A DNA stretch of 64,000 bases from Convolutriloba macropyga (taxonomy: Eukaryota). How positions within the stretch are numbered: the stretch's first letter is position 1; each line of letters begins with the position of its first letter. Positions 1-64,000 of the stretch are shown here, one piece after another. Location of the stretch: assembly GCF_964194025.1 (NCBI RefSeq), contig NC_134471.1:37758001-37822000 (forward strand), read 5' to 3'. Under the pieces are notes generated by a model. The model had not been told where the DNA came from. It ran no database searches and was given only the letters and a program-made list of their open reading frames with translations. The position numbers and the translations under genes were made by a program.

Positions 1-873
1 AAACTTTACTTAAAAAGGCTGCTTAAACACGCAATTACAGTGACTTTTTTAGTGAAGTAATAATCTGATTAATTGTATCTAAGTCGTAGAGTAACGTCGA
101 AACGTTTTAATATTTTTGTACCTTTTTCGGACGTACTTTTTAGTACTTTTTTCGGACGTCGTTGAAACCAGTACAAGTTATGTTTACCAAAAACTCAGTA
201 TGAACTAGTATGAATGCACTGATTTAAAATTGATTTAAAGTATAAAATTTACACCTCACTAAAATGGACACAATTTTACCAGAAGAAGCTCTAATTGAAT
301 TGTAAATTATTTTACAAAGCAATTCAGATTTTGAGAGAAAATTTCAAGCAAGCATCATTTGATGATTTTTATTGAGTCAATAAAATGAAATAGGAAATTA
401 GAGACGATGTTTTACCAAGAGTTGTATTTTTAACAAGAATAATTCTGACTGTTTTATTAAATTATGTGCTCTATATTTAAGCAATTTCTTGAGAAAATAT
501 AAAGCAAAACAAATGAACTTATAGACGCTAGAAATCGAACAAAAATAAGAAGTTTTCAAATGTATTTGAAGCAGATAATTTGACGTTTTTTTCTGTCAGT
601 TCAATATTGCGGTTCGATTTGAATTATTGGTGATTTTTTGTGTGCAAAAATAATGGATCTTTTGGACTTAGTATGATTAAAAGTCAACCAAATTTCATAT
701 GAGAAGAGAAGAGCAGTGTTGTAAAATAAGACTTTTTTGTTTCTTTCTCAAACTTTTTTGATGATGGTTTTGAAAAATTTTCATCAGTGATCAATTTAAT
801 CAAAGTCAAATGAAAGCTTGAGTACCTGCTGCAGGTCAAAGTTTGAATCTTTTCCGTTTCCCCCCATACGTTA

Positions 874-952
874 TGCGCCCCCAGTTACAGAGCACGTGCC
901 ATTACAAAGGAAATCATTGTGTAAAAATATGGCACGTGCGTCTGGGGGTGCA
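874..952. repeat. Short imperfect GC-rich inverted repeat (possible MITE remnant)
   Basis: gcgcccccag/ctgggggtgc and gcacgtgccat/atggcacgtgc form nested inverted pairs. Confidence 0.4.
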
Positions 953-2199
953 AATAATATGCGCCAACTAAGCTGGGGGAGCACAAACAGAAGAGATCCC
1001 AAAGTTTCAGAAATTTGTTTGAAGTTTTAGAAAGAAAAAAATTCTTCACTTTAAATTTTACTTAAAGACGGACAGCCAAGGAGTATAAAAAGAACTGAAG
1101 TCTCTTAAGTAGAAAAATAAAAACTAAGTCTTTTTTGTTCTTTTCTGAAGCTTTCTTTTTCCTCCTGTCATATTGAATGGCACTTAAAGAACCAATTCAT
1201 CATTTTTAAAGTCAAATCAATTTTAAAACCATCTGAAAACTGGGTGAAAACTTTAAAACTTTTAAATTGAATTTCAACGGACGCTTTCAAGAAGATCATG
1301 ATTTTACATTGTTCCGAAAAATCTTCTGATTAAGGATATTTATTTGTTAATGAAAAAGATTATAAAACTTTGATTTTTTCCAGTTTTTAAGCTGAAATAA
1401 TAATGCAACTGTCAACCTGATGAGATTTTTAGTTAGAATCTCATTTAATGCGTCAGGCGTAATCAACAAATTACAGACTAATGATCACCTTTTCCATGTT
1501 TTTGAAAATCTAGATTATCTGTTGTTCTGTTCTTAAATATCCCACATTTTTCAACTCTGTGAACAGTAAATTATTTCAGTTTTGAAATGAATCAATCCAA
1601 TCTCCGATGGTTAAGAGGAAGTGCCCGCTCCAATTGACAAATTCTAATATTTTATTAAAAATTTGTCCCACTCTTCTTTTAAAACCAAAAAGATATAACG
1701 TTATTCAAACGCTGCTTTCATTGTATCAAAATATCAGCAAAACAGAATCAAAACAAAAAACTTGTTAATGAAGCTAGAGAAACCGACCACACGATGGTCG
1801 AAGTAAACAAATTGTGTTCTGACTGAAACTCGTTCCCTGTGGTTTCCTGTAGTTTTCGTTCTTATCAGTAGTTCAATTGAATTGAGTTTTGGTCAAAGAG
1901 AACCGCAAACAGCAGTCACGAAGTACTCTACTTTTCTAAATCTTAAAAGCTGCGTAAGAATTAAGAAAAGAGTAAACTGTGAACTTTTTCCTTCTTTTTC
2001 CTTTTTTATAACTTATTAGCGTTTTCCGTTTCAGTTTTTTCAATATGCAAGCTTCAAAACTTTGTTGTTTAGTTACATCGAAAACCTATAGCATCTATAG
2101 AATTTTTCAAAATTGTGAAATAAGGTATTAATTGGGAGAGAAAACATACGCAATAATTGAAAAAATGTCATTTTTTTGGACTATTTATCACAATTAAAT

Positions 2200-5100
2200 T
2201 GTACAAGTAAATTGTATCCCCTTTCTCTTTTTTTCTTTTTCCTTTTTATTGTTTGAAACAGCATCTTTTCACAAAATGCAGATAAAAAGGAACACTCAAT
2301 CAGCAAGTTGACATAGTAGTGTACAATCTTGCAGTGCATGTTTGTATTTATCAAGGATAGTTTATCAGTTAAAGTTACGTCACGTACGCATAACATGAGA
2401 AATACATCAGAAATATGTCAGCGTTCAAATCTAAACTCCTTCCATGGAAATTTAGCGTACGCTATCTGTTTTGAATTGTTCCTAAATTCAGCTACAAAGT
2501 GAGTTTCTGGTCAATTCTTGAAAGCCTTCAAAATAGTACTGTCGCATTTGAGATTTGATTTAAGTCTTGCTTTGTTCCATAAATCACAAATATTACAAAA
2601 AATTGAGTTCTGGAACAATTGGCAGTTGTGCCGCACAGGATGGTACCACAAACAAATACAAGTTTGATTTAAAATCTGAGAGTTTGGAAAATCTAAGTTT
2701 CTATATGGAGCAATGTTGTTTTGTTTTATTTTGTAGAAATAAACTATGATTTTCGATTTTAGAAAGAAACTAACTGGGAGTATCTCATGTTTTAGTTTCA
2801 AATCTGCGGAGGTGTCGTATTTGCGTCTGTCGCGGCATGTGTTACCAGCCCAACTTAGTTGTTTATCTAAAGATATTATCAAGTTTTTTGATAAACCGCT
2901 AAGTAAGTAGCCGTATAATGGAGGTGACTAAGAACTAGAGCAAAAAGGAACGTAAGTTATTAAGTCTCGTTATTGGCAAACACTTTTCAATTATTCTGAT
3001 CTAAAAACACTACCAGATGTTTCACTGTTGTTTAAACTTGAATAGTTTTGTTTTGAACTTTGATTGACTGATTCTGAGTTAATTTGTTTTGCTGCTTGTG
3101 ACAAAAAACTAAAAAATCGTTTTTTTAGCGTATAAATTTAATCTATGTTAATCAAAGAAAATTGAGTAATTTAGATTGCGTTTTCTAGTCTTTTCGACGT
3201 TTTAAGCAGACTGTGATCTCAACATAGAATGACTATGTCGTCTGCATATTTGGATGTTTTTATCTGATTGATATCGTTTATGTATGAATTGAACAATAGC
3301 GATTCTAAAACAGTCCCCACAGGAACACTTTTAAAAAAAGAAATCTAATCTACTTTAAAGTTTTTTACGATTGTTTTCTGTATCCGGGCCTGGGTGAAGC
3401 TTATAATTAGAAGTATTGCACTTTGATTAAGCTCAAGATATTATAGCTCGGAATATAGAATTTCATGGCCGATAGAGTCAAAAGTTTTGGAGAGAATTAA
3501 AGAAACTGTAGAAACAGTTTTACTTGTCGTTTATTTCCTTTCGAAAAACTTTTGTAAAAAATATCAGTGTTTCAGTGGTTGAAAATTTTTTTCTGAAGCC
3601 AAAATGTAATTCGATGTAAAGTTTTTCATTCGGCATATATTTCTCTATTTGATTATAAAAACATCGCTCAAATACTTTGGATAATGCTCCTGTTACCGAA
3701 ATTGGCCTGTTGTTTTTGGGGCCTTCTGGACTCCCTCTTTGGTAGAGCGGCGTAACAACAGCTCAATTTAAATCAGTTAGGAATCTCTTTTCGTATATAA
3801 ATCTGTTAAAAACGTTTGCGGCTTATGAATTGAATTTTACCATCCTTCAACGCTCAAGCTGACACGCCGCTAGGGCCTGGGGCTCCGCGAGGGTTTAATG
3901 ATTTTAAAAAATCTTTACACTCAAAAGCGGTTATAAAACGAAAAAAATGATTTCAAAATAGAATGATAAATGTTTTTAGAAGGACTTATTGGTGTTGAAG
4001 AAAATGTATGACCCAGTTTTGAAAATTTGTAGCTCAAACAGTTAGCCATTTGCTTTGATTGTGATAAAAGAACGTTAAAACTATTTCACAAGGAGTTTAT
4101 TGAACATCACGCTTTCCCGGAACTTCTTACGTTATTGATATTTTGCCATTTATCTTGCTCAGTACTCCCTTCATCAAATATTTTTCGGATAATTTCATCT
4201 GCAGCGTACTTTATCGGATCTTTGTTGTTCCTGATGAAAAATATGCAAGTGCAGCACTTTTTTGGATTCTGAAACATTCAAAACAATTTCTTTAAAAATG
4301 TTTTCTGCGTTTTCACAACAATAGAAAGTTATCCAATATGTTTGTTCTAAAATTTTATGAAATTCATAGTTAATAGCTACTTTTATCATAATTTTTTTGT
4401 AGGCCTGGTTTTGTAGAATATTTTGTTGTTAAATACTAGAAAAACTGCTTAATGATCAGTTTGAAACAAGAATCGCCATTGAAACAAGAGATGATCTCTT
4501 CAAAAGAATGTACAATAAAGTAAATGATTAAAATGTGGCTGTTATTCGTTATTATTTTGGTTGCATCACCGTTGTTTAATGCATTTATACCGTATGGAGT
4601 TAGAATTGCATCTAGTTTTGCTTTTTCAAGAGCATGCAGGTAATTTTTTTTGAAATCTCTCATAAGCATAACTGATTTGTTCTCTGTGACAGCATGATCA
4701 ATTTGTAAAGCTATTTCTTCCAGAAACCTGTTTGTGTTAGATTTATTAGAATTATAAGAGACGTTGATTGAATTTTCACACTTGCTCTGTGTTTCAGAGT
4801 AACTTTCAATTTCCATCACAGGCCTTCAAAGTAGTTGCTGATTGCAAGGAGGTCATTTCTTCCTTTGGGAGTAAACGCTCTTGGAATAAGCAACATAACT
4901 CCGCCACATTTGGTTTTTTAAAGTTTTTGTTGCGTTGCAATCACAACAAAAAACGACAAATTTTGTGCTATGTGTGCCCCATAGATTGAGATCGTTTGTT
5001 TTATCTAACCAAGTCTCACTTAGACCTATTATCGTGTTTTCATTGAAGTCAATGAGAAGTTGTTTCAACGACATTCGCTTCCTTGGAGGGCTTTGGCAAT

Positions 5101-6420
5101 CGAGATGTATAAAATTCGAATTATTATCTTACTGTTTGAAAAACACCCTACTTTCCTCATAGCGATAACGATTTGGGTCTTGGTTAGTTTCTATATCACA
5201 CCAACAGAAATTAGAAAGGTCAAGAGCAGTTCAAATGAAAATTGGATATGGATTGAGATCTGGATTTCAATCTCGCTCTCTCTTTTGGTTTGTCTTTTCA
5301 GAGTATTTAATGCGTATGGTAAAAAGTATTCATCAACTGCGTTGAACAAAATAATTATCAGGGCTAAGCAAACGAGAACAACAGAGAACTTCATTTTAAA
5401 CAAAAAGATAGTTTTCAACAACTTTGAAAAACTAAAGCTTAAGTACCTTTCATTGATGCTGAAAAACAAAAGATGGATAATCATCAGCATGTTGATATTG
5501 CATGTTACAAAAATTCTTTCATTGGAAAAAGGAGGGCTGTTAAATTTATCACACTTGTGGTTTGACACAAAGTTTTTCTGTCTCAGGTTAAAAATTTGGT
5601 CATTTATATCAAATGCGCACTTTAACGTGAGGGTTTAGTTCGCTCAGTTTAATATCAAGTAATAAACTTAGTAGCCCCTTTCGAGATGTCGAAAGAACTC
5701 TTCGAAGTGGGAGTGATTAATAAGTTTTTTTATACAATGTCGGAAAGAAACAGTTAGATTTCTGATTAGCAAGTTCTTGGATCATTGCATTGAACATTTG
5801 TATGAGATCGTGAGTTTCTGTATCTTGACTTTTAAGAATTGGTGAAACTTTGCAAAGCAGTTATTCTCTGTGTCAAAATTTGTTTTGAACAGTTTTTATC
5901 AATTCTTTGTAATCTGATTTGTTAAGTTCACATTCCTTCTTTTAGTGTTTCAGTACCACATTTGTGCCGTTGTTTTAAAACAACAACATCAAGCTTCTGC
6001 TCTGGATATTGATTCATAACACGGATTGTTTCGCTAGTTTTTGAGCCGGAAAAACTATCCACTTGCATGTTTTCGTCAATTTGAAAAGGTTTCACCTTTC
6101 TTAGATTGCCACTTCCTAATAATAAATGTCCACCCTTCATGAGTTGGTTTGGCTTAAAAATAGGTTCGAATACGCTCCTTTTATTTGAGGGTTTCTCTTG
6201 TTTTTTCAAGGAACACGTTCAACGAATCATTCGTTTTTGAAGTGTAGCGACCCCTTTTATTGTTCACCAAACTCAATGAGTCCTTTGGCTCCTCCACTTG
6301 AGTGAAAACATCATCACTTCCATTTAGTTCGTCATAAATTTTGCAGTAGATCTCATACAGTTCTGTAACTGGCTTTGATATAAGTTGTAGGAATGAAAAT
6401 TTGTTCATGTTCGAAAAAAT
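2200..6420 (-). mobile_element. Decayed near full-length non-LTR retrotransposon (CR1/L2-like LINE A)
   Basis: Minus-strand remnants in order: ORF1 with SGNH-like LLLGSGNLR/KLDVVVL (5928-6408), APE endonuclease IIGLSETWL (4853-5074), RT motifs LSKTFDSIGH (~3470-3500) and VPVGTVL..LLFNSYIND..YADD (~3235-3330), A-rich 3' end ~2220. Boundaries approximate. Confidence 0.8.
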
Positions 6421-7107
6421 GTTTCAGTAGTCTACTTAGCTGAAGTTTTAAGAGATGCGTTTTATCTGTTAAAGTTCATTCGTTTATCTTTTAAAGTTCA
6501 ACTGTATTCAAAAAGCGCAATTCAAATGTTCAATGAATATTGTATTTTTCTGTAAAAATACAACAGCTTTTTTGACGGCCACAAAATGAAGTTGTTCTTG
6601 TTTTGGTACAAATCGTGAGCAAAGACTGAAGAATAAACGGATAAAAAAGCAGGCCAATATTTAACTTCATTTCGAAAAACTTTGAAAATTTCTCCGCAGA
6701 TCTTAAAAGAAGAACAATTCACGGGCCTTATTGTCTTTTGGATGCCAAAAACGCATTAGTCAAAACCGTAGTAACAGAAATTGTGGTACAATTTCAACCA
6801 GTCAAAAACTCCGGTATAAATTGTGTTTAAATCAATTTCTGTCGTCTCATCATTACAAAAAAAGCGCATGCAAAGTTAAAATGCCAATGACCAATCGGCA
6901 ATCTACACTCGGCAGTTTTCATACAGAGCGATTTTTCAATTTCTTTCATCTTTTTGACCTTGATGTTTTTACGTCTTTAAAACGAAACTACGCAGGCCTT
7001 TTCACGCATTAGCTAGCTTATCAAAACTGAATCTTTTCTTGTCTTTTGTTGATCAAAACAATTGGATTGAACTTCTATTTTTCTCTATTATTATTATTGA
7101 CTGGACG

Positions 7108-7797
7108 ATGGAATCAAGCAACACAGAGGATGTGGCTAATGGTATCGTGAGTAAAAACAACACACAGACTTCACAAATACAAGAGTTACAAACGGAAGTA
7201 TCTAAGCTTCGTAAAATATTGTCGAACAAGACCAAAAAATTGAAATGCTTGCGCGATAGGCTCAGAGCACACGAACGGTACTCAAGGAAAGATAGCGTTT
7301 TAATCGTTAACCCCCTATGTGATAGTCGAAGTGTACAGGACGTTACCCTCGAAACATTGAAATTTTTTGATAAATTTTTCGGATTGTACCTGAAGAGACC
7401 CAGCATCAAAATTGCCATATTGCACCGGTTCAGCTGAAGTACAACAAAATGCCTACTGTTACTTGCAATTTCATCTACTTTGCTGACCAAAAAGAAATTT
7501 TTAAGAAGACGAGCCTTACGAAACATGAAAAACGCAATCAACGGAAACAATATCTACATAAACGAGCCACTCCCTGAATGTGAGGCTCAAATCAAATCAG
7601 AGGCTAGGAAACGCAACTTAATTACAACAACACACAATTGCGTTGTTTCCGTGCTCGTTGCAAACAACGAACAAAAACCTCAATTCGTTCGGGTGAACGA
7701 AATAGAAGAATTAGACAAGCTTACAACCTTTAAAAAGCATAATGTTCAGGACGATGATGTAGACGTCAGATCCCCCGCTTCCAAACGACAAAAATAG
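7108..7797 (+). pseudogene. LINE B ORF1 (coiled-coil + RRM-like), disrupted
   Basis: Coiled-coil then ERYSRKDSVLI...IYINEPL; homologous to 41521-42146. Confidence 0.75.
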
Positions 7798-8382
7798 TTA
7801 AATAAGATGAGAACTGGAAAACAAAATCTGAATCAAAATAATTATTCTTGATTTATGTTGAAATGTGCTTTCTGTTTCCATAACCTAAAAATTCCCATCA
7901 TGTTCAACCGGAAGAACAAATTTATCTTTTTATTAGGATTCTAAAAATTAGTATTATTATTTCACCTGACGCTGCAGAAAACCAACAGCTGGTAAAAACC
8001 TTGGTTAGCAAAGTTCTCTGTCCTTAACTCTGCTTGTGATTTCCGCAAGTAGTCTTTTCGGACTGTGATATACGCAGTCTTTTTGAAAAGACAGGGGCTA
8101 AGAATGAGTAAATTTGTAATCATTGCTGCTCTCTTCCCGTGATTTTCGCGGGAACTGATTCCATTTGATACAATTATTCTGCTGAAAGTTTTTGATTTTT
8201 TTTTTACTTTTTTTGCTTTTTTTTGCTTTTTTTGCTTTTGTTTTGAGTTTTTTGTTTTTTTCGTTTTTTTTACGGTTTAATTTTTAAATCGTTTGGAAAT
8301 TTTATAATTAGGATGTTTCTGGCGGCCTGCGTAGCTAGTTAGTTAACCAATTAAATTAAACCTTCAACTCTTGTCGATAAAC

Positions 8383-11201
8383 ATGTCGAACTGTTTCCAA
8401 ATCATGCTTCGAAACATTCGTTCACTAAGCAAAAACTTTGATGATCTACAAGTGTTACTAGAAAGCCTTAGCGAGAAACCGTCGGCAATCTGTCTGACGG
8501 AAACTTGGCTCAAGGAATTTCATCACAAAAAATCAGTGTTCCTAGAGGGTTATAGACCTCTCGTTAATATCAATAGAAAAAAAAGATGAGGCAGTGTTGC
8601 TATTTTTATTAAAAAATCTCTACAAGCAAAGTTGTTAAATCGTGTAATTTAAATGGACTTCAGGCACTCACTATGAGAGTTACCGGAACCGTCGAAACCG
8701 TCATCTATGTAACTTGCATGTATATGCCTCCAAATTCAGTTAACACGGAAACCCTCACAAAAATTGAAAGTTATATTGACAGTTTAATAATATAACCGCA
8801 ATCTTATAATATCGTCTGTGGTGACTTTAATATCAATTTTTTGAAGAACAATCAGATACGAGAGACGATTAAGGAAATTTTGAAAGGATGTTGTATAAAA
8901 ATAATTGATGAAAATTCAATCACGCGAGAAACCGAATGCTCAAAATTAACTTTAGACATCTTCTTTGGCAATTTTACAGCAGAGTTAAAAAAATGTGCAT
9001 CTGATCATTATTCTGTATTTCTTGGTTTTCAGGCAGGAACACAGATGGAAAACAAACTTGAATACATCACTTCAAGAAACTGGCAAAAACTTAAAGATAT
9101 CTCCTTTATTGAAAAAATAAATTTTGTTCTGAGTCATGAAATATCAAAACTGCAAAGTTGTGAGAAATACAAGACAATTGATAACAAGTTTGAAGAGCTT
9201 CAAATAATACTGAAATCAATTTTGGACAGATATCTTCCCAAGCAGGTTGTAAAAAATAAAAACCATCACAGCTGGGTTGATAACCAGTTGAAAAGAGAAA
9301 CTGCAAAAAAGAATTGGATGTTCAGAGAAAGTATGAAATCAAAAACATAGAACCAAGAACAACGTAAAAAAGCCAAACGTATGTTGAAAGTAAAAATGAA
9401 ACAATTTTTATCATAAAATAATAGAAAAGCATGCAGCAAAGTCAAACAGAAAATGTTTTCAATTAATAAGAAATCTTAGTGGAAATCAGCGAGAAAAAGT
9501 ACAAAATCTCAATCAAAAGGAAGTAAACTATTTCAATCACTTCTTTTTAGCAATTGGTGAAATTTTGAATAAAATTTAGAGTGAGTGTTCATTAAAAAAC
9601 CAATATTTAATCTATGTTTTTGCAACCAAGGAGCAAAAAAGAAGTGCTTAGAGTTGCCCAGGAGTCTAGGTTAAAATACATCGAACACTATATGGATCAC
9701 AACTATATCTTTATAAAATCTGTAGCAGCTACTATCGCGCGCTACCTATACAAACTGATTAACGTATGTTTTCAGGAAGACAGTTTTACGGACTCATTGA
9801 AAATAGCATCAGTAATACCGCTACATAAAGAATGTGAAAAAAGTGAACCCAAAAACTTCCGCCCAATATCTCTCCTACTTTACTCGTGAAAATTTAGAAA
9901 AAATTATTCTATATCGTATTTCTAACTATTTTAAAGACTTTGAAAATTTAAACAGCAAAAAATTCGGTTTTAGGGAAAAAAGAGGAAATGTTGACGCAGT
10001 TAGCACTTTGGTTGAGTTGATACAATCATCAAAAACCGATCATCAATAAGCACACTTATTGCACATTTTTAGATTTACGTAAAGCTTTCGACAATATTGA
10101 CAGAAAAATTCTGCTTATATGTGTAAAATGTATGGACTAAGGGGTCCTCTATACAATATTTTGGAATCTTATTTGAAAAATAGGAAATAATTTGTACAGT
10201 CTGGACAAAGGAAGTCGCAAATGACAGAAGTCAAATACGGGGTGCCACAAGGGTCTATATTAGGCCCACTTCTTTTCATTGTTTACATAAATGATTTGAA
10301 AACCAACAGCCCATGCTCGAACTTCACTCTATATGCTGATGAGACTGCAGTTTATACAAAATCAAATTAAGCAAATGCTTGTCGGGAACATCAACAGATC
10401 TTATCTCAAACAGAAAACTGGCTTAAATTGAACAAACTTACTTTCAACACGGATAAAAGTAAAACCATAACCTTTATGACTAAGCATGACAGAAATGAAA
10501 TCTTTACAATGAACGGAAAGCGCCTTAAAAATCTAAATTCTTTAAGTTACTTGGGCATAACGATTGACAAAAAATTATGTTTTTGAGAACACTCGAAACG
10601 CGTAGAAGAGAAATTGGTACAATTTTGCGGACTTTTCTATAAATTGAGAAAAATTTTAAATCGCAGCCAATTGATCAAGATTTTCAACACTTATGTTAAA
10701 CCAGTGGTTCAATACGGGATTCTAGTCTATGGGACTGCCAGTAAAGCCACGATGCAGAAAATCGACGCAAAAATTAATAGAATACTAAGAGTAATTTTTT
10801 TTTTCGAAAGTTTGATTCAGTTTCTCAGAGAGAATTACAAAAAAGTTTTTTCGGCCCAGGAGCTTCATCTGTACGAGGTTTTCAAATTGATGACAAAATG
10901 CATAAGACGTGAAAGTTGCATCATGGACATTAATCACTTCATTACACAAAATGAACTGTCAAAATTGTGCTCATGCGAAAATCGAGTTAAAGCTGTCCCC
11001 CTTAATTCATCTTTTACCGAAAACAGTCTGTCAAATAAAATCCGAAAACTCTTAAACGTTTTTCTCAAACTGGATTCTAATTTTGTAACAAAAGTGAAAA
11101 ATTTGAGCGGTGCACAGTTAAAAAATTTTGCTCACGAAAAGCTAGAAAAATATTTTTTACTGAATGAACAACTCACTAGGTTAATTTATGGCTTAAAATA
11201 G
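8383..11201 (+). pseudogene. LINE B ORF2 endonuclease/reverse transcriptase, multiply disrupted
   Basis: [53 protein letters not shown]. Confidence 0.92.
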
Positions 11202-11857
11202 AAACTTTATTCATAAAAAATTATGAACAATTTGAAATCATTTCAATACTAACCTTTCTTTTTTTCTCGCTATCACTTTAATTTTGATTTACACTAAATA
11301 ACTTTTAAAATAAATAACATGAAATTTCTCTTCCGACTGTGAGACGCCTGAAAACGGACCTTATGGTCTAATGGCGATCTTTCTGCTGCTCTTTTTTATA
11401 TGTATTGGTCAACTGTGTAAGTGCTCTATTTATTCTGTAAAGACACCAGTAAACATTTTTTATTATTATTATTATCTCAAACGAAACAAGTTTCGTGTTT
11501 TAAGCAAGGTCACGTGACTGTGCTACACGTTTCTCGATAAACGACAGAAATTTTTAGAGATTTCAAGCATAGTGACGTAACATATAATTAAAGTTAAGCA
11601 GTTAAGCAAAAGTTAAGTCATACATTCAGTTAAAGATCTTATCTATTGAAATATGTTGCCCTCACTTTATAATTTGAAACAGATTGAGTTACTCTGTTAT
11701 CCGCTTCGGAAAAACAGTTGACAGTTTTTTAAATCAAAGAGATCAAGAAACATTATATATTGACTCTAGTAACCCAAAAACACAACATTCTTCTAACTTT
11801 TTATTTATTTTACTGCATTGACACAATCAGGTTATAATTAATTATTTTTTTGACATA

Positions 11858-11902
11858 TCATCTCTTCTGGGTGGGTCCTTCGACGTCAACCTGTCGTTTT
11901 TT
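11858..11902 (-). CDS. Candidate prepropeptide gene, last coding exon (KKRQVDVEGPTQKR*)
   Basis: tttcag acceptor at 11903-11904, 45 nt in phase 0 ending TGA; minus-strand AATAAA at ~11800-11810. Confidence 0.6.
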   Translation of the reverse strand, partial: KKRQVDVEGPTQKR

Positions 11903-12081
11903 CTGAAACAAGCAGATATCTAACCTCAGAGCATCATATCATTCATGATCTTGAAATATCAGTCGTACGAGATTGACAATCTAAACTTTTGAACAGGTTT
12001 TCTTGGACCCGATGAAATGTTGAGGAAATTTGCAGCAAGAGTAATCTTGTATAAATAATGACCAGAAAAAAAGCATCAAAC

Positions 12082-12156
12082 CGGATATACGCCTCGCGCT
12101 TCGTTGAGGTCTTCTCGGTGGCCCGTTCCTGCTACCCCAAAGCCCTGTCGTTTACC
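12082..12156 (-). CDS. Candidate prepropeptide gene, coding exon 3 (GKRQGFGVAGTGHREDLNEARGVYP)
   Basis: tttcag acceptor, CCG|gtttga donor, 75 nt phase 0, GC-rich island in AT-rich DNA; shares GFGxAGTG with exon at 37094-37171. Confidence 0.65.
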
Positions 12157-12619
12157 CTGAAACATGAATGCAGCATTTTTATATTATAAATTTTGAACAC
12201 AGTGTGGATGAAAAAGGGTCGTTTAAGTCTTTAAAGGATAAATATACTAGTTTGACTTGATGATTTCAACACAAAATTTCAAGGTTTTTGGTCTACCATA
12301 GTAAACAGGCCAAAACCAGCTCTTATAAGACAGATTTTTTGCAGCTAACTTTGAGTACGCTACGCCTCTCGAAAAAGTTTGGCACCAAGTCTGCTGTCTG
12401 TGTAGCCTGACCAGGGCCCGAAGGCAACCACGGTCACTATCAATTGCCAATGTTGATAGAAAACTTTACATGCGTTGAATGCGTGTGAAATTAATGCACG
12501 CATGTTTGGCAAGGGAAAACTGCTCTACAGTTCCAAGTGAAATGCTACGTACATTTGAGCAAAATCGTGAACAGCCAATACTCCTTCATGCGCCGATCAA
12601 AACAATTTTTATAAGAAAC

Positions 12620-14880
12620 AACAAATCACAGTTTTCCCTTGCCAAACGGTTCATTTCAAAAAAACACACGTAACAAAAATCTGCTTAGAGAGCAATACCT
12701 CAATTCAGAATCTTTCCACGAGTTTTTCAAATTGAAAGCCGAAGTGTGCGCTGGCTATGAAAAAGATTTTGAAAAATTTCATAATCAATTAATTGAAAGC
12801 TCAACTTCAGAGCGCAAGAAATGGAATTTGATCAACGAATTAAGAAACTCCGTGAAAACGACAACTACGGTATACTCTTTAAAAAACTCTTTCAATGAAA
12901 TTATTACAGAAAAAACTAAAATAGCCAGCTTACTTAATTTAAAATTCAGCAAATTAGGAGAATTTTTTGAAAGTAAGAACTATACTGTAGATCTGCCTAT
13001 GGTTAGGCAAAAAAACATCTTTTCTTTTAAATTTGTTACTAAGTTCGAATGTCTTAAAATTCCCTGCTGAACTCAAAAGAGCCGACATCACTCCACTTTT
13101 TAAAAAACGAGACCTTGATGATCCTCTAAACTATCGACCAATTTCGTTAACACCAGCATTAGCAAAAGTTTTTGAATCTCTTATTAAACAACAAATCGAT
13201 GAATATGTTCATAAGAATGCCCTGCTTTCTAAAACACAGTTTGGTTTCAGAAAAAAAATTTCTACAACAGATGCTCTCGTTTATTTAACTGAAAAAATAC
13301 GATGCAACAAAAACGAGAAAAAAATTACTACAGCAGCGTTTTTAGATCTATCAAAAGCTTTTGACTCCATTAATCACAAGCTCATGATTCAAAAGCTTTC
13401 TATTCTTGGATTTTCGATACCAGCTCAAAATCTAATTACGAGCTATCTTTCAAACAGAACACAAAGAGTCATAATCAAAAATGTTAAATCAGGTTGGATT
13501 GAAGTGGCTCAAGGAGTTCCGCAGGGAACAGTCTTAGGTCCACTCTTGTTCAATCTATATGTTAACGATCTTAGCAACTTTTTGTCATGTGAAACAATAC
13601 AATACGCAGATGACACAGTACTATTAAGCTCTCATGATGAAGTTCTCAAATGCAAAGACGAGCTTGAGAAGGCCATAGAAAAATGCATACAATTTTTTAA
13701 ACTACATCACCTCAAGATCAATCCGGATAAAACAGAGTTCAATATTTTTGGTAGCTCTAATCCTCATTACGAAACGACATTAAAAGTGGGAGACAAATTA
13801 ATAAGTTCGAAAGCGGAAATCAAATATCTCGTTGTTAATATTGACAAAGACCTCAAATATCAAAAACAAGTAAAAATTCTTTTGTCAAAAATGGCCCAGG
13901 GCATTAAATGCATATATGCACTCAGGAACATAATACCCACTGGTTACAAAAAAATTACTTTGAACGCTTTTGTTCTCAGTCATGTTCAATATTCTTCTGT
14001 TTTACTTGCAACCATCAATCAAAATCTTGTAACGACATTAGAAAAGCAGTTAAATTGGGCCATCAAAGCTTGTTTTCACAGACAGAAATTTGACTCATCC
14101 TCAGATCTTAAAATGAACCTTGGTATACTACCTATTTCTTTGCTTTTTGATTACAGGGCTGCCGCTTACTGCCATAGTATCATGAATAAAAAGAAGCCTG
14201 CCTTCTCAAGCTCAGCTTTGAAATTACCAACCGCAAATTTTTATATACACGAGCGAACTCAAAAAATTTTTACCCAGACAATTTCAAAATGCAATTTGCA
14301 TGAAAAAAGTATTATTAGAAGAGGTACTCTACAGCACAATTCTTTCCCAAGAAATTATTTGTCAATGTCATACAGTCTTGCAAAGAAAAAATATAAGCTG
14401 TTTTTTCTTAATGAATACAAGAAGGACCCAAATAAAACCCAACATGGATCAATTACTTGGAAACATTTTAAATTCAATTAAATTTCTTTCTGTTTTACAT
14501 TAAATTTATGTTACTGTCGTCCCTCCCCTCCAATACAAGTGACTCCTCTATTGGATCGATATTTTAGTTATTATAAATTATTAGTTTCTCTTTTGTAATT
14601 ATCAATATTTTACACTGCCTATCTCTGTAAATTTTACTACGACTGAAACATTTACAGATTTTAGGAAAAATACAGTGTTCTTTTTTTTTCTCGTTGAACA
14701 ACATTTTGTCAAAAACGCACGAAAGGTAACCATTCTATAAAAAATGCAATTAGAGAAAAAAGGAACACGGAAATCAATCCATTAATGCTGTGCAAAACAA
14801 ATGAGAAGATTAAGCTAAAAAAATGGCTGTGCAAAAGTGTTAATAATATTAAATCCTTATAATAATAATAATATAATAAT
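12620..14880 (+). mobile_element. 5'-truncated LINE C with largely open RT and (TAA)n tail
   Basis: ORFs 12639-13070 and 13033-14481; taataataa tail at ~14860-14880. Confidence 0.9.
13033..14481 (+). pseudogene. LINE C reverse transcriptase domain (482-aa open fragment)
   Basis: NYRPISL, QFGFRK, FLDLSKAFD, GVPQGTVLGP, YADD. Confidence 0.93.
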
Positions 14881-14899
14881 AAATCCTTACTGAAAAAAT

Positions 14900-15792
14900 T
14901 TTATTTCTTCATATTGGAACCGAAGAAAAGTTAGTTTTTAAACCTTACATGTTTCCAAGACAAACAATCTGACGATTGCATGCAAGTGTCTCTTTCATAT
15001 TCATCCAGAAATGATTGAAGATTTGTTTTTCTGATTTTTTTTGTTTTCTCTTATGTAACAAGGGTAAAATATTCCATTCCTAAAATAAAGCTTTTCTAAC
15101 ATGTGAGTTTTCCAGTTTAGAGCTTTTGAATTTATAGCCCCAGAAACCGAGTCCAGTTCCTTCTTTTTTTAATTTTCCAAGGTTTTAAGTTCACGGCCCC
15201 TGCTTTTATCGAATGCAGCAATCGGTTCGTTTTAGTCTTCCAGAAGTAATTTATTCCATAGAAAATTTTTATGTTTTAGTTTCAGATCTCTAGATGAATC
15301 GAACTTTTTTCTAAAGAAGCCAGCTTTGTTAGAATAAAATTTTGATTGATAGACTGAATGATAGTTGCTGAAAAATGAATGACACTCAAAACTAATGCAT
15401 TGAGAATTAGTTTTTTCATTTTCTATCGAATGGTTTTCATTATTGTATAAATAGTCCTAATACCGGTGGCCATTTTCTAGTATTTATTTTGTTTCTTTTC
15501 AGACAGTTTAAAATTTTTCAATGTGGACGCCTAAATATTTATTTGCCCCTTTTTCATCAATGACTGAACTGTCAACAACCATATGTGTATTGCTAATTCG
15601 TTTTCTTTTTCTAAAGACTATGAATCCTGTTTTGGAGGCATTGAGACTTAACTCATGTGCTTGTAAAAACTATTTTTTTTGTTTCCTTTTCTAAAATTTT
15701 TTTGCCATTTTCAATTGAGCTATTAGATGTGAGAACGATTGTGTCATCTGCATTTGAATAATTTCTGTTTAGTTTCAAAGTGTTTTTGCAAG

Positions 15793-15834
<42 letters not shown>

Positions 15835-18300
15835 TGAACAGTAAAGTACCATAGAGCGTTCCTTGAGGAAACCTTCTTGTGAGTTCAACTGGATCCGAAA
15901 GAATATGTCGTTTTTGGTTAAATGCTGCTCACCATGAGACAGAAAATTTTTGATTAATAGCCAGTCGATGTATCAAAACTTATCATATCTAATTTGTCAT
16001 CAAGTATTTTATGGTTATTGAGTCAAAAGCCTTGGATAAATCACGTAGGGCAGCAGATACATAATTACTTTTATCAGTTTGTGAGCGTAAAAACTCAATA
16101 CAATACGTGATTGCGTTTGTGGTTGAAAATCTTTTTCTCAATCCACTTTGTGTTTTTTGATGATGACGCCACAAGTATTGTAAAACTTTGTCTCTGAGAA
16201 GACTTTCGAAAGTTTTTGATTTACATGATGTGAGCGAAATTGCTCTATAGTTCTCTGGATCCCCTGAGTCTTATTTTTAGAAGAGTGGTATCGCAATGGC
16301 TTTTTCGAAGATTTTTCAAAACTTAGTTCTTCGATAGATTGATTTAATTTGAACGACAAATGTGGAACAATTTAGGACACTTCAGTTTTAAGTGCTGCTG
16401 CTTGCATTGATGAAGGTCCTTGTAGTTTATTTACCTTGAGATGATAAAAGCCGTCGTAAAATTGCTTGTCTGTGAAAAAAAGGAAACTAAATATACGTTT
16501 TGAAGGGTGGTGTTTCTCTCTAAGGCCCTTGAAAACTTTTGGTCCTTTGCGTTGGCCAAGTTGAGTAAATTTAAATTTAAGAAGGTTTGTCATTTTTATT
16601 TTCTCAAACATTTATTGCCCGAATGCGTTTTTCTCTGATTCTGGATCTCAATTATCAGTTTCTATTTTTGCCTGTCCGCTCCAGCAGATTTCAATGGGAT
16701 CTGCGTAAAATTTGTTGAAATCATTTGTTTCTCATTTTGAAGAATCTTGATTTAGTTTAAAGAAGGCTTTGTAGTTCTCGTCATTTAAAAATTTATCTCC
16801 AAAAATTCATAGGAGACTTAGTTTGTCTATTTAGCCATTTATCAGCCAGATGAAAACTATTTATATTGCTTCGTATGAAACATTTTTTTAAAAAGCGCAT
16901 GGCGATTTGGTACTTGCGGTTGCTTTTAAGATTGTTTTTTATTCGGGCAGTAATATTTAGTAAAAATTGTTTTTTTTCTAAAATGATGCAATTTATCAAG
17001 ATCGATTCAAACTGCGGGCTAAATTTGCTCAGATCATATCTTACTTTCGGCATCAAATGTTTTGGAACTAGTGCCATAACTCTTCCTTCCGTTTCCTATT
17101 CTCATCGATGCTGATCTGCCGTTGCGAGCAGACATAATGGTCTGAGAAGGGTCTGCAGAAATTTTGCTCCTCAATTTTGTTTAACCCGGCCTTCGTCAAG
17201 CAAAAAATACAGCTCGCACATGTTGTTATCTTCTGTTTCAAGTGAAAATTTTTTTTGGAGATGCTCTGGCAACTTAAGCACAAAAGTTTCAGTTTTTTTG
17301 CGCTTTTTGAATTACTTTTTGGGTCTGTTTTTGCGACAAAATTGTTCCCAGATTTGTTTAAATGTCACCAGATGTAAGAAGATTGATTGATAAGAAAAAA
17401 AAGGAAAAGTTCGGTCTTACTAAAATAGTTGTAGTTAGTTTAACTATTAATGTGAACTTAGAAGAGAGACCCTTGCATACAGCCTTTTTATAACACATTT
17501 CCTTTAAATTTTTTTCTCTATTGACGCGGGAAAGCTTGAGGTTAATAGAAGAAAAAGGACAAAAAAATTTTTGAGTAAGATGTAGCATAAGAATGATCAC
17601 AAGAGATTGTTATTGCTACGCTTCCGTAAACACTTTTTCAATTCTGTAGTGTCATCAATAGCTGTAGTTACCGCCAGTTGTGTTGCAAAATTGAGCACAT
17701 GACGCATTAGCTGTATAATTTGGGTTATATTGACGTTAGCAATCATTTGAGCCATATAAATGTTGCCCGTTGTATTAGATTTTGTTTACTTTTGCATATT
17801 CAGCGTCAATTGAACGGCCCCGTAATTGTGTGTGCATTTTGTTAAAAGGAATGGTGTTGAGCTAATTACAAATGTGATCCCATTCAATTTTTTGCTGTAA
17901 TCACTGCATTTCCAAACCAAGGCTTAATTTATATGAAAATAAGTTTTTGGTGAGTAGAAAAGTACTGAGACTCCGATTAAGTTTATATAGTTATTTGCAA
18001 CATACTACTCAATTACTTTAGAAAATTGCAAAACAAACCAAGTAAGGAGTTACAAACTTGATTTTTGAGTAACTAGGTACTTTGGATAATGTTTTAATAG
18101 CTTTTAAAACTTTATAAGCTACATGTTTTCTGAATCCAATATGGAATCCAAATGCGAGTCCAGTTTTTCTTTCGTTATCTTTTTTCGTATTTACTTATAG
18201 TGGCAAAAAAGTGACGCATCATTTTAAGTTAGCAACTAAAGATACAAAGATCCTTTTTTTCCTCAACTTTGGTTCTTTGGAGTTCACTGTGTTTTCGAGC
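14900..18300 (-). mobile_element. Heavily decayed LINE D, tail-to-tail with LINE C
   Basis: Minus-strand EN remnants (16793-17283), RT DLSKAFDSI (~16020), PQGTL (~15860), possible esterase ORF1 remnant ~17700-17900. Boundaries approximate. Confidence 0.75.
15797..15831. repeat. (TA)n microsatellite inside LINE D RT
   Basis: About 17 TA units. Confidence 0.95.
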
Positions 18301-18824
18301 TAATTTGGGAGCTATGGAAATAAATGGTTCAATCGACAAGACAGTGCAATTTCGTTAAAAAACAACAATTTTTACAAACGGAAGATGACACAACAAACAA
18401 TTTTCTGGAAGAAAGTTACAAAATAAGTTATCATCTCAATCTACTTTTCTCCTTGAATGTTTGAAAAAACTATTTCATTTAGGATTAATCTTTAGTTAAT
18501 CTTGACTTGAAAACACAGCTCGGTAATAATTTTGAATGAACATTGCTGTTCAAAATATTTAAATACTAAATGCTAAATGCCCTATTTTGGTTTTTTCTGG
18601 TTTGAAAAAAATCTACGAAAAAAATCTTTTCCACTTTTCCAGTTAAATTAAAGAACTAGGTAATTTGATGATCTGATATGACAAAAACTTTGGAAAAATC
18701 TTATACTTTTGGCAACTTTGTTTCCTTTCTCTGAAAATTCCATCAACAATCAGAATAATCTTCTTTCGTTTCCATAGAAATAGATGTAATTTTAATTATT
18801 TGCTAAACACACAAAAACAGTATC

Positions 18825-19124
18825 AGTAGTGATGTGTCTTTCTGGGCAAACTACGGGGGGGGACATAAGTGTCTTCCCGTGAACACTACGGGGGGAACAC
18901 AAGTGTCTTCCTGGGCAAACTACAGGGTGGGACATTTTGAAATTCTTTCTCCTTATTTCCCCTGCCATGCATGAAACTAATCTTAGGAAACCATTTTCCC
19001 TCCACTTGCGTGACTGGTTTGCCGCTTTGGGCTTGAAGCTATTTTAACTACCACCGCTTTTGCTTTGAAAGTGAATTCGTCATATGTCTGCGCCAGGGTA
19101 CTTTAATCTTGTTTTGGTCTGGGC
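18825..19124 (+). repeat. Left terminal inverted repeat of Maverick 1
   Basis: Reverse complement of 35842-36140; about 3 differences seen by eye. Confidence 0.96.
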
Positions 19125-19280
19125 AAACTACGGGGGGGGGGACATAAGTGTCTTCCCGTGAACACTACAGGGGGGGACACAAGTGTCTTCCCGGTCAAAC
19201 TACAGGGGGGGACATAAGTGTCTTCCCGTGAACACTACAGGGGGGACACAAGTGTCTTCCCGGTCAAACTACAGGGGGGG
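19121..19280 (+). repeat. Subterminal ~31-bp G-run tandem repeats (about 5 units)
   Basis: ctac(a)GGGGGGGaca(t/c)aagtgtcttccc units; the same unit occurs inside the TIR. Confidence 0.9.
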
Positions 19281-19494
19281 ATTTTTTCTTTGTTTTTCTC
19301 TGAGTCCTATGGAGGGGAGGGGGGACACTTGCATTTTAAAAAAAAAATCAGTTTAAGGAAACCAACCAGGAAGAACTTTAAAAACCTTGGGGGAAAAGGA
19401 GCTGTCATGTAGACACAAACAAAAAAAGTAATTATCATACCCTGCAAAAGTCACCTAATTTTTATTTGTCTATAATGCTTGCTCAAAAACAGCA

Positions 19495-19910
19495 TGACAA
19501 CAACAATCGCGACGGTAGATTTAAAAACCATTCATGAAATCTATATTTTAATAAAAACAGACTATCCAGAACATAATGAAAGATTTCTTTACTTTTTGGC
19601 AACCTGCTTGCACTTGGACCCTGATGTTAACCCCGAAATTGCACTAAAACTGAGGCCTTATGGTGGGATCATTGGAATAGATAACTCTTCATTGGATACT
19701 TATTTGAAATCATTTAAAGTGCTTCGCTTACATGCAATTCTTCATGATGCCTCTGGATTTATTGCAGAGTATAGCCAAAAGGGTCCAGGATACTCTTACG
19801 TTTTGCCTTGTCCAATCACAAACGCTTACGTTGGTCACCTGACAGGTTTGTTCTTCTGCATGTTCGTGAAAACTTTTAAACGTAACTTATTCAGTTTGCT
19901 GGAACGTTGA
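19495..19910 (+). CDS. Conserved Maverick accessory protein, tentatively PLA2-like (YGGxxG...HAxLHD...GPGY)
   Basis: Open ORF; motifs conserved in the Maverick 2 homolog at 57075-57491. The function is inference. Confidence 0.7.
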
Positions 19911-20497
19911 GTCCGGAGATTGTTGTTATAGATTTTGAAGGTTTTCGACACAAAAAGAGTGGATTCATTATAAAAGAATTATCTATTTGTTCAAACAACT
20001 ACTCAGACACGGTTCTTTTTCTTCCTCCAATTTCCTTTAACTCGCTGTCCTCGAGTGAGAGGAAATCGCATCAGTGGGTATCAAAGCATTTGCATGGTAT
20101 TTCGTGGGACAGCGGCAGCTACCCTTACTGGTTTCTATCACAAATATTTATAGCAATCAAGATCCGTTTTCCTACTGCTAAATTCTACGGAAATGGGAAG
20201 GAGAAGACGGAGACACTGCAAAAACTCCTTCAAAAAGACGTCACAAATTTAGAAACATTGCTATGTCCAAAAATTGAAGAAATCTTCACTCCAGTAGAGC
20301 ACTTGACTTGTTCACTTCATTCATCTATACTACCATTCAAACAAAAGAAAAAGCATTGCGCAAAGAGAAAGGCACAGGTGTACTTTTATTGGATAACACT
20401 ACCAACTAATGAATCGTCGTGTGGAGAAAGCAACTCCTTCAGTTCTTCAAGTGAATTTATCTCCAAATTTGACAGTATGCAGTTGCATTGCGAGTGA
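19907..20497 (+). CDS. DEDD/DnaQ-like 3'-5' exonuclease family protein
   Basis: VVIDFEGF..IIKELS Exo I motif, HGISW, C-terminal HCA; no in-frame ATG (ACG at 19904 may be a mutated start). Confidence 0.75.
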   Translation: MSPEIVVIDFEGFRHKKSGFIIKELSICSNNYSDTVLFLPPISFNSLSSSERKSHQWVSKHLHGISWDSGSYPYWFLSQIFIAIKIRFPTAKFYGNGKEKTETLQKLLQKDVTNLETLLCPKIEEIFTPVEHLTCSLHSSILPFKQKKKHCAKRKAQVYFYWITLPTNESSCGESNSFSSSSEFISKFDSMQLHCE

Positions 20498-20738
20498 TAA
20501 CCAGTTGACAGTGACTTTTCTGAAAGAAGAAAAAATTGATTCTCGTGGACAAACTATACTGAGGAAGCAGCAAATACTTTGTAATACTGCTGAAATTGAA
20601 ACACTAAAGAAATATCTTTCACTGCTGGAGTACTTTCAAATGTATCATGTCTTTACAAGAGAAAATGAAAAAACTGAAACTAACCCCTTTACCTACGCCC
20701 AAGTATCCAGTGCCAGTACCAGTACCCCTGGACGATGA
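20409..20738 (+). CDS. Maverick hypothetical protein (109 aa)
   Basis: ATG-started ORF in tightly packed cassette. Confidence 0.5.
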   Translation: MNRRVEKATPSVLQVNLSPNLTVCSCIASDNQLTVTFLKEEKIDSRGQTILRKQQILCNTAEIETLKKYLSLLEYFQMYHVFTRENEKTETNPFTYAQVSSASTSTPGR

Positions 20739-20913
20739 GTGTGTCCCCGATGAAATCAAAGAGGTAGTCAGAGAAGGAAAGGTGGAGTCAATTGTCTACT
20801 ATGGCAATGACTACGGATTCCGAGCGAACTATAAAGTAAAATATAAGAAGGAAGACAAAAACTCTGAATTTGTTACATACGAATTTTTTATGGTTGATGA
20901 ACTAACTAAATAA
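20647..20913 (+). CDS. Maverick hypothetical protein (88 aa, Pro-rich N-terminus)
   Basis: ATG-started ORF whose stop overlaps AATAAA. Confidence 0.55.
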   Translation: MSLQEKMKKLKLTPLPTPKYPVPVPVPLDDECVPDEIKEVVREGKVESIVYYGNDYGFRANYKVKYKKEDKNSEFVTYEFFMVDELTK

Positions 20914-20969
20914 ATAAACTAACAGAATTTTTGAATTAAATTCATTTTTGAAAATCATTTGCTTTCAAA

Positions 20970-21254
20970 ATGAGTCAATCAGGAGATCAATTAGATTGCG
21001 CTGGCAGTGGAGCAGGAATCACTGACTTGGTTTTTGATGATCAAAACCAAGAGAGACGGTCTTGGAGGTTTTGCAATTCTAGATTGCCGCGCTCTGAGGT
21101 AGTTTATTTTACACAAGTTTCGATAATAGTTTTTCTTATTGTAGTTTCACTGACCAAATTAGTTTTCTTCCACCTCGATTGTGAAGAATCAACATTTTGG
21201 TTTTCATTGCTATCGTGCACAGTTGGATACGCACTTCCAAATCCTAAGTTATGA
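20970..21254 (+). CDS. Small two-TM membrane protein coupled to ATPase
   Basis: Two hydrophobic segments, PRSEV...GYxLPNPK conserved in Maverick 2; ATGA overlap with ATPase. Confidence 0.8.
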   Translation: MSQSGDQLDCAGSGAGITDLVFDDQNQERRSWRFCNSRLPRSEVVYFTQVSIIVFLIVVSLTKLVFFHLDCEESTFWFSLLSCTVGYALPNPKL

Positions 21255-21982
21255 ATAAAATAGTCTCAACGAGTGATCGTCTCTTCATGGCAGTCTGTGG
21301 TCCTTCAGGTTGTGGAAAGACCGAAATTATTTTTCAAATGCTTCTTAAGAATACGTTTTTCCCGAATTTCAAGTCAATATACTATTTCTATCAACATGAT
21401 CAACCAAAATTTCAAACGATGGAGCGTAACTTGAACATTTATTTTACCAAATTCTCGGGATTTGAGTTCATTTCACAGTTGGAAAACTGTTTGCTCGTCT
21501 TTGACGATTCTTGCGAGGAAATTTTCAATGACAAGGAGTTTTCAAAACTTGCAACAGCTGGACGCCACAAAAAGATCAGTGTTATCTATGTTAAGCATAA
21601 ATTGTTTCAACAGAGTAAATGGTCTAGAACAATTGATCTCAACACAACACACATCATTTTGTTCAAATCCCCCAGAGATATACAGCAGATAAGTTATATT
21701 GGAAAACAACTCAATAACACAAACTTTTTAAAAGACAGCTATGATCTTGCAACAAAACAACCATTCGGACACTTATTGATTGATTTAGACCCAAAAACAA
21801 TCGACTCACTACGTTATTGTTCAAATATTGTACCACCGGGGCCAACAATTTTCTATCTGCCATCTTCCAAAGCTGTAATTAACCACCTCACAAATGAGAG
21901 AGAAAGAGATATGTATGCTGAGGCGAATGCTCGAAATGCCGGAAAGCATGCTAAAAAAATTCATCAAAAAATCATCAAATAA
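21251..21982 (+). CDS. A32/FtsK-HerA-type DNA packaging ATPase
   Basis: Walker A GPSGCGKT, Walker B LLVFDD, GRH motif; intact ORF. Confidence 0.95.
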   Translation: MNKIVSTSDRLFMAVCGPSGCGKTEIIFQMLLKNTFFPNFKSIYYFYQHDQPKFQTMERNLNIYFTKFSGFEFISQLENCLLVFDDSCEEIFNDKEFSKLATAGRHKKISVIYVKHKLFQQSKWSRTIDLNTTHIILFKSPRDIQQISYIGKQLNNTNFLKDSYDLATKQPFGHLLIDLDPKTIDSLRYCSNIVPPGPTIFYLPSSKAVINHLTNERERDMYAEANARNAGKHAKKIHQKIIK

Positions 21983-22190
21983 ATTTATAAAATTTCTCTG
22001 TGAATGCTTTCTCAATGTTATAAATGGAAACGTGCCCACAGATAAAAGTTTACTTGAAAACTACGAAACATCATTCCGACATTTTCTTTCCAAAGAGACA
22101 AGTTTGAGGAAAAAGCGTCAGCTATTGGTAAAAAATTTACATCTACTTCGAAGCATAAGTCTCTCTTGTTACCTTTACTTGAAGAAGTAG
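21894..22190 (+). CDS. Conserved basic Maverick protein (CECxxNVxxGNVP family)
   Basis: FLCECFLNVINGNVP motif; syntenic homolog 59673-59987. Confidence 0.75.
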   Translation: MREKEICMLRRMLEMPESMLKKFIKKSSNKFIKFLCECFLNVINGNVPTDKSLLENYETSFRHFLSKETSLRKKRQLLVKNLHLLRSISLSCYLYLKK

Positions 22191-22193
22191 TAA

Positions 22194-22989
22194 TGCATGC
22201 GGAAGAGTTTGTCTTGATACCGAAAAGAATGTTTGTGTCAAAACAACCGACTAGGACAGAAATTTTGGATAATCCCATTTATAAACAGAAAGCTGCTCAA
22301 TTGTCACTCCTCCACCGAAACAACCCAACCGATTTTGAAAGCAGAGAGGCGACTGAACAGGAAACTAATAAAACTAATATCGTGAACAAGCGCAAAAGAA
22401 GAAGAACAAGCAGTGTTGATTTAAAAAGTGAATTGGATGATGGAAGTGAAAGTGTAGTCTTTCTTTAGTGATGATGGCGAAATTGAGCCCTCATTGAAAA
22501 AAAGACAATCAGACTTTGACTCTATAATGTCAGAAGTAGAATTAATGGAAGAAAACAAAATCTAAAGAGCGGAAATCATCCTAAACAAGATATTAAGTTC
22601 AGAAACAGTTTCCATTGAGGACCCGAGTGGTTTCCTTTATATTGAGGACAAACCTATGAGAGTTAAAGTGTCAACTTTTTTGTACAATTTGCAACAGCCG
22701 ACAAAGAAAATTGACCTAGCCGTGTACACAAATATTTTGCACGAACTCAAGATACCCCCGCACTTAGTATCCAACACTCATGCTAAAAGTTCTCAAAGAA
22801 GTTTACAGCGATGAGGAGAAAGAAGAGGAAACCGAACAAATTCAAGGAGAATCAGAAAAACAACAAAGAAGCGAACAGAGCAGTGGAAGTCAAAGTAAAG
22901 CCTCCGGATCAAAAACTGCAGAACCAAAAAATCAAACAAACAAAAAGACAGAGCAGGAGACGAAAGGAAAAAAATGGGCTAACTATTAA
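22194..22989 (+). pseudogene. Maverick conserved hypothetical protein, disrupted
   Basis: MHAEEFVLIPK...TFLYNLQQ...LVSNTHAK spread over frames; homolog at 59977-60700. Confidence 0.7.
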
Positions 22990-23908
22990 AGATGTGAAAC
23001 TACTGGATAGACTCTATTCTAAAGGTCCAGCATCATTCGGAAGTTCAAAGCGATTAAAAGATTTCGGTAAACTGCCAATGACAAAAGTCAAAATGTATTT
23101 GGAAACAAAACCATCCTTCACAAAATATCGTGCACAGCGGTTGAATTTTCCGCGATTAAAAGTAATCGTCAACGATCTGAATGAAATCTGGTCTTTAGAT
23201 TTAGCTCATGTTGATAAACTTGCAAAATACAATTGTGATGTTAAATATTTGCTCGTAGCAGTTGACTGCCTCTCGAGGTATCTACGTGTTGAACCGTTGA
23301 AAACAAAAAATGCAACAGAAACCCCAAAGGCCTTCCGAAAAATGATCAAACACAAGCAACCACAAAAAGTTTGGGTGGATGATGGTACTGAGTTTTTGGG
23401 AGCTTTCAAAACACTCTAAAACAAACGAGGAATTCATTTGTATAGTACTTTCAGCAAAAAGAAGTCTGCGTTTGCAGAAAGAAACATCAGGTCACTTAAA
23501 AATATTATTTACCGATATTTGGAGGAAAAATGGACGTATTCTTATATTAACAATTTGGATCAATTCGTAAAATCTATCAACTCCCGTGTTAATCGTGTCA
23601 CCAAACTTGCTCCTAACAAAGTTACCAAAAAAGATGTACCAAGACTTGTATCATTAACTGTGGAGACACGTCGCGGTCAAAAACCAAAACTTTACGTGGG
23701 TGATTTTGTTCGAATCGTTAAAAAGGAAAAAACTTTCCGAAAAGGATACAAGCAATCTTTCACTGACGAAGTTTTTGAAATTGCCGGTATTCTGACGCTT
23801 AATCCACCTACATATTCTCTTATTGATTCTAATAAAGAAATTATCCAGGGCAAGTTTTACCAGCCAGAATTACAACTAGTACGAGAATCTCCAAATCAAA
23901 ATGAGTAA
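22811..23908 (+). pseudogene. Retroviral-like (rve/DDE) integrase with one in-frame stop
   Basis: WSLDL, VWVDDGTEF, AERNIRSLK; TAA at 23417-23419, reading continues in the same frame. Confidence 0.95.
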
Positions 23909-24788
23909 TAACCGTTTTGAGGATGAGTTCACAGTACACGTTATATCATCTGCTTCGATGGACGTTTTCCAGGAAAACACTTAAGCAAATTTCAGAAATT
24001 TTTTTAATGATGAAATTAATCTCACAGGAGACTGGAGAGTGGCTCTGAGTGAAATCATTTTTCCAACGAAAATTGAACACATAGTTAATGGAGATTTGGT
24101 TGCGTTCAGTCTCAGGGGATATGAGGAATCACAAAATCGCGCAATTGGATCCAACGTCATTTCACGACCCTACAATGGAGAAAAATTAGCGTTTATGGCT
24201 GGCACTTATGATACAGTTGCTCAACTTTTAGCAAATATCAAGAGAACAGTTGGACTGCCTAACTTCTCTTTCCGAGAAATCAAAAGCAGTGGGAAATACG
24301 AAATGATTTTTGGTAAATACGAGGGAATTACCTTTCCAAGTGAAGAAATACCCAGTATAATTGGCTTTAAAGGTATTCCAGATGGTTACGGAATTCATAT
24401 TGGATACAAAATGATTCCCACAACAGCGAACCGATTAATGATAAATGATGATACGAAAGCCTATTATGGTGATTTTCCAGCAGACCTTTGCGCTGGAAAA
24501 CATTTAATTTTTATTTACACAAACATTATTGAGTATCAGTATGTGGGTGATGCGAAAGCACCATTGTTAAGAGTCATTGATTCAAAACAGCGTTTGAAAA
24601 ACGGTAGCGTTTGTGAGTTGGAGCGCACTCACAGGATAGTTTTCACAAATTTAGACTACAAAAAACTACTTTCGAACACCATTCAATCAATATCAATTGA
24701 GCTGCGAACTGAAACGGGACAGTTAGTTCCCTTTTCGGGGACTGGTAAAGTTATTTTAACACTACAATTTAAAAAATTTGGTGATTAA
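23901..24788 (+). pseudogene. Minor capsid protein (penton) with one in-frame stop
   Basis: FTVHVISSASM..EN..ANF, GDWRVALSEI, FIYTNII, VGDAKAPLLR; TAA at 23982-23984. Confidence 0.9.
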
Positions 24789-25229
24789 ATGGATTCCTAC
24801 TACGCAAACCAAGCATCATCATTGCCTCACTTTTCCGGTCACTATAGACAAAGAGGTAGCGGTTTTGGAGCATTAGCTAGCGGTATTGGACGTGTTGCAC
24901 TGCCACTTGCTCGGAAGTTTGTTCTGCCAGCAGCTAAACGCAACGGAAAAGAACTGTTGCTACTAGGCGTCCCTGAGTTGATGGATGTTATCGGTAAAAA
25001 GAAATCACCAAAGCAAGCTCTAAAGAGCACCATATCAAACACAGTGAAAAAACAAACAGGTGGATCTTTAGCCCTCCGAATGCGACGAACGAGAAGAATA
25101 AGAAGGAATTGAAAACGCTTACGCGCTGGACCAAGGAAAACAACCAAACGCAAAACCACCATTTCACGAAAAAGAGTACCAAAAAGAAGTCGGTCGGACT
25201 TCTTCGCCAAAGTAAAAGATGATCGGTAA
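24789..25229 (+). pseudogene. Basic core/membrane-active virion protein (YY..Q..QRGSG family), premature TGA at 25110
   Basis: QRGSG and QTGG adenain-like sites; R/K-rich tail continues past the stop to RSRSDFFAKV, matching the intact 62414-62863 homolog. Confidence 0.82.
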
Positions 25230-26528
25230 TATGTTACCAGCCGAAGCAACGCATAGTTCGTTGGATTTATTCGAGGAACCAGCTCTCCTTGTTACATTTG
25301 ATGGAAGTTTTTGTCAGAAATTGGGACCGGTTTACAGCCCTAATGGACCAATGCCAGAGTTTGAAGTTGCAGGAGACCGCAACAATTTCATTGATCTCCA
25401 AAAAATTTTTCTTGAAATCAAGTGCAAGATTGTACAGTCTTCTGATGCTGATTTGAAATATGACAACACTGCTGCTGCAGATGTGACTAAAACAGACTCG
25501 CCATACTTTTGCAACAATGTCCTACATTCACTTTTTTCTGATTGTACAGTATCTGCTAACGGTTTGAAAATTTCAAGTGCCAATGGTAACTATGCCCACA
25601 AAAGTTTCATCGAAACCGAGTTTTCTCACAATAAAGATGCCAAAAGCACGTGGTTGGCATGTCAAGGTTATTCTTATGAAGCAAATCCCGGGGAATTGCA
25701 GCATCCGAAATCACCAGACGAAAAACTTTAGTCAGAGCATCTGCTGAGTGTACATTTTACGGAAAGGTGGCGGTTGACTTCTTTACCTGTGATCGACATC
25801 TTCTCAGTGGTGTAACACTCCGAATCTCTTTTCGGCGATCAATTGACGATTTTTCTTTAATTTCAGATGACGCTGCAAAATCCTACAAAATAAAAATTAC
25901 AGAAGCTAACTTATATGTGCGGAAAATGACGCTGAACGATGATGTTGTGTCAGCAATAGAAAAGACCCTGCTGTCAAGTCCAGCATCCTATCCTTACCTA
26001 GAAACGATTACTAAAACTTTTCTGGCTTCTGCCGGTTTGCAGAGCTGGAAGCAAGAAGATGTTTTTGGCAGAGAACCCATTAGAAGACTCGCCATTTGCT
26101 TAAACACGAACGAAGCTTTCCTCGGAAGCAAGCTGCTTAACCCATTTCACTATAGAAAATTCAATTTGGAACAAATTTGCATTTATCGTAATGGTCTTCC
26201 CGTTGCCGATAGTCCTATTTCAACTGATGATTCAAAACGTGTTTACTTTAACACTATGTCAGATCTAGCCTATATCGACAATGGACATGGAATCAGTCTA
26301 GAAGACTACCCAAATCATTTTATTATGGTTTTCGATCTGACGAGTACTCAGCAGGCGTCTCACGATTTTATTCACCCTGAACTTACAAATTGTTCTGTAT
26401 CAATTGACCTAAAGTTTTCTGCTGCCTTAGTTCATAATGTAGAAATATTCATTATTGGGGAAAAAGCAAGTACCATTTATATTGATTCGGCGCGGAAAGT
26501 TTCAAAGAATCATATTTTAACAAACTAA
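25219..26528 (+). pseudogene. Double-jelly-roll major capsid protein, frameshift near 25700
   Basis: SSLDLF, NNVLHSLFS, YAHKSFIET, EANLYVRK, NPFHY, FDLT motifs typical of Polinton MCP. Confidence 0.92.
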
Positions 26529-26746
26529 TTGACGAAGACAACTTGAACTCTCTAATTCAGAGATGTTCGGAACTCAAATACAATTTTTGTGGAGTTTATG
26601 CGGCTGATAATTTTCCAACCAACTTAACCAACAACAGCTTCATTATAGTCAATATTTCAACGTCTGCATCAATTGGAACCCATTGGATTCTTCTCTGCCA
26701 AAAAGATCAAAAAATTATGGAACTGAACACGGTTTTGTTTGTTTGA
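26528..26746 (+). pseudogene. Adenain-like cysteine protease, C-terminally truncated
   Basis: GVYAAD, FIIVN..S.SIGTHW (catalytic His); no downstream DS.G or catalytic Cys motif. Confidence 0.85.
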
Positions 26747-26939
26747 GAAAGTCTGCTGAGAACTCCGACACGTCGATAAGAACATGGTAATGATTAGTGG
26801 GGTTGTAATCACAGTGGACACTCTCAAAATGCATGCAAAAGGCAAAGTTCTTGAGAGAAGAAAAATTAGGTTTTTCTTCCGATATAAAAATATTTAAAGT
26901 TTTTCTGAAACTGCTTGAAGAAACCCGGAGAACGCTCAT
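26715..26939 (-). pseudogene. Truncated ORF with HUH-like motif (NHYHVLI)
   Basis: ATG start, HxH followed by hydrophobic residues; stop coincides with the protease truncation point. Confidence 0.45.
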
Positions 26940-26972
26940 ACATCGCTTCCACCATTTTCTAATATATTATAA

Positions 26973-27305
26973 TTAGTCTGAATTGTCGTGCTCGTCGTCT
27001 TTTTTAGTTTTACGTCTTTTCGCTGCTGGAGCTTTGTTAGCTTGATCGTTTTCAGTAGCTGTACCTACAGCAGCAGACCGTATTTTTGCTGACCTTTTTG
27101 ACAAAAGCTCAAACTCATCTAAAGTTGGAGCAATTCGTTGTTGAAGTTCATATTCCTTGTCAACTTTTTTAAATAGCTTGAGAAATACATAGGCACCCGT
27201 ATTTTCATAAGACTTCACTGTTGCGCGTATCAATCTTTTCTCTGTTCTAGAGATTTCAAAATACACGTCTCCAAACTCTGCGTCCTTATCAGCAGTAAAT
27301 GGCAT
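26973..27305 (-). CDS. PC4-like single-stranded DNA-binding protein (putative)
   Basis: FEIS..RLIRATVKSY..YVFLKLF..I..TLDEFELL resembles the PC4/Sub1 pattern; basic NLS-like tail. Confidence 0.6.
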   Translation of the reverse strand: MPFTADKDAEFGDVYFEISRTEKRLIRATVKSYENTGAYVFLKLFKKVDKEYELQQRIAPTLDEFELLSKRSAKIRSAAVGTATENDQANKAPAAKRRKTKKDDEHDNSD

Positions 27306-28097
27306 TTTCAAGAATTGTGTACTTAAACTGTGTCAAACTACCTGTTTTGAAAGAATTTTCGGAAATGATTTTTATTTACAAGTACCTTTAACACACAAAA
27401 CACAAACAACACTTTAAATGCTTACTACTGATAAGAGCGCTCTTGGTTAACATTTAGGCTTCTGATTTGAATTTGAATGTAAGTCTAGGTTATAAAACTT
27501 GGCAATTTTGTCAAAATGTAAGACAAAACTCGTGACCCTCACTTAAACTGTTTTATTGCGTTGGTAATAAAGTTTATATTTGGATAAAATTACTCAACAT
27601 AGAGCAGGAACTAGTACAATTTAATGGAAAACAAATGTGACCTCTGGGTGTGTCGATAGATAAGAAAGAACTCACAATTACACAGCAAGCGTTTGATAGA
27701 AGGCTTTAGGCCTTTGATATAACACAGTCTATTCTAAACAAAACTGATTGTAAACTTCTTGCTATTGCATACATTATAAACGTTAGTATACATATCAACA
27801 TAATAAAACTGAAAACTATTGTGTTTAAGTCTGTGTAGATAAGACTTTCTTATACACTTTGCAACTAGTTACAAAAACATAAAATTATAACACAGACAAG
27901 TTCATGTAGAGTAAACATTCACAATTGCAGTTACAACCCTTGACCTGGGTGTGTTAAGTATTCAACAAGTTTCACACACAAGTGTTGCTAATGGTGGTAT
28001 TTGCCGGATTTTATTTATTCGTTTTAAATTCAAGACTATAGTTGTTCAGTTCTGCTCCATTTTAAAGAGAACAAACTGTAAAAGTGCTTTAAAAATA

Positions 28098-28871
28098 ATG
28101 TCTTACCACATTCTTTGCGAGTCTGAAGATTCTTGGGAGCGCAGTATTGTGTATCACACTCAATACGAAAACTACATAGTTTTTATACAGCAGAAGAAAA
28201 ATAGCGAAAAAGGCTGTTGGAGATCAGTTGAACATTGCATCATACCAAAAATGTTCATGAATTTTGTTGCAACACTACCAGATAAATACGTATCTACAGA
28301 AGACGATGGCACAAAAACTGTGCTAACAGCTGGAGGATACAGTGTTCCTCGGAAAATGCCCCCACTTTTCCCCTATGACATTGAGACACTTTCTCCAGAC
28401 ACAAAGAGACTTTTGTACCGATACGATTGTGACTGTGTGCCTATTTTTGAGAATCAACTCGGCCAATTCCAGGCGATTGAAGAACTGGCTCAACTTTGGG
28501 GAATTCAACCTTCGCCAACTTCACCAGCTACTTCACCAATTGGATCACCGGCAACGAACGACCCAAGCCCCATTGTTACGCCGGAAACAACAGATACAAA
28601 ACGAAAAACAGTCATAGCTTCAATCATGGACAAAATGTCTTGGAATATGGGGTCAACCGAGCAGTTCGAACCGAATTTCGATAGTTCTCTTCTTTCAGAG
28701 ACAACTTTTGTGACACCAACGCAGAGTGCAGAGAATGCTACAGTATCCTTCGAAACGTACAGAACCTCAAACAACACAACACCCTTGAATTCAGAGACTC
28801 CCAAAGTATGCAATGCTCCACAGAAAAAACGTGCCAATCGAACACCACTTATAGATATATTTGAGGACTAA
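28098..28871 (+). CDS. Maverick hypothetical protein with S/T/P-rich disordered C-terminus
   Basis: Open ~257 aa from ATG 28098; AATAAA at ~28928. Confidence 0.7.
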   Translation: MSYHILCESEDSWERSIVYHTQYENYIVFIQQKKNSEKGCWRSVEHCIIPKMFMNFVATLPDKYVSTEDDGTKTVLTAGGYSVPRKMPPLFPYDIETLSPDTKRLLYRYDCDCVPIFENQLGQFQAIEELAQLWGIQPSPTSPATSPIGSPATNDPSPIVTPETTDTKRKTVIASIMDKMSWNMGSTEQFEPNFDSSLLSETTFVTPTQSAENATVSFETYRTSNNTTPLNSETPKVCNAPQKKRANRTPLIDIFED

Positions 28872-29179
28872 CCTGAACTCGGAAAACTGAAACTTTTTGA
28901 AACTGTCACCATTTCTATGAACCTCTAAATAAATTGTGTGCTTTAATAATATTTTTTTTTGGTGTGAAAATGTAAAAAAATATCAATTTGCATTTCTAAT
29001 TTTAATTGAACATCATAATATCTCTTTTTTGTTTGGAGAATAAAACGGGAAAGAGAAGGCAGAATCAAAAAGCATTCCGTCAAATTGTTACTTAGTGAAC
29101 GTTGGAAGAAAATCTCATATGTTATAACACAAAAAACACAGCAAGCAAGCAAAGTTCTGTTTAAAACACATATTGAAGA

Positions 29180-30130
29180 ATGAAAGTTTTTGAAACAGTA
29201 AAAAGTCAATTTTCATATGTAGGAATTCTGTAAAAGTGCAAAAATCTCACTACTTAAGTTGTTACAAAAAAATTTTATTTCACTAAACATAGGGTAAAAA
29301 AAGGTTTTTAAATGGTAAAAAGTCAATATTCATATGTAGGAATTCTGTAAAAGTGCAAAAATCTCACTACATAAGTTGTTACAAAAAAATTTTATATTAC
29401 TAACAATAGGGTAAAAAAAGGTTTTTAAATGGTAAAAAGTCAATTTTCATATGTAGGAATTCTGTAAAAGTGCAAAAATCTCACTACATAAGTTGTTACA
29501 AAAAACTTTTATTTTACTAACCATAGGGTAAAAAAAGGTTTTTAAATGGTAAAAAGTCAATTTTCATATGTAGGAATTCTGTAAAAGTGCAAAAATCTCA
29601 CTACTTAAGTTGTTACAAAAAACTTTTATTTTACTAACCATAGGGTAAAAAAAGGTTTTTAAATGGCAAAAAGTCAATTTTCATATGTAGGAATTCTGTA
29701 AAAGTGCAAAAATCTCACTACTTAAGTAGTTACAAAAAACTTTTATTTTACTAACCATAGGGTAAAAAAGGTTTTTAAATGGTAAAAAGTCAATTTTCAT
29801 ATGTAGGAATTCTGTAAAAGTGCAAAAATCTCACTACATAAGTTGTTACAAAAAACTTTTATTTTACTAACCATAGGGTAAAAAAAGGTTTTTAAATGGT
29901 AAAAAGTCAATTTTCATATGTAGGAATTCTGTAAAAGTGCAAAAATCTCACTACTTAAGTTGTTACAAAAAACTTTTATTTTACTAACCATATGGTAAAA
30001 AAAAGGTTTTTAAATGGTAAGAAGTCAATTTTCATATGTAGGAATTCTGTAAAAGTGCAAAAATCTCTCTACTTAAGTAGTTACAAAAAACTTTTATTTT
30101 ATTCATCATATAGTAGAAAAAGGTTTTTAA
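29180..30130. repeat. Internal tandem array, 8 x ~117 bp
   Basis: GAATTC recurs at 29223, 29340, 29457, 29574, 29691, 29807, 29924, 30042. Confidence 0.97.
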
Positions 30131-30964
30131 GCTTCTAAAGAAGTTCATTTTCTGTAAATAGAATGCATTTAGTTATTCCACAACCACATTTATGGTTTTC
30201 ACCAAATGACATTTGGTAAATGTGTTATCAGTACCAGTGGTAAATATCAAATCCTTAATTTCAATTGCTTTCGACCTATCTTTGTCTTATATATAGCTAC
30301 AATTTACTTTTGCACAATGATAAGATAGAGTGTCTTTCATGGAATTACTTTATGTTCACATGAAACACGCTGATAATAGCAGTTTAGAACAATTTTAGTC
30401 AATGGTATAAGAATACTGCCAAGTATTCCAGAAACCTAAAAGTGAAAACTGATTAAAGGTTGAAAATAGAACGGAATTTCGATACAACCCTCGAAGAGTA
30501 GAGAAAGTCTAAAACAACTTTTGTAGAAGAGTATTTTGAACACTTGAACTGTTTCCCGACAGAAAAGAGTATATTGTAAGTATACTGCGTTAGCTATGTT
30601 TCAGTTGTGGTAGATAACAGATATAACTAAAATTACACAATAAACTTTTACCTTGCATGGAAATAATGGAAATGAGTAGTTCTGAAACATGAACACACCG
30701 CTTATTGGTCAAAAGTTAACATGGGTTAAATTTGACCTACACTCCTACCAAGATTTGCGTTCCAAACCTGGCAAATAGTGTCAAAGTGCATGCACACCCT
30801 TATAGGGAAATTTTTCTCGTGTAAAACACATTTTTCAACCAACTAACACTCCTTCTAATTGTACCAGTTAACTGTTGTTACAATTTGACTTCATTTGCTC
30901 AGTCGTTTTCTCAGTAAAGCAGTCAGTTGAATTTTCGAAAGAAAAAAATTGAAAAAACTTAAAA

Positions 30965-33900
30965 ATGACCCAACCGTGTGAAATTTGCGCAAAGGAACTG
31001 GCCGACAAAAGAAGCCTTCGAAGACACAAACAGCGCGTTCATGGAGTTCAACCGGAATTCCCAGCCTTGGAGTGTAGCACTTGTGGTTTTGAGACTCACA
31101 ACATCCTGATAATGAACCAACACACCCGACGGGAGCACGGTGGAAAGTCCAAAATCAGTGTGCCTACTGCACTCTGGTTTTCAAAAACCAGAGTAACTTT
31201 CATCAACATCTGAAGAATGCTCACGGATTGCCTGTTTGGAACAGAGGCCAAAGCAATAATCAAGCAGTACCAGTACAGTCGGCAATTCGAGGTGCTCTGG
31301 AGATCTACGAGATTGAAGGTAATGATCACACTGACGTTTTGTCTTTCATGAACTCTTCGAGGTATCACATCAATGAACATATACGTCAAAAGACCCTCGA
31401 AGGTCCTCAGAAAGTTCAACTTTCTCTAAGCATTACACTCACAAAGGGGATTAATGAAGAAGAAAAACACGTAACAATTTACGCTAACGCTGAAATGCAA
31501 ATTGTGTACACGGATGCTCTCTCCGAAGAGCAGTTCTTTGAGTCCGTGCAGCATATTGTCAACGTGGTTTCAATGTATGCCACAAGTGGAAGTGGTTGGA
31601 TTATTGAAAAGGTAGAAAAACTCGAAATTCGATTTGCAAAATTCAACCCTATTCGGGGATCAACCTATATAGCACTTCCAACTGAACTTAGCGCTCTAAA
31701 ATGTCTGCTCAATATCCGAAACTTTAACGATCCAAACTGTTTCTTGTATTGTTTCACGGCTGCCTACCATTTGCAGGGGAAAGGTTGCCCCCTCACGCAA
31801 CCTGGGGATCGGTACAGCAAAAAAACAAACCCCGCAACATACGCTCGCTCAAACCCTTTCACTCATCAAGCAGTAGGAAATTTCCCGATGCCGATGCCAA
31901 TTGACAAAATAAGCGCGTTTGAAAGATGTAATGAAGTAAAAGTGAACGTTTTTCGATACGAAAAGAAAAGTTTGTATCCTTTCCGAATTTCAAAGCACAA
32001 CTCTGATTTTGTCGTTGATCTCCTACTGATAACTGATGGTGAACGTTATCACTACGTGCTGATAACGGACCTGGTAAACTTAGTTCGAAAAGTGCAAGGG
32101 CGACAGATTGATGCACGCGCAAAAATCTGTCGCAACTGTTTTCATGTTTGCTCGAACAACGAAACGCTTCAAAAACACGAAAAACTTTGCTATCACTTCG
32201 AAACTTGTCAAGTTCTGCTACCTGAGCCGGACAGCAACAGTCTCGCTTTCAAAAAATTTCAAGCAAAAACAGCTCTTCCACTGGTTGTCTATTTTGACCT
32301 AGAGTCAATCATTGTTCCGGTATCATCAGTTGAACAAAACCCACAGACTTCAGGGACTCGTGTGTTGGACAAACACATTCCGAGCGGTTACTGTTATGTA
32401 GCCATTTCACATGGAAGTCCAAATTTGGAGTTCTTCCATCTGTACAGAGGTGAAGATTGCATGCAAGTCTTTGTGAAGCAAATGGAGACACTGGCAAAAG
32501 ATATCTACGAGAAAAAGCAAAAATACAGGTACTTCACAGGAGCAGTTGGACAAGCAAAAGAGCTTGCGACTCACTGTTGGATATGCGAAACTAGTTTTTC
32601 TGCGGACAACGAAAAAGTCTTGGATCACTGCCATTTCTCAAATCAGTTTCTTGGCTGGGCTCACTCAAAGTGTAACCTACAGCGCAGAACACAGAGCTTC
32701 GTCCCCATAAGCGCACACAACTTGTCAGGATATGACTTGCATCATGTTGTAAAGAGTCTACATCACTGCAACTCTAACAATAAATTTTCAATAATACCTC
32801 AAACTGATGAGAATTATATCAGTTTTAGCTTTAAAGTTTGGATCAAAGATATTGTGAACAAAAATCAAAACGTCATACCCATATACGAAGAACTTCGCTT
32901 TATCGATTCTCTTCGCTTCATGCAATCGTCTTTAGATAAACTAGTTCAGTCTTTGCCTGAAGACAGTTTCGATATACTCGATAACCATTTCGAATACTGT
33001 GACCAAAATGATGTGAAACTACTGCACGGTAAAGGATTCTACCCCTACTCCTACATGGACACCTTCAGAAAATTCAAGCTAAAAAAATTGCCGCCTAAGA
33101 AGTGCTGGGTCGACAAACTCAAATCAGGAAAAGTGACAATAACCGAAGCTGACTACGAAAAAGCAAAGCTGATCTTCGAAAAATTTGATTGTAGAAACAT
33201 GGGTGAATATCACGATCTGTACTTGACAGTCGACACCCTACAGCTCGCCTGCTGGTTTGAGCGGCTACGAGCAGTCTGTCTGGACTCGTACAGCTTGGAC
33301 TGTGCTCAATATCTATCAGCACCACACTTAGCGGGCGATGCCTTTCTGAAGATATGTCAACCCGACCTGGAACTTCTCACAGATCGCAACCATCTTGATA
33401 TAGCAGAAGAATTGTTGCGAGGGGGTATGTCCTCGGTATACACAAAAAGACTGTTCACGCCAAACAACAAATATCTGGAACGTTTTGATGACACGCAAAA
33501 ATCAACATATGGTCTCACCATAGATGCTAATAACCTCTATGGTGGGATCATGAAGGATTTCTGCTTGCCACTCAATTCATTCCAGACGGACACAGAAGTG
33601 ACGATTGAACAAATTTTGCAAACTCCAGACGACGCTGAATTTTGACATATCGTCTGCGTCGACTTGGACTACCCCGACTCAATTCACGATGCTCACCAAG
33701 ATTTTCCAATGGCACACACCCGAGAACCTGTAGACAGCATGTGGTTGAGTAGCTATCAGTTGGACCTTTTGGAAGAATATCATCTCCCAAAAGTTTCAAA
33801 GTGCAACAAACTGCTTCAAACACTCTATGATGAGAAGGATTATACACTACACTATGTAACGTTGAAGATTTATGAACGAAACGGCCTTAAAGTTTCAAAA

Positions 33901-35303
33901 CTGCACAATGTGCTCAAGTTCAGACAATCAAAGTGGATGGCAAAGTATATCGAACTGAACACAAGATTGCGGCAAGCAGCAACCAGCAAAATTGCTGAAA
34001 AATTCTTCAAACTCATGAACAACTCTGCTTTTGGAAAGTGTTGTGAAAACATGCGAAATCGAGTTAACGCTTTCCTGGTCCGAGATGAACGAGCTCTCCT
34101 CAACCACAAAGATAAGTTTAACATGAAATCCTTTAAAATTTTTGATGAAAACATGGCAGTTGTGACTACAAGAAAAACGAAAATAAACTGGGTGAAACCT
34201 ACAATAGTTGGTGCTTCAATTCTGGATCTTTCAAAAGCGTTCATGTTTCGATTTCACTACGAGAATATGAAACAGTGGTTCAAGTGTGAACTTTTATACT
34301 CTGATACGGACTCACTTACCTATGCTGTTGATTGTGATGACTTGTATGAGGAGCTAGCACGAGCAGAAGTCAACACAGAATTCGATTTCTCCAACTACCC
34401 TTCTGATAACGCATTGTACAACACAGAAAATCACATGGTAACTCTCAAATTCAAAGACGAACTGGCAGGGGTGGTAATGGAAGAGTTCTGTGGCTTGAAA
34501 CCCAAAATGTATTCAATACAAACGAAGGGTATGTGTAACATTATATTTTATTAAAACAAATTCCAGTTTTGAAACTAACCAAATTCATGGAAGCGTCTTT
34601 TTAATATAACAGAAACATTGAAACCTAGATTAGGAAAGCACATAGATTAAAATAGAAAATAGATTGATTGTAATGTTCTTTCAGACTGTCAGAAGAAAAG
34701 TGCAAAGGGAATAACACATGAGGTGCAAAAGCAACTAAAGCACGAGGTCTTCAAGAGAGTATTGAACAGCGGGGAGATTGTCCGCGTCAAAAATGTGACC
34801 ATCAAATCAGAGAAACATGAGTTGATGACACTGGAACAAAACAGATTTGCGCTTTCGGCCTACTGTGACAAGCGGTTTTACCTTGACCCAATAAACTCCC
34901 TACCATTTGGCCATAACAATATTACAGAATTTGCATTTCACAATGTTATATTAAATGATTCAGATGGGAGTCAGAAAACGAAAGCGACTTGGATTCAATT
35001 TCACAACCAACCCCGGAAAATGTGATATCTGAAAACAATAGTTTTTCTCCCCCCGATCCAGGATTCAATCAACCCGATTATTCAGAAAGTGAGCTTGATC
35101 AAGATATTGTTGACTGGAATGAACCCTACGCAATTTCCCCGCCAGCCCTTGACAGTTCTTTTCTAGAATTGGAAGCAGTTGAAAGCGAAGCAAGCAATAA
35201 TAGTGATATGTCTGATTTATCTTCAAGTAATAGTCTCATAATAGAACCAACACCAAAAGGCAGACGTCTAGTATTATACAATTCAAGCAGTGAAGATAAC
35301 TGA
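30965..35303 (+). pseudogene. polB: Protein-primed family B DNA polymerase (ZnF-TP-vOTU-Exo[EndoVII]-Pol-acidic tail), one intron, disrupted
   Basis: YFDLES, HNLSGYD, DHCH..AH..CNL, IDANNLYG, KLMNNSAFGK, YSDTDS, KSAKGI; frameshift ~31150, TGA 33643-33645, intron 34529-34684, frameshift ~34965. Confidence 0.96.
34529..34684 (+). other. Putative spliceosomal intron in pPolB
   Basis: G|GTATGT donor, ttctttcag| acceptor, AT-rich with in-frame stops; removal gives YSIQTKDCQKKSAKGI. Confidence 0.85.
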
Positions 35304-35427
35304 TAACTTACAATTAGTTGTAGTTGAAGTGCATGGATAAATTATAAAAAGCATTCATATAAACTAAATACAAATTAATGTAAAAATTGAAACTTTATTA
35401 TAAAAAGAAGACAAATAAAAGGTTTCT

Positions 35428-35775
35428 CTAACGCTGTTTTATCGGGATTCCACGACGACTAAGAATAATTTCCATGGGGGAATGACTTTTAACATGGTTA
35501 GTCAAACCATTTTGCTGGGTAAAAACTTTGAAACAAATTTTACACCTTAAAACAGGGTTTTGGATAATTAGAGGGGGCGCAATAACTACTGAATTTTCAC
35601 ACTGGTGGTATCGTGTGTCAATTAAAAGCCAAATTTTCCGATTGCAGTTTTCACATTGATATCTAAAATTGTTGGGGTGTATTTCTTCAAAATGAGTAAA
35701 AAGATCTTTAGAATTTAAAAATTTGGAGCGACACAGAAAGCAGTCCAACAAGCAACGTTTTCGCCTTGGTGGCAT
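35428..35775 (-). CDS. C2H2 zinc-finger protein (3 fingers)
   Basis: CxxC-F-L-H-H patterns; convergent with polB, AATAAA on both strands at ~35393-35420. Confidence 0.85.
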   Translation of the reverse strand: MPPRRKRCLLDCFLCRSKFLNSKDLFTHFEEIHPNNFRYQCENCNRKIWLLIDTRYHQCENSVVIAPPLIIQNPVLRCKICFKVFTQQNGLTNHVKSHSPMEIILSRRGIPIKQR

Positions 35776-35841
35776 TTGGAATTCGTATTCTGGTATTGGG
35801 TGTGTAGGTTCTGTATAACTGTGGGTAAAATGTTGAAATGG

Positions 35842-36140
35842 GCCCAGACCAAAACAAGATTAAAGTACCCTGGCGCAGACATATGACGAATTCACTTTCA
35901 AAGCAAAAGCGGTGGTAGTTAAAATGGCTTCAAGCCCAAAGCGGCAAACCAGTCACGCAAGTGGAGGGAAAATGGTTTCCTAAGATTAGTTTCATGCATG
36001 GCAGGGGAAATAAGGAGAAAGAATTTCAAAATGTCCCACCCTGTAGTTTGCCCAGGAAGACACTTGTGTCCCCCCCGTAGTGTTCACGGGAAGACACTTA
36101 TGTCCCCCCCGTAGTTTGCCCAGAAAGACACATCACTACT
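35842..36140 (-). repeat. Right terminal inverted repeat of Maverick 1
   Basis: Ends ACTACT followed by TSD AGTATC. Confidence 0.96.
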
Positions 36141-37093
36141 AGTATCTACTTTAGATACTAATTTTTGACGGTTTAATAGCTAGAAAGTTATGAAATTCTC
36201 GGCTTTTTGCGACATAAGAAACAGAACTTTTGTCAAAGCTCAAAATTAAAAACTTGTAAAAAATTATGCGAATACATGTTGATGGAAAATCAAATAATTG
36301 GCTTCTTTGTTTATTGCCTTCTTTTTTAAATGTTTGGAGGGTCATTTTTCTCTCCAAACTGTTTTTGTTGTTTTAATATTTTTGTTTTTACGACAATGTT
36401 AAAAATTGAAGCGATGCAGAATTGGTAATTTTCTGTAGTTTGCTCCGTTCTTTTGTTCGTGTTCAAGTTTGTATTCATAGATTTTTAACTTCTGGAAATC
36501 AACAAAACTCGTAGTTTCTAAAAAGCTTTTTTCTGATTTCCTTAACTTGTAGATAGCTTGGCACCATTGTTTGTTAAGATGTTGTTATGAAGTCCGAAGA
36601 TTTTGACGATGCCAAAACAGAAGAGATTTTTTTCTCCAATCTGAAATCTGTGTTGTTTTTATTTGCTCTACTTTCATTCAATTGATTTTTTTAAAAAGAA
36701 GGGAATTTTTTCTAAAACCTCACTTTTGCAACCAAACATAGAATATGAATAAATATCCGGATTGCAAATCTCGCTAGTAATTTTGACTTGGATTTCATCC
36801 AAAAAAACTGACCCTATTTCAAAAATTTTGCTTCCTTTCTATCAATAATAAAACTTCATCAAAATTGAAATTAATTTTTTCCTAAAAAATTTTTACACTC
36901 GCTTGTGATAAATATCTGAAGATAGATTGTCCATGCTACGCTTTAACCGAAGCAAACAGCGTTGTTCATTATTTAAACAAGAAATTTCCATTTTTGATTT
37001 TCAGGATTTCCGTCATATTCACATTTTCGATTGCCACCAAGAGACCACGTCAACTGCCTTCATATCAAAAAGATATTAGGTTTGTACTCTTAC

Positions 37094-37171
37094 CATGACT
37101 TCTCCTGGTACTCCAACTTGGTATCCAGGGTATTGATCTCCTGTTCCGGCAGTTCCAAAGCCATCCCGCTC
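37094..37171 (-). CDS. Candidate prepropeptide gene, coding exon 2 (ERDGFGTAGTGDQYPGYQVGVPGEVM)
   Basis: ttttag acceptor, gtaag donor, 78 nt phase 0. Confidence 0.7.
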
Positions 37172-37587
37172 CTAAAAGTGATAAAAACTTAAAATAAACT
37201 AATCATGAAAGACATGGTGGAAATTGTGCACAACCCAGGCTAATGTCCCACACCGAAATGAATTTTGATAACACTCAGTCAAGCCCGCACCTGTACATTA
37301 TGCGCTTGAGATTACATGCTGTGAGTGACCTCAAGAACGGAGAATTTGATCCAAGGTCTGATCTAGGGTCTGATCTAGAGACGAACTATGAGCAAATTTC
37401 ATTTTCGTCAGAGACGATTTTGGTGCACTTTAGTCTTAGGCTTCCAGTGCTCTTGAGTTTGATCAGAGCCAACTTAGAACGCTTTTGATTCCGATCACAT
37501 ATTTTCGAGCGCTGGGTGGTCTGATTGAAAATGGCTTTCTTGAACTTATTTAGCCAATCGAAAATAATTCAACTCAACACATACACA

Positions 37588-38219
37588 CCCGGGTCGAGGT
37601 TTTGACAAAAAATAATGTAAGATTAGCGGTGAATAGCGGTGAAAAAAACTTTTTTCACCGCAAAGCGCCCGCATCTTTTAGCGTTGAATGCGCTGAAAGC
37701 GGTGAATTTTTGTACGAATAGCGTTGAATTTTGCGGTGAAAAATTTTTTTTCACCGCATTCACCGGAATTCTTACAAAAAAGAAACTGCCGTACAACGGT
37801 TCGAACCTCTACCTCATGCGTGTGACCAACTTCGTAATCCACTGCGCCATCTGTCACTTACTTCAATGATATTTCCTGTGAATATAAGATAAGCGTTGAA
37901 ATTAGAGCGGTAAATTTTTGTAAGATTTGCGATTTTAGCGGTGAAAAAATTTTTTTCACCGCATTCTGCTGGTAGCGATGAAAAATTGTTTTTCACCGCA
38001 TTCTGGTGGTAGCGGTGAAAAATTTTTTTCACCGCATCCTGCTTGTAGCGGTGAAAAATTTTCTTTCACCGCTTAAGCGCTGAAAAAAAATTTTTCACCG
38101 CTTAAAAGTTTTTTTTTCACCGCATTCATCGCATTGAACGCAAATCTTACACTTTTACTCAAATTCACCGCAAATCTTACATCTTTTAGCGATTTTTAGC
38201 GGTGACACCTCGACCCGGG
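37588..38219. mobile_element. Non-autonomous DNA transposon (MITE), 632 bp
   Basis: 13-bp TIR cccgggtcgaggt/acctcgacccggg, flanking CACA direct repeat, many internal gcggtgaaaa..ttttcaccgc palindromes. Confidence 0.88.
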
Positions 38220-39278
38220 CACAATCGCACACGCACATACGCACTTACACTCCCTGGCTCACTGGCTTACTTACAAATGCTCACATACACATAATCACAC
38301 TTAGTGTGATATGTAGTGCAAAACTAACTTCTTGAGCGACTAACTTTTTTAACAAAGTTTTTTACGTAAGACCAATTGAGGTTTTGGTTTCAGGTCATAC
38401 GTATGAGCACAATCATCCTTCAACAAACAAAAACATAGCTCGCATGCTCCGGAATGTAAAAAAAATCATCCTATTAGAAAATCTTTAACTTGCCTCATAA
38501 ACCAACCTAGATTTTCCGAAAAAAAACAGTTAGAGAAACAAAAGTGAGTGAATATGGAAAAAATGGGTCAATCTGAGTCAAAATTTTTTTAGCATGTCCC
38601 AATCACCATGAAAATTACCGACCTTATTCCCTCGATCGAACTTAAGATAGTGAGTTAGAAATTTATTTTTTGGGGAAGATTAATCAGAGTGAATTGTATC
38701 GATTTTAAGTCGAACACTTCAACAAAGTAAATCTATTGAAAACAAAAACAGCTGGTAGAATACAGGAAACAACCTAAAGAACCGCGAATTTTAAAGTCAA
38801 AGGAAAGAAGAGAAATAACAGAGAATTACAATTTAATTGCTCAATGAACACACAGAAAGTATTTATTATTGGGGGAAAAGTTTTTAGTTGAAGATATTGG
38901 ACGATTTTTTGGCTGGGGCTTTATGCGGGGACTTTTGTAGGGGGTTGTCGTTTTGATGGGGTTTGGGGGATAAGGTAGGTGCAGAGACGTAGGTAACTGC
39001 GGATGCATAGGTCGATATGGAGGTGGACTAGGCAGTGTCTGGGGTCGGGGACCGGGGTAGGTGGTTTGCAGCTTAGGAGAAATCGGCTAGATTAGGTAAT
39101 GCTTTGGGAGAAGTAAAGACTGTTATGGAAACAAAACTTTTCAAGATGACCTTACTTCAAAAACAGGTCAATTTTGTAATAGAGAGATGTCAAGTTCAGG
39201 TCTTGAAGAAACTTTCTGCAGCTAAAAACCTGTAAAATGCCAATACTCATCTTCGAGTCCTCAAAATCATTATTCGTT

Positions 39279-39299
39279 CACAACAAATACAACAACAAG

Positions 39300-39343
<44 letters not shown>

Positions 39344-39344
39344 C
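39279..39344 (+). repeat. (AAC)n microsatellite next to assembly gap
   Basis: Direct observation. Confidence 0.95.
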
Positions 39345-39358
39345 TCAAAATCATTATT

Positions 39359-39575
39359 NNNNNNNNNNNNNNNNNNNNNNNNNNNNNNNNNNNNNNNNNN
39401 NNNNNNNNNNNNNNNNNNNNNNNNNNNNNNNNNNNNNNNNNNNNNNNNNNNNNNNNNNNNNNNNNNNNNNNNNNNNNNNNNNNNNNNNNNNNNNNNNNNN
39501 NNNNNNNNNNNNNNNNNNNNNNNNNNNNNNNNNNNNNNNNNNNNNNNNNNNNNNNNNNNNNNNNNNNNNNNNNNN
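39359..39575. other. Assembly gap (N run)
   Basis: 217 Ns. Confidence 1.
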
Positions 39576-40042
39576 TACAAAAACAGCAGCAGCAAAAAGA
39601 AGAACAAGAAGAAGAAGAGGAAGAACAACAACAACAAAACGTGGAACGTCCAAAACTGTTATTTTTTAATGTTAATCACGATGAGCCTCGTAATTTGTTT
39701 GATTGCTCTAAAAAACTGTCCCACATTGGGACGAAAAGTTTCTCTCCAACAGTCGGGTTTTGTTATATTTGTAAAGACCGAGTTGTAAGCAATTTGGCGG
39801 GAAATTATAGAAAAACGTGAACGATGGGTTAATTAATTTACTTTGAATTAGGAAAGTACTTTAATAAGAAAAGAAATGCAGCGCTTCACTTTGTATCGAG
39901 GTCATTACAACTGCATTACAACTTTACAACTTTAGATTAGGAAATAATTTTGGTGTCCTTTATAGGATCACATAATAATAATCTATGTATCTAAGTTGAT
40001 ATGTAATATCTGAGAAGATGTGGAATACATTACCGATATTAC

Positions 40043-40126
40043 CATTGATTTTGATTCAACCCGTAATAGTTGCATTAGAACAATGGAAGCTGTCAGCAAG
40101 AACATCTTGTTGCACTTGTCAGACAT
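40043..40126 (-). CDS. Candidate prepropeptide gene, first coding exon (signal peptide MSDKCNKMFLLTASIVLMQLLRVES-KSM)
   Basis: Hydrophobic h-region with V-E-S cleavage-like site; ATG|gtaata donor in phase 0; upstream acceptor ttttttgtccag at 40158. Confidence 0.6.
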
Positions 40127-41520
40127 TCCAATGGGCTCCAATTGTTCTGATATCACCCTGGACAAAAAACATATTCTTAAGTGTGGATAATTTTTGTATC
40201 TGTAAACAGGATCGACCATGGGAGCCCATTAATGGTCCAGACGCTAAATTGATAACCAAATATCAGCAATGAGGCTCGGTAGTGTGCGTTCACAAATAAT
40301 GCCCCCCCCCCAACCGACCGCACTCTTACACATTTCTGACTTAAGTATCTACAGAAATAGTTGCCGTAAAAATGAAGAAGAATTGTTGCAATCTGAAACA
40401 ATTAATTGAATAAAATGCCGTAGTTGAGGCCCCATAACTTACTAAAAATGTCAAAAAAGTATAAGATAAAATCCAAATTAAACGAATTAACTTGACTTTC
40501 AGTAGAAAGCAGATGGCATTCGTTCTTAATGAGACTAACTAATAAGTGAACAAAAAGAAAAACAGAAAAGAGGCGAAATAAAAAAAAGTTCAAAAATTCA
40601 TTTAACGTTTGAAACTAACTAGTTTCAAAAGAAAACATTACGAATAATAGCTTTCAGTAACAAAAAAGCAAAATGGAATCACAATTAACGGTTTTAGAAA
40701 ACAATTGGACTTTCCAATAGTGGGACTCAGTCTTAACAACAATAAATGACAATTAATACCTGCAAAACTCTAAAATTTCATCAGTAACTTAAAAAAGTAC
40801 ACAAAGGACATTTTATCATGTTATCTAGACAACAAAAAGATCCATAAGTTTTGGCCACTATCAAAACAAACTTTTTCGGCAGCACTTTTTTTTATCAGAG
40901 TCCGTAAATCATCACCTAGAACTTATAACTGAAAACCAAATGTAAGTTTGCTTTATTGAAAAAAAGATAGAATCTTTCATTAAAAACAATAAAATAAAAG
41001 TGAAAAAAGAAGACGAGAAAAAAAGGGGCAAAGTTCAGGTTTGCACTGACATCTTTGAAAACGAAAAATTCAATGTCATTAGAGTAAGTAGCTATCATAT
41101 GAAACCCACAATTTTTTTTACTTTTATCCTAATATGGAGGGCAGTGGGATCTGCTATTATTCAAAAGCAGTAAATATAACTACAATAGAATTAACACATA
41201 TACGCATAACATAAAATGTCAATAAAATTTGCGAGATAACAGTGTATAGGCGTATAAACCATAATCTTTTCACTGATATCATAATATAAGCCCATTTGTT
41301 TTGTATGAATGTCAATAGTATCCTGAATTAATGAGAAATAAAACAATAGTTTTACTACTATGTACCCAGCTGGCGTGTAGGAACTGGGAGCGGCCATTGT
41401 CTAATAATTAACAGTTCATTTGCGGATTTTTGTTTCTCTTACTCTTTTTTTTAACTCGTATTCTTTACAAGTTTGTATTTATCCTTGTTACAATTAACTT
41501 TTGAACCGACTCACAGCTGG

Positions 41521-42146
41521 ATGGAACTGGAGGATGAATCAAGTCAACTGAAGGAGCAGGTGGATCAATTGCAGAATTCAGTCACAGGTTTGATCGCAAA
41601 AACAAAGAACAGGAAAGTAAAATAAAAAATCTTGAAGAAATGCAATTTGATATGAATGAGCGCCTCAGAGCACAAAAAAGGTACACGAGCAAAGACTGCC
41701 TAATTATCTGCAATCCGCCTTTCGATCCAAGAGATAGCAAAAATGTACTGCAAAATACCTTGAGATTTTAAAGCGATTTTCTGAAAATAAATCTCACTGA
41801 GAACAGAATAAAAGCATGTCATATTTTACCGGGAACTGCTAATGGAGATCAATATGACTTGATTATTTACAAGTTTGTCTATTTCGACGAGAAAGACAGA
41901 GTGTTTGGGGCAAGACGAAAGTTAAAAACTGCAAAAAACAGCCTGAATAAAAAACCTATTTTCTTGAATGAACGACTACCAAAGTTTGAAGCTGAACTAA
42001 GGGCTGAGGTAAATAGACAGGGCTTCATTACTTCGACAGAAAATTGTTCCTTATCTGTATTGGTGAAGCGAAACAACAATGATACTGGCTATCACGACAT
42101 CAATCAAATTAGCGATCTTGAAAATTTCAAAAACCTGATCAAATGA
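41521..42146 (+). pseudogene. LINE E ORF1, disrupted
   Basis: ERLRAQKRYTSKDCLII, KACHIL, IFLNERLP; homologous to 7108-7797. Confidence 0.75.
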
Positions 42147-43047
42147 GAAAACCAAAAAAGGAATTGCTGCCTTGATGATGACGACAAAGTTGGTGATGCA
42201 GAGAGAAGTTACCGGACTTAAAAAAAATCTTTAAGTGCTGACTGAACAAAAAAAGACGTTTAGTGATCAAACTGAAAAATATTTTTGTTATGTTCTAATG
42301 TTACTCTGATCTTATTGGAAACTTTGGGAAGCAGTTCCTATTTTGAGGCCCCGTAAAAGAAAAGTATTCAATTAGACACGTCAAAATTTCTAGAATTTTC
42401 GTCTTTTCTCAATTAATTTAGATTAATTCTGATTTATTGTAAATGATAAAATGTGACTGAGATTACGCGTCACATATTAAAATATAAAGACAATTATATA
42501 AATATTTAAAAGTGAAATATAGTAACTGACTGCGATTACGCGTTACTACGACCAAAAATCAATGAAAAAAGAAATTGTTCGTACATCAGATTTGATGGCT
42601 GCGATAAAGCGCCTATTTAAAATCGAGGATGTCGTTTCTTTTTATTTCTCTCAATGTGAAAACAGGATCACCCAAGATAAATCAAGTATATCAACTGATT
42701 GCTGCGATTACGCGCTTGAAGTTGTTAAACTTGTAAACTTGTAAACTTTCTCCAAATACATGATCTTAGCAGAAAAAATTTTATTTCCATGGTTTTCTTG
42801 TTTTTTTTTGGTTTTTTTCTTTCTCCTTTTAGGCTACATATTTTTATGTGTTTAAACAAAATAAATACATATTCTGTCTACGATTTAGCTTTTTTTCGAA
42901 AAAAAATTTTTTTTACTCTGGTAACCAGAGTTGTTTTAACTCTAACGTCATATCCGCTAACACTTTAAACTTTGCTGCTACAATCCATTGAAGACAATGG
43001 TCGTCCCGTTTTTCTTCCACTTGTACATATCATTTTAGTACAACAAA

Positions 43048-45938
43048 ATGCAGAAGCTCTTCATGCTTCAAAATAAAAGATCTATATACAAAAATTTAGA
43101 TCAGCTTCAAATTCTAGCAAACAGTTTAGATAGTCTACCCTTAGCCGTCTGCTTAACAGAAACATGGATAAACGAAGAGTATGACACTGCTTGTTTGCAA
43201 CTAGATGGTTATCAAAAAATCGTCACAGTCAGTAGGGGTGTAAAACGAAATCGAGGTGGAGGAGTTGGTATTTTTTGAAAAAAAAAAAGTTCAAAACAGT
43301 AAGCAAGTACACCAGCATTGAGTGCCAAGTTTTGACACTGAAGTTTTGCTATAATAGTTTAAATTTTTTTAAACTACAATATACGTCAAACCAAACACGT
43401 CCATCGAAAAACTAAGCACAAGCTTAGGAAACCATTTTGAGAAAGTTGTTATTTCGGAAGACTATATGTCATTTTTATGTCGTGATTTCAATATAAATGA
43501 TCACACCGTTTCTTCAAAGTTGAAAACATTGCAAGAAGCCTTGATGTCTTTTGATCTGCATTATGCAGAAAATGCGAACTGCACTAGAGAAACAAAGACT
43601 AGTAATTCTTGTATTAATGCCGTGTATTCCAACGTAAAAATTGATCTGAAATGGTCACAAACTACGCTAACAGATCATTATACGCTCTTTTTTGGATTCT
43701 CGGGACACAAATTGAATCATTCAGAAAAAGAAAATGATGATGATCGTATGGTTATAATGTGGACCAAACGTAATGACCCAAACGAAATTGTTAATCTTCA
43801 GTTTTATATGCAACATGAATTACAGAAGTTTGAAGTAACACTTGGTCAATTAAGTTCTGAAGAAGCCATGAAAAATTTTCAGTTTCTCTTGAATAGATGT
43901 GTTAAAAAATTTGTCCCTACAAAAATTTGTAAAGGTGCAAAAAATAAAAAATTGTGGATTGACAACGAAATAAAACATCTAGCTACCAAGAAACGACAAC
44001 AATACCAAAATTTTATGAGAACAAAAGACAAAAACGATCAACTCAAAGTCAATGCACTACGTAACAAGCTGCAGAAACTGATCAGAATAAAAAAGGAAAT
44101 GTATTATCAGCGGTTAATGAATGCAGTAGTCAGAAAAACTCTAAATCTTTTTTTGACTGCATTAGCAGATTAAAAGGCAAAATTGCATCGCAAGGTAGGC
44201 TCAATAAAGGGACAGCTGATAAAATCATAGAATATTTCTCTACAGTTGGTAAAACTTTGGCATCTAATTTTGAGTCTAAAAGTGCGAATATTTCTAAAAG
44301 CAGTAGTATTAGTGTACAATCAATGCGACTAACCAGGGCCACTTCGCTGGAAGTACGGGAAATAATAAATAAAATGCGAACCAAATATAGCACAGATTGC
44401 TTTGAATTGAACAATTTTAATAGAAGAAACTCAAATGGGTAATTGTGCCAATACTAACAAAATTAATCAACAAAGGTATCGATGAAAGAAATTTTCCACC
44501 TTGCCTGAAAGAAGCTATCATAGTAGCAGTTCATAAAAGTGGTGATGTTCAGGAACAATCAAACTTCAGACCAATTTCTCTACTTCCAACTGTTGCAAAA
44601 GTCTTTGAAACATTTCTGTACAACAAAATATCTAATTTTTTGGAAGTTTTTGATCTCCTGGATGACGTTTGATCTCCTGGAAAAGGAGAACTGGATGGAT
44701 CTCTTTTTTGATATGGTTTCCGACGAGAAAGAGGAACAATTGATGCATTAGCGCATTTTGTTGAAAACTCTAGGGACACTTTAGAAAACCAGCCAAAGTG
44801 CTCGATAGTTTTGTTTCTAGAGTTGAAAAAGGCATTTGACACGGTTGATCATAACTTACTACTTAGAAAAATTGCTAACATAGGTTTGAGAGGCCCAATG
44901 TTTGAAATTATGAAATCTTACTTATCTGACAGAAAATAAATTCTTAGATATGGTGCTGCAAGAACGAGTCCGAGAACTGTTACGTTTGGCGTGCCGCAAT
45001 GTTCAGTTTTAGGACCACTACTTTTCGTCATATACGTCAATGACATCAGACAACAATGCAGCTGCTCTACAATAACGCTCTATGCCGACGATACTGCTCT
45101 GCAGCCAAAAAATGCAAATGAAGTTCTTTTTCAAAGTGATATTGAAAACATCGGCCTCTACTTAAGCGATAACAAACTGACGCTCAGTGTTGAAGAAACG
45201 ATTAATCTAAACTTAGGTTTTAAAACTATGATGAATGTTCTAAGACTGAACAATGCAACCCTTAAAAAGAGCAACGAAGTAAAGTATCTAGGCGTTTTGC
45301 TGGACAATAAATTGGATTTCAAAAAACACAAAAATAGCGTCGCTGCAAAATTGACCAAATTTACGGGATTGTTCTACAAACTGAGGTTTATATTGAGTAT
45401 TAAACAATTAGTTTTAGTATATAAGTCTTTTGTTCAACCGATTATACAATATGGAGTGCTTATTTACGGAACAACAAACAAGACAAGCCTGAAGATTATC
45501 GAAGTGAAAATTAAAGAAATTACGCGAATTATTTTCAGGAAACAAAGTCATCAATCAACAGCGAACGAACGGGAAAAATATGGAATCTTCCTGGTGAAAG
45601 AGCTGCATATTTATAAGCTTTTCAAATTTTTAACCCAAACAATTAGGCGGGAAAATAAAAATGAAGTTTTTAACAGGTTTATTGAGGATTCAGAGCTTGT
45701 GAGGCTAGATGAGAAAAGAGCAACAAGTAAGAAACTAAAAACTAGCAATCAGTTTACTGGTATCAACCCAAAGAGAATTGGAATACGAATAAGGAAAATG
45801 CTAAATTATATTTTTAATTTCGACTCAAAACATGTTCACTTTATAAAGAGTTGCTACAAATCTGGAATTAATACACACCACAATACTTTTCTTGAAAATT
45901 TTATACAAGGAAATGATATCATAGAACTTTTTTATTAG
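43048..45938 (+). pseudogene. LINE E ORF2 endonuclease/RT, disrupted
   Basis: CLTETW, RGGGVG, TDHY, NFRPISLLP, KAFDTVDH, VPQCSVLGP, YADD. Confidence 0.92.
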
Positions 45939-48900
45939 TTTTTTTTGAGCAATTGTCTGTAACAATTTTTTTTTTTATTTTTATCCTTTTGCAGAAACTC
46001 AACTGTCTCCTAACGTGTACTTGCTGTCGCTCAATCTATGAAAACCTTAAAAACAAACCAATATAAAACACCCTACCCCCACCCCTGTTTGCTAACAAAC
46101 TGCGTCCCAAAGGCATCACACGACTAGGCTTTTTTGCTTTTTGATAGCCTTTTGAGTAAGTATATGTAAACCTCATTGAACAATGTTGTTTGTTTATAAA
46201 TACTTGAGAACAGTTTATTATTATTATTATCATTATTAGAAATGATAACTCTGTAGTTGAGACAAAAATAATGAAAAGATTTTTTATAAAACATAGCCAC
46301 AATACACTTCGAATCTTTCTGATTGTAAAAATCCAGAATTAGACCAAAGTTAGCCTTGCTATCGGTGCGTGTCCCTTAAGAACACATAATTTTCCAAATT
46401 TTTGCTCAAAAACATGATTTGACAAAAACTTTTTCTCTAAAAAATTTTTTCTCTGAACACTTTTCTGATAAAACACTGGGCTTTCTATAGATGCCACTCA
46501 CAACACTCTACGATAATTATATTCATCGGGCAAAGTTGACTGAACAAAAAACAAATTGTCCATATATTTGGTCAAAAAGTGATATCGGAACAATTAAACT
46601 ATCAATTCTTGAAGAAAGAGCTTGTACAAAATAAAATCACAGTTACAAAATTTTTTCGGTAATAGTTTTGAATAGTTTTGAGAAAATCAGGGGGTCTTTT
46701 GAAAATTTCCCCGCTAACAATTTATCTCATCTCACACTGATAGAAATTACTGGTTTTGTACTATCGTTACTCATTTCCAAAATCAATGAAAAAAATTAAA
46801 TCAATCAACAAAATTTCTAGCCAGCTCACCAAGTTTTCCTTAAAGTTATTAGGTAAACTTTAATCTGAAATTAGTGATTTCAAAGTCTTTCTTTGTGATT
46901 GGGTTTTGAGATATTGAGGCCACGATAATACTCAGGGGTGAGTCGCTACTACAAATTTTGGATGTGAAAGCCCAGGGCAGCAACAGATGGATGAACAACT
47001 GTTAAAGGTCACATTAAATATGAAGAACAAATAGCTGCAAATGTCACGTGAAGACTCACCTGAAAAACTGTAACTTTATTGTAAACAAAACTGCGTACTT
47101 ACAGTACACAACGTTAAATCAGACTACAGCTTAGTAACCTTCTTTCTAAGTGAAAGATGTGTAAAACTACCACCAAACAAGCTCAACTTACTCCTGCCGT
47201 AGAGAAGTTCCATTTATTCATCTGTTTATCGTAAAAAATTGGTGTGTAACGTTAGCATTTACAGTATGGTTTTGGTAATTTGTGTGTCCGAGCTATGTGC
47301 TATTTCGTGGGAAAAAATCTGCATACACAATGACAAGAAATATTCAAAAGAACCTCATAAACTGCATTCGTTTTATGCTTTCTTTATAGTTTAATATTTG
47401 CTACAAGTTGGTAATAATTGCTATTTGCGATCTCTTGGAACTAAGACATAATTTTTTTCGGATCTGACACAATATGAAGACTTGAACTCACTGAGATGAA
47501 TTCAGTGAACACCGACCAATAATTGAAGACATCAACAGTAAAAAAACTTTAATAAATTGTTCTCAATTATGTATATAAAACAATTAGTTGATAGAACTAA
47601 TTTACATGCACACTTGAAAGGACATCAAAAGGCTTTTACGCATAGTCGGGTATAATGGTATCATCAGAGGTCTCAATCAAATACTGTCTGATCAGAGGTC
47701 ATTCAATTGGGTCTTGTACGGTCTTCTCAGAGCTCATTTAGCTGTCTTATTGAAAATTCCGACAAAAAGGTCATTTGGATTTATGAGAACTCGTACACTC
47801 TGGTATCTGCTTTTAATATCAGGCAAAACAAGATGGTTGAAATCTAGCGTTCATAACTAAAAAAATGGGTGATCAAAAAAGCTTCAAATTATATACCCAT
47901 CTGTCGAAGAATGGAAATATTGTGTTAAAAACGATTCGTACATGAACAATAAAATTTTTATAGAAAAATGATTCAGTTTTTTCTTGAAGCGTGGATTAAA
48001 TTAGGTGGAGGCTTATTAATCAGGAGCGCAAGCCGTAGTAATTGACCATAAGCTTCACGAGTTTGTCAAATATGAATGCTTGCAAATTCATCATCGTTTG
48101 GTATCTGTTTCTGATTTTTGTAACGATTTTTGTAGTACGAAACTTACAAACCATCTTTTGTATTATTTATTAGATTTTCGTCCCTTTTAGATGAACACTG
48201 AACCACTATTATGTTCTCAATATGTTCATCTTAATCTCAGAATAAAGTCTTAAAGACACGTAAAGATTCTCAGCAACAAATGGCTCATGGAGAACGAAGA
48301 AAAAAACAAAGAATCCAAATAAAAATATAGTTTAAGCGGCTTTGTTGTATTTGCATCTCATGGCCGTCAACACTTGCTCTCTTGCCGAAGAAGTCTAGCT
48401 GACAGAAAGGTGCCAAAGCTTGAAAAAATATCTCTGGAAATTCTTACAAGAAAAAAAGTTTTATGCCAAAGTTTTAGTTGATAACCTTCCTCAGTCATTT
48501 GAGAAAAACATGCTAAATCATCACTTGATCTCGAAGGCGAATACAATATACCAACCTGATATACAACTGACAGTCTTTTGAATTCTGAAAACTTATGCAA
48601 AATCGACATTAGTTACAATAAAATTAACGATTCCTGGACCAGTTAAGACTTCTAAGAGAAAGCAAGCAGCAGTCACCAGAACTTTTATCCCGGAACCATA
48701 AAAAGATTCTGGCTCCAACGAAAATGTGATTTACTGCAAATTGTAGTACCTGTAAATAGACCTATCATACCGTCTTCTGCTAACATTCGGCGTTTTTTTT
48801 AAATGGAGCGCAGTTCAGTTAAACGTAGAATCACTCTCTATAAGTAGAAACAAAGTAATAGTGTTTGTAAAATTGAAATTGTTTGTAAATTTGGTTGCCG

Positions 48901-50019
48901 TTCAAATCAGTTAACGTTTAGGGTTTTTAGGAAAATAATATTTCGCTTTGTATCCTTCGCTGTTTTGATATTCTAAAGAAAGGTGCCCTTAATTATTAGG
49001 CGCCCACCATTATGTTTCAACAATGAATCGAGTTTGAACAATTTTCAAAAAAACAATCTTTGCAAAAATATACCCGAAGATTTCTCTGCGGTGGAAAAAA
49101 CGAGGTTTTTGTGAGGGAATAAATATAGTCCATTTAGTTGATTTTTTTGGCAGTATATCTTGTTTCTGATATCCGAAACATCAATTCGTTCCGTAAAATT
49201 CTGGTTACCTGCAAAAAAAACATTCATTGACGGATTGAAATCACAATAACCTCCAATGAGTTAGTTGATGCAAAAAAATTTAAACTACGACAACCGACGA
49301 ATCAAAAGAAATCAAGATGAAGGGAAATCACTCATTTTCTTAATATTTACCGGTTTTTATGAACAACTGCTGGTTTTTACCAGTTTTTCTTAACCGGTTT
49401 TTATAAACAACTGCAGAATTTGTCAGGTGTTTTCGTCAATTCTAATTGTTTCCTTAAGATGCATTTAGTTGGATGATATTTTCAAGGTCACCATATGTTT
49501 TTAACATGAACTGAAAGAGGGAATGGTTCCGGTCGAGCTGTCTTCTTATTGGCTCTCATTCATGCAACACATTTCATTTTGAGCAGAAATTTACTTAAGA
49601 ATCAGTTGCGTGTTTTTTTAAGAAAAATAAAAGAATTAAATTGATTTTAAATCTGAAAATTTGAATTATCTTAAGAAAACAAACTAAAATCTGCCTTTGA
49701 GAACTGTTAACACATACTAAATTACTATTAAAAACTAGTATCCTTCATTTTTATCAAGATTTACATAACTACTCGTCTAGATTACTTTTCTGATGAAAAA
49801 AATATGTGATATTATTCTTTGCATCTTAAACAGCTTCCTTCCTTTCACTCAATTCATTTCCTTGCGCTTAAGTTTGCTTGCCAATTCCCCAAAAATGTGG
49901 TTATTCACGGCTCGCCATTTTTTGACGGCTCGTGGATTTCACGCAAATCTCTTGCTGTCAGAATTACAAGCATTAATCAATTCATCATGTAGGATTTTGT
50001 GCAAAAAAACGGATTAATT

Positions 50020-50171
50020 AGAAGATTCTGACACAGAAAAGATTATCCTGCATTATTCTGGCAGAAAAATGATTATCTTGCAAGAATCAGGCAGAAATCT
50101 TGCAAGAATATGCATATTCTTGCAAAAATCTGGCAGAATCTTGCAGGATAACCATTCTATTTCGACCCGGG
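50020..50171. mobile_element. Solo end of a cccgggtcga-type MITE
   Basis: Ends tcgacccggg like 38219; internal tcttgcaaga palindromic repeats. Confidence 0.55.
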
Positions 50172-51077
50172 TACTTAAAAGGTGATGCAAATTTTACACA
50201 AACTCCATATAAACTCCAACTTCTTTTAATGTGTGACAATAAAATAGATGAAACAATTTTGTCCAGTCTGATCAAAGTATCGCGAGTCTAATTTAGTTTT
50301 AAACTTTTAAAAATTGTAGTCATATTGAGGTTTTTGTTGTTTATGTGTCTCTTATACTGTTTTTCCGCTTTAACAGTTTAGAGGATGAAAAATTTATTTG
50401 AACCTACACTTGGTACAAAAAAAAACAATTGAAAAATAATGCAAAATCCGAGTTGACATTGATGCTTGTTTTGAGAAAAAAATAGGGTAGGACTTAGAAG
50501 GTTTGCTGTTGAATACCTTAAAGCCACTGTTAGCGGCAAGGACCAGGTACGCTATAATGATCACATGGATATAGGGGACAGAGCGTCCATGTGTGATAAA
50601 CGGAAATAATAATTTAAGTGAAAACAAGTCTGTGTGGTGGTACCTAAATAGAAATTCAGGTCTTGAGAAACCGTGAAAAACACTCTGGGGAAAAAAACCA
50701 TGCTAAGGAAAAACATCTTGGTGTCATCGGGCTAAGAAAATAAATCTATGGACTCACGTATTTAATCCATTTTTAATGATTTTAGGAATTGTTATATATC
50801 GATGCAGATCAGTGGACATTTTTAGTATTTTTTGATAAATCAAGTAAAACCTAATGATATCTCAGTTTATTTCGATAATGAGTGCAATCAAACTTCAAAT
50901 AGAGAATTTGCAATTAAGTTTCCATTTAAAGAAAATCGAAAAGAGGCTACTTCATCCTCTTTTGTGTTCTGAAATATTTTTTGTCAACAAAATTTTTTCT
51001 TGCAATTTTTAGGACCCATAATTGTAAGAAAAAGCGCCGAAAGACAGTTGTTTTCACCAAAACCATTATATCCAACG

Positions 51078-51720
51078 GGACTGAACGTCATGTCTTAATA
51101 AGTACTTTTTCAGTGAAATTATACGTCTTGGATTAGTGCTGTATCAGAGCGCTGATCATGTCACTTTTTAGTCTTGACAAGATTCATTCAAGTCTTGGTC
51201 AATACTTTATCAAGTCCTGAGCAACGAACGAACACAGCCGCTATATACGAAGGCATGCATTCAAAACCCACCATAAAGAATCAGGAATTCCAAGAAAATT
51301 TGAGCAATTCCACATAAAACAAGATACGGACATCGCATTAATATACAAGAACTATCAACTTCTTTGCGCCCAACGAAAAAAATGGTTTCCGAGTAAATCC
51401 ATCAAGCCTTTTAGGTTGATACATGCTAAAATCTGGAAAAACTTGGTCAGATTTTGAAAAGTTCTTGTAAAAAAATCTGCCAAAATTTAGCTAATTTTGT
51501 AATGCATAACTTATAAGTAGGTCTACTCTGAACTCTACTTCGCTTATTAACTGCGCAATACTCAAGACTTGTCAAGTCTCGGCAAAGACTTGACTCAGCA
51601 AGTCCTGGCAAGTCTTTACAAGTCTTAAGAAATAAAAATGGACGTGATTAGGACTGATTTGTCCATTCAAGACGTGTGTTTCACAGCAGAAGTACTGATC
51701 AAGACTTGAAACTTGTTCCA
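51078..51720 (+). mobile_element. MITE-like element with caagtcttga repeats (copy 1)
   Basis: Imperfect TIRs; similar in inverted orientation to 52885-53663. Confidence 0.65.
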
Positions 51721-52075
51721 GGTACGGTATAAGAGTTAACTACGACTAGAACTACGGTATGAAATAAAAAAACGTTAACATTGTAAGGACTCACAAGATT
51801 AACATCTTTTGCAGAAAAGAGCCTTCAACGTCATACAACGTTACTATCGTTACGATAACAATGTGCAATTTTTTCAGATATCCATTGGCGGGAAATAATC
51901 CTAATGCTACGACGTTTCTTTCTTAGAAGACTCGCTAAGTCCTAAGAAATGAAAAAAAAAACGTTTAATGCAAATATGAAAGATATCCGTAATTTGAAAT
52001 GATCGTGCAACATAATACCAACGTCAACTTTTAATGAAATTCATAAACAATGTTATTGCTGCATGTTAATTATAT

Positions 52076-52325
52076 GGCTGATGCATCTCAAAAAATTGGG
52101 TTTTAAGCCATTTTTTTTAATAAACCTCAATTTATCGTAGGAGATGGTGAGTTAATCCCACTAATGAATTCCCTCGTTGAAAACCTAGTTCACCGGTAAG
52201 CATGCTTACCGGCAAACTAGTTTTTCATCGAGGGAATTCATTAGTGGGAGCAACTCATCATCTACAATGAATTGAGAGTTATTAAGATTGCCTGAAAACC
52301 CAATTATTTTGAGATGTATTAGCGA
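52076..52325. repeat. ~250-bp imperfect palindrome (foldback element)
   Basis: Perfect core ccggtaagcatgcttaccgg centred at 52202/52203, arms match outward. Confidence 0.85.
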
Positions 52326-52884
52326 TAAAGAGATTAGACAGGGTGGTGTACTGCGTTCCAAGTTACAAAGTCTTGAAAAGTTGAAGTACATAGGTCTAGT
52401 ATGGGCATTTGTGATACTGAACGCTCGAAACTCTGAAGACAAGCTGTTTCGAACGCCCAAAAGATGGGATTATCACGCGCTTAAATATGCTTGTGTTTAA
52501 TATTCCGTATTTTTTCAATCTTCTGTGAATTTTTTCTGTGTTGTTCAATTTGAACCCTTTTGAATAACAAAAAAATGAAAGACTAAAGTGGGCCATAAAA
52601 AGATATCTATTTGTTACCTTAAGAAAAAAAAATTGACTGTAGAAAAACAGCCAGCCTGGCATTTTTTCTTCAATTTTGAAAGAATTCACTGAACTTTTAT
52701 CCTGAGTAAAACACTATTTGAATGTCTTTCCCTAATTCTTTTTTATTTTGTCAACATTGTTGAATTCTAAAAACTCATTCAGGTTTGAAACTTTCACATG
52801 TTGGGATAACGTAAAAAATTTTTTTGCGTTCCTCCTAATTTTTATCCTAATAATTTGTCAACATTTGTTTGCTAGTGAGCCCGC

Positions 52885-53663
52885 ATCGAACTTCAGGTAT
52901 TGATCTGTACTTCTCCAGTGAAATACACATCTTGAATTGACTGATCAGTACTGATCACGTCTTATCTCAAGACAGACTTGTGAAAACATGTGAAGACTTG
53001 CTCAAGTCTTCAGTCAACAGTCTTCAGTCAAGTCATGACCAAGACCTGGCAAGTCTTGATTATTGCGCAGTTAGGCAAAGTAGAGTTTTCAGAAGAAATT
53101 ATTTATGATTAAAACATTTCGAAATCAGCATAAAATGGTGATTTATTTTAATGAGGATTTGGCTAATCTGACCAAGCTATTTTTGAATTGAACATATACC
53201 AACTTCAAATGTCCCATAAACTCACCCTGAAACCAAAATGTTTTCAAAGGGAAGAAAAAGGTGGCCCTGACTGGTTTCTTTGGGCGATATCGCAGTTTTT
53301 TTTAATCTCTATCAAATGAACTTTGTGGAACTGATCGTGTTGTCTTGTGTTTCTTTTACCACTTAGGAGAGTTTTTTAGGCTGGCCACTGTAGGTGGCGG
53401 CCTTCTTCTTTCATTACCAAACAAAAGCAAACCAACAAAAAAAAACTGTGCTCAATACTTGACCTCAGACTTGTCAAGTCTTGACCATGGCTTGTCAAGA
53501 CTTATCAAGTTATGGCCAAGACTTGATTCAAGAGTTGCCAAGACTTAGGACTCGATTTAAGCCAAGTCTAAAAAGTGAAATGATCAGAGATCTCATTCAG
53601 TAATGTTCCAAGACTCGCAATTTCAGTGAACCAGTACTGATTAAGAATTGAGGTTCAGTCCGG
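52885..53663 (-). mobile_element. MITE-like element with caagtcttga repeats (copy 2, inverted)
   Basis: The end gttcagtccgg is the reverse complement of the ggactgaac start of copy 1; shared internal blocks. Confidence 0.65.
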
Positions 53664-54193
53664 AAAGCGTTTCCAAGTAAGAAAAATTTTTGACATCTCA
53701 TTCAATAAAGCAATGCCTTTTCTGAGTATACCTTTGTCCAGAGTGAGTGTTCTAGAAGCTACGATAATAAAACTTGTTTTCTTTCGTTATGAAAATGATT
53801 GTTAGTTGGTAGATTGACTCCTGTGAGTTTATAAAAGATGTTTTTTTTGCAAGATATACAATATGTAAAAATGATTCAAAAATTGGGTTCATATGGGTGG
53901 GTTTGGGAATTTAAAGGTATCTCAAATTAAATTGGTATGAGTCATTGTAACTGTTATGGGTTAAGTGTGCGCGGGAACTTGTTTGGGTAATTTATGAACG
54001 AGTTGACCTCCAATTGGATGTGTTTTATGCATCTTATTTGAGTAAATGCATGCAGAGTGCTGATAAAGCATCTATGATATAATGAGCGGAGGGATCTTGA
54101 GTCGGTAGTAATGGCGCTAAAACGATGCTGAAACAAATAACATTTATAGATTGAGGCTCTGATTTTCTGTTTTCCTATCAGAGTAGTAGAAGA

Positions 54194-54390
54194 AGCTGAC
54201 TAGAACCTCAACGGGGGGGACACTATGTATTAAGATAGGGAATGCAGAAATTGTCCCCCCTAGGGGGACACTTAGGGGGACATTTAATGCAATTCGCACT
54301 AAATGTCCCCCTAAGCGTCCCCCTAGGGGGACAATTTCTGCATTCCCTATCTTAATACATAGTGTCCCCCCGTTGAGGTTCTGCTCAGCT
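54194..54390. repeat. ~197-bp near-perfect terminal palindrome
   Basis: agaacctcaacgggg...ccccgttgaggttct, arms ~90 bp, loop about 54291-54295. Confidence 0.95.
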
Positions 54391-55469
54391 CCGAACTTTT
54401 TTTTTCGAAAAAATTCTTCTATTTTACCTTTCGGCTGATTATAACTCTGTCCAATTTGTTTACAAGCATGACCCAGTTTTTGTTACGACTAATTGTTTGC
54501 GTCAGTGTGTGTGTTTGTTTGTTTAGAACAAGATACAAATTTGCACTGTCAATGCTAGCATTGCTATTAGATGTTTGAGAATAATGAATGTATAGAGAAA
54601 CAAATTTTCAATTTGAAAATTTTCACATAAGGAGTGTCATCACTTTTGATTTTTCAAAAACCAGCTTTCATCTTCAGGAGTCGGCTATTATAGCGCTCCT
54701 AATTTTGTTTTTTACTTAGTAGAACTAGTACATTTTCGCATTACCTTAGTTCACATCTGGTTCAACATTTTGCGTGAAATGTTATTGACTTCTCTAGGGA
54801 GGGTAGCTTCGCTCTTCACTCATTCGGCTCGAAATGCTTTTAGACAACAGTTGCTCAACAAGGAGTTCAAATTGAAGACAGTCAGAACAAGAAATTGAAG
54901 TCAGAAAAGAAACGGGATAAACCCGTAAAGCTCAATTTTAGATGTCCGCCTCTTGAACTATGTTCTTATAAGTTATAGTTGTCATCTCTAATGATCATTG
55001 TTATTAATGATAGCCTTGTAGCTTCTCACTGTGAAAAAAGGAGTATGTTCAACTACCAAATGACATAATATATCACATTTAATAAATCAAATTTAATAAT
55101 GTCTTTGTTTAAAAATCTTTTTTTTTAAAATTCTTTCAATACGAATCTTGCGGTAATCAATGGCTGCTATTTACAGTAACGGCGGCTATATTAGTCTGAT
55201 AATCAAAATTCACATGTATACATTTAAGGATGAAAAAATTGGAGCAAAAAGACATTAAGCTCATTCAAGAAAAAAAATCGCCATGACGTTATTTGTTTAT
55301 AATCAATTAAAACATAGTACAACAAAAAAATTATGGTTAAACAATGAAAAGTCTTTATGATACAAATCATTTGAACTCTATAATTATTATAGTTAAGAAT
55401 GTGAAAAATCAATCCGACTAAACATTTGTTTTACAAATATTTTATTCCTTTAATGAATTTTAATGCTGT

Positions 55470-56595
55470 GTTCAGTGATGAAGTCTTCAGCTGAGATTTT
55501 AACCAATCAGATTTGAGAAGGTTTGTTTACAACTTGATGACTCAGACTTCTTGGGTACCTCCTTAGCTATAGTATATGAGGTCGGCTATAACCTATCTTT
55601 ATACATGTAGTCGGTCGATCCTAATCTTAATACATGTACTTGCTAACATTAAAGTTAGAAAAAATTGTTATTGCGAATGGTTACATTTACAGTAACTAAC
55701 CCTTTTGCCGTAATGTTTGTAATAGAAAATTGAAACTTTGCATAGTTATAGCCAGGTGATAGGGCTACAATTTGTTGGAAATAGATTTTCTTATTTCGAT
55801 TGGTGGTTAGAGTTATTAACAAAAACTCAATAAAATTTGATTATTTTGACTTAGAATTCTTTTGATTTTTTTAAGTGAAGTAAAACAGTTAAGTCAGCGA
55901 AGCTGAACGATTAGTTACAGAGAGTCAAGTAATGCAACGGTATTGTTGAGTTCATTGACGAAATCTTCGACTGATAATTTAACCAATGAGACTTGAAAAC
56001 GTTTGTTTACAACATGATGACTCAGACTTCTCGGGTACTTCCTTAACTATAGTATATAAGGTCGGTTATAACCTATCTTTATACATGTAGTCGGCCGATA
56101 CTAATCTTAATACATGTATTTGCTAACATTAAAGTTAGAAAAAAAAAGTTTTTGCGATTAGTTACATTTACAGTAACTAACCCTTTTTCCGTAATCTTTG
56201 TAATAGAAAGTTGAACCTTTGCATAGTTATAGCGAGGTTATAGGGCTACAAATTGTTGGAAATAGATTTTCTAATTTCGATTTGCAGTTAGATTTATTAA
56301 CAAAAACCCAATAAAATTTGATTATTTTGACTTAGAAATCTTTTGTTTTTTTAAGTGAAGTAAATCAGCTAAGTCAGCGAAGCTGAACGGTTAGTTACAG
56401 AGAGCCAAGTAATGCAACGGTAAGATTGAGTTCAGTGACGAAATCTTCGGCTGATAGTTTAACCAATGAGATTTGAAAACGTTTGTTTGCAACATGATGA
56501 CTCAATCTCCTCGGGTCCTTCCTTAACTATAGTATATAATGTCGGCTATAACCTATCAATATACAAGTAGTCGGCCAAACCTAATCTTAATAGAT
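55470..56595 (+). repeat. 480-bp tandem repeat, ~2.3 copies
   Basis: aaccaat at 55501, 55981, 56461; ctaatcttaa at 55621, 56101, 56581. Confidence 0.93.
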
Positions 56596-57074
56596 CTAGC
56601 AAGTGACACCTAATCATAACACATGAGGGTGGTTATAAATAATCTTAATACATATACTCCGCTTTTCTCTATCTCTGTACATGTAGTCAGCTTTCATAAT
56701 TACAAACTTACATAATACCTATGCATACAGACACGCTCCAGCCCTGTTGAAAAAGGAAACAAGTTAGTGTGTAGGTGTGTACACATTTGCCATCATGCAC
56801 ATGTATATTCTTGAATGCGTAATTACAGACAACAAAATTAAAATGTCTAACCTGAATGTGGCTGTTTAAATTAAAAAATGATTGACTCGAGGATGGAGTA
56901 AGCAGAGAAAGAAAAGATCGTGTTCAAACATGTTCAGTGTGAGAAACACTTTAGAGTTTGAGGAACAAAACCGACCAATCAGAATAGAGGATTTAGTTCA
57001 AGTTGACAGCCAATCATTTTTGAATAAATAAAACCTTCTAGCTGCAAGACCATGCGTTCAGTATACACTTAGTA

Positions 57075-57491
57075 ATGAATAAAATTGGAATAGAAGACAT
57101 AAAGCTGATTCACTAAAAAAATGTATCACTGAGAGGTAATCAAAATTTTAGTCACATATCACATCGTCAGTTATATTTTGTTGCAGCCTGCGCATTATTA
57201 GATCCGGAGATTGACGGAGAAATAGCATTTAAAATCAGACCCTATGGTGGTTTAATAGGAGTTGATAATTCACGACTAGATCCTTTACTGAAATATAGCA
57301 AAGTTTTACGACTTCATGCGGCCTTACACGATGCAGCTGGATTCGTAAACCATTGTAGGAACAAAGGTCCTGGATATGTAAAAGCCTTCCGTTATTCACC
57401 AAAAAATAATTGTCTTTTTGGACATTTGACAGGAATACTGTTTGTACTATCAGTGAAAATTTTCCATTCTCAATTATTCCGTGAGCTGTAA
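57075..57491 (+). pseudogene. Homolog of 19495-19910 (PLA2-like), disrupted
   Basis: RPYGGLIGVDNSRLD..KVLRLHAALHDAAGF..KGPGY. Confidence 0.85.
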
Positions 57492-58061
57492 TGCTAAAAA
57501 ATTTTGGAAGCAAGTCCACAAATATTGTTGCTCTCGATCTCGAAGGTTTCAAACTGAAGTCAATTGGATTCATTGTCAAAGAACTGAGCTTGTGTTGCAG
57601 TTAATACGATACAATATTTTTCAAACCTCAAGTTAGCTTTGCAGAATTACCGGCACACGATCAACAAACTGTTATTTGGTTGAGACACAACCTGCACTGC
57701 CTCGAATGGGACGACGGCGATACACCTTACAGTGACCTAAAAGTAGTTTGCTTAAGTTTCAGTTTCCAATTTACCCGGAAATTTTTTTTTGCAAAAGGCA
57801 CCGAAAAGTGTGAGGTCCTCAGCAAGTTGTTACAGAAAAAAAGTTTACAATCTAGAAGATTTAAACTGTCCCCGCATTTCAGAAATACTTCCAGAGGAAA
57901 CAATTGCTTCTTGCAGTCTACATTCCAATAATTCTACAGCAAACTGTCAAGTATTCAATCATTGTGCAGAACGCAAAGTCAGAATATTTTTACAGTGGAC
58001 ACAAAGTGATGCACAGAAAAGAGACGGCAACAATGATATTTACTTGCTTGACTCCTCTTGA
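57491..58061 (+). pseudogene. DEDD exonuclease-like protein, disrupted
   Basis: VALDLEGF..FIVKELS, NLEDLNCP, HCAERK. Confidence 0.8.
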
Positions 58062-58464
58062 CGATCAGCCGATAGTAATATTCAACAGACTTCAAGATCC
58101 CTGTGTACCAATACAGAACAATTATTCAGTTGATCATCAGAAGCGAGAAAATTTTTTCAACAGCATACTCGGCGCTGCACAACAATCCCAATACAACCCG
58201 CTGTATAGCACAGCAGCAAAACGTTACTTCGCAACAATTACGCTATCTCCAGAAGAACTAGACAGCTTCAGAGCTTTCCTCCTTGTGATTGATAACTTCT
58301 ATCATTTCCAATTGTATGTGAAAAATAAACAGAGAGCTCAGGAACAGCAGAATCAATTTAATTATGGCTGCAAACAAAACAACCGAGAAGCCATCGCTGC
58401 CACCAAAAGAGCAGCGATTACCTCGTTGGAAACAATGAGCGGACAGAAAAGTTCCTCCCTTTAG
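58009..58464 (+). CDS. Maverick 2 hypothetical protein
   Basis: Open ORF syntenic with 20409-20738. Confidence 0.5.
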   Translation: MHRKETATMIFTCLTPLDDQPIVIFNRLQDPCVPIQNNYSVDHQKRENFFNSILGAAQQSQYNPLYSTAAKRYFATITLSPEELDSFRAFLLVIDNFYHFQLYVKNKQRAQEQQNQFNYGCKQNNREAIAATKRAAITSLETMSGQKSSSL

Positions 58465-58761
58465 GTTGAAAAAATTACTACCGGAACGTGAGCTAACTCT
58501 GAAAGAGATGCCGAATGAGTTGCGGGTTTATTTCTTGGAGCATCCCGAAGTTGTGAAAGTCTTCAGTCAACCATCGTATAAAGAAAATGACTAATCAACT
58601 GTTTGTTATAAACTAGAAATAAAAAGTCACATAAATGTTTCCATTTGTTTGAATTCTGGTATATGAAACAGTTGCCCATTGAAAACAGTGAATAAATTAC
58701 ATATCTGATATTTTGTATCGTTCTTGTTGCAATTAACTTTTGAGGCAAAAAATTATTTCAA

Positions 58762-59031
58762 ATGCATCAAAGAGACGAGGCTGATGCGGGTATCAGCAAT
58801 TTAGTGTTTGATGTAAACAACAAAGAGAGACCTCCATGGCGTTGCGGTTGCAGCTCATCGGTGCCACGGTCTGAAGTAATATTTTTTGTTCAAGTCAGTA
58901 TCATAGTTCTAATGATCATCCTTTGCTTCACTATGCTCTTTCTTTTGTCAGAAAGTTGAGAAGAAAAATCAATTTGGATTGCATTGTAGTCAAGCTTAGT
59001 TGGTTATATTTTACCAAATCCAAAACAATGA
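58762..59031 (+). pseudogene. Two-TM membrane protein, internal TGA
   Basis: PRSEVIFFVQVSII...GYILPNPKQ; stop 58957-58959. Confidence 0.8.
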
Positions 59032-59740
59032 ACAAGGTGATTCTGACACAAGACAAGATATTCATGTCAATTGTTGGACCAGCGGTTCCGGTAAGACTGA
59101 GCTGATGTTTCACATGCTGCACGGGAACAATTTTTATCCGCGCTTTGAGAAAATTGATTACTTTTACAAGGAGTTCCAACCGCTGTTCAGAGAAATGCGA
59201 GGTAGAGCAGCACGCATTGAATTCATCAAATATTCAGGATTGGAGATAACGAAGAACCTTTCGAACTGCCTTCTTATATTTGACGACTCATGCGAGGAAA
59301 TTTTTAATGACAAAGAGTTTGTAAAAATAGCTACGCCTGGACGCCATCGTAAACTTCATGTTATATATGTGAAGCATAATTTGTTTCATCAAAGCAAATG
59401 GTCGAGAACAATTGACCTAAACACCACTCATATAATTTTTTTCAAAGCACTGCGTGACATTCAACAGATTGAATACCTTGGAAAACAGTTGACCTGTCTC
59501 CAATTACTCAAGGACGCATACAAATTAGCAACAGCTGAGCCATACGGACAATTAATCATTGATCTGGATCCAAAAACAAGTCAAGGTTTACGATTTGCAT
59601 CACAAACTATTGGACCTGATCCTTCAATTTTTTACATTCCTGCACAAGAAGCAGTCATCACACCATTTATGAATGAAAAAGAGACACTTGCTTATGCTCA
59701 AGCAATGGGCAAAAAGCACAAACAAGAACTCCATCAATGA
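59028..59740 (+). pseudogene. Packaging ATPase, frameshift in Walker A
   Basis: GP/SGSGKT, LLIFDDSCEEIFNDKEF, GRH. Confidence 0.92.
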
Positions 59741-59987
59741 ATCCAAACTAGTTAGAGACAGCGACTTCATTTAGTTTCTGAGTGATTGAGTGATGAACGT
59801 ACTCTCTGGAGTTGTTCCAGTCAATAAAAAAGAACTGAAAAAGTTTGAAAAAACTCTGCGTCAACTTTCGAACAGGAAAGTAGGGAAAACGGAACGATTA
59901 AAACTGATTAAATCTCCCTCGGGCACCAATCTCATTCAACTCATAGCATTACCCTGCATTGTGTATCTGGAACAAAGTGCATACTGA
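59673..59987 (+). pseudogene. Homolog of 21894-22190, disrupted
   Basis: MNVLSGVVP; in-frame stops upstream. Confidence 0.65.
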
Positions 59988-60700
59988 AGAGTTTGTGTTA
60001 ATACCTAAGAAGATGTATACAAGAGAACAACCTCATTTATCTCAATTGCTCAGCAACAAAGATGTTCACAACCCAGACAAGCAGATATCGCTTCTCCAAA
60101 GAAACAAGTCACCATCAGCTCCCCCTGCCTCGCAACTGGATACTGAGCAACAAATTGACGCTTCAGTGGATGATAGAAGTGCAATAAACGAGGCTATGGA
60201 AAAATCATTTATGACAGACAACACATCAGCTATCAGACAAGGAGTGTTGAATGATATTAAAATCTTGAAAGGGATAAAATTTGAAAGAGCGAATGAAACA
60301 CTCGAGATAATAGAGGAATCCGATTCAGTGTCTTGGGACTCATCAAAAAAATTGCTTATCAGAGGTTCAAATACGGACCTCCTTGCTGCTACATTTCTCT
60401 ACAATCTACAGCAAACCACTTGTAAACTATCTTTCGAACATTTCAGTATATTAGCACTTCTCGATATTGGTTCACATTTGACTTGTAACACATACGCCAA
60501 AAAGTTTCTAAATTTATCATCTTAAGAGAAACTGGAATATTTGGAATATGAGTCAGACAAGGAAATTGCTTCAAAATCCCGCAGAAAAAAAGCAAAAGCT
60601 TCTGACAAGGACGAGGGAAGCTTTGAAGAATCAGAAGAAGAAATCAAACCAACCAGCCTCTGGGAAAATTACTTCCTACCAAGTTAAACAGTTAGACAAG
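59977..60700 (+). pseudogene. Homolog of 22194-22989
   Basis: HTEEFVLIPK, TFLYNLQQ, HLTCNTYAK. Confidence 0.7.
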
Positions 60701-61583
60701 TTGTACACTAAAGGCAGTGTTGCATTTGGTAGTACTGCTAAATTAAAGAAGGCTAGTGGTATACCAGAGTTAAAATTAGCCGCTATCTTCAGTCGAAAGC
60801 CCTCTACACGAAATAAAGACAATTCAGGAAAAGATTCCCCCGACTGAAAGCTGTAGCATAGAGAATAAACCAATTCTGGTCGGTTGATGTTGCGTATATG
60901 GATAAAGTTGCCCAACACAACAATGGCGTAAAATATTTATTAGTGGTTGTGGACGTTTTATCGCGTTACTTACGAGTTCAACCAATGAAGGCTTTATATT
61001 CAAAAGATGCTGTTGAAGCATTCAAAAAATGATCAAGAAAAAACAGCCAGAAAAAGTATGGACAGACAAGGGATCAGAGTTCAAAAGAGATTTAAAAAAA
61101 TTTTGTGAAAAGAAGGGAATTCATTTAAACACAACAGAAAACGAAACCAAGTCAGCATTTGCGGAGAGGAACATTCGATCGCTTAAAAACATTATTTACA
61201 AATATTTGGAGGAAAAATGGACTTGGACGTATAATAAAGATTTGCCCCAGTTTGTAAATACAATAAACAGTCGTGTTAACCTGGTTACCCAATTAGCACC
61301 TAATGAAGTGTTCAAAAAACATGAACCATTTTTAATATCACTAGCAATCGACACAAAAAAGTACAAACCAAAATACAAAGAAGGAGACCTTGTTCGGATT
61401 GCAAAGCCTGACGAAAAATTCAGAAAAGGTTATAAACAAAATTACACAAACGAAGTTTTCACGATATTCAAAATTGCAACTGTGAGTCCCCCAACGTACA
61501 ATCTTATAGATGCAGACAACGTTATAATTCAATGTAAATTTTATGAACCGGAATTAGTCCAAGTAAACGTGTTAGACGAATAA
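60548..61583 (+). pseudogene. rve integrase, frameshifted
   Basis: WSVDVAYMD, VWTDKGSEF, AERNIRSLK, FYEPEL. Confidence 0.92.
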
Positions 61584-61584
61584 A

Positions 61585-62412
61585 ATGAATGCCGCTAAAG
61601 AATTCACAATCGACTTAATATCCAACGCATCAATAGAAATTTTCAGTGAAAACCCAATGGCAAAACTTCGTAACCAGTTAGCTCAACCACTTATGTTGGA
61701 AGGAGAATGGCAAGTAGCTTTATCTTCAATATCCTTCCCATCAAACATTAACAACGTCAATTCAAACGTGTTGGCCGTTTATGTAAACTCGGGAGCCGAA
61801 CTCGATGCCCCAAATAATCGAAGTGGACACCTTAGAAAAATTCGCAAAGGTATTTACACTAGCTTGGATCAACTCATGGATGAACTTAGGCGAATTGCTC
61901 ATTTGAAACAGTTTGATTTTACTTTTGACAAAATTACACATAAACTGGTTTTACAATTCGGAGCAAATGAGGGTTTATCATTTGAAAACGAAGAAGTTCC
62001 AAGTATTCTCGGCTTCAAGGGTATAAAAGACAACACGCTTAATGGATACATTCACAATGGATACAAAGCAGACAAAACTCTCAACAGACACCAGAGTGAT
62101 TTCCCAGTCGATATAACCTGTGGCTCACAATTAATATTTGTCTACATAGACATCATAGATTATCAGAATATAGGTGACGTGAGAGCTCCTGTAATTAAAA
62201 TCATTGAGTCTGAAAGACGTTTGAGAAACGGCAGCATAAACTTCGTTACACCCATCCATCACAAGTCTTTTACAATGCTGGATTACAAGCCCAAACTTTC
62301 TAACAATATTCAAAACATTAAAGTGGAGTTGAGGAACGAAGTCGGAAAACTCATTCCATTTACTGGAACAGGAAAAGTGATAGTAAGCTTAAGGTTTCAA
62401 AAAATCAAGTAA
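61585..62412 (+). CDS. Minor capsid protein (penton), intact
   Basis: ISNAS, GEWQVALSSI, FVYIDII, IGDVRAP. Confidence 0.9.
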   Translation: MNAAKEFTIDLISNASIEIFSENPMAKLRNQLAQPLMLEGEWQVALSSISFPSNINNVNSNVLAVYVNSGAELDAPNNRSGHLRKIRKGIYTSLDQLMDELRRIAHLKQFDFTFDKITHKLVLQFGANEGLSFENEEVPSILGFKGIKDNTLNGYIHNGYKADKTLNRHQSDFPVDITCGSQLIFVYIDIIDYQNIGDVRAPVIKIIESERRLRNGSINFVTPIHHKSFTMLDYKPKLSNNIQNIKVELRNEVGKLIPFTGTGKVIVSLRFQKIK

Positions 62413-62413
62413 A

Positions 62414-62863
62414 ATGGAAGCCTACTACAGCGACCAATCATCACAGTCAATGCCACATTTCTCCGGTCATTATCGTCAAAGAGGAAGTGGCTTTGGAGCT
62501 CTCGCTGCAGGTAATGGAAGAGTTGCTCTACCATTGGCAAGAAATTTTTTATGGCCCGCTGCCAGAAGAATTGGTCGAGAGCTTTTAGTGCAGGGTTCAC
62601 CTGAGTTGGTTGAAGTAGCAACGAAACGAAAGTCGGCAAAGCAGGCGTTGAAAAGCACGGTTGCAAAAACAGCCCGCAAACAAATTGGTGGTTCTCTCCA
62701 TTCACGCATACCACGAGGCCGGCAAGCTGTTAGACGTCGAAGACAACACTTTGCTAAACCTCGACTGTATAAAAAACGTTCCACTAAAAAAATCATTTCT
62801 CGAAAATCAAAGCCAAGAAGGAGTCGACTGGATTTTTTCTCCCGAGTCAGAAATGCGAACTAA
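62414..62863 (+). CDS. Basic core/membrane-active virion protein, intact
   Basis: YY..Q, HFSGHYRQRGSGFGALA, QIGG, R/K-rich tail. Confidence 0.85.
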   Translation: MEAYYSDQSSQSMPHFSGHYRQRGSGFGALAAGNGRVALPLARNFLWPAARRIGRELLVQGSPELVEVATKRKSAKQALKSTVAKTARKQIGGSLHSRIPRGRQAVRRRRQHFAKPRLYKKRSTKKIISRKSKPRRSRLDFFSRVRNAN

Positions 62864-64000
62864 TATTGTAATACCTTCCGAAGCCACTCACAGCTCATTG
62901 GACTTATTTGAAAAACCGCCTTTGCTTGTTACCTTTGATCAATCATTTGAACAAAAACCTGGACCACTTTATTCTCCCTACGGATCGTCACTTCAATTTG
63001 AAGCGGTAGGTGATCGCAACAATTTCATAGACTTGCAAAATTTATTTGGAAATCAAATGCCGAATACAAAATGTCGACGGAACTGATTTACGATATGACG
63101 CAGGTGATCCCGCTAATACTGATTCCGCATTTTTTGTGAATAATGTCCTTCATTCCCTTTTTGCTGGCTGCACTGTTTCTGCAAATGGAATAAAAATCTC
63201 TTCTGCCAATGGACACTATGCTCACAAAAGTTTCATAGAAACAGAGTTCTCGCATGGGACAGATGCAACGAAGAATTGGTTAAAATGTCAAGGTTATGAG
63301 TATGAAACAAACCCCAGCGCAATTGCTAATGCATTAAAAGATGCAAGAAAGCAGGCTGCGAGAGAATCAGCTCAAATTACCCTTTATGGAAAACTAGCTG
63401 TTGATTTTTTCTCGCGGGAAAAACAATTAGTAAGTGGAGTTACCCTGCAAATTTCTTTCCGAAGGTCACAAGATGATTTTGCCACTATAAGTGAAGCAGC
63501 TGGCAAAAACTACAAAGTAAAAATTGACGAAGTCAATCGTTTTGTTAGAAAGATGAATGTATCAGACAACGTAGTCTGATACATTATATCAATACAATGA
63601 AGTGATAACAAAAACTTTTCTTGCAACAATGGGGCAGCAAAGTTGAAAGCACAAAGATATTTTTACAAAAGAACCCATAAGACGACTTATAATTGCTTTG
63701 TGTGCTGGTGATGCTTTCAATGGAGCTAACACAGTAAATCCTTTCAACTATCAAAAATTTGGGCTGCGTGAGATTACAGTGTTCCGAAACGGTTTCGCTG
63801 CAGCCGATACAAAAATGTCAACAATTGACAACAAGCGTTTGTACTACAAATCAATGAGCGCATTAGCCTATGTAGAAAACGGTCGTGGAATACCATTGAG
63901 TGAATTTTCAAACCATTTTATAATGGTTTTCGACCTGACTGGTACGCAAGAAGCCACACATGATTTTATTCATCCTGAACTAACAAATTTGTCCATATCG
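62853..64000 (+). pseudogene. Major capsid protein, disrupted, runs off window
   Basis: EATHSSLDLF, NNVLHSLF, YAHKSFIET, NPFNY, HDFIHPELTN; frameshifts and stops. Confidence 0.92.

Follow-up and report, generated by a model that had tools for sequence, protein, structure and literature searches.

The stretch of Convolutriloba macropyga DNA analyzed here (the window; 64,000 nucleotides of contig NC_134471.1) carries a protein-coding, lineage-restricted prepropeptide gene on its minus strand. In the reading that we favor, at a probability of about 0.68, a single four-exon gene encodes a 93-residue secreted prepropeptide, from which two acidic xGFG peptides and a short tail would be released as cell-to-cell signals. 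Judged from the anatomy of the precursor, signalling peptides are the most likely products of this gene, and in this acoel they are likely to serve as a neuropeptide or paracrine peptide.

The four coding segments proposed in an earlier note on this DNA were recovered with AG/GT ends and phase 0 at every junction, and their join, 93 aa in length, has no internal stops (Table 1). The coding part of exon 1 (84 nt, 40043-40126; donor GTAATA), whose sequence has a single match in the genome (G000), comprises a predicted signal peptide and a short spacer. With an acceptor preceding its ATG by 31 nt, this exon starts at 40157, and by analogy with the paralogue pC, described below, a non-coding exon probably lies further upstream. 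Exon 2 encodes Glu-Arg followed by peptide 1 (starting DGFG), and exon 3 encodes Gly-Lys-Arg followed by peptide 2 (22 aa, starting QGFG). The last coding exon contributes Lys-Lys-Arg, an acidic tail peptide of 9 aa that starts with Gln, and a terminal Lys-Arg before the stop.

Table 1. Features of the prepropeptide gene and of the element in its second intron (positions in the window).
Feature	Position	Strand	Details
Exon 1 (first coding)	40043..40157	-	31 nt 5' UTR (40127-40157) + 28 codons (40043-40126)
Exon 2 (peptide exon)	37094..37171	-	78 nt, 26 codons; TTTTAG / GTAAGA
Exon 3 (peptide exon)	12082..12156	-	75 nt, 25 codons; TTTCAG / GTTTGA
Exon 4 (last coding)	11858..11902	-	45 nt, 14 codons + stop; TTTCAG, ends in TGA
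Candidate polyadenylation signal AATAAA	11804..11809	-	49 nt behind stop
Maverick/Polinton, 17.3 kb, inside intron 2	18825..36140	+	terminal inverted repeats + target-site duplication

The GC content of exons 2-4 (0.49-0.60) exceeded that of their flanks (0.33-0.38), a contrast that was absent at exon 1 (0.38 versus 0.37). The donor of exon 2 matches the consensus, and neither AATAAA nor ATTAAA occurs in the next 394 nt, while exon 4 has such a signal at +49. The donor of exon 3 (GTTTGA) is weak and read-through meets a stop two codons later, so that exon 3 could itself be terminal. As to the caveat that the exons might be read in another frame, the alternative frame of exon 2 is open, but in exon 3 frames 2 and 3 contain stops. 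Additional phase-0 exons of at least 0.47 GC were found neither in introns 1 and 2 outside the Maverick nor in 40127-57000. A pattern of acceptor, basic pair and xG[FY]G, written after the exons had been seen, gave two matches in the window; two matches occurred in none of 200 order-2 Markov controls, and one match in two of them.

Exons 1 and 2 are 2.9 kb apart, whereas intron 2 measures about 24.9 kb and contains the Maverick; the proposed gene would require splicing across this interval to join exons 2 and 3. When a signal-exon filter was applied to both strands of 304 kb, only five loci passed, four of them family genes including exon 1. The Maverick aside, the interval from exon 2 to exon 3 yielded no credible signal exon; under a relaxed filter, a single weak candidate appeared, lying within a LINE remnant. 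One four-exon gene is thus the simplest model within the window. The suggestion that two tandem paralogues might be present instead was correct insofar as a cluster exists, but a second convincing signal exon between exons 2 and 3 was not found.

Motif exons, which start with an acceptor AG followed by (x)KR-x-G[FY]G-x-x-GT, numbered seven in the 304 kb around the window, with one more on contig C3. For exons 2 and 3, a matrix of seven motif exons (both included) gave a score of 41 bits, and it found no further match of at least 12 bits in the 304 kb and none in a reversed control. Three of the motif exons belong to complete two-exon genes, each with its own signal exon of 27-29 codons, a candidate acceptor that precedes the ATG by 23-33 nt, a phase-0 junction and a peptide exon that begins with KR; signal and peptide exons are compactly spaced (1.1-3.2 kb). 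The window gene follows the same plan, with a 28-codon signal exon, an acceptor at -31 as in pC, and, in both exons 2 and 3, a basic site and x-G-[FY]-G-x-x-G-T at a phase-0 exon start.

Paralogue pC (G000:C4:37947658-37948990) lies ~150 kb from the window gene on the other strand. Compared by eye, it is identical in 73 of 73 residues, across the junction, to the transcript Cmac_2219.1, which also spans a 5' UTR intron; this intron ends 31 nt ahead of the ATG, the position that the acceptor also has in the window gene. This transcript appears as an unclassified "additional preproneuropeptide candidate" of C. macropyga in the supplement of Thiel et al. 2018 (PMC6188537). The published transcript and the shared exon plan bear out the earlier view of a secreted, neuropeptide-precursor-type gene in the proposed frame. 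The family, which had been described as unrecognised, is new only in part: one paralogue was a candidate already in 2018, while the window precursor is missing from that list (no matches for two motifs).

In total, the family is composed of at least five genes, namely the window gene, its three complete neighbors and a partial gene on C3, in which several motif exons follow one another and for which a signal exon was searched and not found. Upstream, at 43-45 kb, the same strand carries two orphan motif exons (extended window 82687-82749 and 85119-85181), both ending in good donors. Neither a signal nor a terminal exon for them was detected in the 304 kb examined, and other splice paths are therefore possible; an assembly gap occurs at extended window 103989-104188. 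These counts leave out one match on C8. A looser genome-wide pattern gave 31 matches versus 29 in the control, which is chance level, and its extra matches on C7, C2784 and C2701, in which acceptor and basic pair were absent, were dropped. The family probably grew through local gene duplication together with duplication of single phase-0 peptide exons.

A rule-based prediction assigns to the precursor a signal peptide with a basic N-region and a hydrophobic core (12-residue mean hydropathy of 2.2). Cleavage of this signal peptide would follow residue 25 or residue 27, where (-3,-1) sites occur. GKR, KKR and the terminal KR flank peptide 2 and the tail; prohormone convertases would cleave there and, less surely, at the lone Arg in exon 2, which is the only basic residue on the N-terminal side of peptide 1. 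The site in question is Glu-Arg, in contrast to Lys-Arg in all seven other motif exons. Cleavage at a single Arg is judged by the presence of a basic residue at P4, P6 or P8; none of these positions is basic here, and the N-terminus of peptide 1 may consequently not be released as drawn. Owing to the Glu-Arg, the 24-mer proposed earlier is doubtful in its exact amidated form, and a longer, N-terminally extended peptide 1 has an equal chance.

The Gly at the start of exon 3 would provide the amide of peptide 1, and both Gln-initial peptides would carry pyroglutamate; these modifications, like neuronal expression of the window gene, are predictions. According to a supplement legend (PMC6188537), mass spectrometry detected both modifications on different precursors within this species group. 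The two motif peptides of the window gene (22-24 aa) are similar only over their first 9 residues. The x-G-[FY]-G-x-x-G-T motif that the peptides share at their N-termini might be recognised by a G-protein-coupled receptor, and their C-terminal halves, which vary, might tune stability or specificity. All three predicted pieces of the window gene and all seven of the three complete paralogues are net acidic (-1 to -5), their Gly fraction does not exceed 0.40, and a Cys framework is absent. Net-acidic pieces are unlike typical antimicrobial peptides.

As the earlier note had observed, the GFG cores of exons 2 and 3 differ mainly at third codon positions (2/1/7 differences at first/second/third positions). 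Over the 10 core codons of the eight motif exons, pairwise differences at positions 1/2/3 amounted to 59/58/171, with variation at every one of the 10 third positions. A further copy of exons 3 and 4 is located on C2, where all three differences in exon 3 and the single difference in exon 4 are synonymous, with no indels (4 of 4; considered alone, these exons give p of about 0.004-0.007). The adjacent 140 nt of intron 2 show 26% difference and four gaps, and the first 300 nt of the 3' UTR differ at 3.3% of sites. Exons 1-2 were not found in the 267 kb read upstream of this copy. A 547-bp match between intron 1 and C2, which resembles synteny, proved to be a high-copy repeat.

A second form of exon 2 was seen in all four DNA runs, with four substitutions outside the GFG...GTG core, all of them non-synonymous (D>N, D>T, Q>E); such a proportion (0 of 4 synonymous) is unremarkable (p 0.25-0.32). 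Taken together, exon 2 and exons 3-4 show 4 of 8 synonymous changes, with no excess over chance (p 0.11-0.18), and the evidence for constraint at the allele level is thus mixed. Exons 3-4 likewise occur in two forms in each of the four runs. The depth of contigs in these runs gives no copy number, and the intron below 37080 is covered by one exon-2 form only, a missing cover that carries no weight. The four runs behave as genomic DNA, with no splice joints, and are silent on expression; no RNA run was listed for window 11380-12200.

A profile of seven motif exons, run against 1.84 billion representatives, returned two matches, both unnamed single-exon gene calls and both identical to family exons of C. 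macropyga. In a word-index search, the same two appeared among 52 near-length candidates, and none of 7990 scored longer proteins matched. None of the seven motif exons matched Pfam, and the ESM Atlas gave no usable match for one exon product. No homologue was thus detected outside C. macropyga by these exon-level queries, which are weak for distant relatives. A description of the family was not found in the literature on GFGT/GYGT and MxGFG/GFG peptides, acoel and Convolutriloba neuropeptides, or Symsagittifera and Praesagittifera peptidomics, and its motif is absent from the four supplement files of PMC12849515.

Among the known systems that come close, Cmac_2219.1 shares the layout: a 28-codon signal exon whose acceptor precedes the ATG by 31 nt, KR followed by xGFGTxGTG, a basic cluster preceded by an amidation-type G, and acidic tails. 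It contains one motif peptide in one terminal exon, whereas the window gene contains two, each on its own exon, and it was published with neither a family name nor listed paralogues (PMC6188537). The acoel MxGFG(amide) precursors (Thiel et al. 2018, PMC6188537) also place an N-terminal G[FY]G just behind Lys-Arg and combine amidated and non-amidated peptides. Their peptides, however, are short, near-identical paracopies with two residues, the first Met, ahead of GFG; those of the present family have one variable residue ahead of G[FY]G, then x-x-G-T, and measure about 14-24 aa. Two residues before G[FY]G were found in none of the eight motif exons, although one paralogue has Met directly before GFG, and C. 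macropyga has its MxGF gene elsewhere, on C9, where a single exon holds the six paracopies. Membership was therefore rejected, there being no Met-x-G-F-G start and no short similar paracopies. Achatin and GFGN peptides share a GFG near the N-terminus behind a basic site, but achatins are usually tetrapeptides between basic sites, and no GFGN/GFAD-type tetrapeptide is encoded by the window gene or the three complete paralogues.

Only an analogy is provided by the nlp-29/caenacin cluster of C. elegans, whose clustered, lineage-restricted, Gly/aromatic secreted peptides derive from neuropeptide-like precursors: a sequence match was not detected, and the present peptides are acidic and less Gly-rich. 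Mature Gly-rich antimicrobial peptides of the nlp-29/cnc type are cationic and Gly/Tyr-rich; this class was rejected, as all 10 predicted pieces are net negative.

The exons could be wired differently, with exons 1-2 and exons 3-4 in separate transcripts, which is conceivable but unlikely. Exon 2 would then end by read-through or join an unseen exon, and exons 3-4 would be reached from the orphan exons upstream or from a signal exon that the assembly lacks. Such an arrangement would agree with the compact two-exon paralogues, which resemble exons 1 and 2, with the C2 copy of exons 3-4 and its missing exons 1-2, with the partnerless orphan exons and their good donors, and with the assembly gap. 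It is opposed by the consensus donor of exon 2, behind which no poly(A) signal follows, and by the absence of a good signal exon between exons 2 and 3; moreover, the C3 paralogue provides a precedent for serial motif exons, and the two forms of exon 2 and of exons 3-4 in all four DNA runs fit two versions of one gene. Far less probable still is that the window copy is a decaying family member, inactivated when the 17-kb Maverick inserted and its first dibasic site was lost. The Glu-Arg of exon 2, the non-synonymous drift in that exon and the transposon load of introns 1 and 2 would suit decay, but stops, frameshifts and lost splice sites are absent from the four exons, the second exon-2 form and the C2 exons 3-4, the changes in exons 3-4 are synonymous only, and the genes of the Maverick lie on the opposite strand.

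It is also rather improbable that the gene is real but that its peptides act as secreted defence, mucus or inter-individual signals and not as neuropeptides. The peptides are clustered and lineage-restricted, with a Gly/aromatic motif and fast-changing tails, and the exon 2 differences all change the amino acid. The nlp-29 cluster is a precedent: its members were named neuropeptide-like first and found to be antimicrobial later. The cluster is described as glycine/tyrosine-rich, as recently expanded and as subject to positive selection (PMC2453101). Damaged Convolutriloba, in addition, release a toxin, the chemistry of which is unstated in the passages concerned (PMC12849515). Against a defensive role stand the negative charge of all 10 pieces, their limited Gly fraction, the absence of a Cys framework and the unremarkable lack of synonymous changes in exon 2, whereas a conserved N-terminal motif that directly follows a dibasic site would suit a receptor ligand. 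Beyond the favored reading of one gene for signalling peptides, it is a rather remote prospect that these genes form a distinct, fast-evolving acoel family, recognised by its N-terminus, that branched off from ancient GFG (achatin-like) signalling and was built by exon and gene duplication, with ligands for orphan receptors or signals to clone-mates or the algal symbiont. Thiel et al. (PMC6188537) list a C. macropyga G-protein-coupled receptor distantly related to achatin/GnRH/vasotocin receptors, which we suggest as an example of such an orphan receptor.

Passages of two reports (PMC6188537; PMC13551398) describe acoels as apparently lacking many conserved bilaterian neuropeptides and using lineage-specific ones. 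Here, a single unclassified supplement entry becomes an unnamed small family of at least five genes, which provides exact peptides for mass spectrometry and for tests on orphan acoel receptors; general ideas on neuropeptide biology are unchanged. The motif screen of Thiel et al. 2018 required three amidation sites or four dibasic sites (PMC6188537, methods). The precursors of the present family fall short of these counts.

The Maverick that the earlier note placed within the proposed gene was delimited by its ends, with terminal inverted repeats that begin AGTAGT and a 6-bp target-site duplication (AGTATC). Matches to an A32-type ATPase and an integrase were both at or below the Pfam cut-off. 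The element is an ordinary insertion, a passenger outside the peptide system; with its 17 kb inside an intron, it exemplifies how a transposon-rich genome can conceal small peptide genes.

The prepropeptide gene of the window is real, and its anatomy works like that of a neuropeptide precursor. The four minus-strand segments proposed in the earlier note were all confirmed, each with AG/GT ends and in phase 0, and the joined frame comprises 93 codons with no internal stop. Its introns measure 2871, 24937 and 179 nt. The GC content of exons 2-4 is 0.49-0.60 versus 0.33-0.38 in their flanks, a contrast absent from exon 1. An acceptor lies 31 nt 5' of the ATG, and an AATAAA 49 nt 3' of the stop codon. 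An acceptor-plus-motif pattern, composed after the exons were known, matched twice in the window, while two or more matches occurred in none of 200 Markov controls.

The exon plan of the xG[FY]GxxGT family is likewise real, since the genome model of pC, a two-exon neighbour, equals Cmac_2219.1 across its junction. The latter is one of the "additional preproneuropeptide candidates" of Convolutriloba macropyga in the supplement of Thiel et al. 2018 (PMC6188537); from Met to stop, 73 of 73 residues are identical by eye, junction included. Its translated 5' UTR also spans an intron ending 31 nt 5' of the ATG. As the MxGF precursor of that species is encoded as well, in a separate gene on C9, the DNA comes from C. 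macropyga or a very close relative. In the same supplement (PMC6188537), a search for two motifs gave no match for the window gene's own precursor, and the paralogue pA is absent from the C. macropyga precursor list. Together with its neighbours, the window gene establishes a peptide family that is small, restricted to this lineage and still without a name, centred on a supplement entry that had been overlooked.

Pattern searches covered the entire 1.18-Gb assembly. A tight codon pattern gave five matches (none in the control) and a wider one nine (two in the control), eight of which are family exons; the ninth, on contig C8, was not counted as such. Seven motif exons occur within 304 kb of C4, each directly 3' of an AG and in phase 0; they start with a basic site and then read x-G-[FY]-G-x-x-G-T. 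The three on the plus strand are terminal exons, with their own signal exons (27-29 codons) located 1.1-3.2 kb 5'. A signal-exon filter, tuned once the family signal exons were known, returned five loci when both strands of this 304-kb stretch were scanned: the three plus-strand paralogues, window exon 1 and one unrelated locus. Pairwise differences at codon positions 1/2/3 numbered 59/58/171 (10 core codons, 8 motif exons), a third-position excess that is the pattern of protein-level selection and backs the reading frame originally proposed. The paralogue pB lies 5 kb upstream of the Cmac_2219.1 gene, and two orphan motif exons, for which neither a signal exon nor a terminal exon was found, form a tandem duplication amid simple repeats. 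On C3, the first family exon has YPGY in common with window exon 2; the second, 480 nt behind it, is more diverged and carries no basic site, and the remaining parts of that gene were not found in 150 kb.

Features of the peptide family and its surroundings (G000, the assembly searched; C2, C3, C4 and C9, its contigs, C4 being NC_134471.1; window, G000:C4:37758001-37822000; extended window, its numbering continued along C4)
Feature	Location	Strand	Remarks
Window gene, exons 1-4	window 40043-40126, 37094-37171, 12082-12156, 11858-11902	-	
Motif exons	extended window 12156, 37171, 82749, 85181	-	
Motif exons	extended window 143020, 184494, 190853	+	
Paralogue pA	G000:C4:37897787-37901142 (extended window 139787-143142)	+	complete, two exons, 67 aa; peptide starts MGFG
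Paralogue pB	G000:C4:37939557-37942610 (extended window 181557-184610)	+	complete, two exons, 67 aa; peptide starts NGYG
Paralogue pC	extended window 189658-190990	+	equals Cmac_2219.1
Two orphan motif exons	G000:C4:37840687-37840749, 37843119-37843181	-	21 codons each, near-identical
Two consecutive family exons	G000:C3:56145421-56145504, 56145985-56146056		adjoin assembly gap
C2 block	G000:C2:43934643-43956031		~21 kb; colinear with window -11232 to ~12300-12508
MxGF multicopy gene (Cmac_607.1 of Thiel et al.)	G000:C9:60.67 Mb	-	six paracopies in last exon
Maverick	window 18825-36140		in intron 2
High-copy element	window 37587-38200		in intron 1
LINE-type reverse-transcriptase fragment (Pfam RVT_1)	window 12991-14481	+	inside intron 2
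LINE-type reverse-transcriptase fragment (Pfam RVT_1)	window 43373-45938	+	
Second Maverick-like element	window ~57100-64000	+	continues beyond window end; diverged; gene order that of the intronic Maverick

That the four exons form a single gene, as the earlier note held, is the most economical model, because exon 2 has a consensus donor, the part of intron 2 that is not Maverick yielded no credible signal exon, and the first codon of exon 3 is a Gly, a sensible amide donor for the preceding peptide. In addition, no poly(A) signal occurs in the 394 nt following exon 2, and no further phase-0 exon was found in that non-Maverick part of intron 2. The joining is nevertheless inferred, and another wiring of these exons is possible: the exon-3 donor is weak, no partners were found in the stretch examined for the orphan exons at 82.7 and 85.2 kb, and an assembly gap lies at 104 kb.

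A second form of the gene also exists. The C2 block, mostly 89-96% identical to the left part of the window (89-95% as far as about position 12300), stops where, on either contig, an assembly gap is close by. Its copy of exons 3-4 differs at four positions, all synonymous, with no indels; divergence is 26% in adjoining intron 2, 5.6% with four gaps in intron 3 and 3.3% in the 3' UTR. Both forms of exons 3-4 are present in four DNA runs (one study, at most three samples), as is a second form of exon 2, of which the assembly search returned no copy. The latter keeps its splice sites and GFG...GTG core, and all four substitutions change amino acids; with exons 2-4 pooled, 4 of 8 differences are synonymous, no better than chance (p 0.11-0.18). 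Exons 1-2 were not found beside the C2 copy in the 267 kb read upstream, and a true partial duplicate on C2 is possible. The simplest reading is that the second form is probably another haplotype, part of which the assembly has put in the wrong place; a haplotype so retained would imply several percent heterozygosity.

The precursor is likely to enter the secretory pathway, to have its signal peptide removed behind residue 25 or 27, and to be cut at GKR, KKR and KR. Cleavage would release three products: a Gln-initial peptide of 22 residues, an acidic tail of 9 residues and, from exon 2, a peptide amidated at its C-terminus. Amidation and pyroglutamate are both documented on other precursors of these acoels (PMC6188537). 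The exact amidated 24-mer proposed earlier is doubtful, because the N-terminus of the exon-2 peptide is uncertain: Glu-Arg stands there versus Lys-Arg in the seven other motif exons. Since the motif is kept directly behind the cleavage site and the C-terminal halves are free to vary, a receptor reading the peptide N-terminus is suggested. Our best guess for the role of the peptides is neuronal or paracrine signalling. The main functional rival, a defence or mucus role, would be modelled on the nlp-29 cluster of C. elegans (PMC2453101); all predicted pieces of the precursor are acidic, which argues against it.

Membership in the acoel MxGFG family was rejected, as there is no Met-x before GFG, short paracopies are lacking and the MxGF gene is located elsewhere. 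Identity with achatin was similarly rejected, no tetrapeptide being encoded. A GFG near the N-terminus is common to all three, which may be distantly related by descent. Thiel et al. 2018 (PMC6188537) found achatin-type receptors in acoels but no achatin precursor, and report a distantly related receptor in C. macropyga; in their list, Diopisthoporus longitubus is the only acoel with a receptor named as achatin-type. The family had not been recognised in the earlier note. No homologue was found outside C. macropyga, within the limited reach of short queries, and literature searches on acoel and GFG-type neuropeptides listed no description of the family. According to a review from 2026 (PMC13551398), the work of Thiel et al. 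is still the survey with the widest coverage, and the motif is unmentioned in the accessible portions of a 2026 Praesagittifera preprint (10.64898/2026.09.27.754747) and of PMC12849515, four supplement files included.

The Maverick has inverted repeats at its ends and is flanked by a target-site duplication of 6 bp; without the element, intron 2 would measure 7621 nt. Intron 1 holds a high-copy element of ~600 bp with internal inverted repeats, for which a first look gave 3919 candidates, the 40 scored being 96-98% identical.

Follow-up and report, generated by a model that had tools for sequence, protein, structure and literature searches.

A defective Maverick/Polinton copy in Convolutriloba macropyga and the predicted PolB intron of its family

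We have analyzed a 64,000-nucleotide stretch of the Convolutriloba macropyga genome (contig NC_134471.1, positions 37,758,001 to 37,822,000; hereafter the window), in which a Maverick/Polinton of 17,316 bp occupies window positions 18825-36140. All coordinates below are those of the window. The ends of the element and its target site duplications (TSDs) are as follows:

18819..18824: left TSD, AGTATC, read from the sequence
18825..19124, plus strand: left terminal inverted repeat (TIR), which starts with AGTAGT and contains 34-35 bp G-tract repeats
19118..19300, plus strand: extra subterminal block of the 34-35 bp TIR repeats, at the left end only in this copy and also present within sibling ends
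35842..36140, minus strand: right TIR, which terminates in ACTACT
36141..36146: right TSD, AGTATC, read from the sequence

The two TIRs are identical in 297 of 300 alignment columns, with two mismatches and one gap, and thus differ at 2/299 bases. Given the composition of the flank, the AGTATC hexamer would occur by chance at the right end about once in 3000. Of seven sibling copies, six likewise have matching 6-bp flanks, each proper to its own locus; in the remaining one the right TIR is doubled and the flanks do not match. The initial annotation had described these TSDs, the AGTAGT/ACTACT ends and TIRs of ~99% identity, all of which hold, and its coordinates of 18819..36146 are correct with both TSD copies included. 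The 300 bp of left flank are single-copy in the source genome, and a check for an empty site yielded no second locus. By inspection, the neighborhood of the element consists of decayed LINE-like reading frames. A second Maverick, with an ATPase frame of 246 aa, also lies within the window.

Between the TIRs, the following genes and features were identified:

19494..19910, plus strand: ORF138, open, with an H..HD motif; full length in 6/7 siblings
19904..20497, plus strand: 197-aa DEDD/MAEL-like nuclease gene, labelled from its motif; no ATG where siblings start
20409..21254, plus strand: three small conserved ORFs (109, 88 and 94 aa), the 94-aa one with hydrophobic segments
21251..21982, plus strand: A32/FtsK-like packaging ATPase, 243 aa, open (Pfam Pox_A32, E=2e-6, above cutoff)
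21894..22190, plus strand: 98-aa basic ORF, open, overlapping the end of the ATPase gene
22193..22989, plus strand: 265-aa conserved ORF, broken as judged against siblings
22780..23908, plus strand: rve (DDE) integrase, 372 aa in a sibling, broken (Pfam rve, E=3e-6; D, D and E motifs)
23901..24788, plus strand: inferred minor capsid protein (penton), 295 aa, broken; assigned from size and from being the gene immediately before that of the major capsid protein
24789..25229, plus strand: 146-aa basic ORF, broken, with a glycine-rich predicted cleavage site
25219..26528, plus strand: inferred major capsid protein, 436 aa, broken; assigned from size, gene order and conservation
26528..26718, plus strand: adenain-like protease, of which 64 of 143 codons remain, N-terminal (Pfam Peptidase_C5 with the protein of a sibling, E=0.0013, below cutoff)
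26718..26719: site at which this copy alone has lost ~730 bp
26719..26955, minus strand: surviving 5' part of a 229-aa gene whose product is predicted to fold like HUH/Rep proteins at its N terminus; a frameshift lies near 26890 and the remainder is deleted
26973..27305, minus strand: 110-aa conserved ORF, open, with homologues
28098..28871, plus strand: 257-aa ORF, open, with an S/T/P-rich tail
29183..30130: tandem array, inside the element, in which an AT-rich unit of 117 bp occurs 8.1 times
30965..34528, plus strand: pPolB exon 1, broken
34529..34684, plus strand: predicted U2-type intron, 156 nt, phase 1, GTATGT...TTTCAG
34685..35303, plus strand: pPolB exon 2, ~205 codons in siblings, broken by a frameshift near 34963
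35428..35775, minus strand: 115-aa C2H2 zinc-finger ORF, open, found by profile search

The element is a genuine Maverick/Polinton (Polintoviricetes): it has TIRs ending in AGT repeats, a 6-bp TSD, an rve integrase, a pPolB, an A32/FtsK ATPase and an adenovirus-like protease, the protease being whole only at the level of the family and truncated in this copy, in which the integrase and pPolB are also broken. The rve match came from the N-terminal piece of the integrase and falls below the curated cutoff. No Chromo match was obtained on 23420-23905, and the integrase ORF ends at 23908 in the window and in siblings. Of the label Maverick/adintovirus given by the initial annotation, the first part stands, while the integrase lacks the C-terminal chromodomain of an adintovirus in the strict sense. 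The major and minor capsid assignments are inferred from size, gene order and conservation (for the major protein), which fit the double jelly-roll major and single jelly-roll minor capsid proteins of Polintons; sequence searches of databases with the capsid candidates were blank, and the nearest named capsid relative, 91% identical, is labelled Convolutriloba macropyga. Scans of viral contigs returned no free-virus relatives. The 98-aa basic ORF putatively resembles the adintovirus 'Cupiennin' gene, and the 146-aa basic ORF is taken by us to be GasderminX/pX-like; we regard both as a further putative likeness to beta adintoviruses. The MAEL label on the 197-aa gene is likewise tentative, with no match here. 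The H..HD motif of ORF138 is suggestive of PLA2-like genes; database searches with it gave no match, and Atlas gave weak leads only. The 110-aa ORF has what we take to be a PC4-like look, for which searches gave one of 18 homologues at E=0.13 and nothing further. The 117-bp array was considered as a foreign insertion and rejected as such, as siblings that retain the region carry the array too, with 5-42 units.

Comparison with siblings revealed the state of this copy. The ~730 bp missing at 26718/26719 are present in 6/6 siblings that span the site, and the protease is 143 aa long in 6/6 siblings. The deletion takes protease residues ~65-143, among which are the Asp and Cys predicted to be catalytic, and also removes most of the 229-aa minus-strand gene. 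In total, 14 distinct lesions were counted in this copy, nine of them in core genes. The integrase has a frameshift near 22785 and a stop at 23417, the minor capsid gene a stop at 23982, the major capsid gene a frameshift near 25692, and pPolB a frameshift near 31145, a stop at 33643 and the exon 2 frameshift already listed. The protease gene, like the DEDD-like gene, has no ATG at the position where siblings start. Outside the core set, the 265-aa ORF is interrupted by a frameshift near 22456, by the one near 22785 already given for the integrase, and by a stop at 22563, and the 146-aa ORF by a stop at 25110. Five of the six core genes (integrase, minor capsid, major capsid, protease and pPolB) are thus broken, and only the ATPase is open. 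An ATPase lesion was also considered and ruled out: three copies share the end of the 243-aa frame, and that of the second Maverick is of similar extent. The element belongs to a multi-copy family and is defective, not a complete provirus. Its initial description as complete, with a full virion module and few lesions, accordingly did not survive the sibling comparison, and the six core genes and roughly ten accessory ORFs that had been reported are present as remnants of all six and about ten ORFs. Intact siblings had been suggested as a check; none of the seven examined has all genes at the length typical of the window's family.

The family is numerous, and the integration is young in relative terms. 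A PolB piece matches the source genome at 90% identity or more in at least 50 of the 150 places listed, which were drawn from 3291 candidates that include many other families. Siblings diverge from the window copy by 1.5-2.9% (~2%), which, together with the near-identity of its TIRs, bears out the earlier call of a recent integration. From 40 of 230 candidates scored, 42 near-full TIR rows were obtained. TIR mismatch within copies (29/2640 = 1.10%) is close to that between copies (398/33213 = 1.20%), which indicates that most divergence arose after insertion; lesions private to this copy point the same way. Values of pN/pS against siblings were 0.37-0.63 over pairs that are not independent, where the neutral expectation is 0.74 +/- 0.12; this suggests that some of the divergence accumulated under selection among source lineages.

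Exon 1 of pPolB encodes three C2H2 fingers, a vOTU-type Cys/His pair, Exo I and II, an endonuclease VII-like insert, and polymerase motifs A, B and C with KxY. The OTU-like domain gave no profile match; its Cys is at the expected place in 67 of 68 aligned rows and its His in 86 of 87. The endonuclease VII-like insert was matched at E=0.004, with H in 115/116 and C in 116/116 aligned rows. This family's pPolB has no match to PF03175, a feature of beta-class PolB, yet many of the 5315 PolB homologues do match it. Conservation of exon 1 ends five codons past the KxY tyrosine, where an AT-rich segment with five in-frame stops begins, and the conserved frame then resumes at an SAKG motif. In intronless relatives, KxY runs straight into SAKG, so that removal of the segment restores colinearity. 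Together with its GT and AG ends, the segment has the pyrimidine tract of a U2 intron. GT..AG stands at the same codon and phase in 30/30 loci of the family, the window included, with a length of 156 nt in 27 and of 130, 155 and 165 nt in the other three. A further 20 loci were picked by hand from the PolB places, three being older members of the family and 17 coming from six other families that are 56-64% identical over the exon 1 piece. AG was found at the homologous acceptor in all 20 and GT at the homologous donor in 18, with lengths of 97-209 nt, and in-frame stops were present in 9/9 introns tested from the other families. Between families, intron alignments scored z values of -1.6 to 3.2, against 6.9-16.8 for the upstream exon at 51-69% identity. 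Conservation of the ends only, at a fixed site, is the pattern that an old intron selected at its ends alone would leave. The break at 34529-34684 is likely an intron shared across the family rather than a lesion; the initial annotation had noted neither it nor the 229-aa gene described below.

The distribution of the break was assessed among 120 PolB homologues labelled by hand, of which 28 break at the intron site, 82 are continuous, five break upstream and five are ambiguous. Several of the 28 resemble other families of the source genome, so this count is no measure of host range. Two homologues read through the break site and then resume the conserved motif. A FastTree phylogeny was built from 80 rows, namely this family and 79 of the 120 homologues, with the 41 lower-scoring rows left out. 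All 29 rows with the break fall within the 55-row side of a split with a support of 100, interspersed with intronless subclades, and the 25 outer rows, among them named cnidarian proteins, are all continuous. Parsimony assigns eight changes to the intron label, at least three of which are forced by well-supported branches. The simplest reading of this tree would be a single gain followed by losses.

The 229-aa protein, of which the window retains a remnant, has a predicted fold with a pLDDT of 85 (32 when predicted from a single sequence), and residues ~18-110 resemble a HUH/Rep domain with a HuH strand. A Rep-like fold ranks first in three libraries, and HUH/Rep or origin-binding domains fill the first 14 VIA rows. 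Searches of Pfam and of PDB sequences with its alignment were blank, and Atlas held no usable match. Of 78 homologues, 67 and 66 keep the HuH histidines. A catalytic tyrosine (motif III) is nowhere invariant across the same 78, Y standing at position 82 in 41 and at position 85 in 13. The source genome holds 3057 candidate places for this gene. It likely encodes a Rep-derived, origin-binding type of DNA-binding protein rather than an active nickase.

Several other readings have been weighed. The exact TSD, the 99% TIR identity and the traces of six core genes are what would be seen in a provirus that is complete, nearly intact and equipped with its full virion module, but a ~730-bp deletion through the protease, 14 distinct lesions and five broken core genes make that reading scarcely tenable. 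It is also very unlikely that the break in PolB reflects two split genes, an insertion lesion or a recent introner. Four contig sets that cover the intron contain no 34528/34685 joint, although these sets are of unrecorded kind and uninformative on splicing, and introners are described inside dinoflagellate Maverick-like proviruses (10.1101/2025.03.18.643946). Against this, canonical splice sites occur in seven families at precisely the homologous codon and in the same phase, in segments that share no sequence, and intronless relatives pass directly from KxY to SAKG; introners would be expected as similar sequences at varied sites, the opposite of the pattern here.

Given an intron, its history leaves more room for doubt. 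Repeated gain at one favorable site, or spread between families by recombination, would account for the eight parsimony changes, three or more of them forced, and for intronless subclades amid intron-bearing ones. We consider this a real possibility that carries a minority of the weight, in that every row with the break lies on one side of the tree with none among the 25 outer rows, and that the DNA examined shows no variation in site or phase; a single gain followed by losses is preferred. For the 229-aa gene, an active HUH nickase that provides a rolling-circle or rolling-hairpin step in excision or replication would fit the conserved HuH motif, the first-ranked Rep-like fold and the thousands of candidate places in the genome. 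A nickase is nevertheless unlikely, as no invariant tyrosine sits on the expected helix and the family retains a full pPolB and AGTAGT ends.

The reading that we favor, with a probability of roughly 0.85, is that the locus holds an integrated but dead member of a multi-copy Maverick/Polinton family, in whose PolB lies a likely spliceosomal intron passed down from the ancestors of the family. Polintons are described as replicating by protein priming from repeated end motifs, through a TP-vOTU-exonuclease-polymerase polypeptide, with insertion mediated by the integrase and with a virion module (PMC11161782, PMC8097293). By analogy, the linear element would have been copied from its AGTAGT ends by a protein-primed PolB, inserted by the rve integrase through a 6-bp staggered cut, and perhaps packaged by the ATPase, capsid and protease module. 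If the predicted intron is real, PolB would be transcribed in the nucleus and would require host splicing to reach full length, since unspliced RNA would meet a stop eight codons into the intron and lose the last ~205 residues. Decay of this copy after insertion would have been mostly neutral, and it could now be mobile only with proteins supplied in trans by other copies.

Taken singly, the insertion is unremarkable, being dead and one of dozens of copies; the features of the family matter more. Mavericks make up 4.5% of the genome of the acoel Praesagittifera (PMC6451197), and intact Maverick core genes are described as intronless (PMC8097293; 10.1101/2022.07.12.499685). An old, position-fixed predicted intron in the core polymerase runs against that usual description. 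The only printed case of introns that we found for Maverick-like elements is the dinoflagellate introners (10.1101/2025.03.18.643946). Within the literature covered on Maverick introns, acoel Mavericks and HUH/Rep proteins, neither a conserved PolB intron nor a Rep-like gene is reported in animal Mavericks. We put at even odds the broader proposal of a clade of animal Mavericks, probably centered on acoels, in which one spliceosomal PolB intron at a fixed site is older than the divergence of the families to ~55% PolB identity and was lost in some branches, and whose elements also carry a Rep-derived origin-binding gene that is unreported for animal Mavericks within that literature. The predicted PolB intron would tie the element to nuclear, spliceosome-dependent expression; were it clade-wide, polymerase production would depend on host splicing throughout. 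It would also offer a means of following how introns are gained and lost in DNA viruses, and ORF-based surveys would score every member of the intron-bearing families as defective.

The family is an intron-bearing variant within the known Maverick/Polinton class. With vertebrate Mavericks it shares TIRs, a 6-bp TSD, size, the core gene set and the prevalence of defective copies, intact vertebrate elements being 12.7-24.6 kb long and 96% of surveyed copies defective (Barreat and Katzourakis 2021, PMC8097293). It differs from them in that its core genes all lie on one strand and in its family-wide predicted pPolB intron, as the vertebrate elements are reported there to be intronless. By the definition of an intact Maverick in the same source, in which all core ORFs are open and intronless, this copy, with five of six broken and a predicted pPolB intron, is not intact. 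With beta adintoviruses/Eupolintoviridae (Starrett et al. 2021, PMC8502044; Buck et al., PMC11071296) it shares a pPolB with a putative OTU-type domain and no PF03175 match, an rve integrase, an FtsK-like ATPase, an adenain, and inferred hexon and penton proteins. An integrase with a C-terminal chromodomain is a described adintovirus feature (PMC11071296), and the absence of that domain, the predicted PolB intron and the HUH/Rep-like gene set the family apart from beta adintoviruses as these are described (PMC8502044, PMC11071296). The HNH/endonuclease VII-like pPolB insert is shared with the nematode and oomycete pPolB2 Polintons of Jeong et al. (10.1101/2023.08.22.554363), from which the three N-terminal C2H2 fingers and predicted intron distinguish this family as the two are described. 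The 229-aa protein is alike in predicted fold to proteins of a nanovirus (6h8o) and a circovirus (7kii), pMV158 RepB (8amu), HPV E1 (1r9w) and SV40 LT (1tbd). Spliceosomal-type introns inside the element are shared with the dinoflagellate Maverick-like proviruses, whose introners are described as young, similar in sequence and mostly acquired after integration (10.1101/2025.03.18.643946), whereas the predicted intron here appears old, occupies one fixed site and is unalignable between families.

Copies of the Maverick family represented by the main element vary in their ends, their genes and an internal repeat array. Terminal inverted repeats (TIRs) are altered in two of the siblings found elsewhere in the searched genome (G000), at loci L001-L002 (contig C6) and L010 (contig C2). 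In one of these two, which is missing the PolB half, the TIRs measure ~470 bp and each end bears the subterminal repeat block; in the other, one end has its TIR doubled in tandem. Through end repair, copies differ in TIR length. The 117-bp array (window 29183-30130) is located upstream of PolB, within the non-coding gap, and ranges from 5 to 42 units across the main element and its siblings. Among the genes, the ATPase and the 98-aa ORF that overlaps it (window 21251-22190) are fused in frame into a 312-aa ORF in 2 of 7 siblings, and the integrase gene of the sibling at L014-L017 (contig C13) is interrupted by an insertion of ~19 kb. This sibling shares the target site duplication (TSD) CACATT with the one at L005-L006, their flanks otherwise differing, and a further sibling has a TSD of the related GTTGTT/AACAAC type. 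Such likeness may reflect a target preference, or possibly chance alone.

The following features accompany the main element in the window:

8796-14481 and 43373-45938, on both sides of the main element: decayed LINE-like endonuclease and reverse-transcriptase frames, recognized by inspection only
37634-38072, right of the main element: 37-bp tandem repeat with palindromic units
55470-56592, immediately upstream of the second Maverick: 2.3 tandem copies of a 480-bp unit
57117-64000, + strand: second Maverick, decayed and of another family than the main element, 65-74% nucleotide identity in aligned parts

The 37-bp repeat probably originated from another transposon or a satellite. The second Maverick shares the gene order of the main element over the stretch that begins with an ORF138-like gene and extends to the major capsid gene. 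It is cut by the window edge and continues beyond position 64000; a clear left TIR was looked for within the window and was not found.

Five PolB protein homologues (P0174-P0177 and P0179), which belong to one well-supported PolB subclade, are broken ~85 residues upstream of the main intron site, and this suggests a second, independent intron site.

Follow-up and report, generated by a model that had tools for sequence, protein, structure and literature searches.

Mavericks (Polintons) are usually described as elements with intron-free core genes. As far as the accessible portions of the two reports go, the genes of intact vertebrate elements are without introns (PMC8097293), and the core genes of nematode Mavericks are intronless, with introns present only in cargo genes (10.1101/2022.07.12.499685). 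Intron-type sequence has been reported inside the maverick-polinton-like elements of dinoflagellates, where the introners are, in the available text, young multi-copy intron-generating transposons acquired mostly after integration (PMC11957031), and the available part of PMC12220804 describes group I introns in cryptophyte PLVs. IVS3 of the Drosophila P-element is likewise a 3′-proximal intron in the gene of a key enzyme, and its retention yields a truncated protein, although the enzyme is a different one and regulated retention, a silencer and a repressor product are P-element features in the accessible sections of PMC7776569, whereas the present intron is known from DNA alone. The available text of PMC10748475, PMC8502044, PMC11296320, PMC6431247 and 10.64898/2026.07.28.741278 contains no mention of a spliceosomal intron in a Maverick polymerase. 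No published report of the intron presented here surfaced; the founding 2006-2007 descriptions and Repbase entries fell outside the scope and could mention such introns. What we read as a spliceosomal intron, conserved in position across polymerase families only 50-60% identical, contradicts the usual description and implies nuclear, spliceosome-dependent expression through a long viral history.

The window, the whole 64,000-nt stretch of DNA analysed and the frame for all positions given below, contains a Maverick which resembles the vertebrate and nematode elements in its terminal inverted repeats (TIRs), 6-bp target site duplication (TSD), protein-primed family B polymerase (pPolB), rve integrase, packaging ATPase and probable capsid gene, but differs from them, as described in the accessible parts of PMC8097293 and 10.1101/2022.07.12.499685, in that its pPolB appears to carry an old inherited intron where their core genes are intronless. 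The features of this element are as follows.

18825..36140, no strand assigned: Maverick/Polinton element 1, 17.3 kb, ends AGTAGT...ACTACT, TSD AGTATC (6 bp) on both sides
18825..19124, no strand assigned: left terminal inverted repeat
21248..21982, + strand: packaging ATPase (Pox_A32), single ORF; PF04665, E 2e-6
22787..23908, + strand: rve integrase, broken by a stop in the window copy; PF00665, E 3e-6, below the curated cut-off
25216..26528, + strand: probable major capsid gene, frameshifted in the window copy; no Pfam hit
30965..34528, + strand: polymerase exon 1, with C2H2 fingers, terminal-protein-like domain, OTU-like motifs, exonuclease with HNH insert, and palm and fingers up to KxY
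34685..35303, + strand: polymerase exon 2, with SAKG motif, likely thumb (~90 aa) and acidic tail with PPDPGxxQ motif
35842..36140, no strand assigned: right terminal inverted repeat

The terminal repeats form 269-nt arms that are 99% complementary. In sibling copies of the element, the ATPase, the integrase and the probable capsid protein are each encoded by one frame: the integrase is one frame of 380 codons in two of the four siblings examined and the probable capsid gene one of 437 codons in three of four. This conserved 437-codon ORF is probably the major capsid gene, judging by its resemblance to known ones. Pfam gave no match for the window polymerase pieces, while PF03175 is carried by many of their homologs; this domain, a phi29-like model of a relative and the terminal-protein-like domain place the polymerase in the protein-primed family B. 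The OTU and motif names used for exon 1 are presumptive in part. The remainder follow PMC11161782. The window copy of the polymerase gene carries two frameshifts, one near 31100-31150 and the other near 34964, and a stop at 33643-33645, so it would yield no full polymerase even if spliced.

An insert interrupts the polymerase gene between the two exons, with the following features.

34529..34684, + strand: predicted phase-1 GT-AG (U2-type) intron, 156 nt, 26% GC
34529..34534, + strand: 5′ splice site GTATGT (GTATGT in 36 of 37 siblings, GTATAT in one)
34552..34554, + strand: in-frame stop reached on intron retention, 8 codons past the donor
34664..34684, + strand: weak branch-point-like TTGAT, pyrimidine-rich stretch and CAG acceptor

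The initial annotation had claimed that the PolB frame stops at 34552-34554 and that a spliceosomal intron is responsible, and the stop is present as described. The insert begins with GTATGT, ends with TTCTTTCAG and is poorer in GC than the coding DNA on either side (40-42%). Its donor is placed after codon base 1, giving phase 1, and downstream of the insert the polymerase frame restarts with the SAKG motif. The match to intronless polymerases that had been proposed as a check is borne out, since YS and SAKG are separated by 9 codons once the insert is removed and a linker of 9-10 codons is found in 19 of 20 contiguous close relatives. TTGAT could, at a guess, serve as the branch point. Neither a junction repeat of ≥3 nt nor a terminal inverted repeat was found at the insert, Rfam returned no match for it when tested for a self-splicing group I/II intron, and RNA structure prediction gave no folding signal (z 0.14). 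In reads of one sample, comprising four runs that behave as DNA, cover over the intron is even and no 34528>34685 joint is seen, a pattern that does not bear on splicing.

Sibling copies in the same genome share the insert. All 40 scored sibling matches (of 180 candidates) span it, GT is kept in 37/37 distinct siblings and CAG in all 36 that cover the acceptor, and among eight older copies GTAT..TCAG is kept in seven with the acceptor lost in one. Diversity among siblings is 0.032 in the insert and 0.019/0.016/0.027 at codon positions 1/2/3. Genome matches to the insert all lie inside polymerase copies (40/40 scored, of 82 candidates). A pattern search for intronless copies of the window family, weak because it required exact matches, found none in the genome, and no open frame >381 aa was present around 150 scored exon-2 matches (of 2384 candidates). 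The presence of the insert in every sibling, together with its lack of junction or terminal repeats and the confinement of its matches to polymerase copies, indicates that it travelled with the element. A post-integration insertion or an active introner mimicking an intron has its precedent in the dinoflagellate elements (PMC11957031, accessible text), but is contradicted by these observations and by occupation of the same site in distant families, and we consider it vanishingly unlikely. The present intron is thus set apart from dinoflagellate introners, as the available part of that report describes them, by being old, restricted to a single site, absent elsewhere in the genome and carried by its lineage. 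The two findings named in advance as speaking against an intron, siblings without the segment and a TSD around it, were therefore not obtained, and there is strong support for a spliceosomal intron in this Maverick polB.

The same site is occupied in divergent Maverick families of the same genome (G000), which share 50-60% amino acid identity. All 12 loci carry an insert, and in 11 a frame-restoring phase-1 GT/GC..YAG pair delimits 139-340 nt, with the donor lying 13 or 16 nt downstream of YS and the YAG 14 nt upstream of SAKG. Among 105 metagenome and viral loci, 82 were contiguous, 10 had inserts and 13 were unscorable; the 82 contiguous loci, out of 92 scorable on both sides, are without exception more distant relatives. 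Inserts of ~60-100 nt were found in eight close relatives from four metagenome assemblies, in six of which a script identified a phase-1 GT..YAG pair (59-101 nt) and in a seventh (L096) the pair was identified by eye. Divergence and short introns suggest that these metagenome carriers belong to other host species. A first scan of viral contigs gave no match and a second gave 25 distant relatives, with an insert in none of those scored. Inserts at L108 and L131, outside the clade, were rejected as they are not GT-AG introns at the polymerase site. For carriers overall, inserts measure 59-340 nt; their donors are GT or GC, and the YAG lies 14 (or 17) nt upstream of SAKG.

We compared offsets among 12 family representatives, picked for having a GT/GC..YAG pair. 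In all 12 a GT/GC donor lies 13 or 16 nt downstream of YS, and a YAG 14 or 17 nt upstream of SAKG, which exceeds what chance would produce; for such offsets the naive probability is ~0.009 per family, a figure to be read with the offsets having been set after seeing the data and the families sharing descent. Intron interiors are free to vary, the window intron aligning no better than shuffles with 10 of the 11 other representatives. Exon 2 is 41-92% identical among representatives with synonymous sites saturated, and between eight G000 families pN is 0.06-0.43 and pS 0.61-0.95, which shows purifying selection on this exon. Insert lengths fall in all three classes modulo 3. Donors vary and many are non-consensus (GTATGT, GTTAGT, GCAAGT, GTTGGT), the last 15 nt hold 6-15 pyrimidines and a branch-like pentamer is present only in some introns. 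Taken together, ends that are fixed around a freely varying interior, the occurrence of GC-AG variants and selection on the exons form the signature of a spliced U2 intron, and the 156-nt insert is very probably a genuine host-type (U2) spliceosomal intron. Two separate genes, recoding or a self-splicing intron would also fit a junction read from genomic sequence. They are extremely unlikely, however, in view of the fixed YAG and GT/GC, the lengths in all classes modulo 3, the lack of Met in the sequence immediately preceding exon 2 and the absence of an Rfam match or folding signal.

Individual loci show further variation. One family has a GC donor, GCAAGT (L066, L069, L071, L080), and its sister family (L070) has GTAAGT. 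L066, L079 and L089 have no clean acceptor and we read them as decayed copies. In L067:953-1292 (G000:C1) the exon-1 end and donor are tandemly duplicated (219 nt) inside the intron, giving two donors, and comparable repeats of motif blocks stand ahead of the donor in proteins P0001, P0006 and P0016, with one in the exon-2 tail of P0010; the segment at the exon-1 end has undergone duplication more than once.

Database proteins show the consequences of the intron for annotation. Among the top 55, 33 lose homology exactly at the intron site and 20 continue into SAKG, the intron state being taken from where the proteins end and not from DNA. After the loss of homology the 33 show donor-like residues, G/S/C followed mostly by K, E, N or a stop. 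P0051 was unparsed and reads as contiguous, and P0026 represents a duplication of an unrelated kind. Contigs of 225-717 kb carry some of the intronless members, which are therefore genomic, while P0010 and P0030, intronless and on short contigs, could be transcripts. Surveys scoring 'intact' elements by ORF would label polymerases of this clade truncated, as 33/55 of the closest database proteins end at the intron site.

A tree of the exon-1 region was built from 52 of 99 rows, leaving out near-duplicates, most outgroups, P0024 and P0184. All 33 rows with the intron fall into a single clade (support 95/97) together with 13 intronless rows, and within it two intronless rows are nested in a 99/98 subclade of carriers. 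The intron label requires at least 6 changes on the tree (bootstrap 5-8), of which no more than 2 are forced by starred branches; the tree does not resolve the base of the clade and gives no direction of change, so that the number of losses is soft. Several independent gains at one favoured hairpin-turn site would account for the unalignable interiors and for the interspersed intronless members, a single-change history being found in 0/200 bootstrap trees. Against this, carriers are alike in phase and in an acceptor 14 (or 17) nt before SAKG, all of them fall in one clade with no GT-AG insert here in the more distant relatives scored on DNA, and exon flanks vary so that there is no shared proto-splice sequence; we regard repeated gain as improbable. 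A single old origin of the intron is in our view highly likely, and one old gain followed by several precise losses is the simplest reading and a probable one. Precise intron loss usually points to a cDNA template. The intron gain proposed in the initial annotation therefore stands as a gain, but not as a recent or local one, the other families, metagenomes and tree indicating an old event that spans the clade and was followed by losses.

The position of the intron relative to the polymerase fold can be placed on the predicted model of a natural intronless relative, P0045 (pLDDT 76.6), where it falls just after LKPKMYS (motif KxY), in the turn that links strand 298-303 to strand 306-311; the intron site is thus predicted to be the hairpin turn following this motif. 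A sequence search of solved structures gave weak matches only, and the best structural match of the C-terminal model is phi29 polymerase (E 2e-3, probability 1.0). The KxY motif belongs to the palm and the thumb comes after it, and phi29 polymerase lacking its 13 C-terminal residues is impaired in DNA binding, according to the accessible portion of PMC1475753. From this motif order and deletion effect, together with the model, exon 2 likely encodes the thumb, the intron following the KxY palm motif. At the other end, the N-terminal region of the window protein, located in exon 1, has a confidently predicted fold (pLDDT 93.7) with a Y-family polymerase match over ~117 columns and resembles the little-finger/PAD fold (best E 7.6e-4). 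The same Y-family likeness is described for terminal-protein domains of Polintons in the available part of PMC11161782, and the N-terminal Y-family LF/PAD-like fold is held in common with Polinton pPolB's TP-vOTU-EXO-PALM layout. Beyond the Polinton and phi29 layouts, exon 2 adds an acidic, disordered and clade-specific tail of ~100-220 aa, which follows the 80-100 aa found in distant relatives. Its often basic end may, at a guess, be a nuclear signal. In the window the tail spans 34959-35303, and its PPDPGxxQ and NPFI..EA motifs are present in all nine contiguous or read-through clade proteins shown. Adenoviruses express a related protein-primed polymerase, E2B, from nuclear spliced mRNA in which the splice adds a tiny N-terminal piece. 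The present intron, in contrast to this N-terminal splice, lies inside the polymerase domain.

The polymerase gene of the element would be transcribed in the nucleus, where the host spliceosome would remove the intron, so that the protein gains its likely thumb and its acidic tail with the basic end. Splicing would be ordinary and largely constitutive, with retained transcripts as dead ends through the premature stop, probably by nonsense-mediated decay, and clean intron losses would probably have arisen by recombination with reverse-transcribed mRNA. As for the splice-dependent control of replication that the initial annotation suggested, no conserved intron sequence was found among the representatives compared, poly(A) hexamers are not in excess (7 observed against 6.9 expected) and synonymous sites near either splice site show no constraint. 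The same intron position in many distant relatives makes it very likely that this Maverick lineage needs the host splicing machinery.

A regulated switch resembling P-element IVS3, the precedent as given in the accessible text of PMC7776569, would make different use of the same arrangement. Intron retention would yield a thumb-less protein with terminal-protein-like and OTU-like domains, acting as surplus primer protein or repressor, and splicing would license replication in the germline or for virus production. The intron is the sole interruption seen in the core genes compared, no second one being found in the polymerase in family-to-family comparisons, and it is placed towards the 3′ end; for 20 of the 22 introns examined, a retained copy runs into a stop within the intron, many donors are non-consensus, and the terminal-protein-like domain is encoded by exon 1 and would survive in the retained product, which keeps the switch attractive. 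It is nevertheless an unlikely reading, as neither conserved intron sequence, poly(A) excess and RNA structure nor synonymous constraint near the splice sites was found, many lineages without the intron still form multi-member clusters, and the 63-nt intron of L084 is in frame without a stop. In that locus (protein P0034) retention would add 21 residues and cause no truncation. Extended to the whole clade, a switch at the palm-thumb junction would have the retained form act either as repressor or as terminal protein that the OTU-like protease sets free, and the spliced form as complete polymerase, with the spliceosome or piRNA-guided chromatin timing replication and intronless members as escapees through reverse transcription of their own mRNA; this fuller version we hold to be about as unlikely. 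With no regulatory signal found and intronless lineages persisting, ordinary splicing is favoured over a P-element-like switch, and splicing is likely to be mainly constitutive. We accordingly lean, with reasonable though lesser assurance, towards the reading as a whole, namely a U2 intron gained once in the clade ancestor, kept in position, cleanly lost several times and removed by ordinary splicing. Retention of a single intron across synonymous saturation in the face of its loss elsewhere could however mean more than housekeeping. The 34528>34685 junction is a single, easily assayed target for testing element expression and splice regulation. With no reverse transcriptase among the element genes examined, the clade also illustrates how a DNA virus-like element can lose an intron precisely and more than once.

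Elsewhere in element 1, a tandem array of ~9 units of 117 bp (29033-30130) lies upstream of the polymerase gene and is present in siblings, and the window copy lacks ~730 nt found in siblings at 26718/26719, just after the probable capsid gene. A second Maverick (window ~57500-64000 and L186:1745-6212) has a polymerase of a different type, with 24% identity and contiguous at the equivalent motif, and therefore provides no test of the intron in Maverick 1. The two elements have ATPase, integrase and probable capsid genes in common (~36-70% identity by segment), and a polymerase swap between their lineages is likely. Maverick 2 is followed by LTR-retroelement-like gag/pol from L186:7949 onward.
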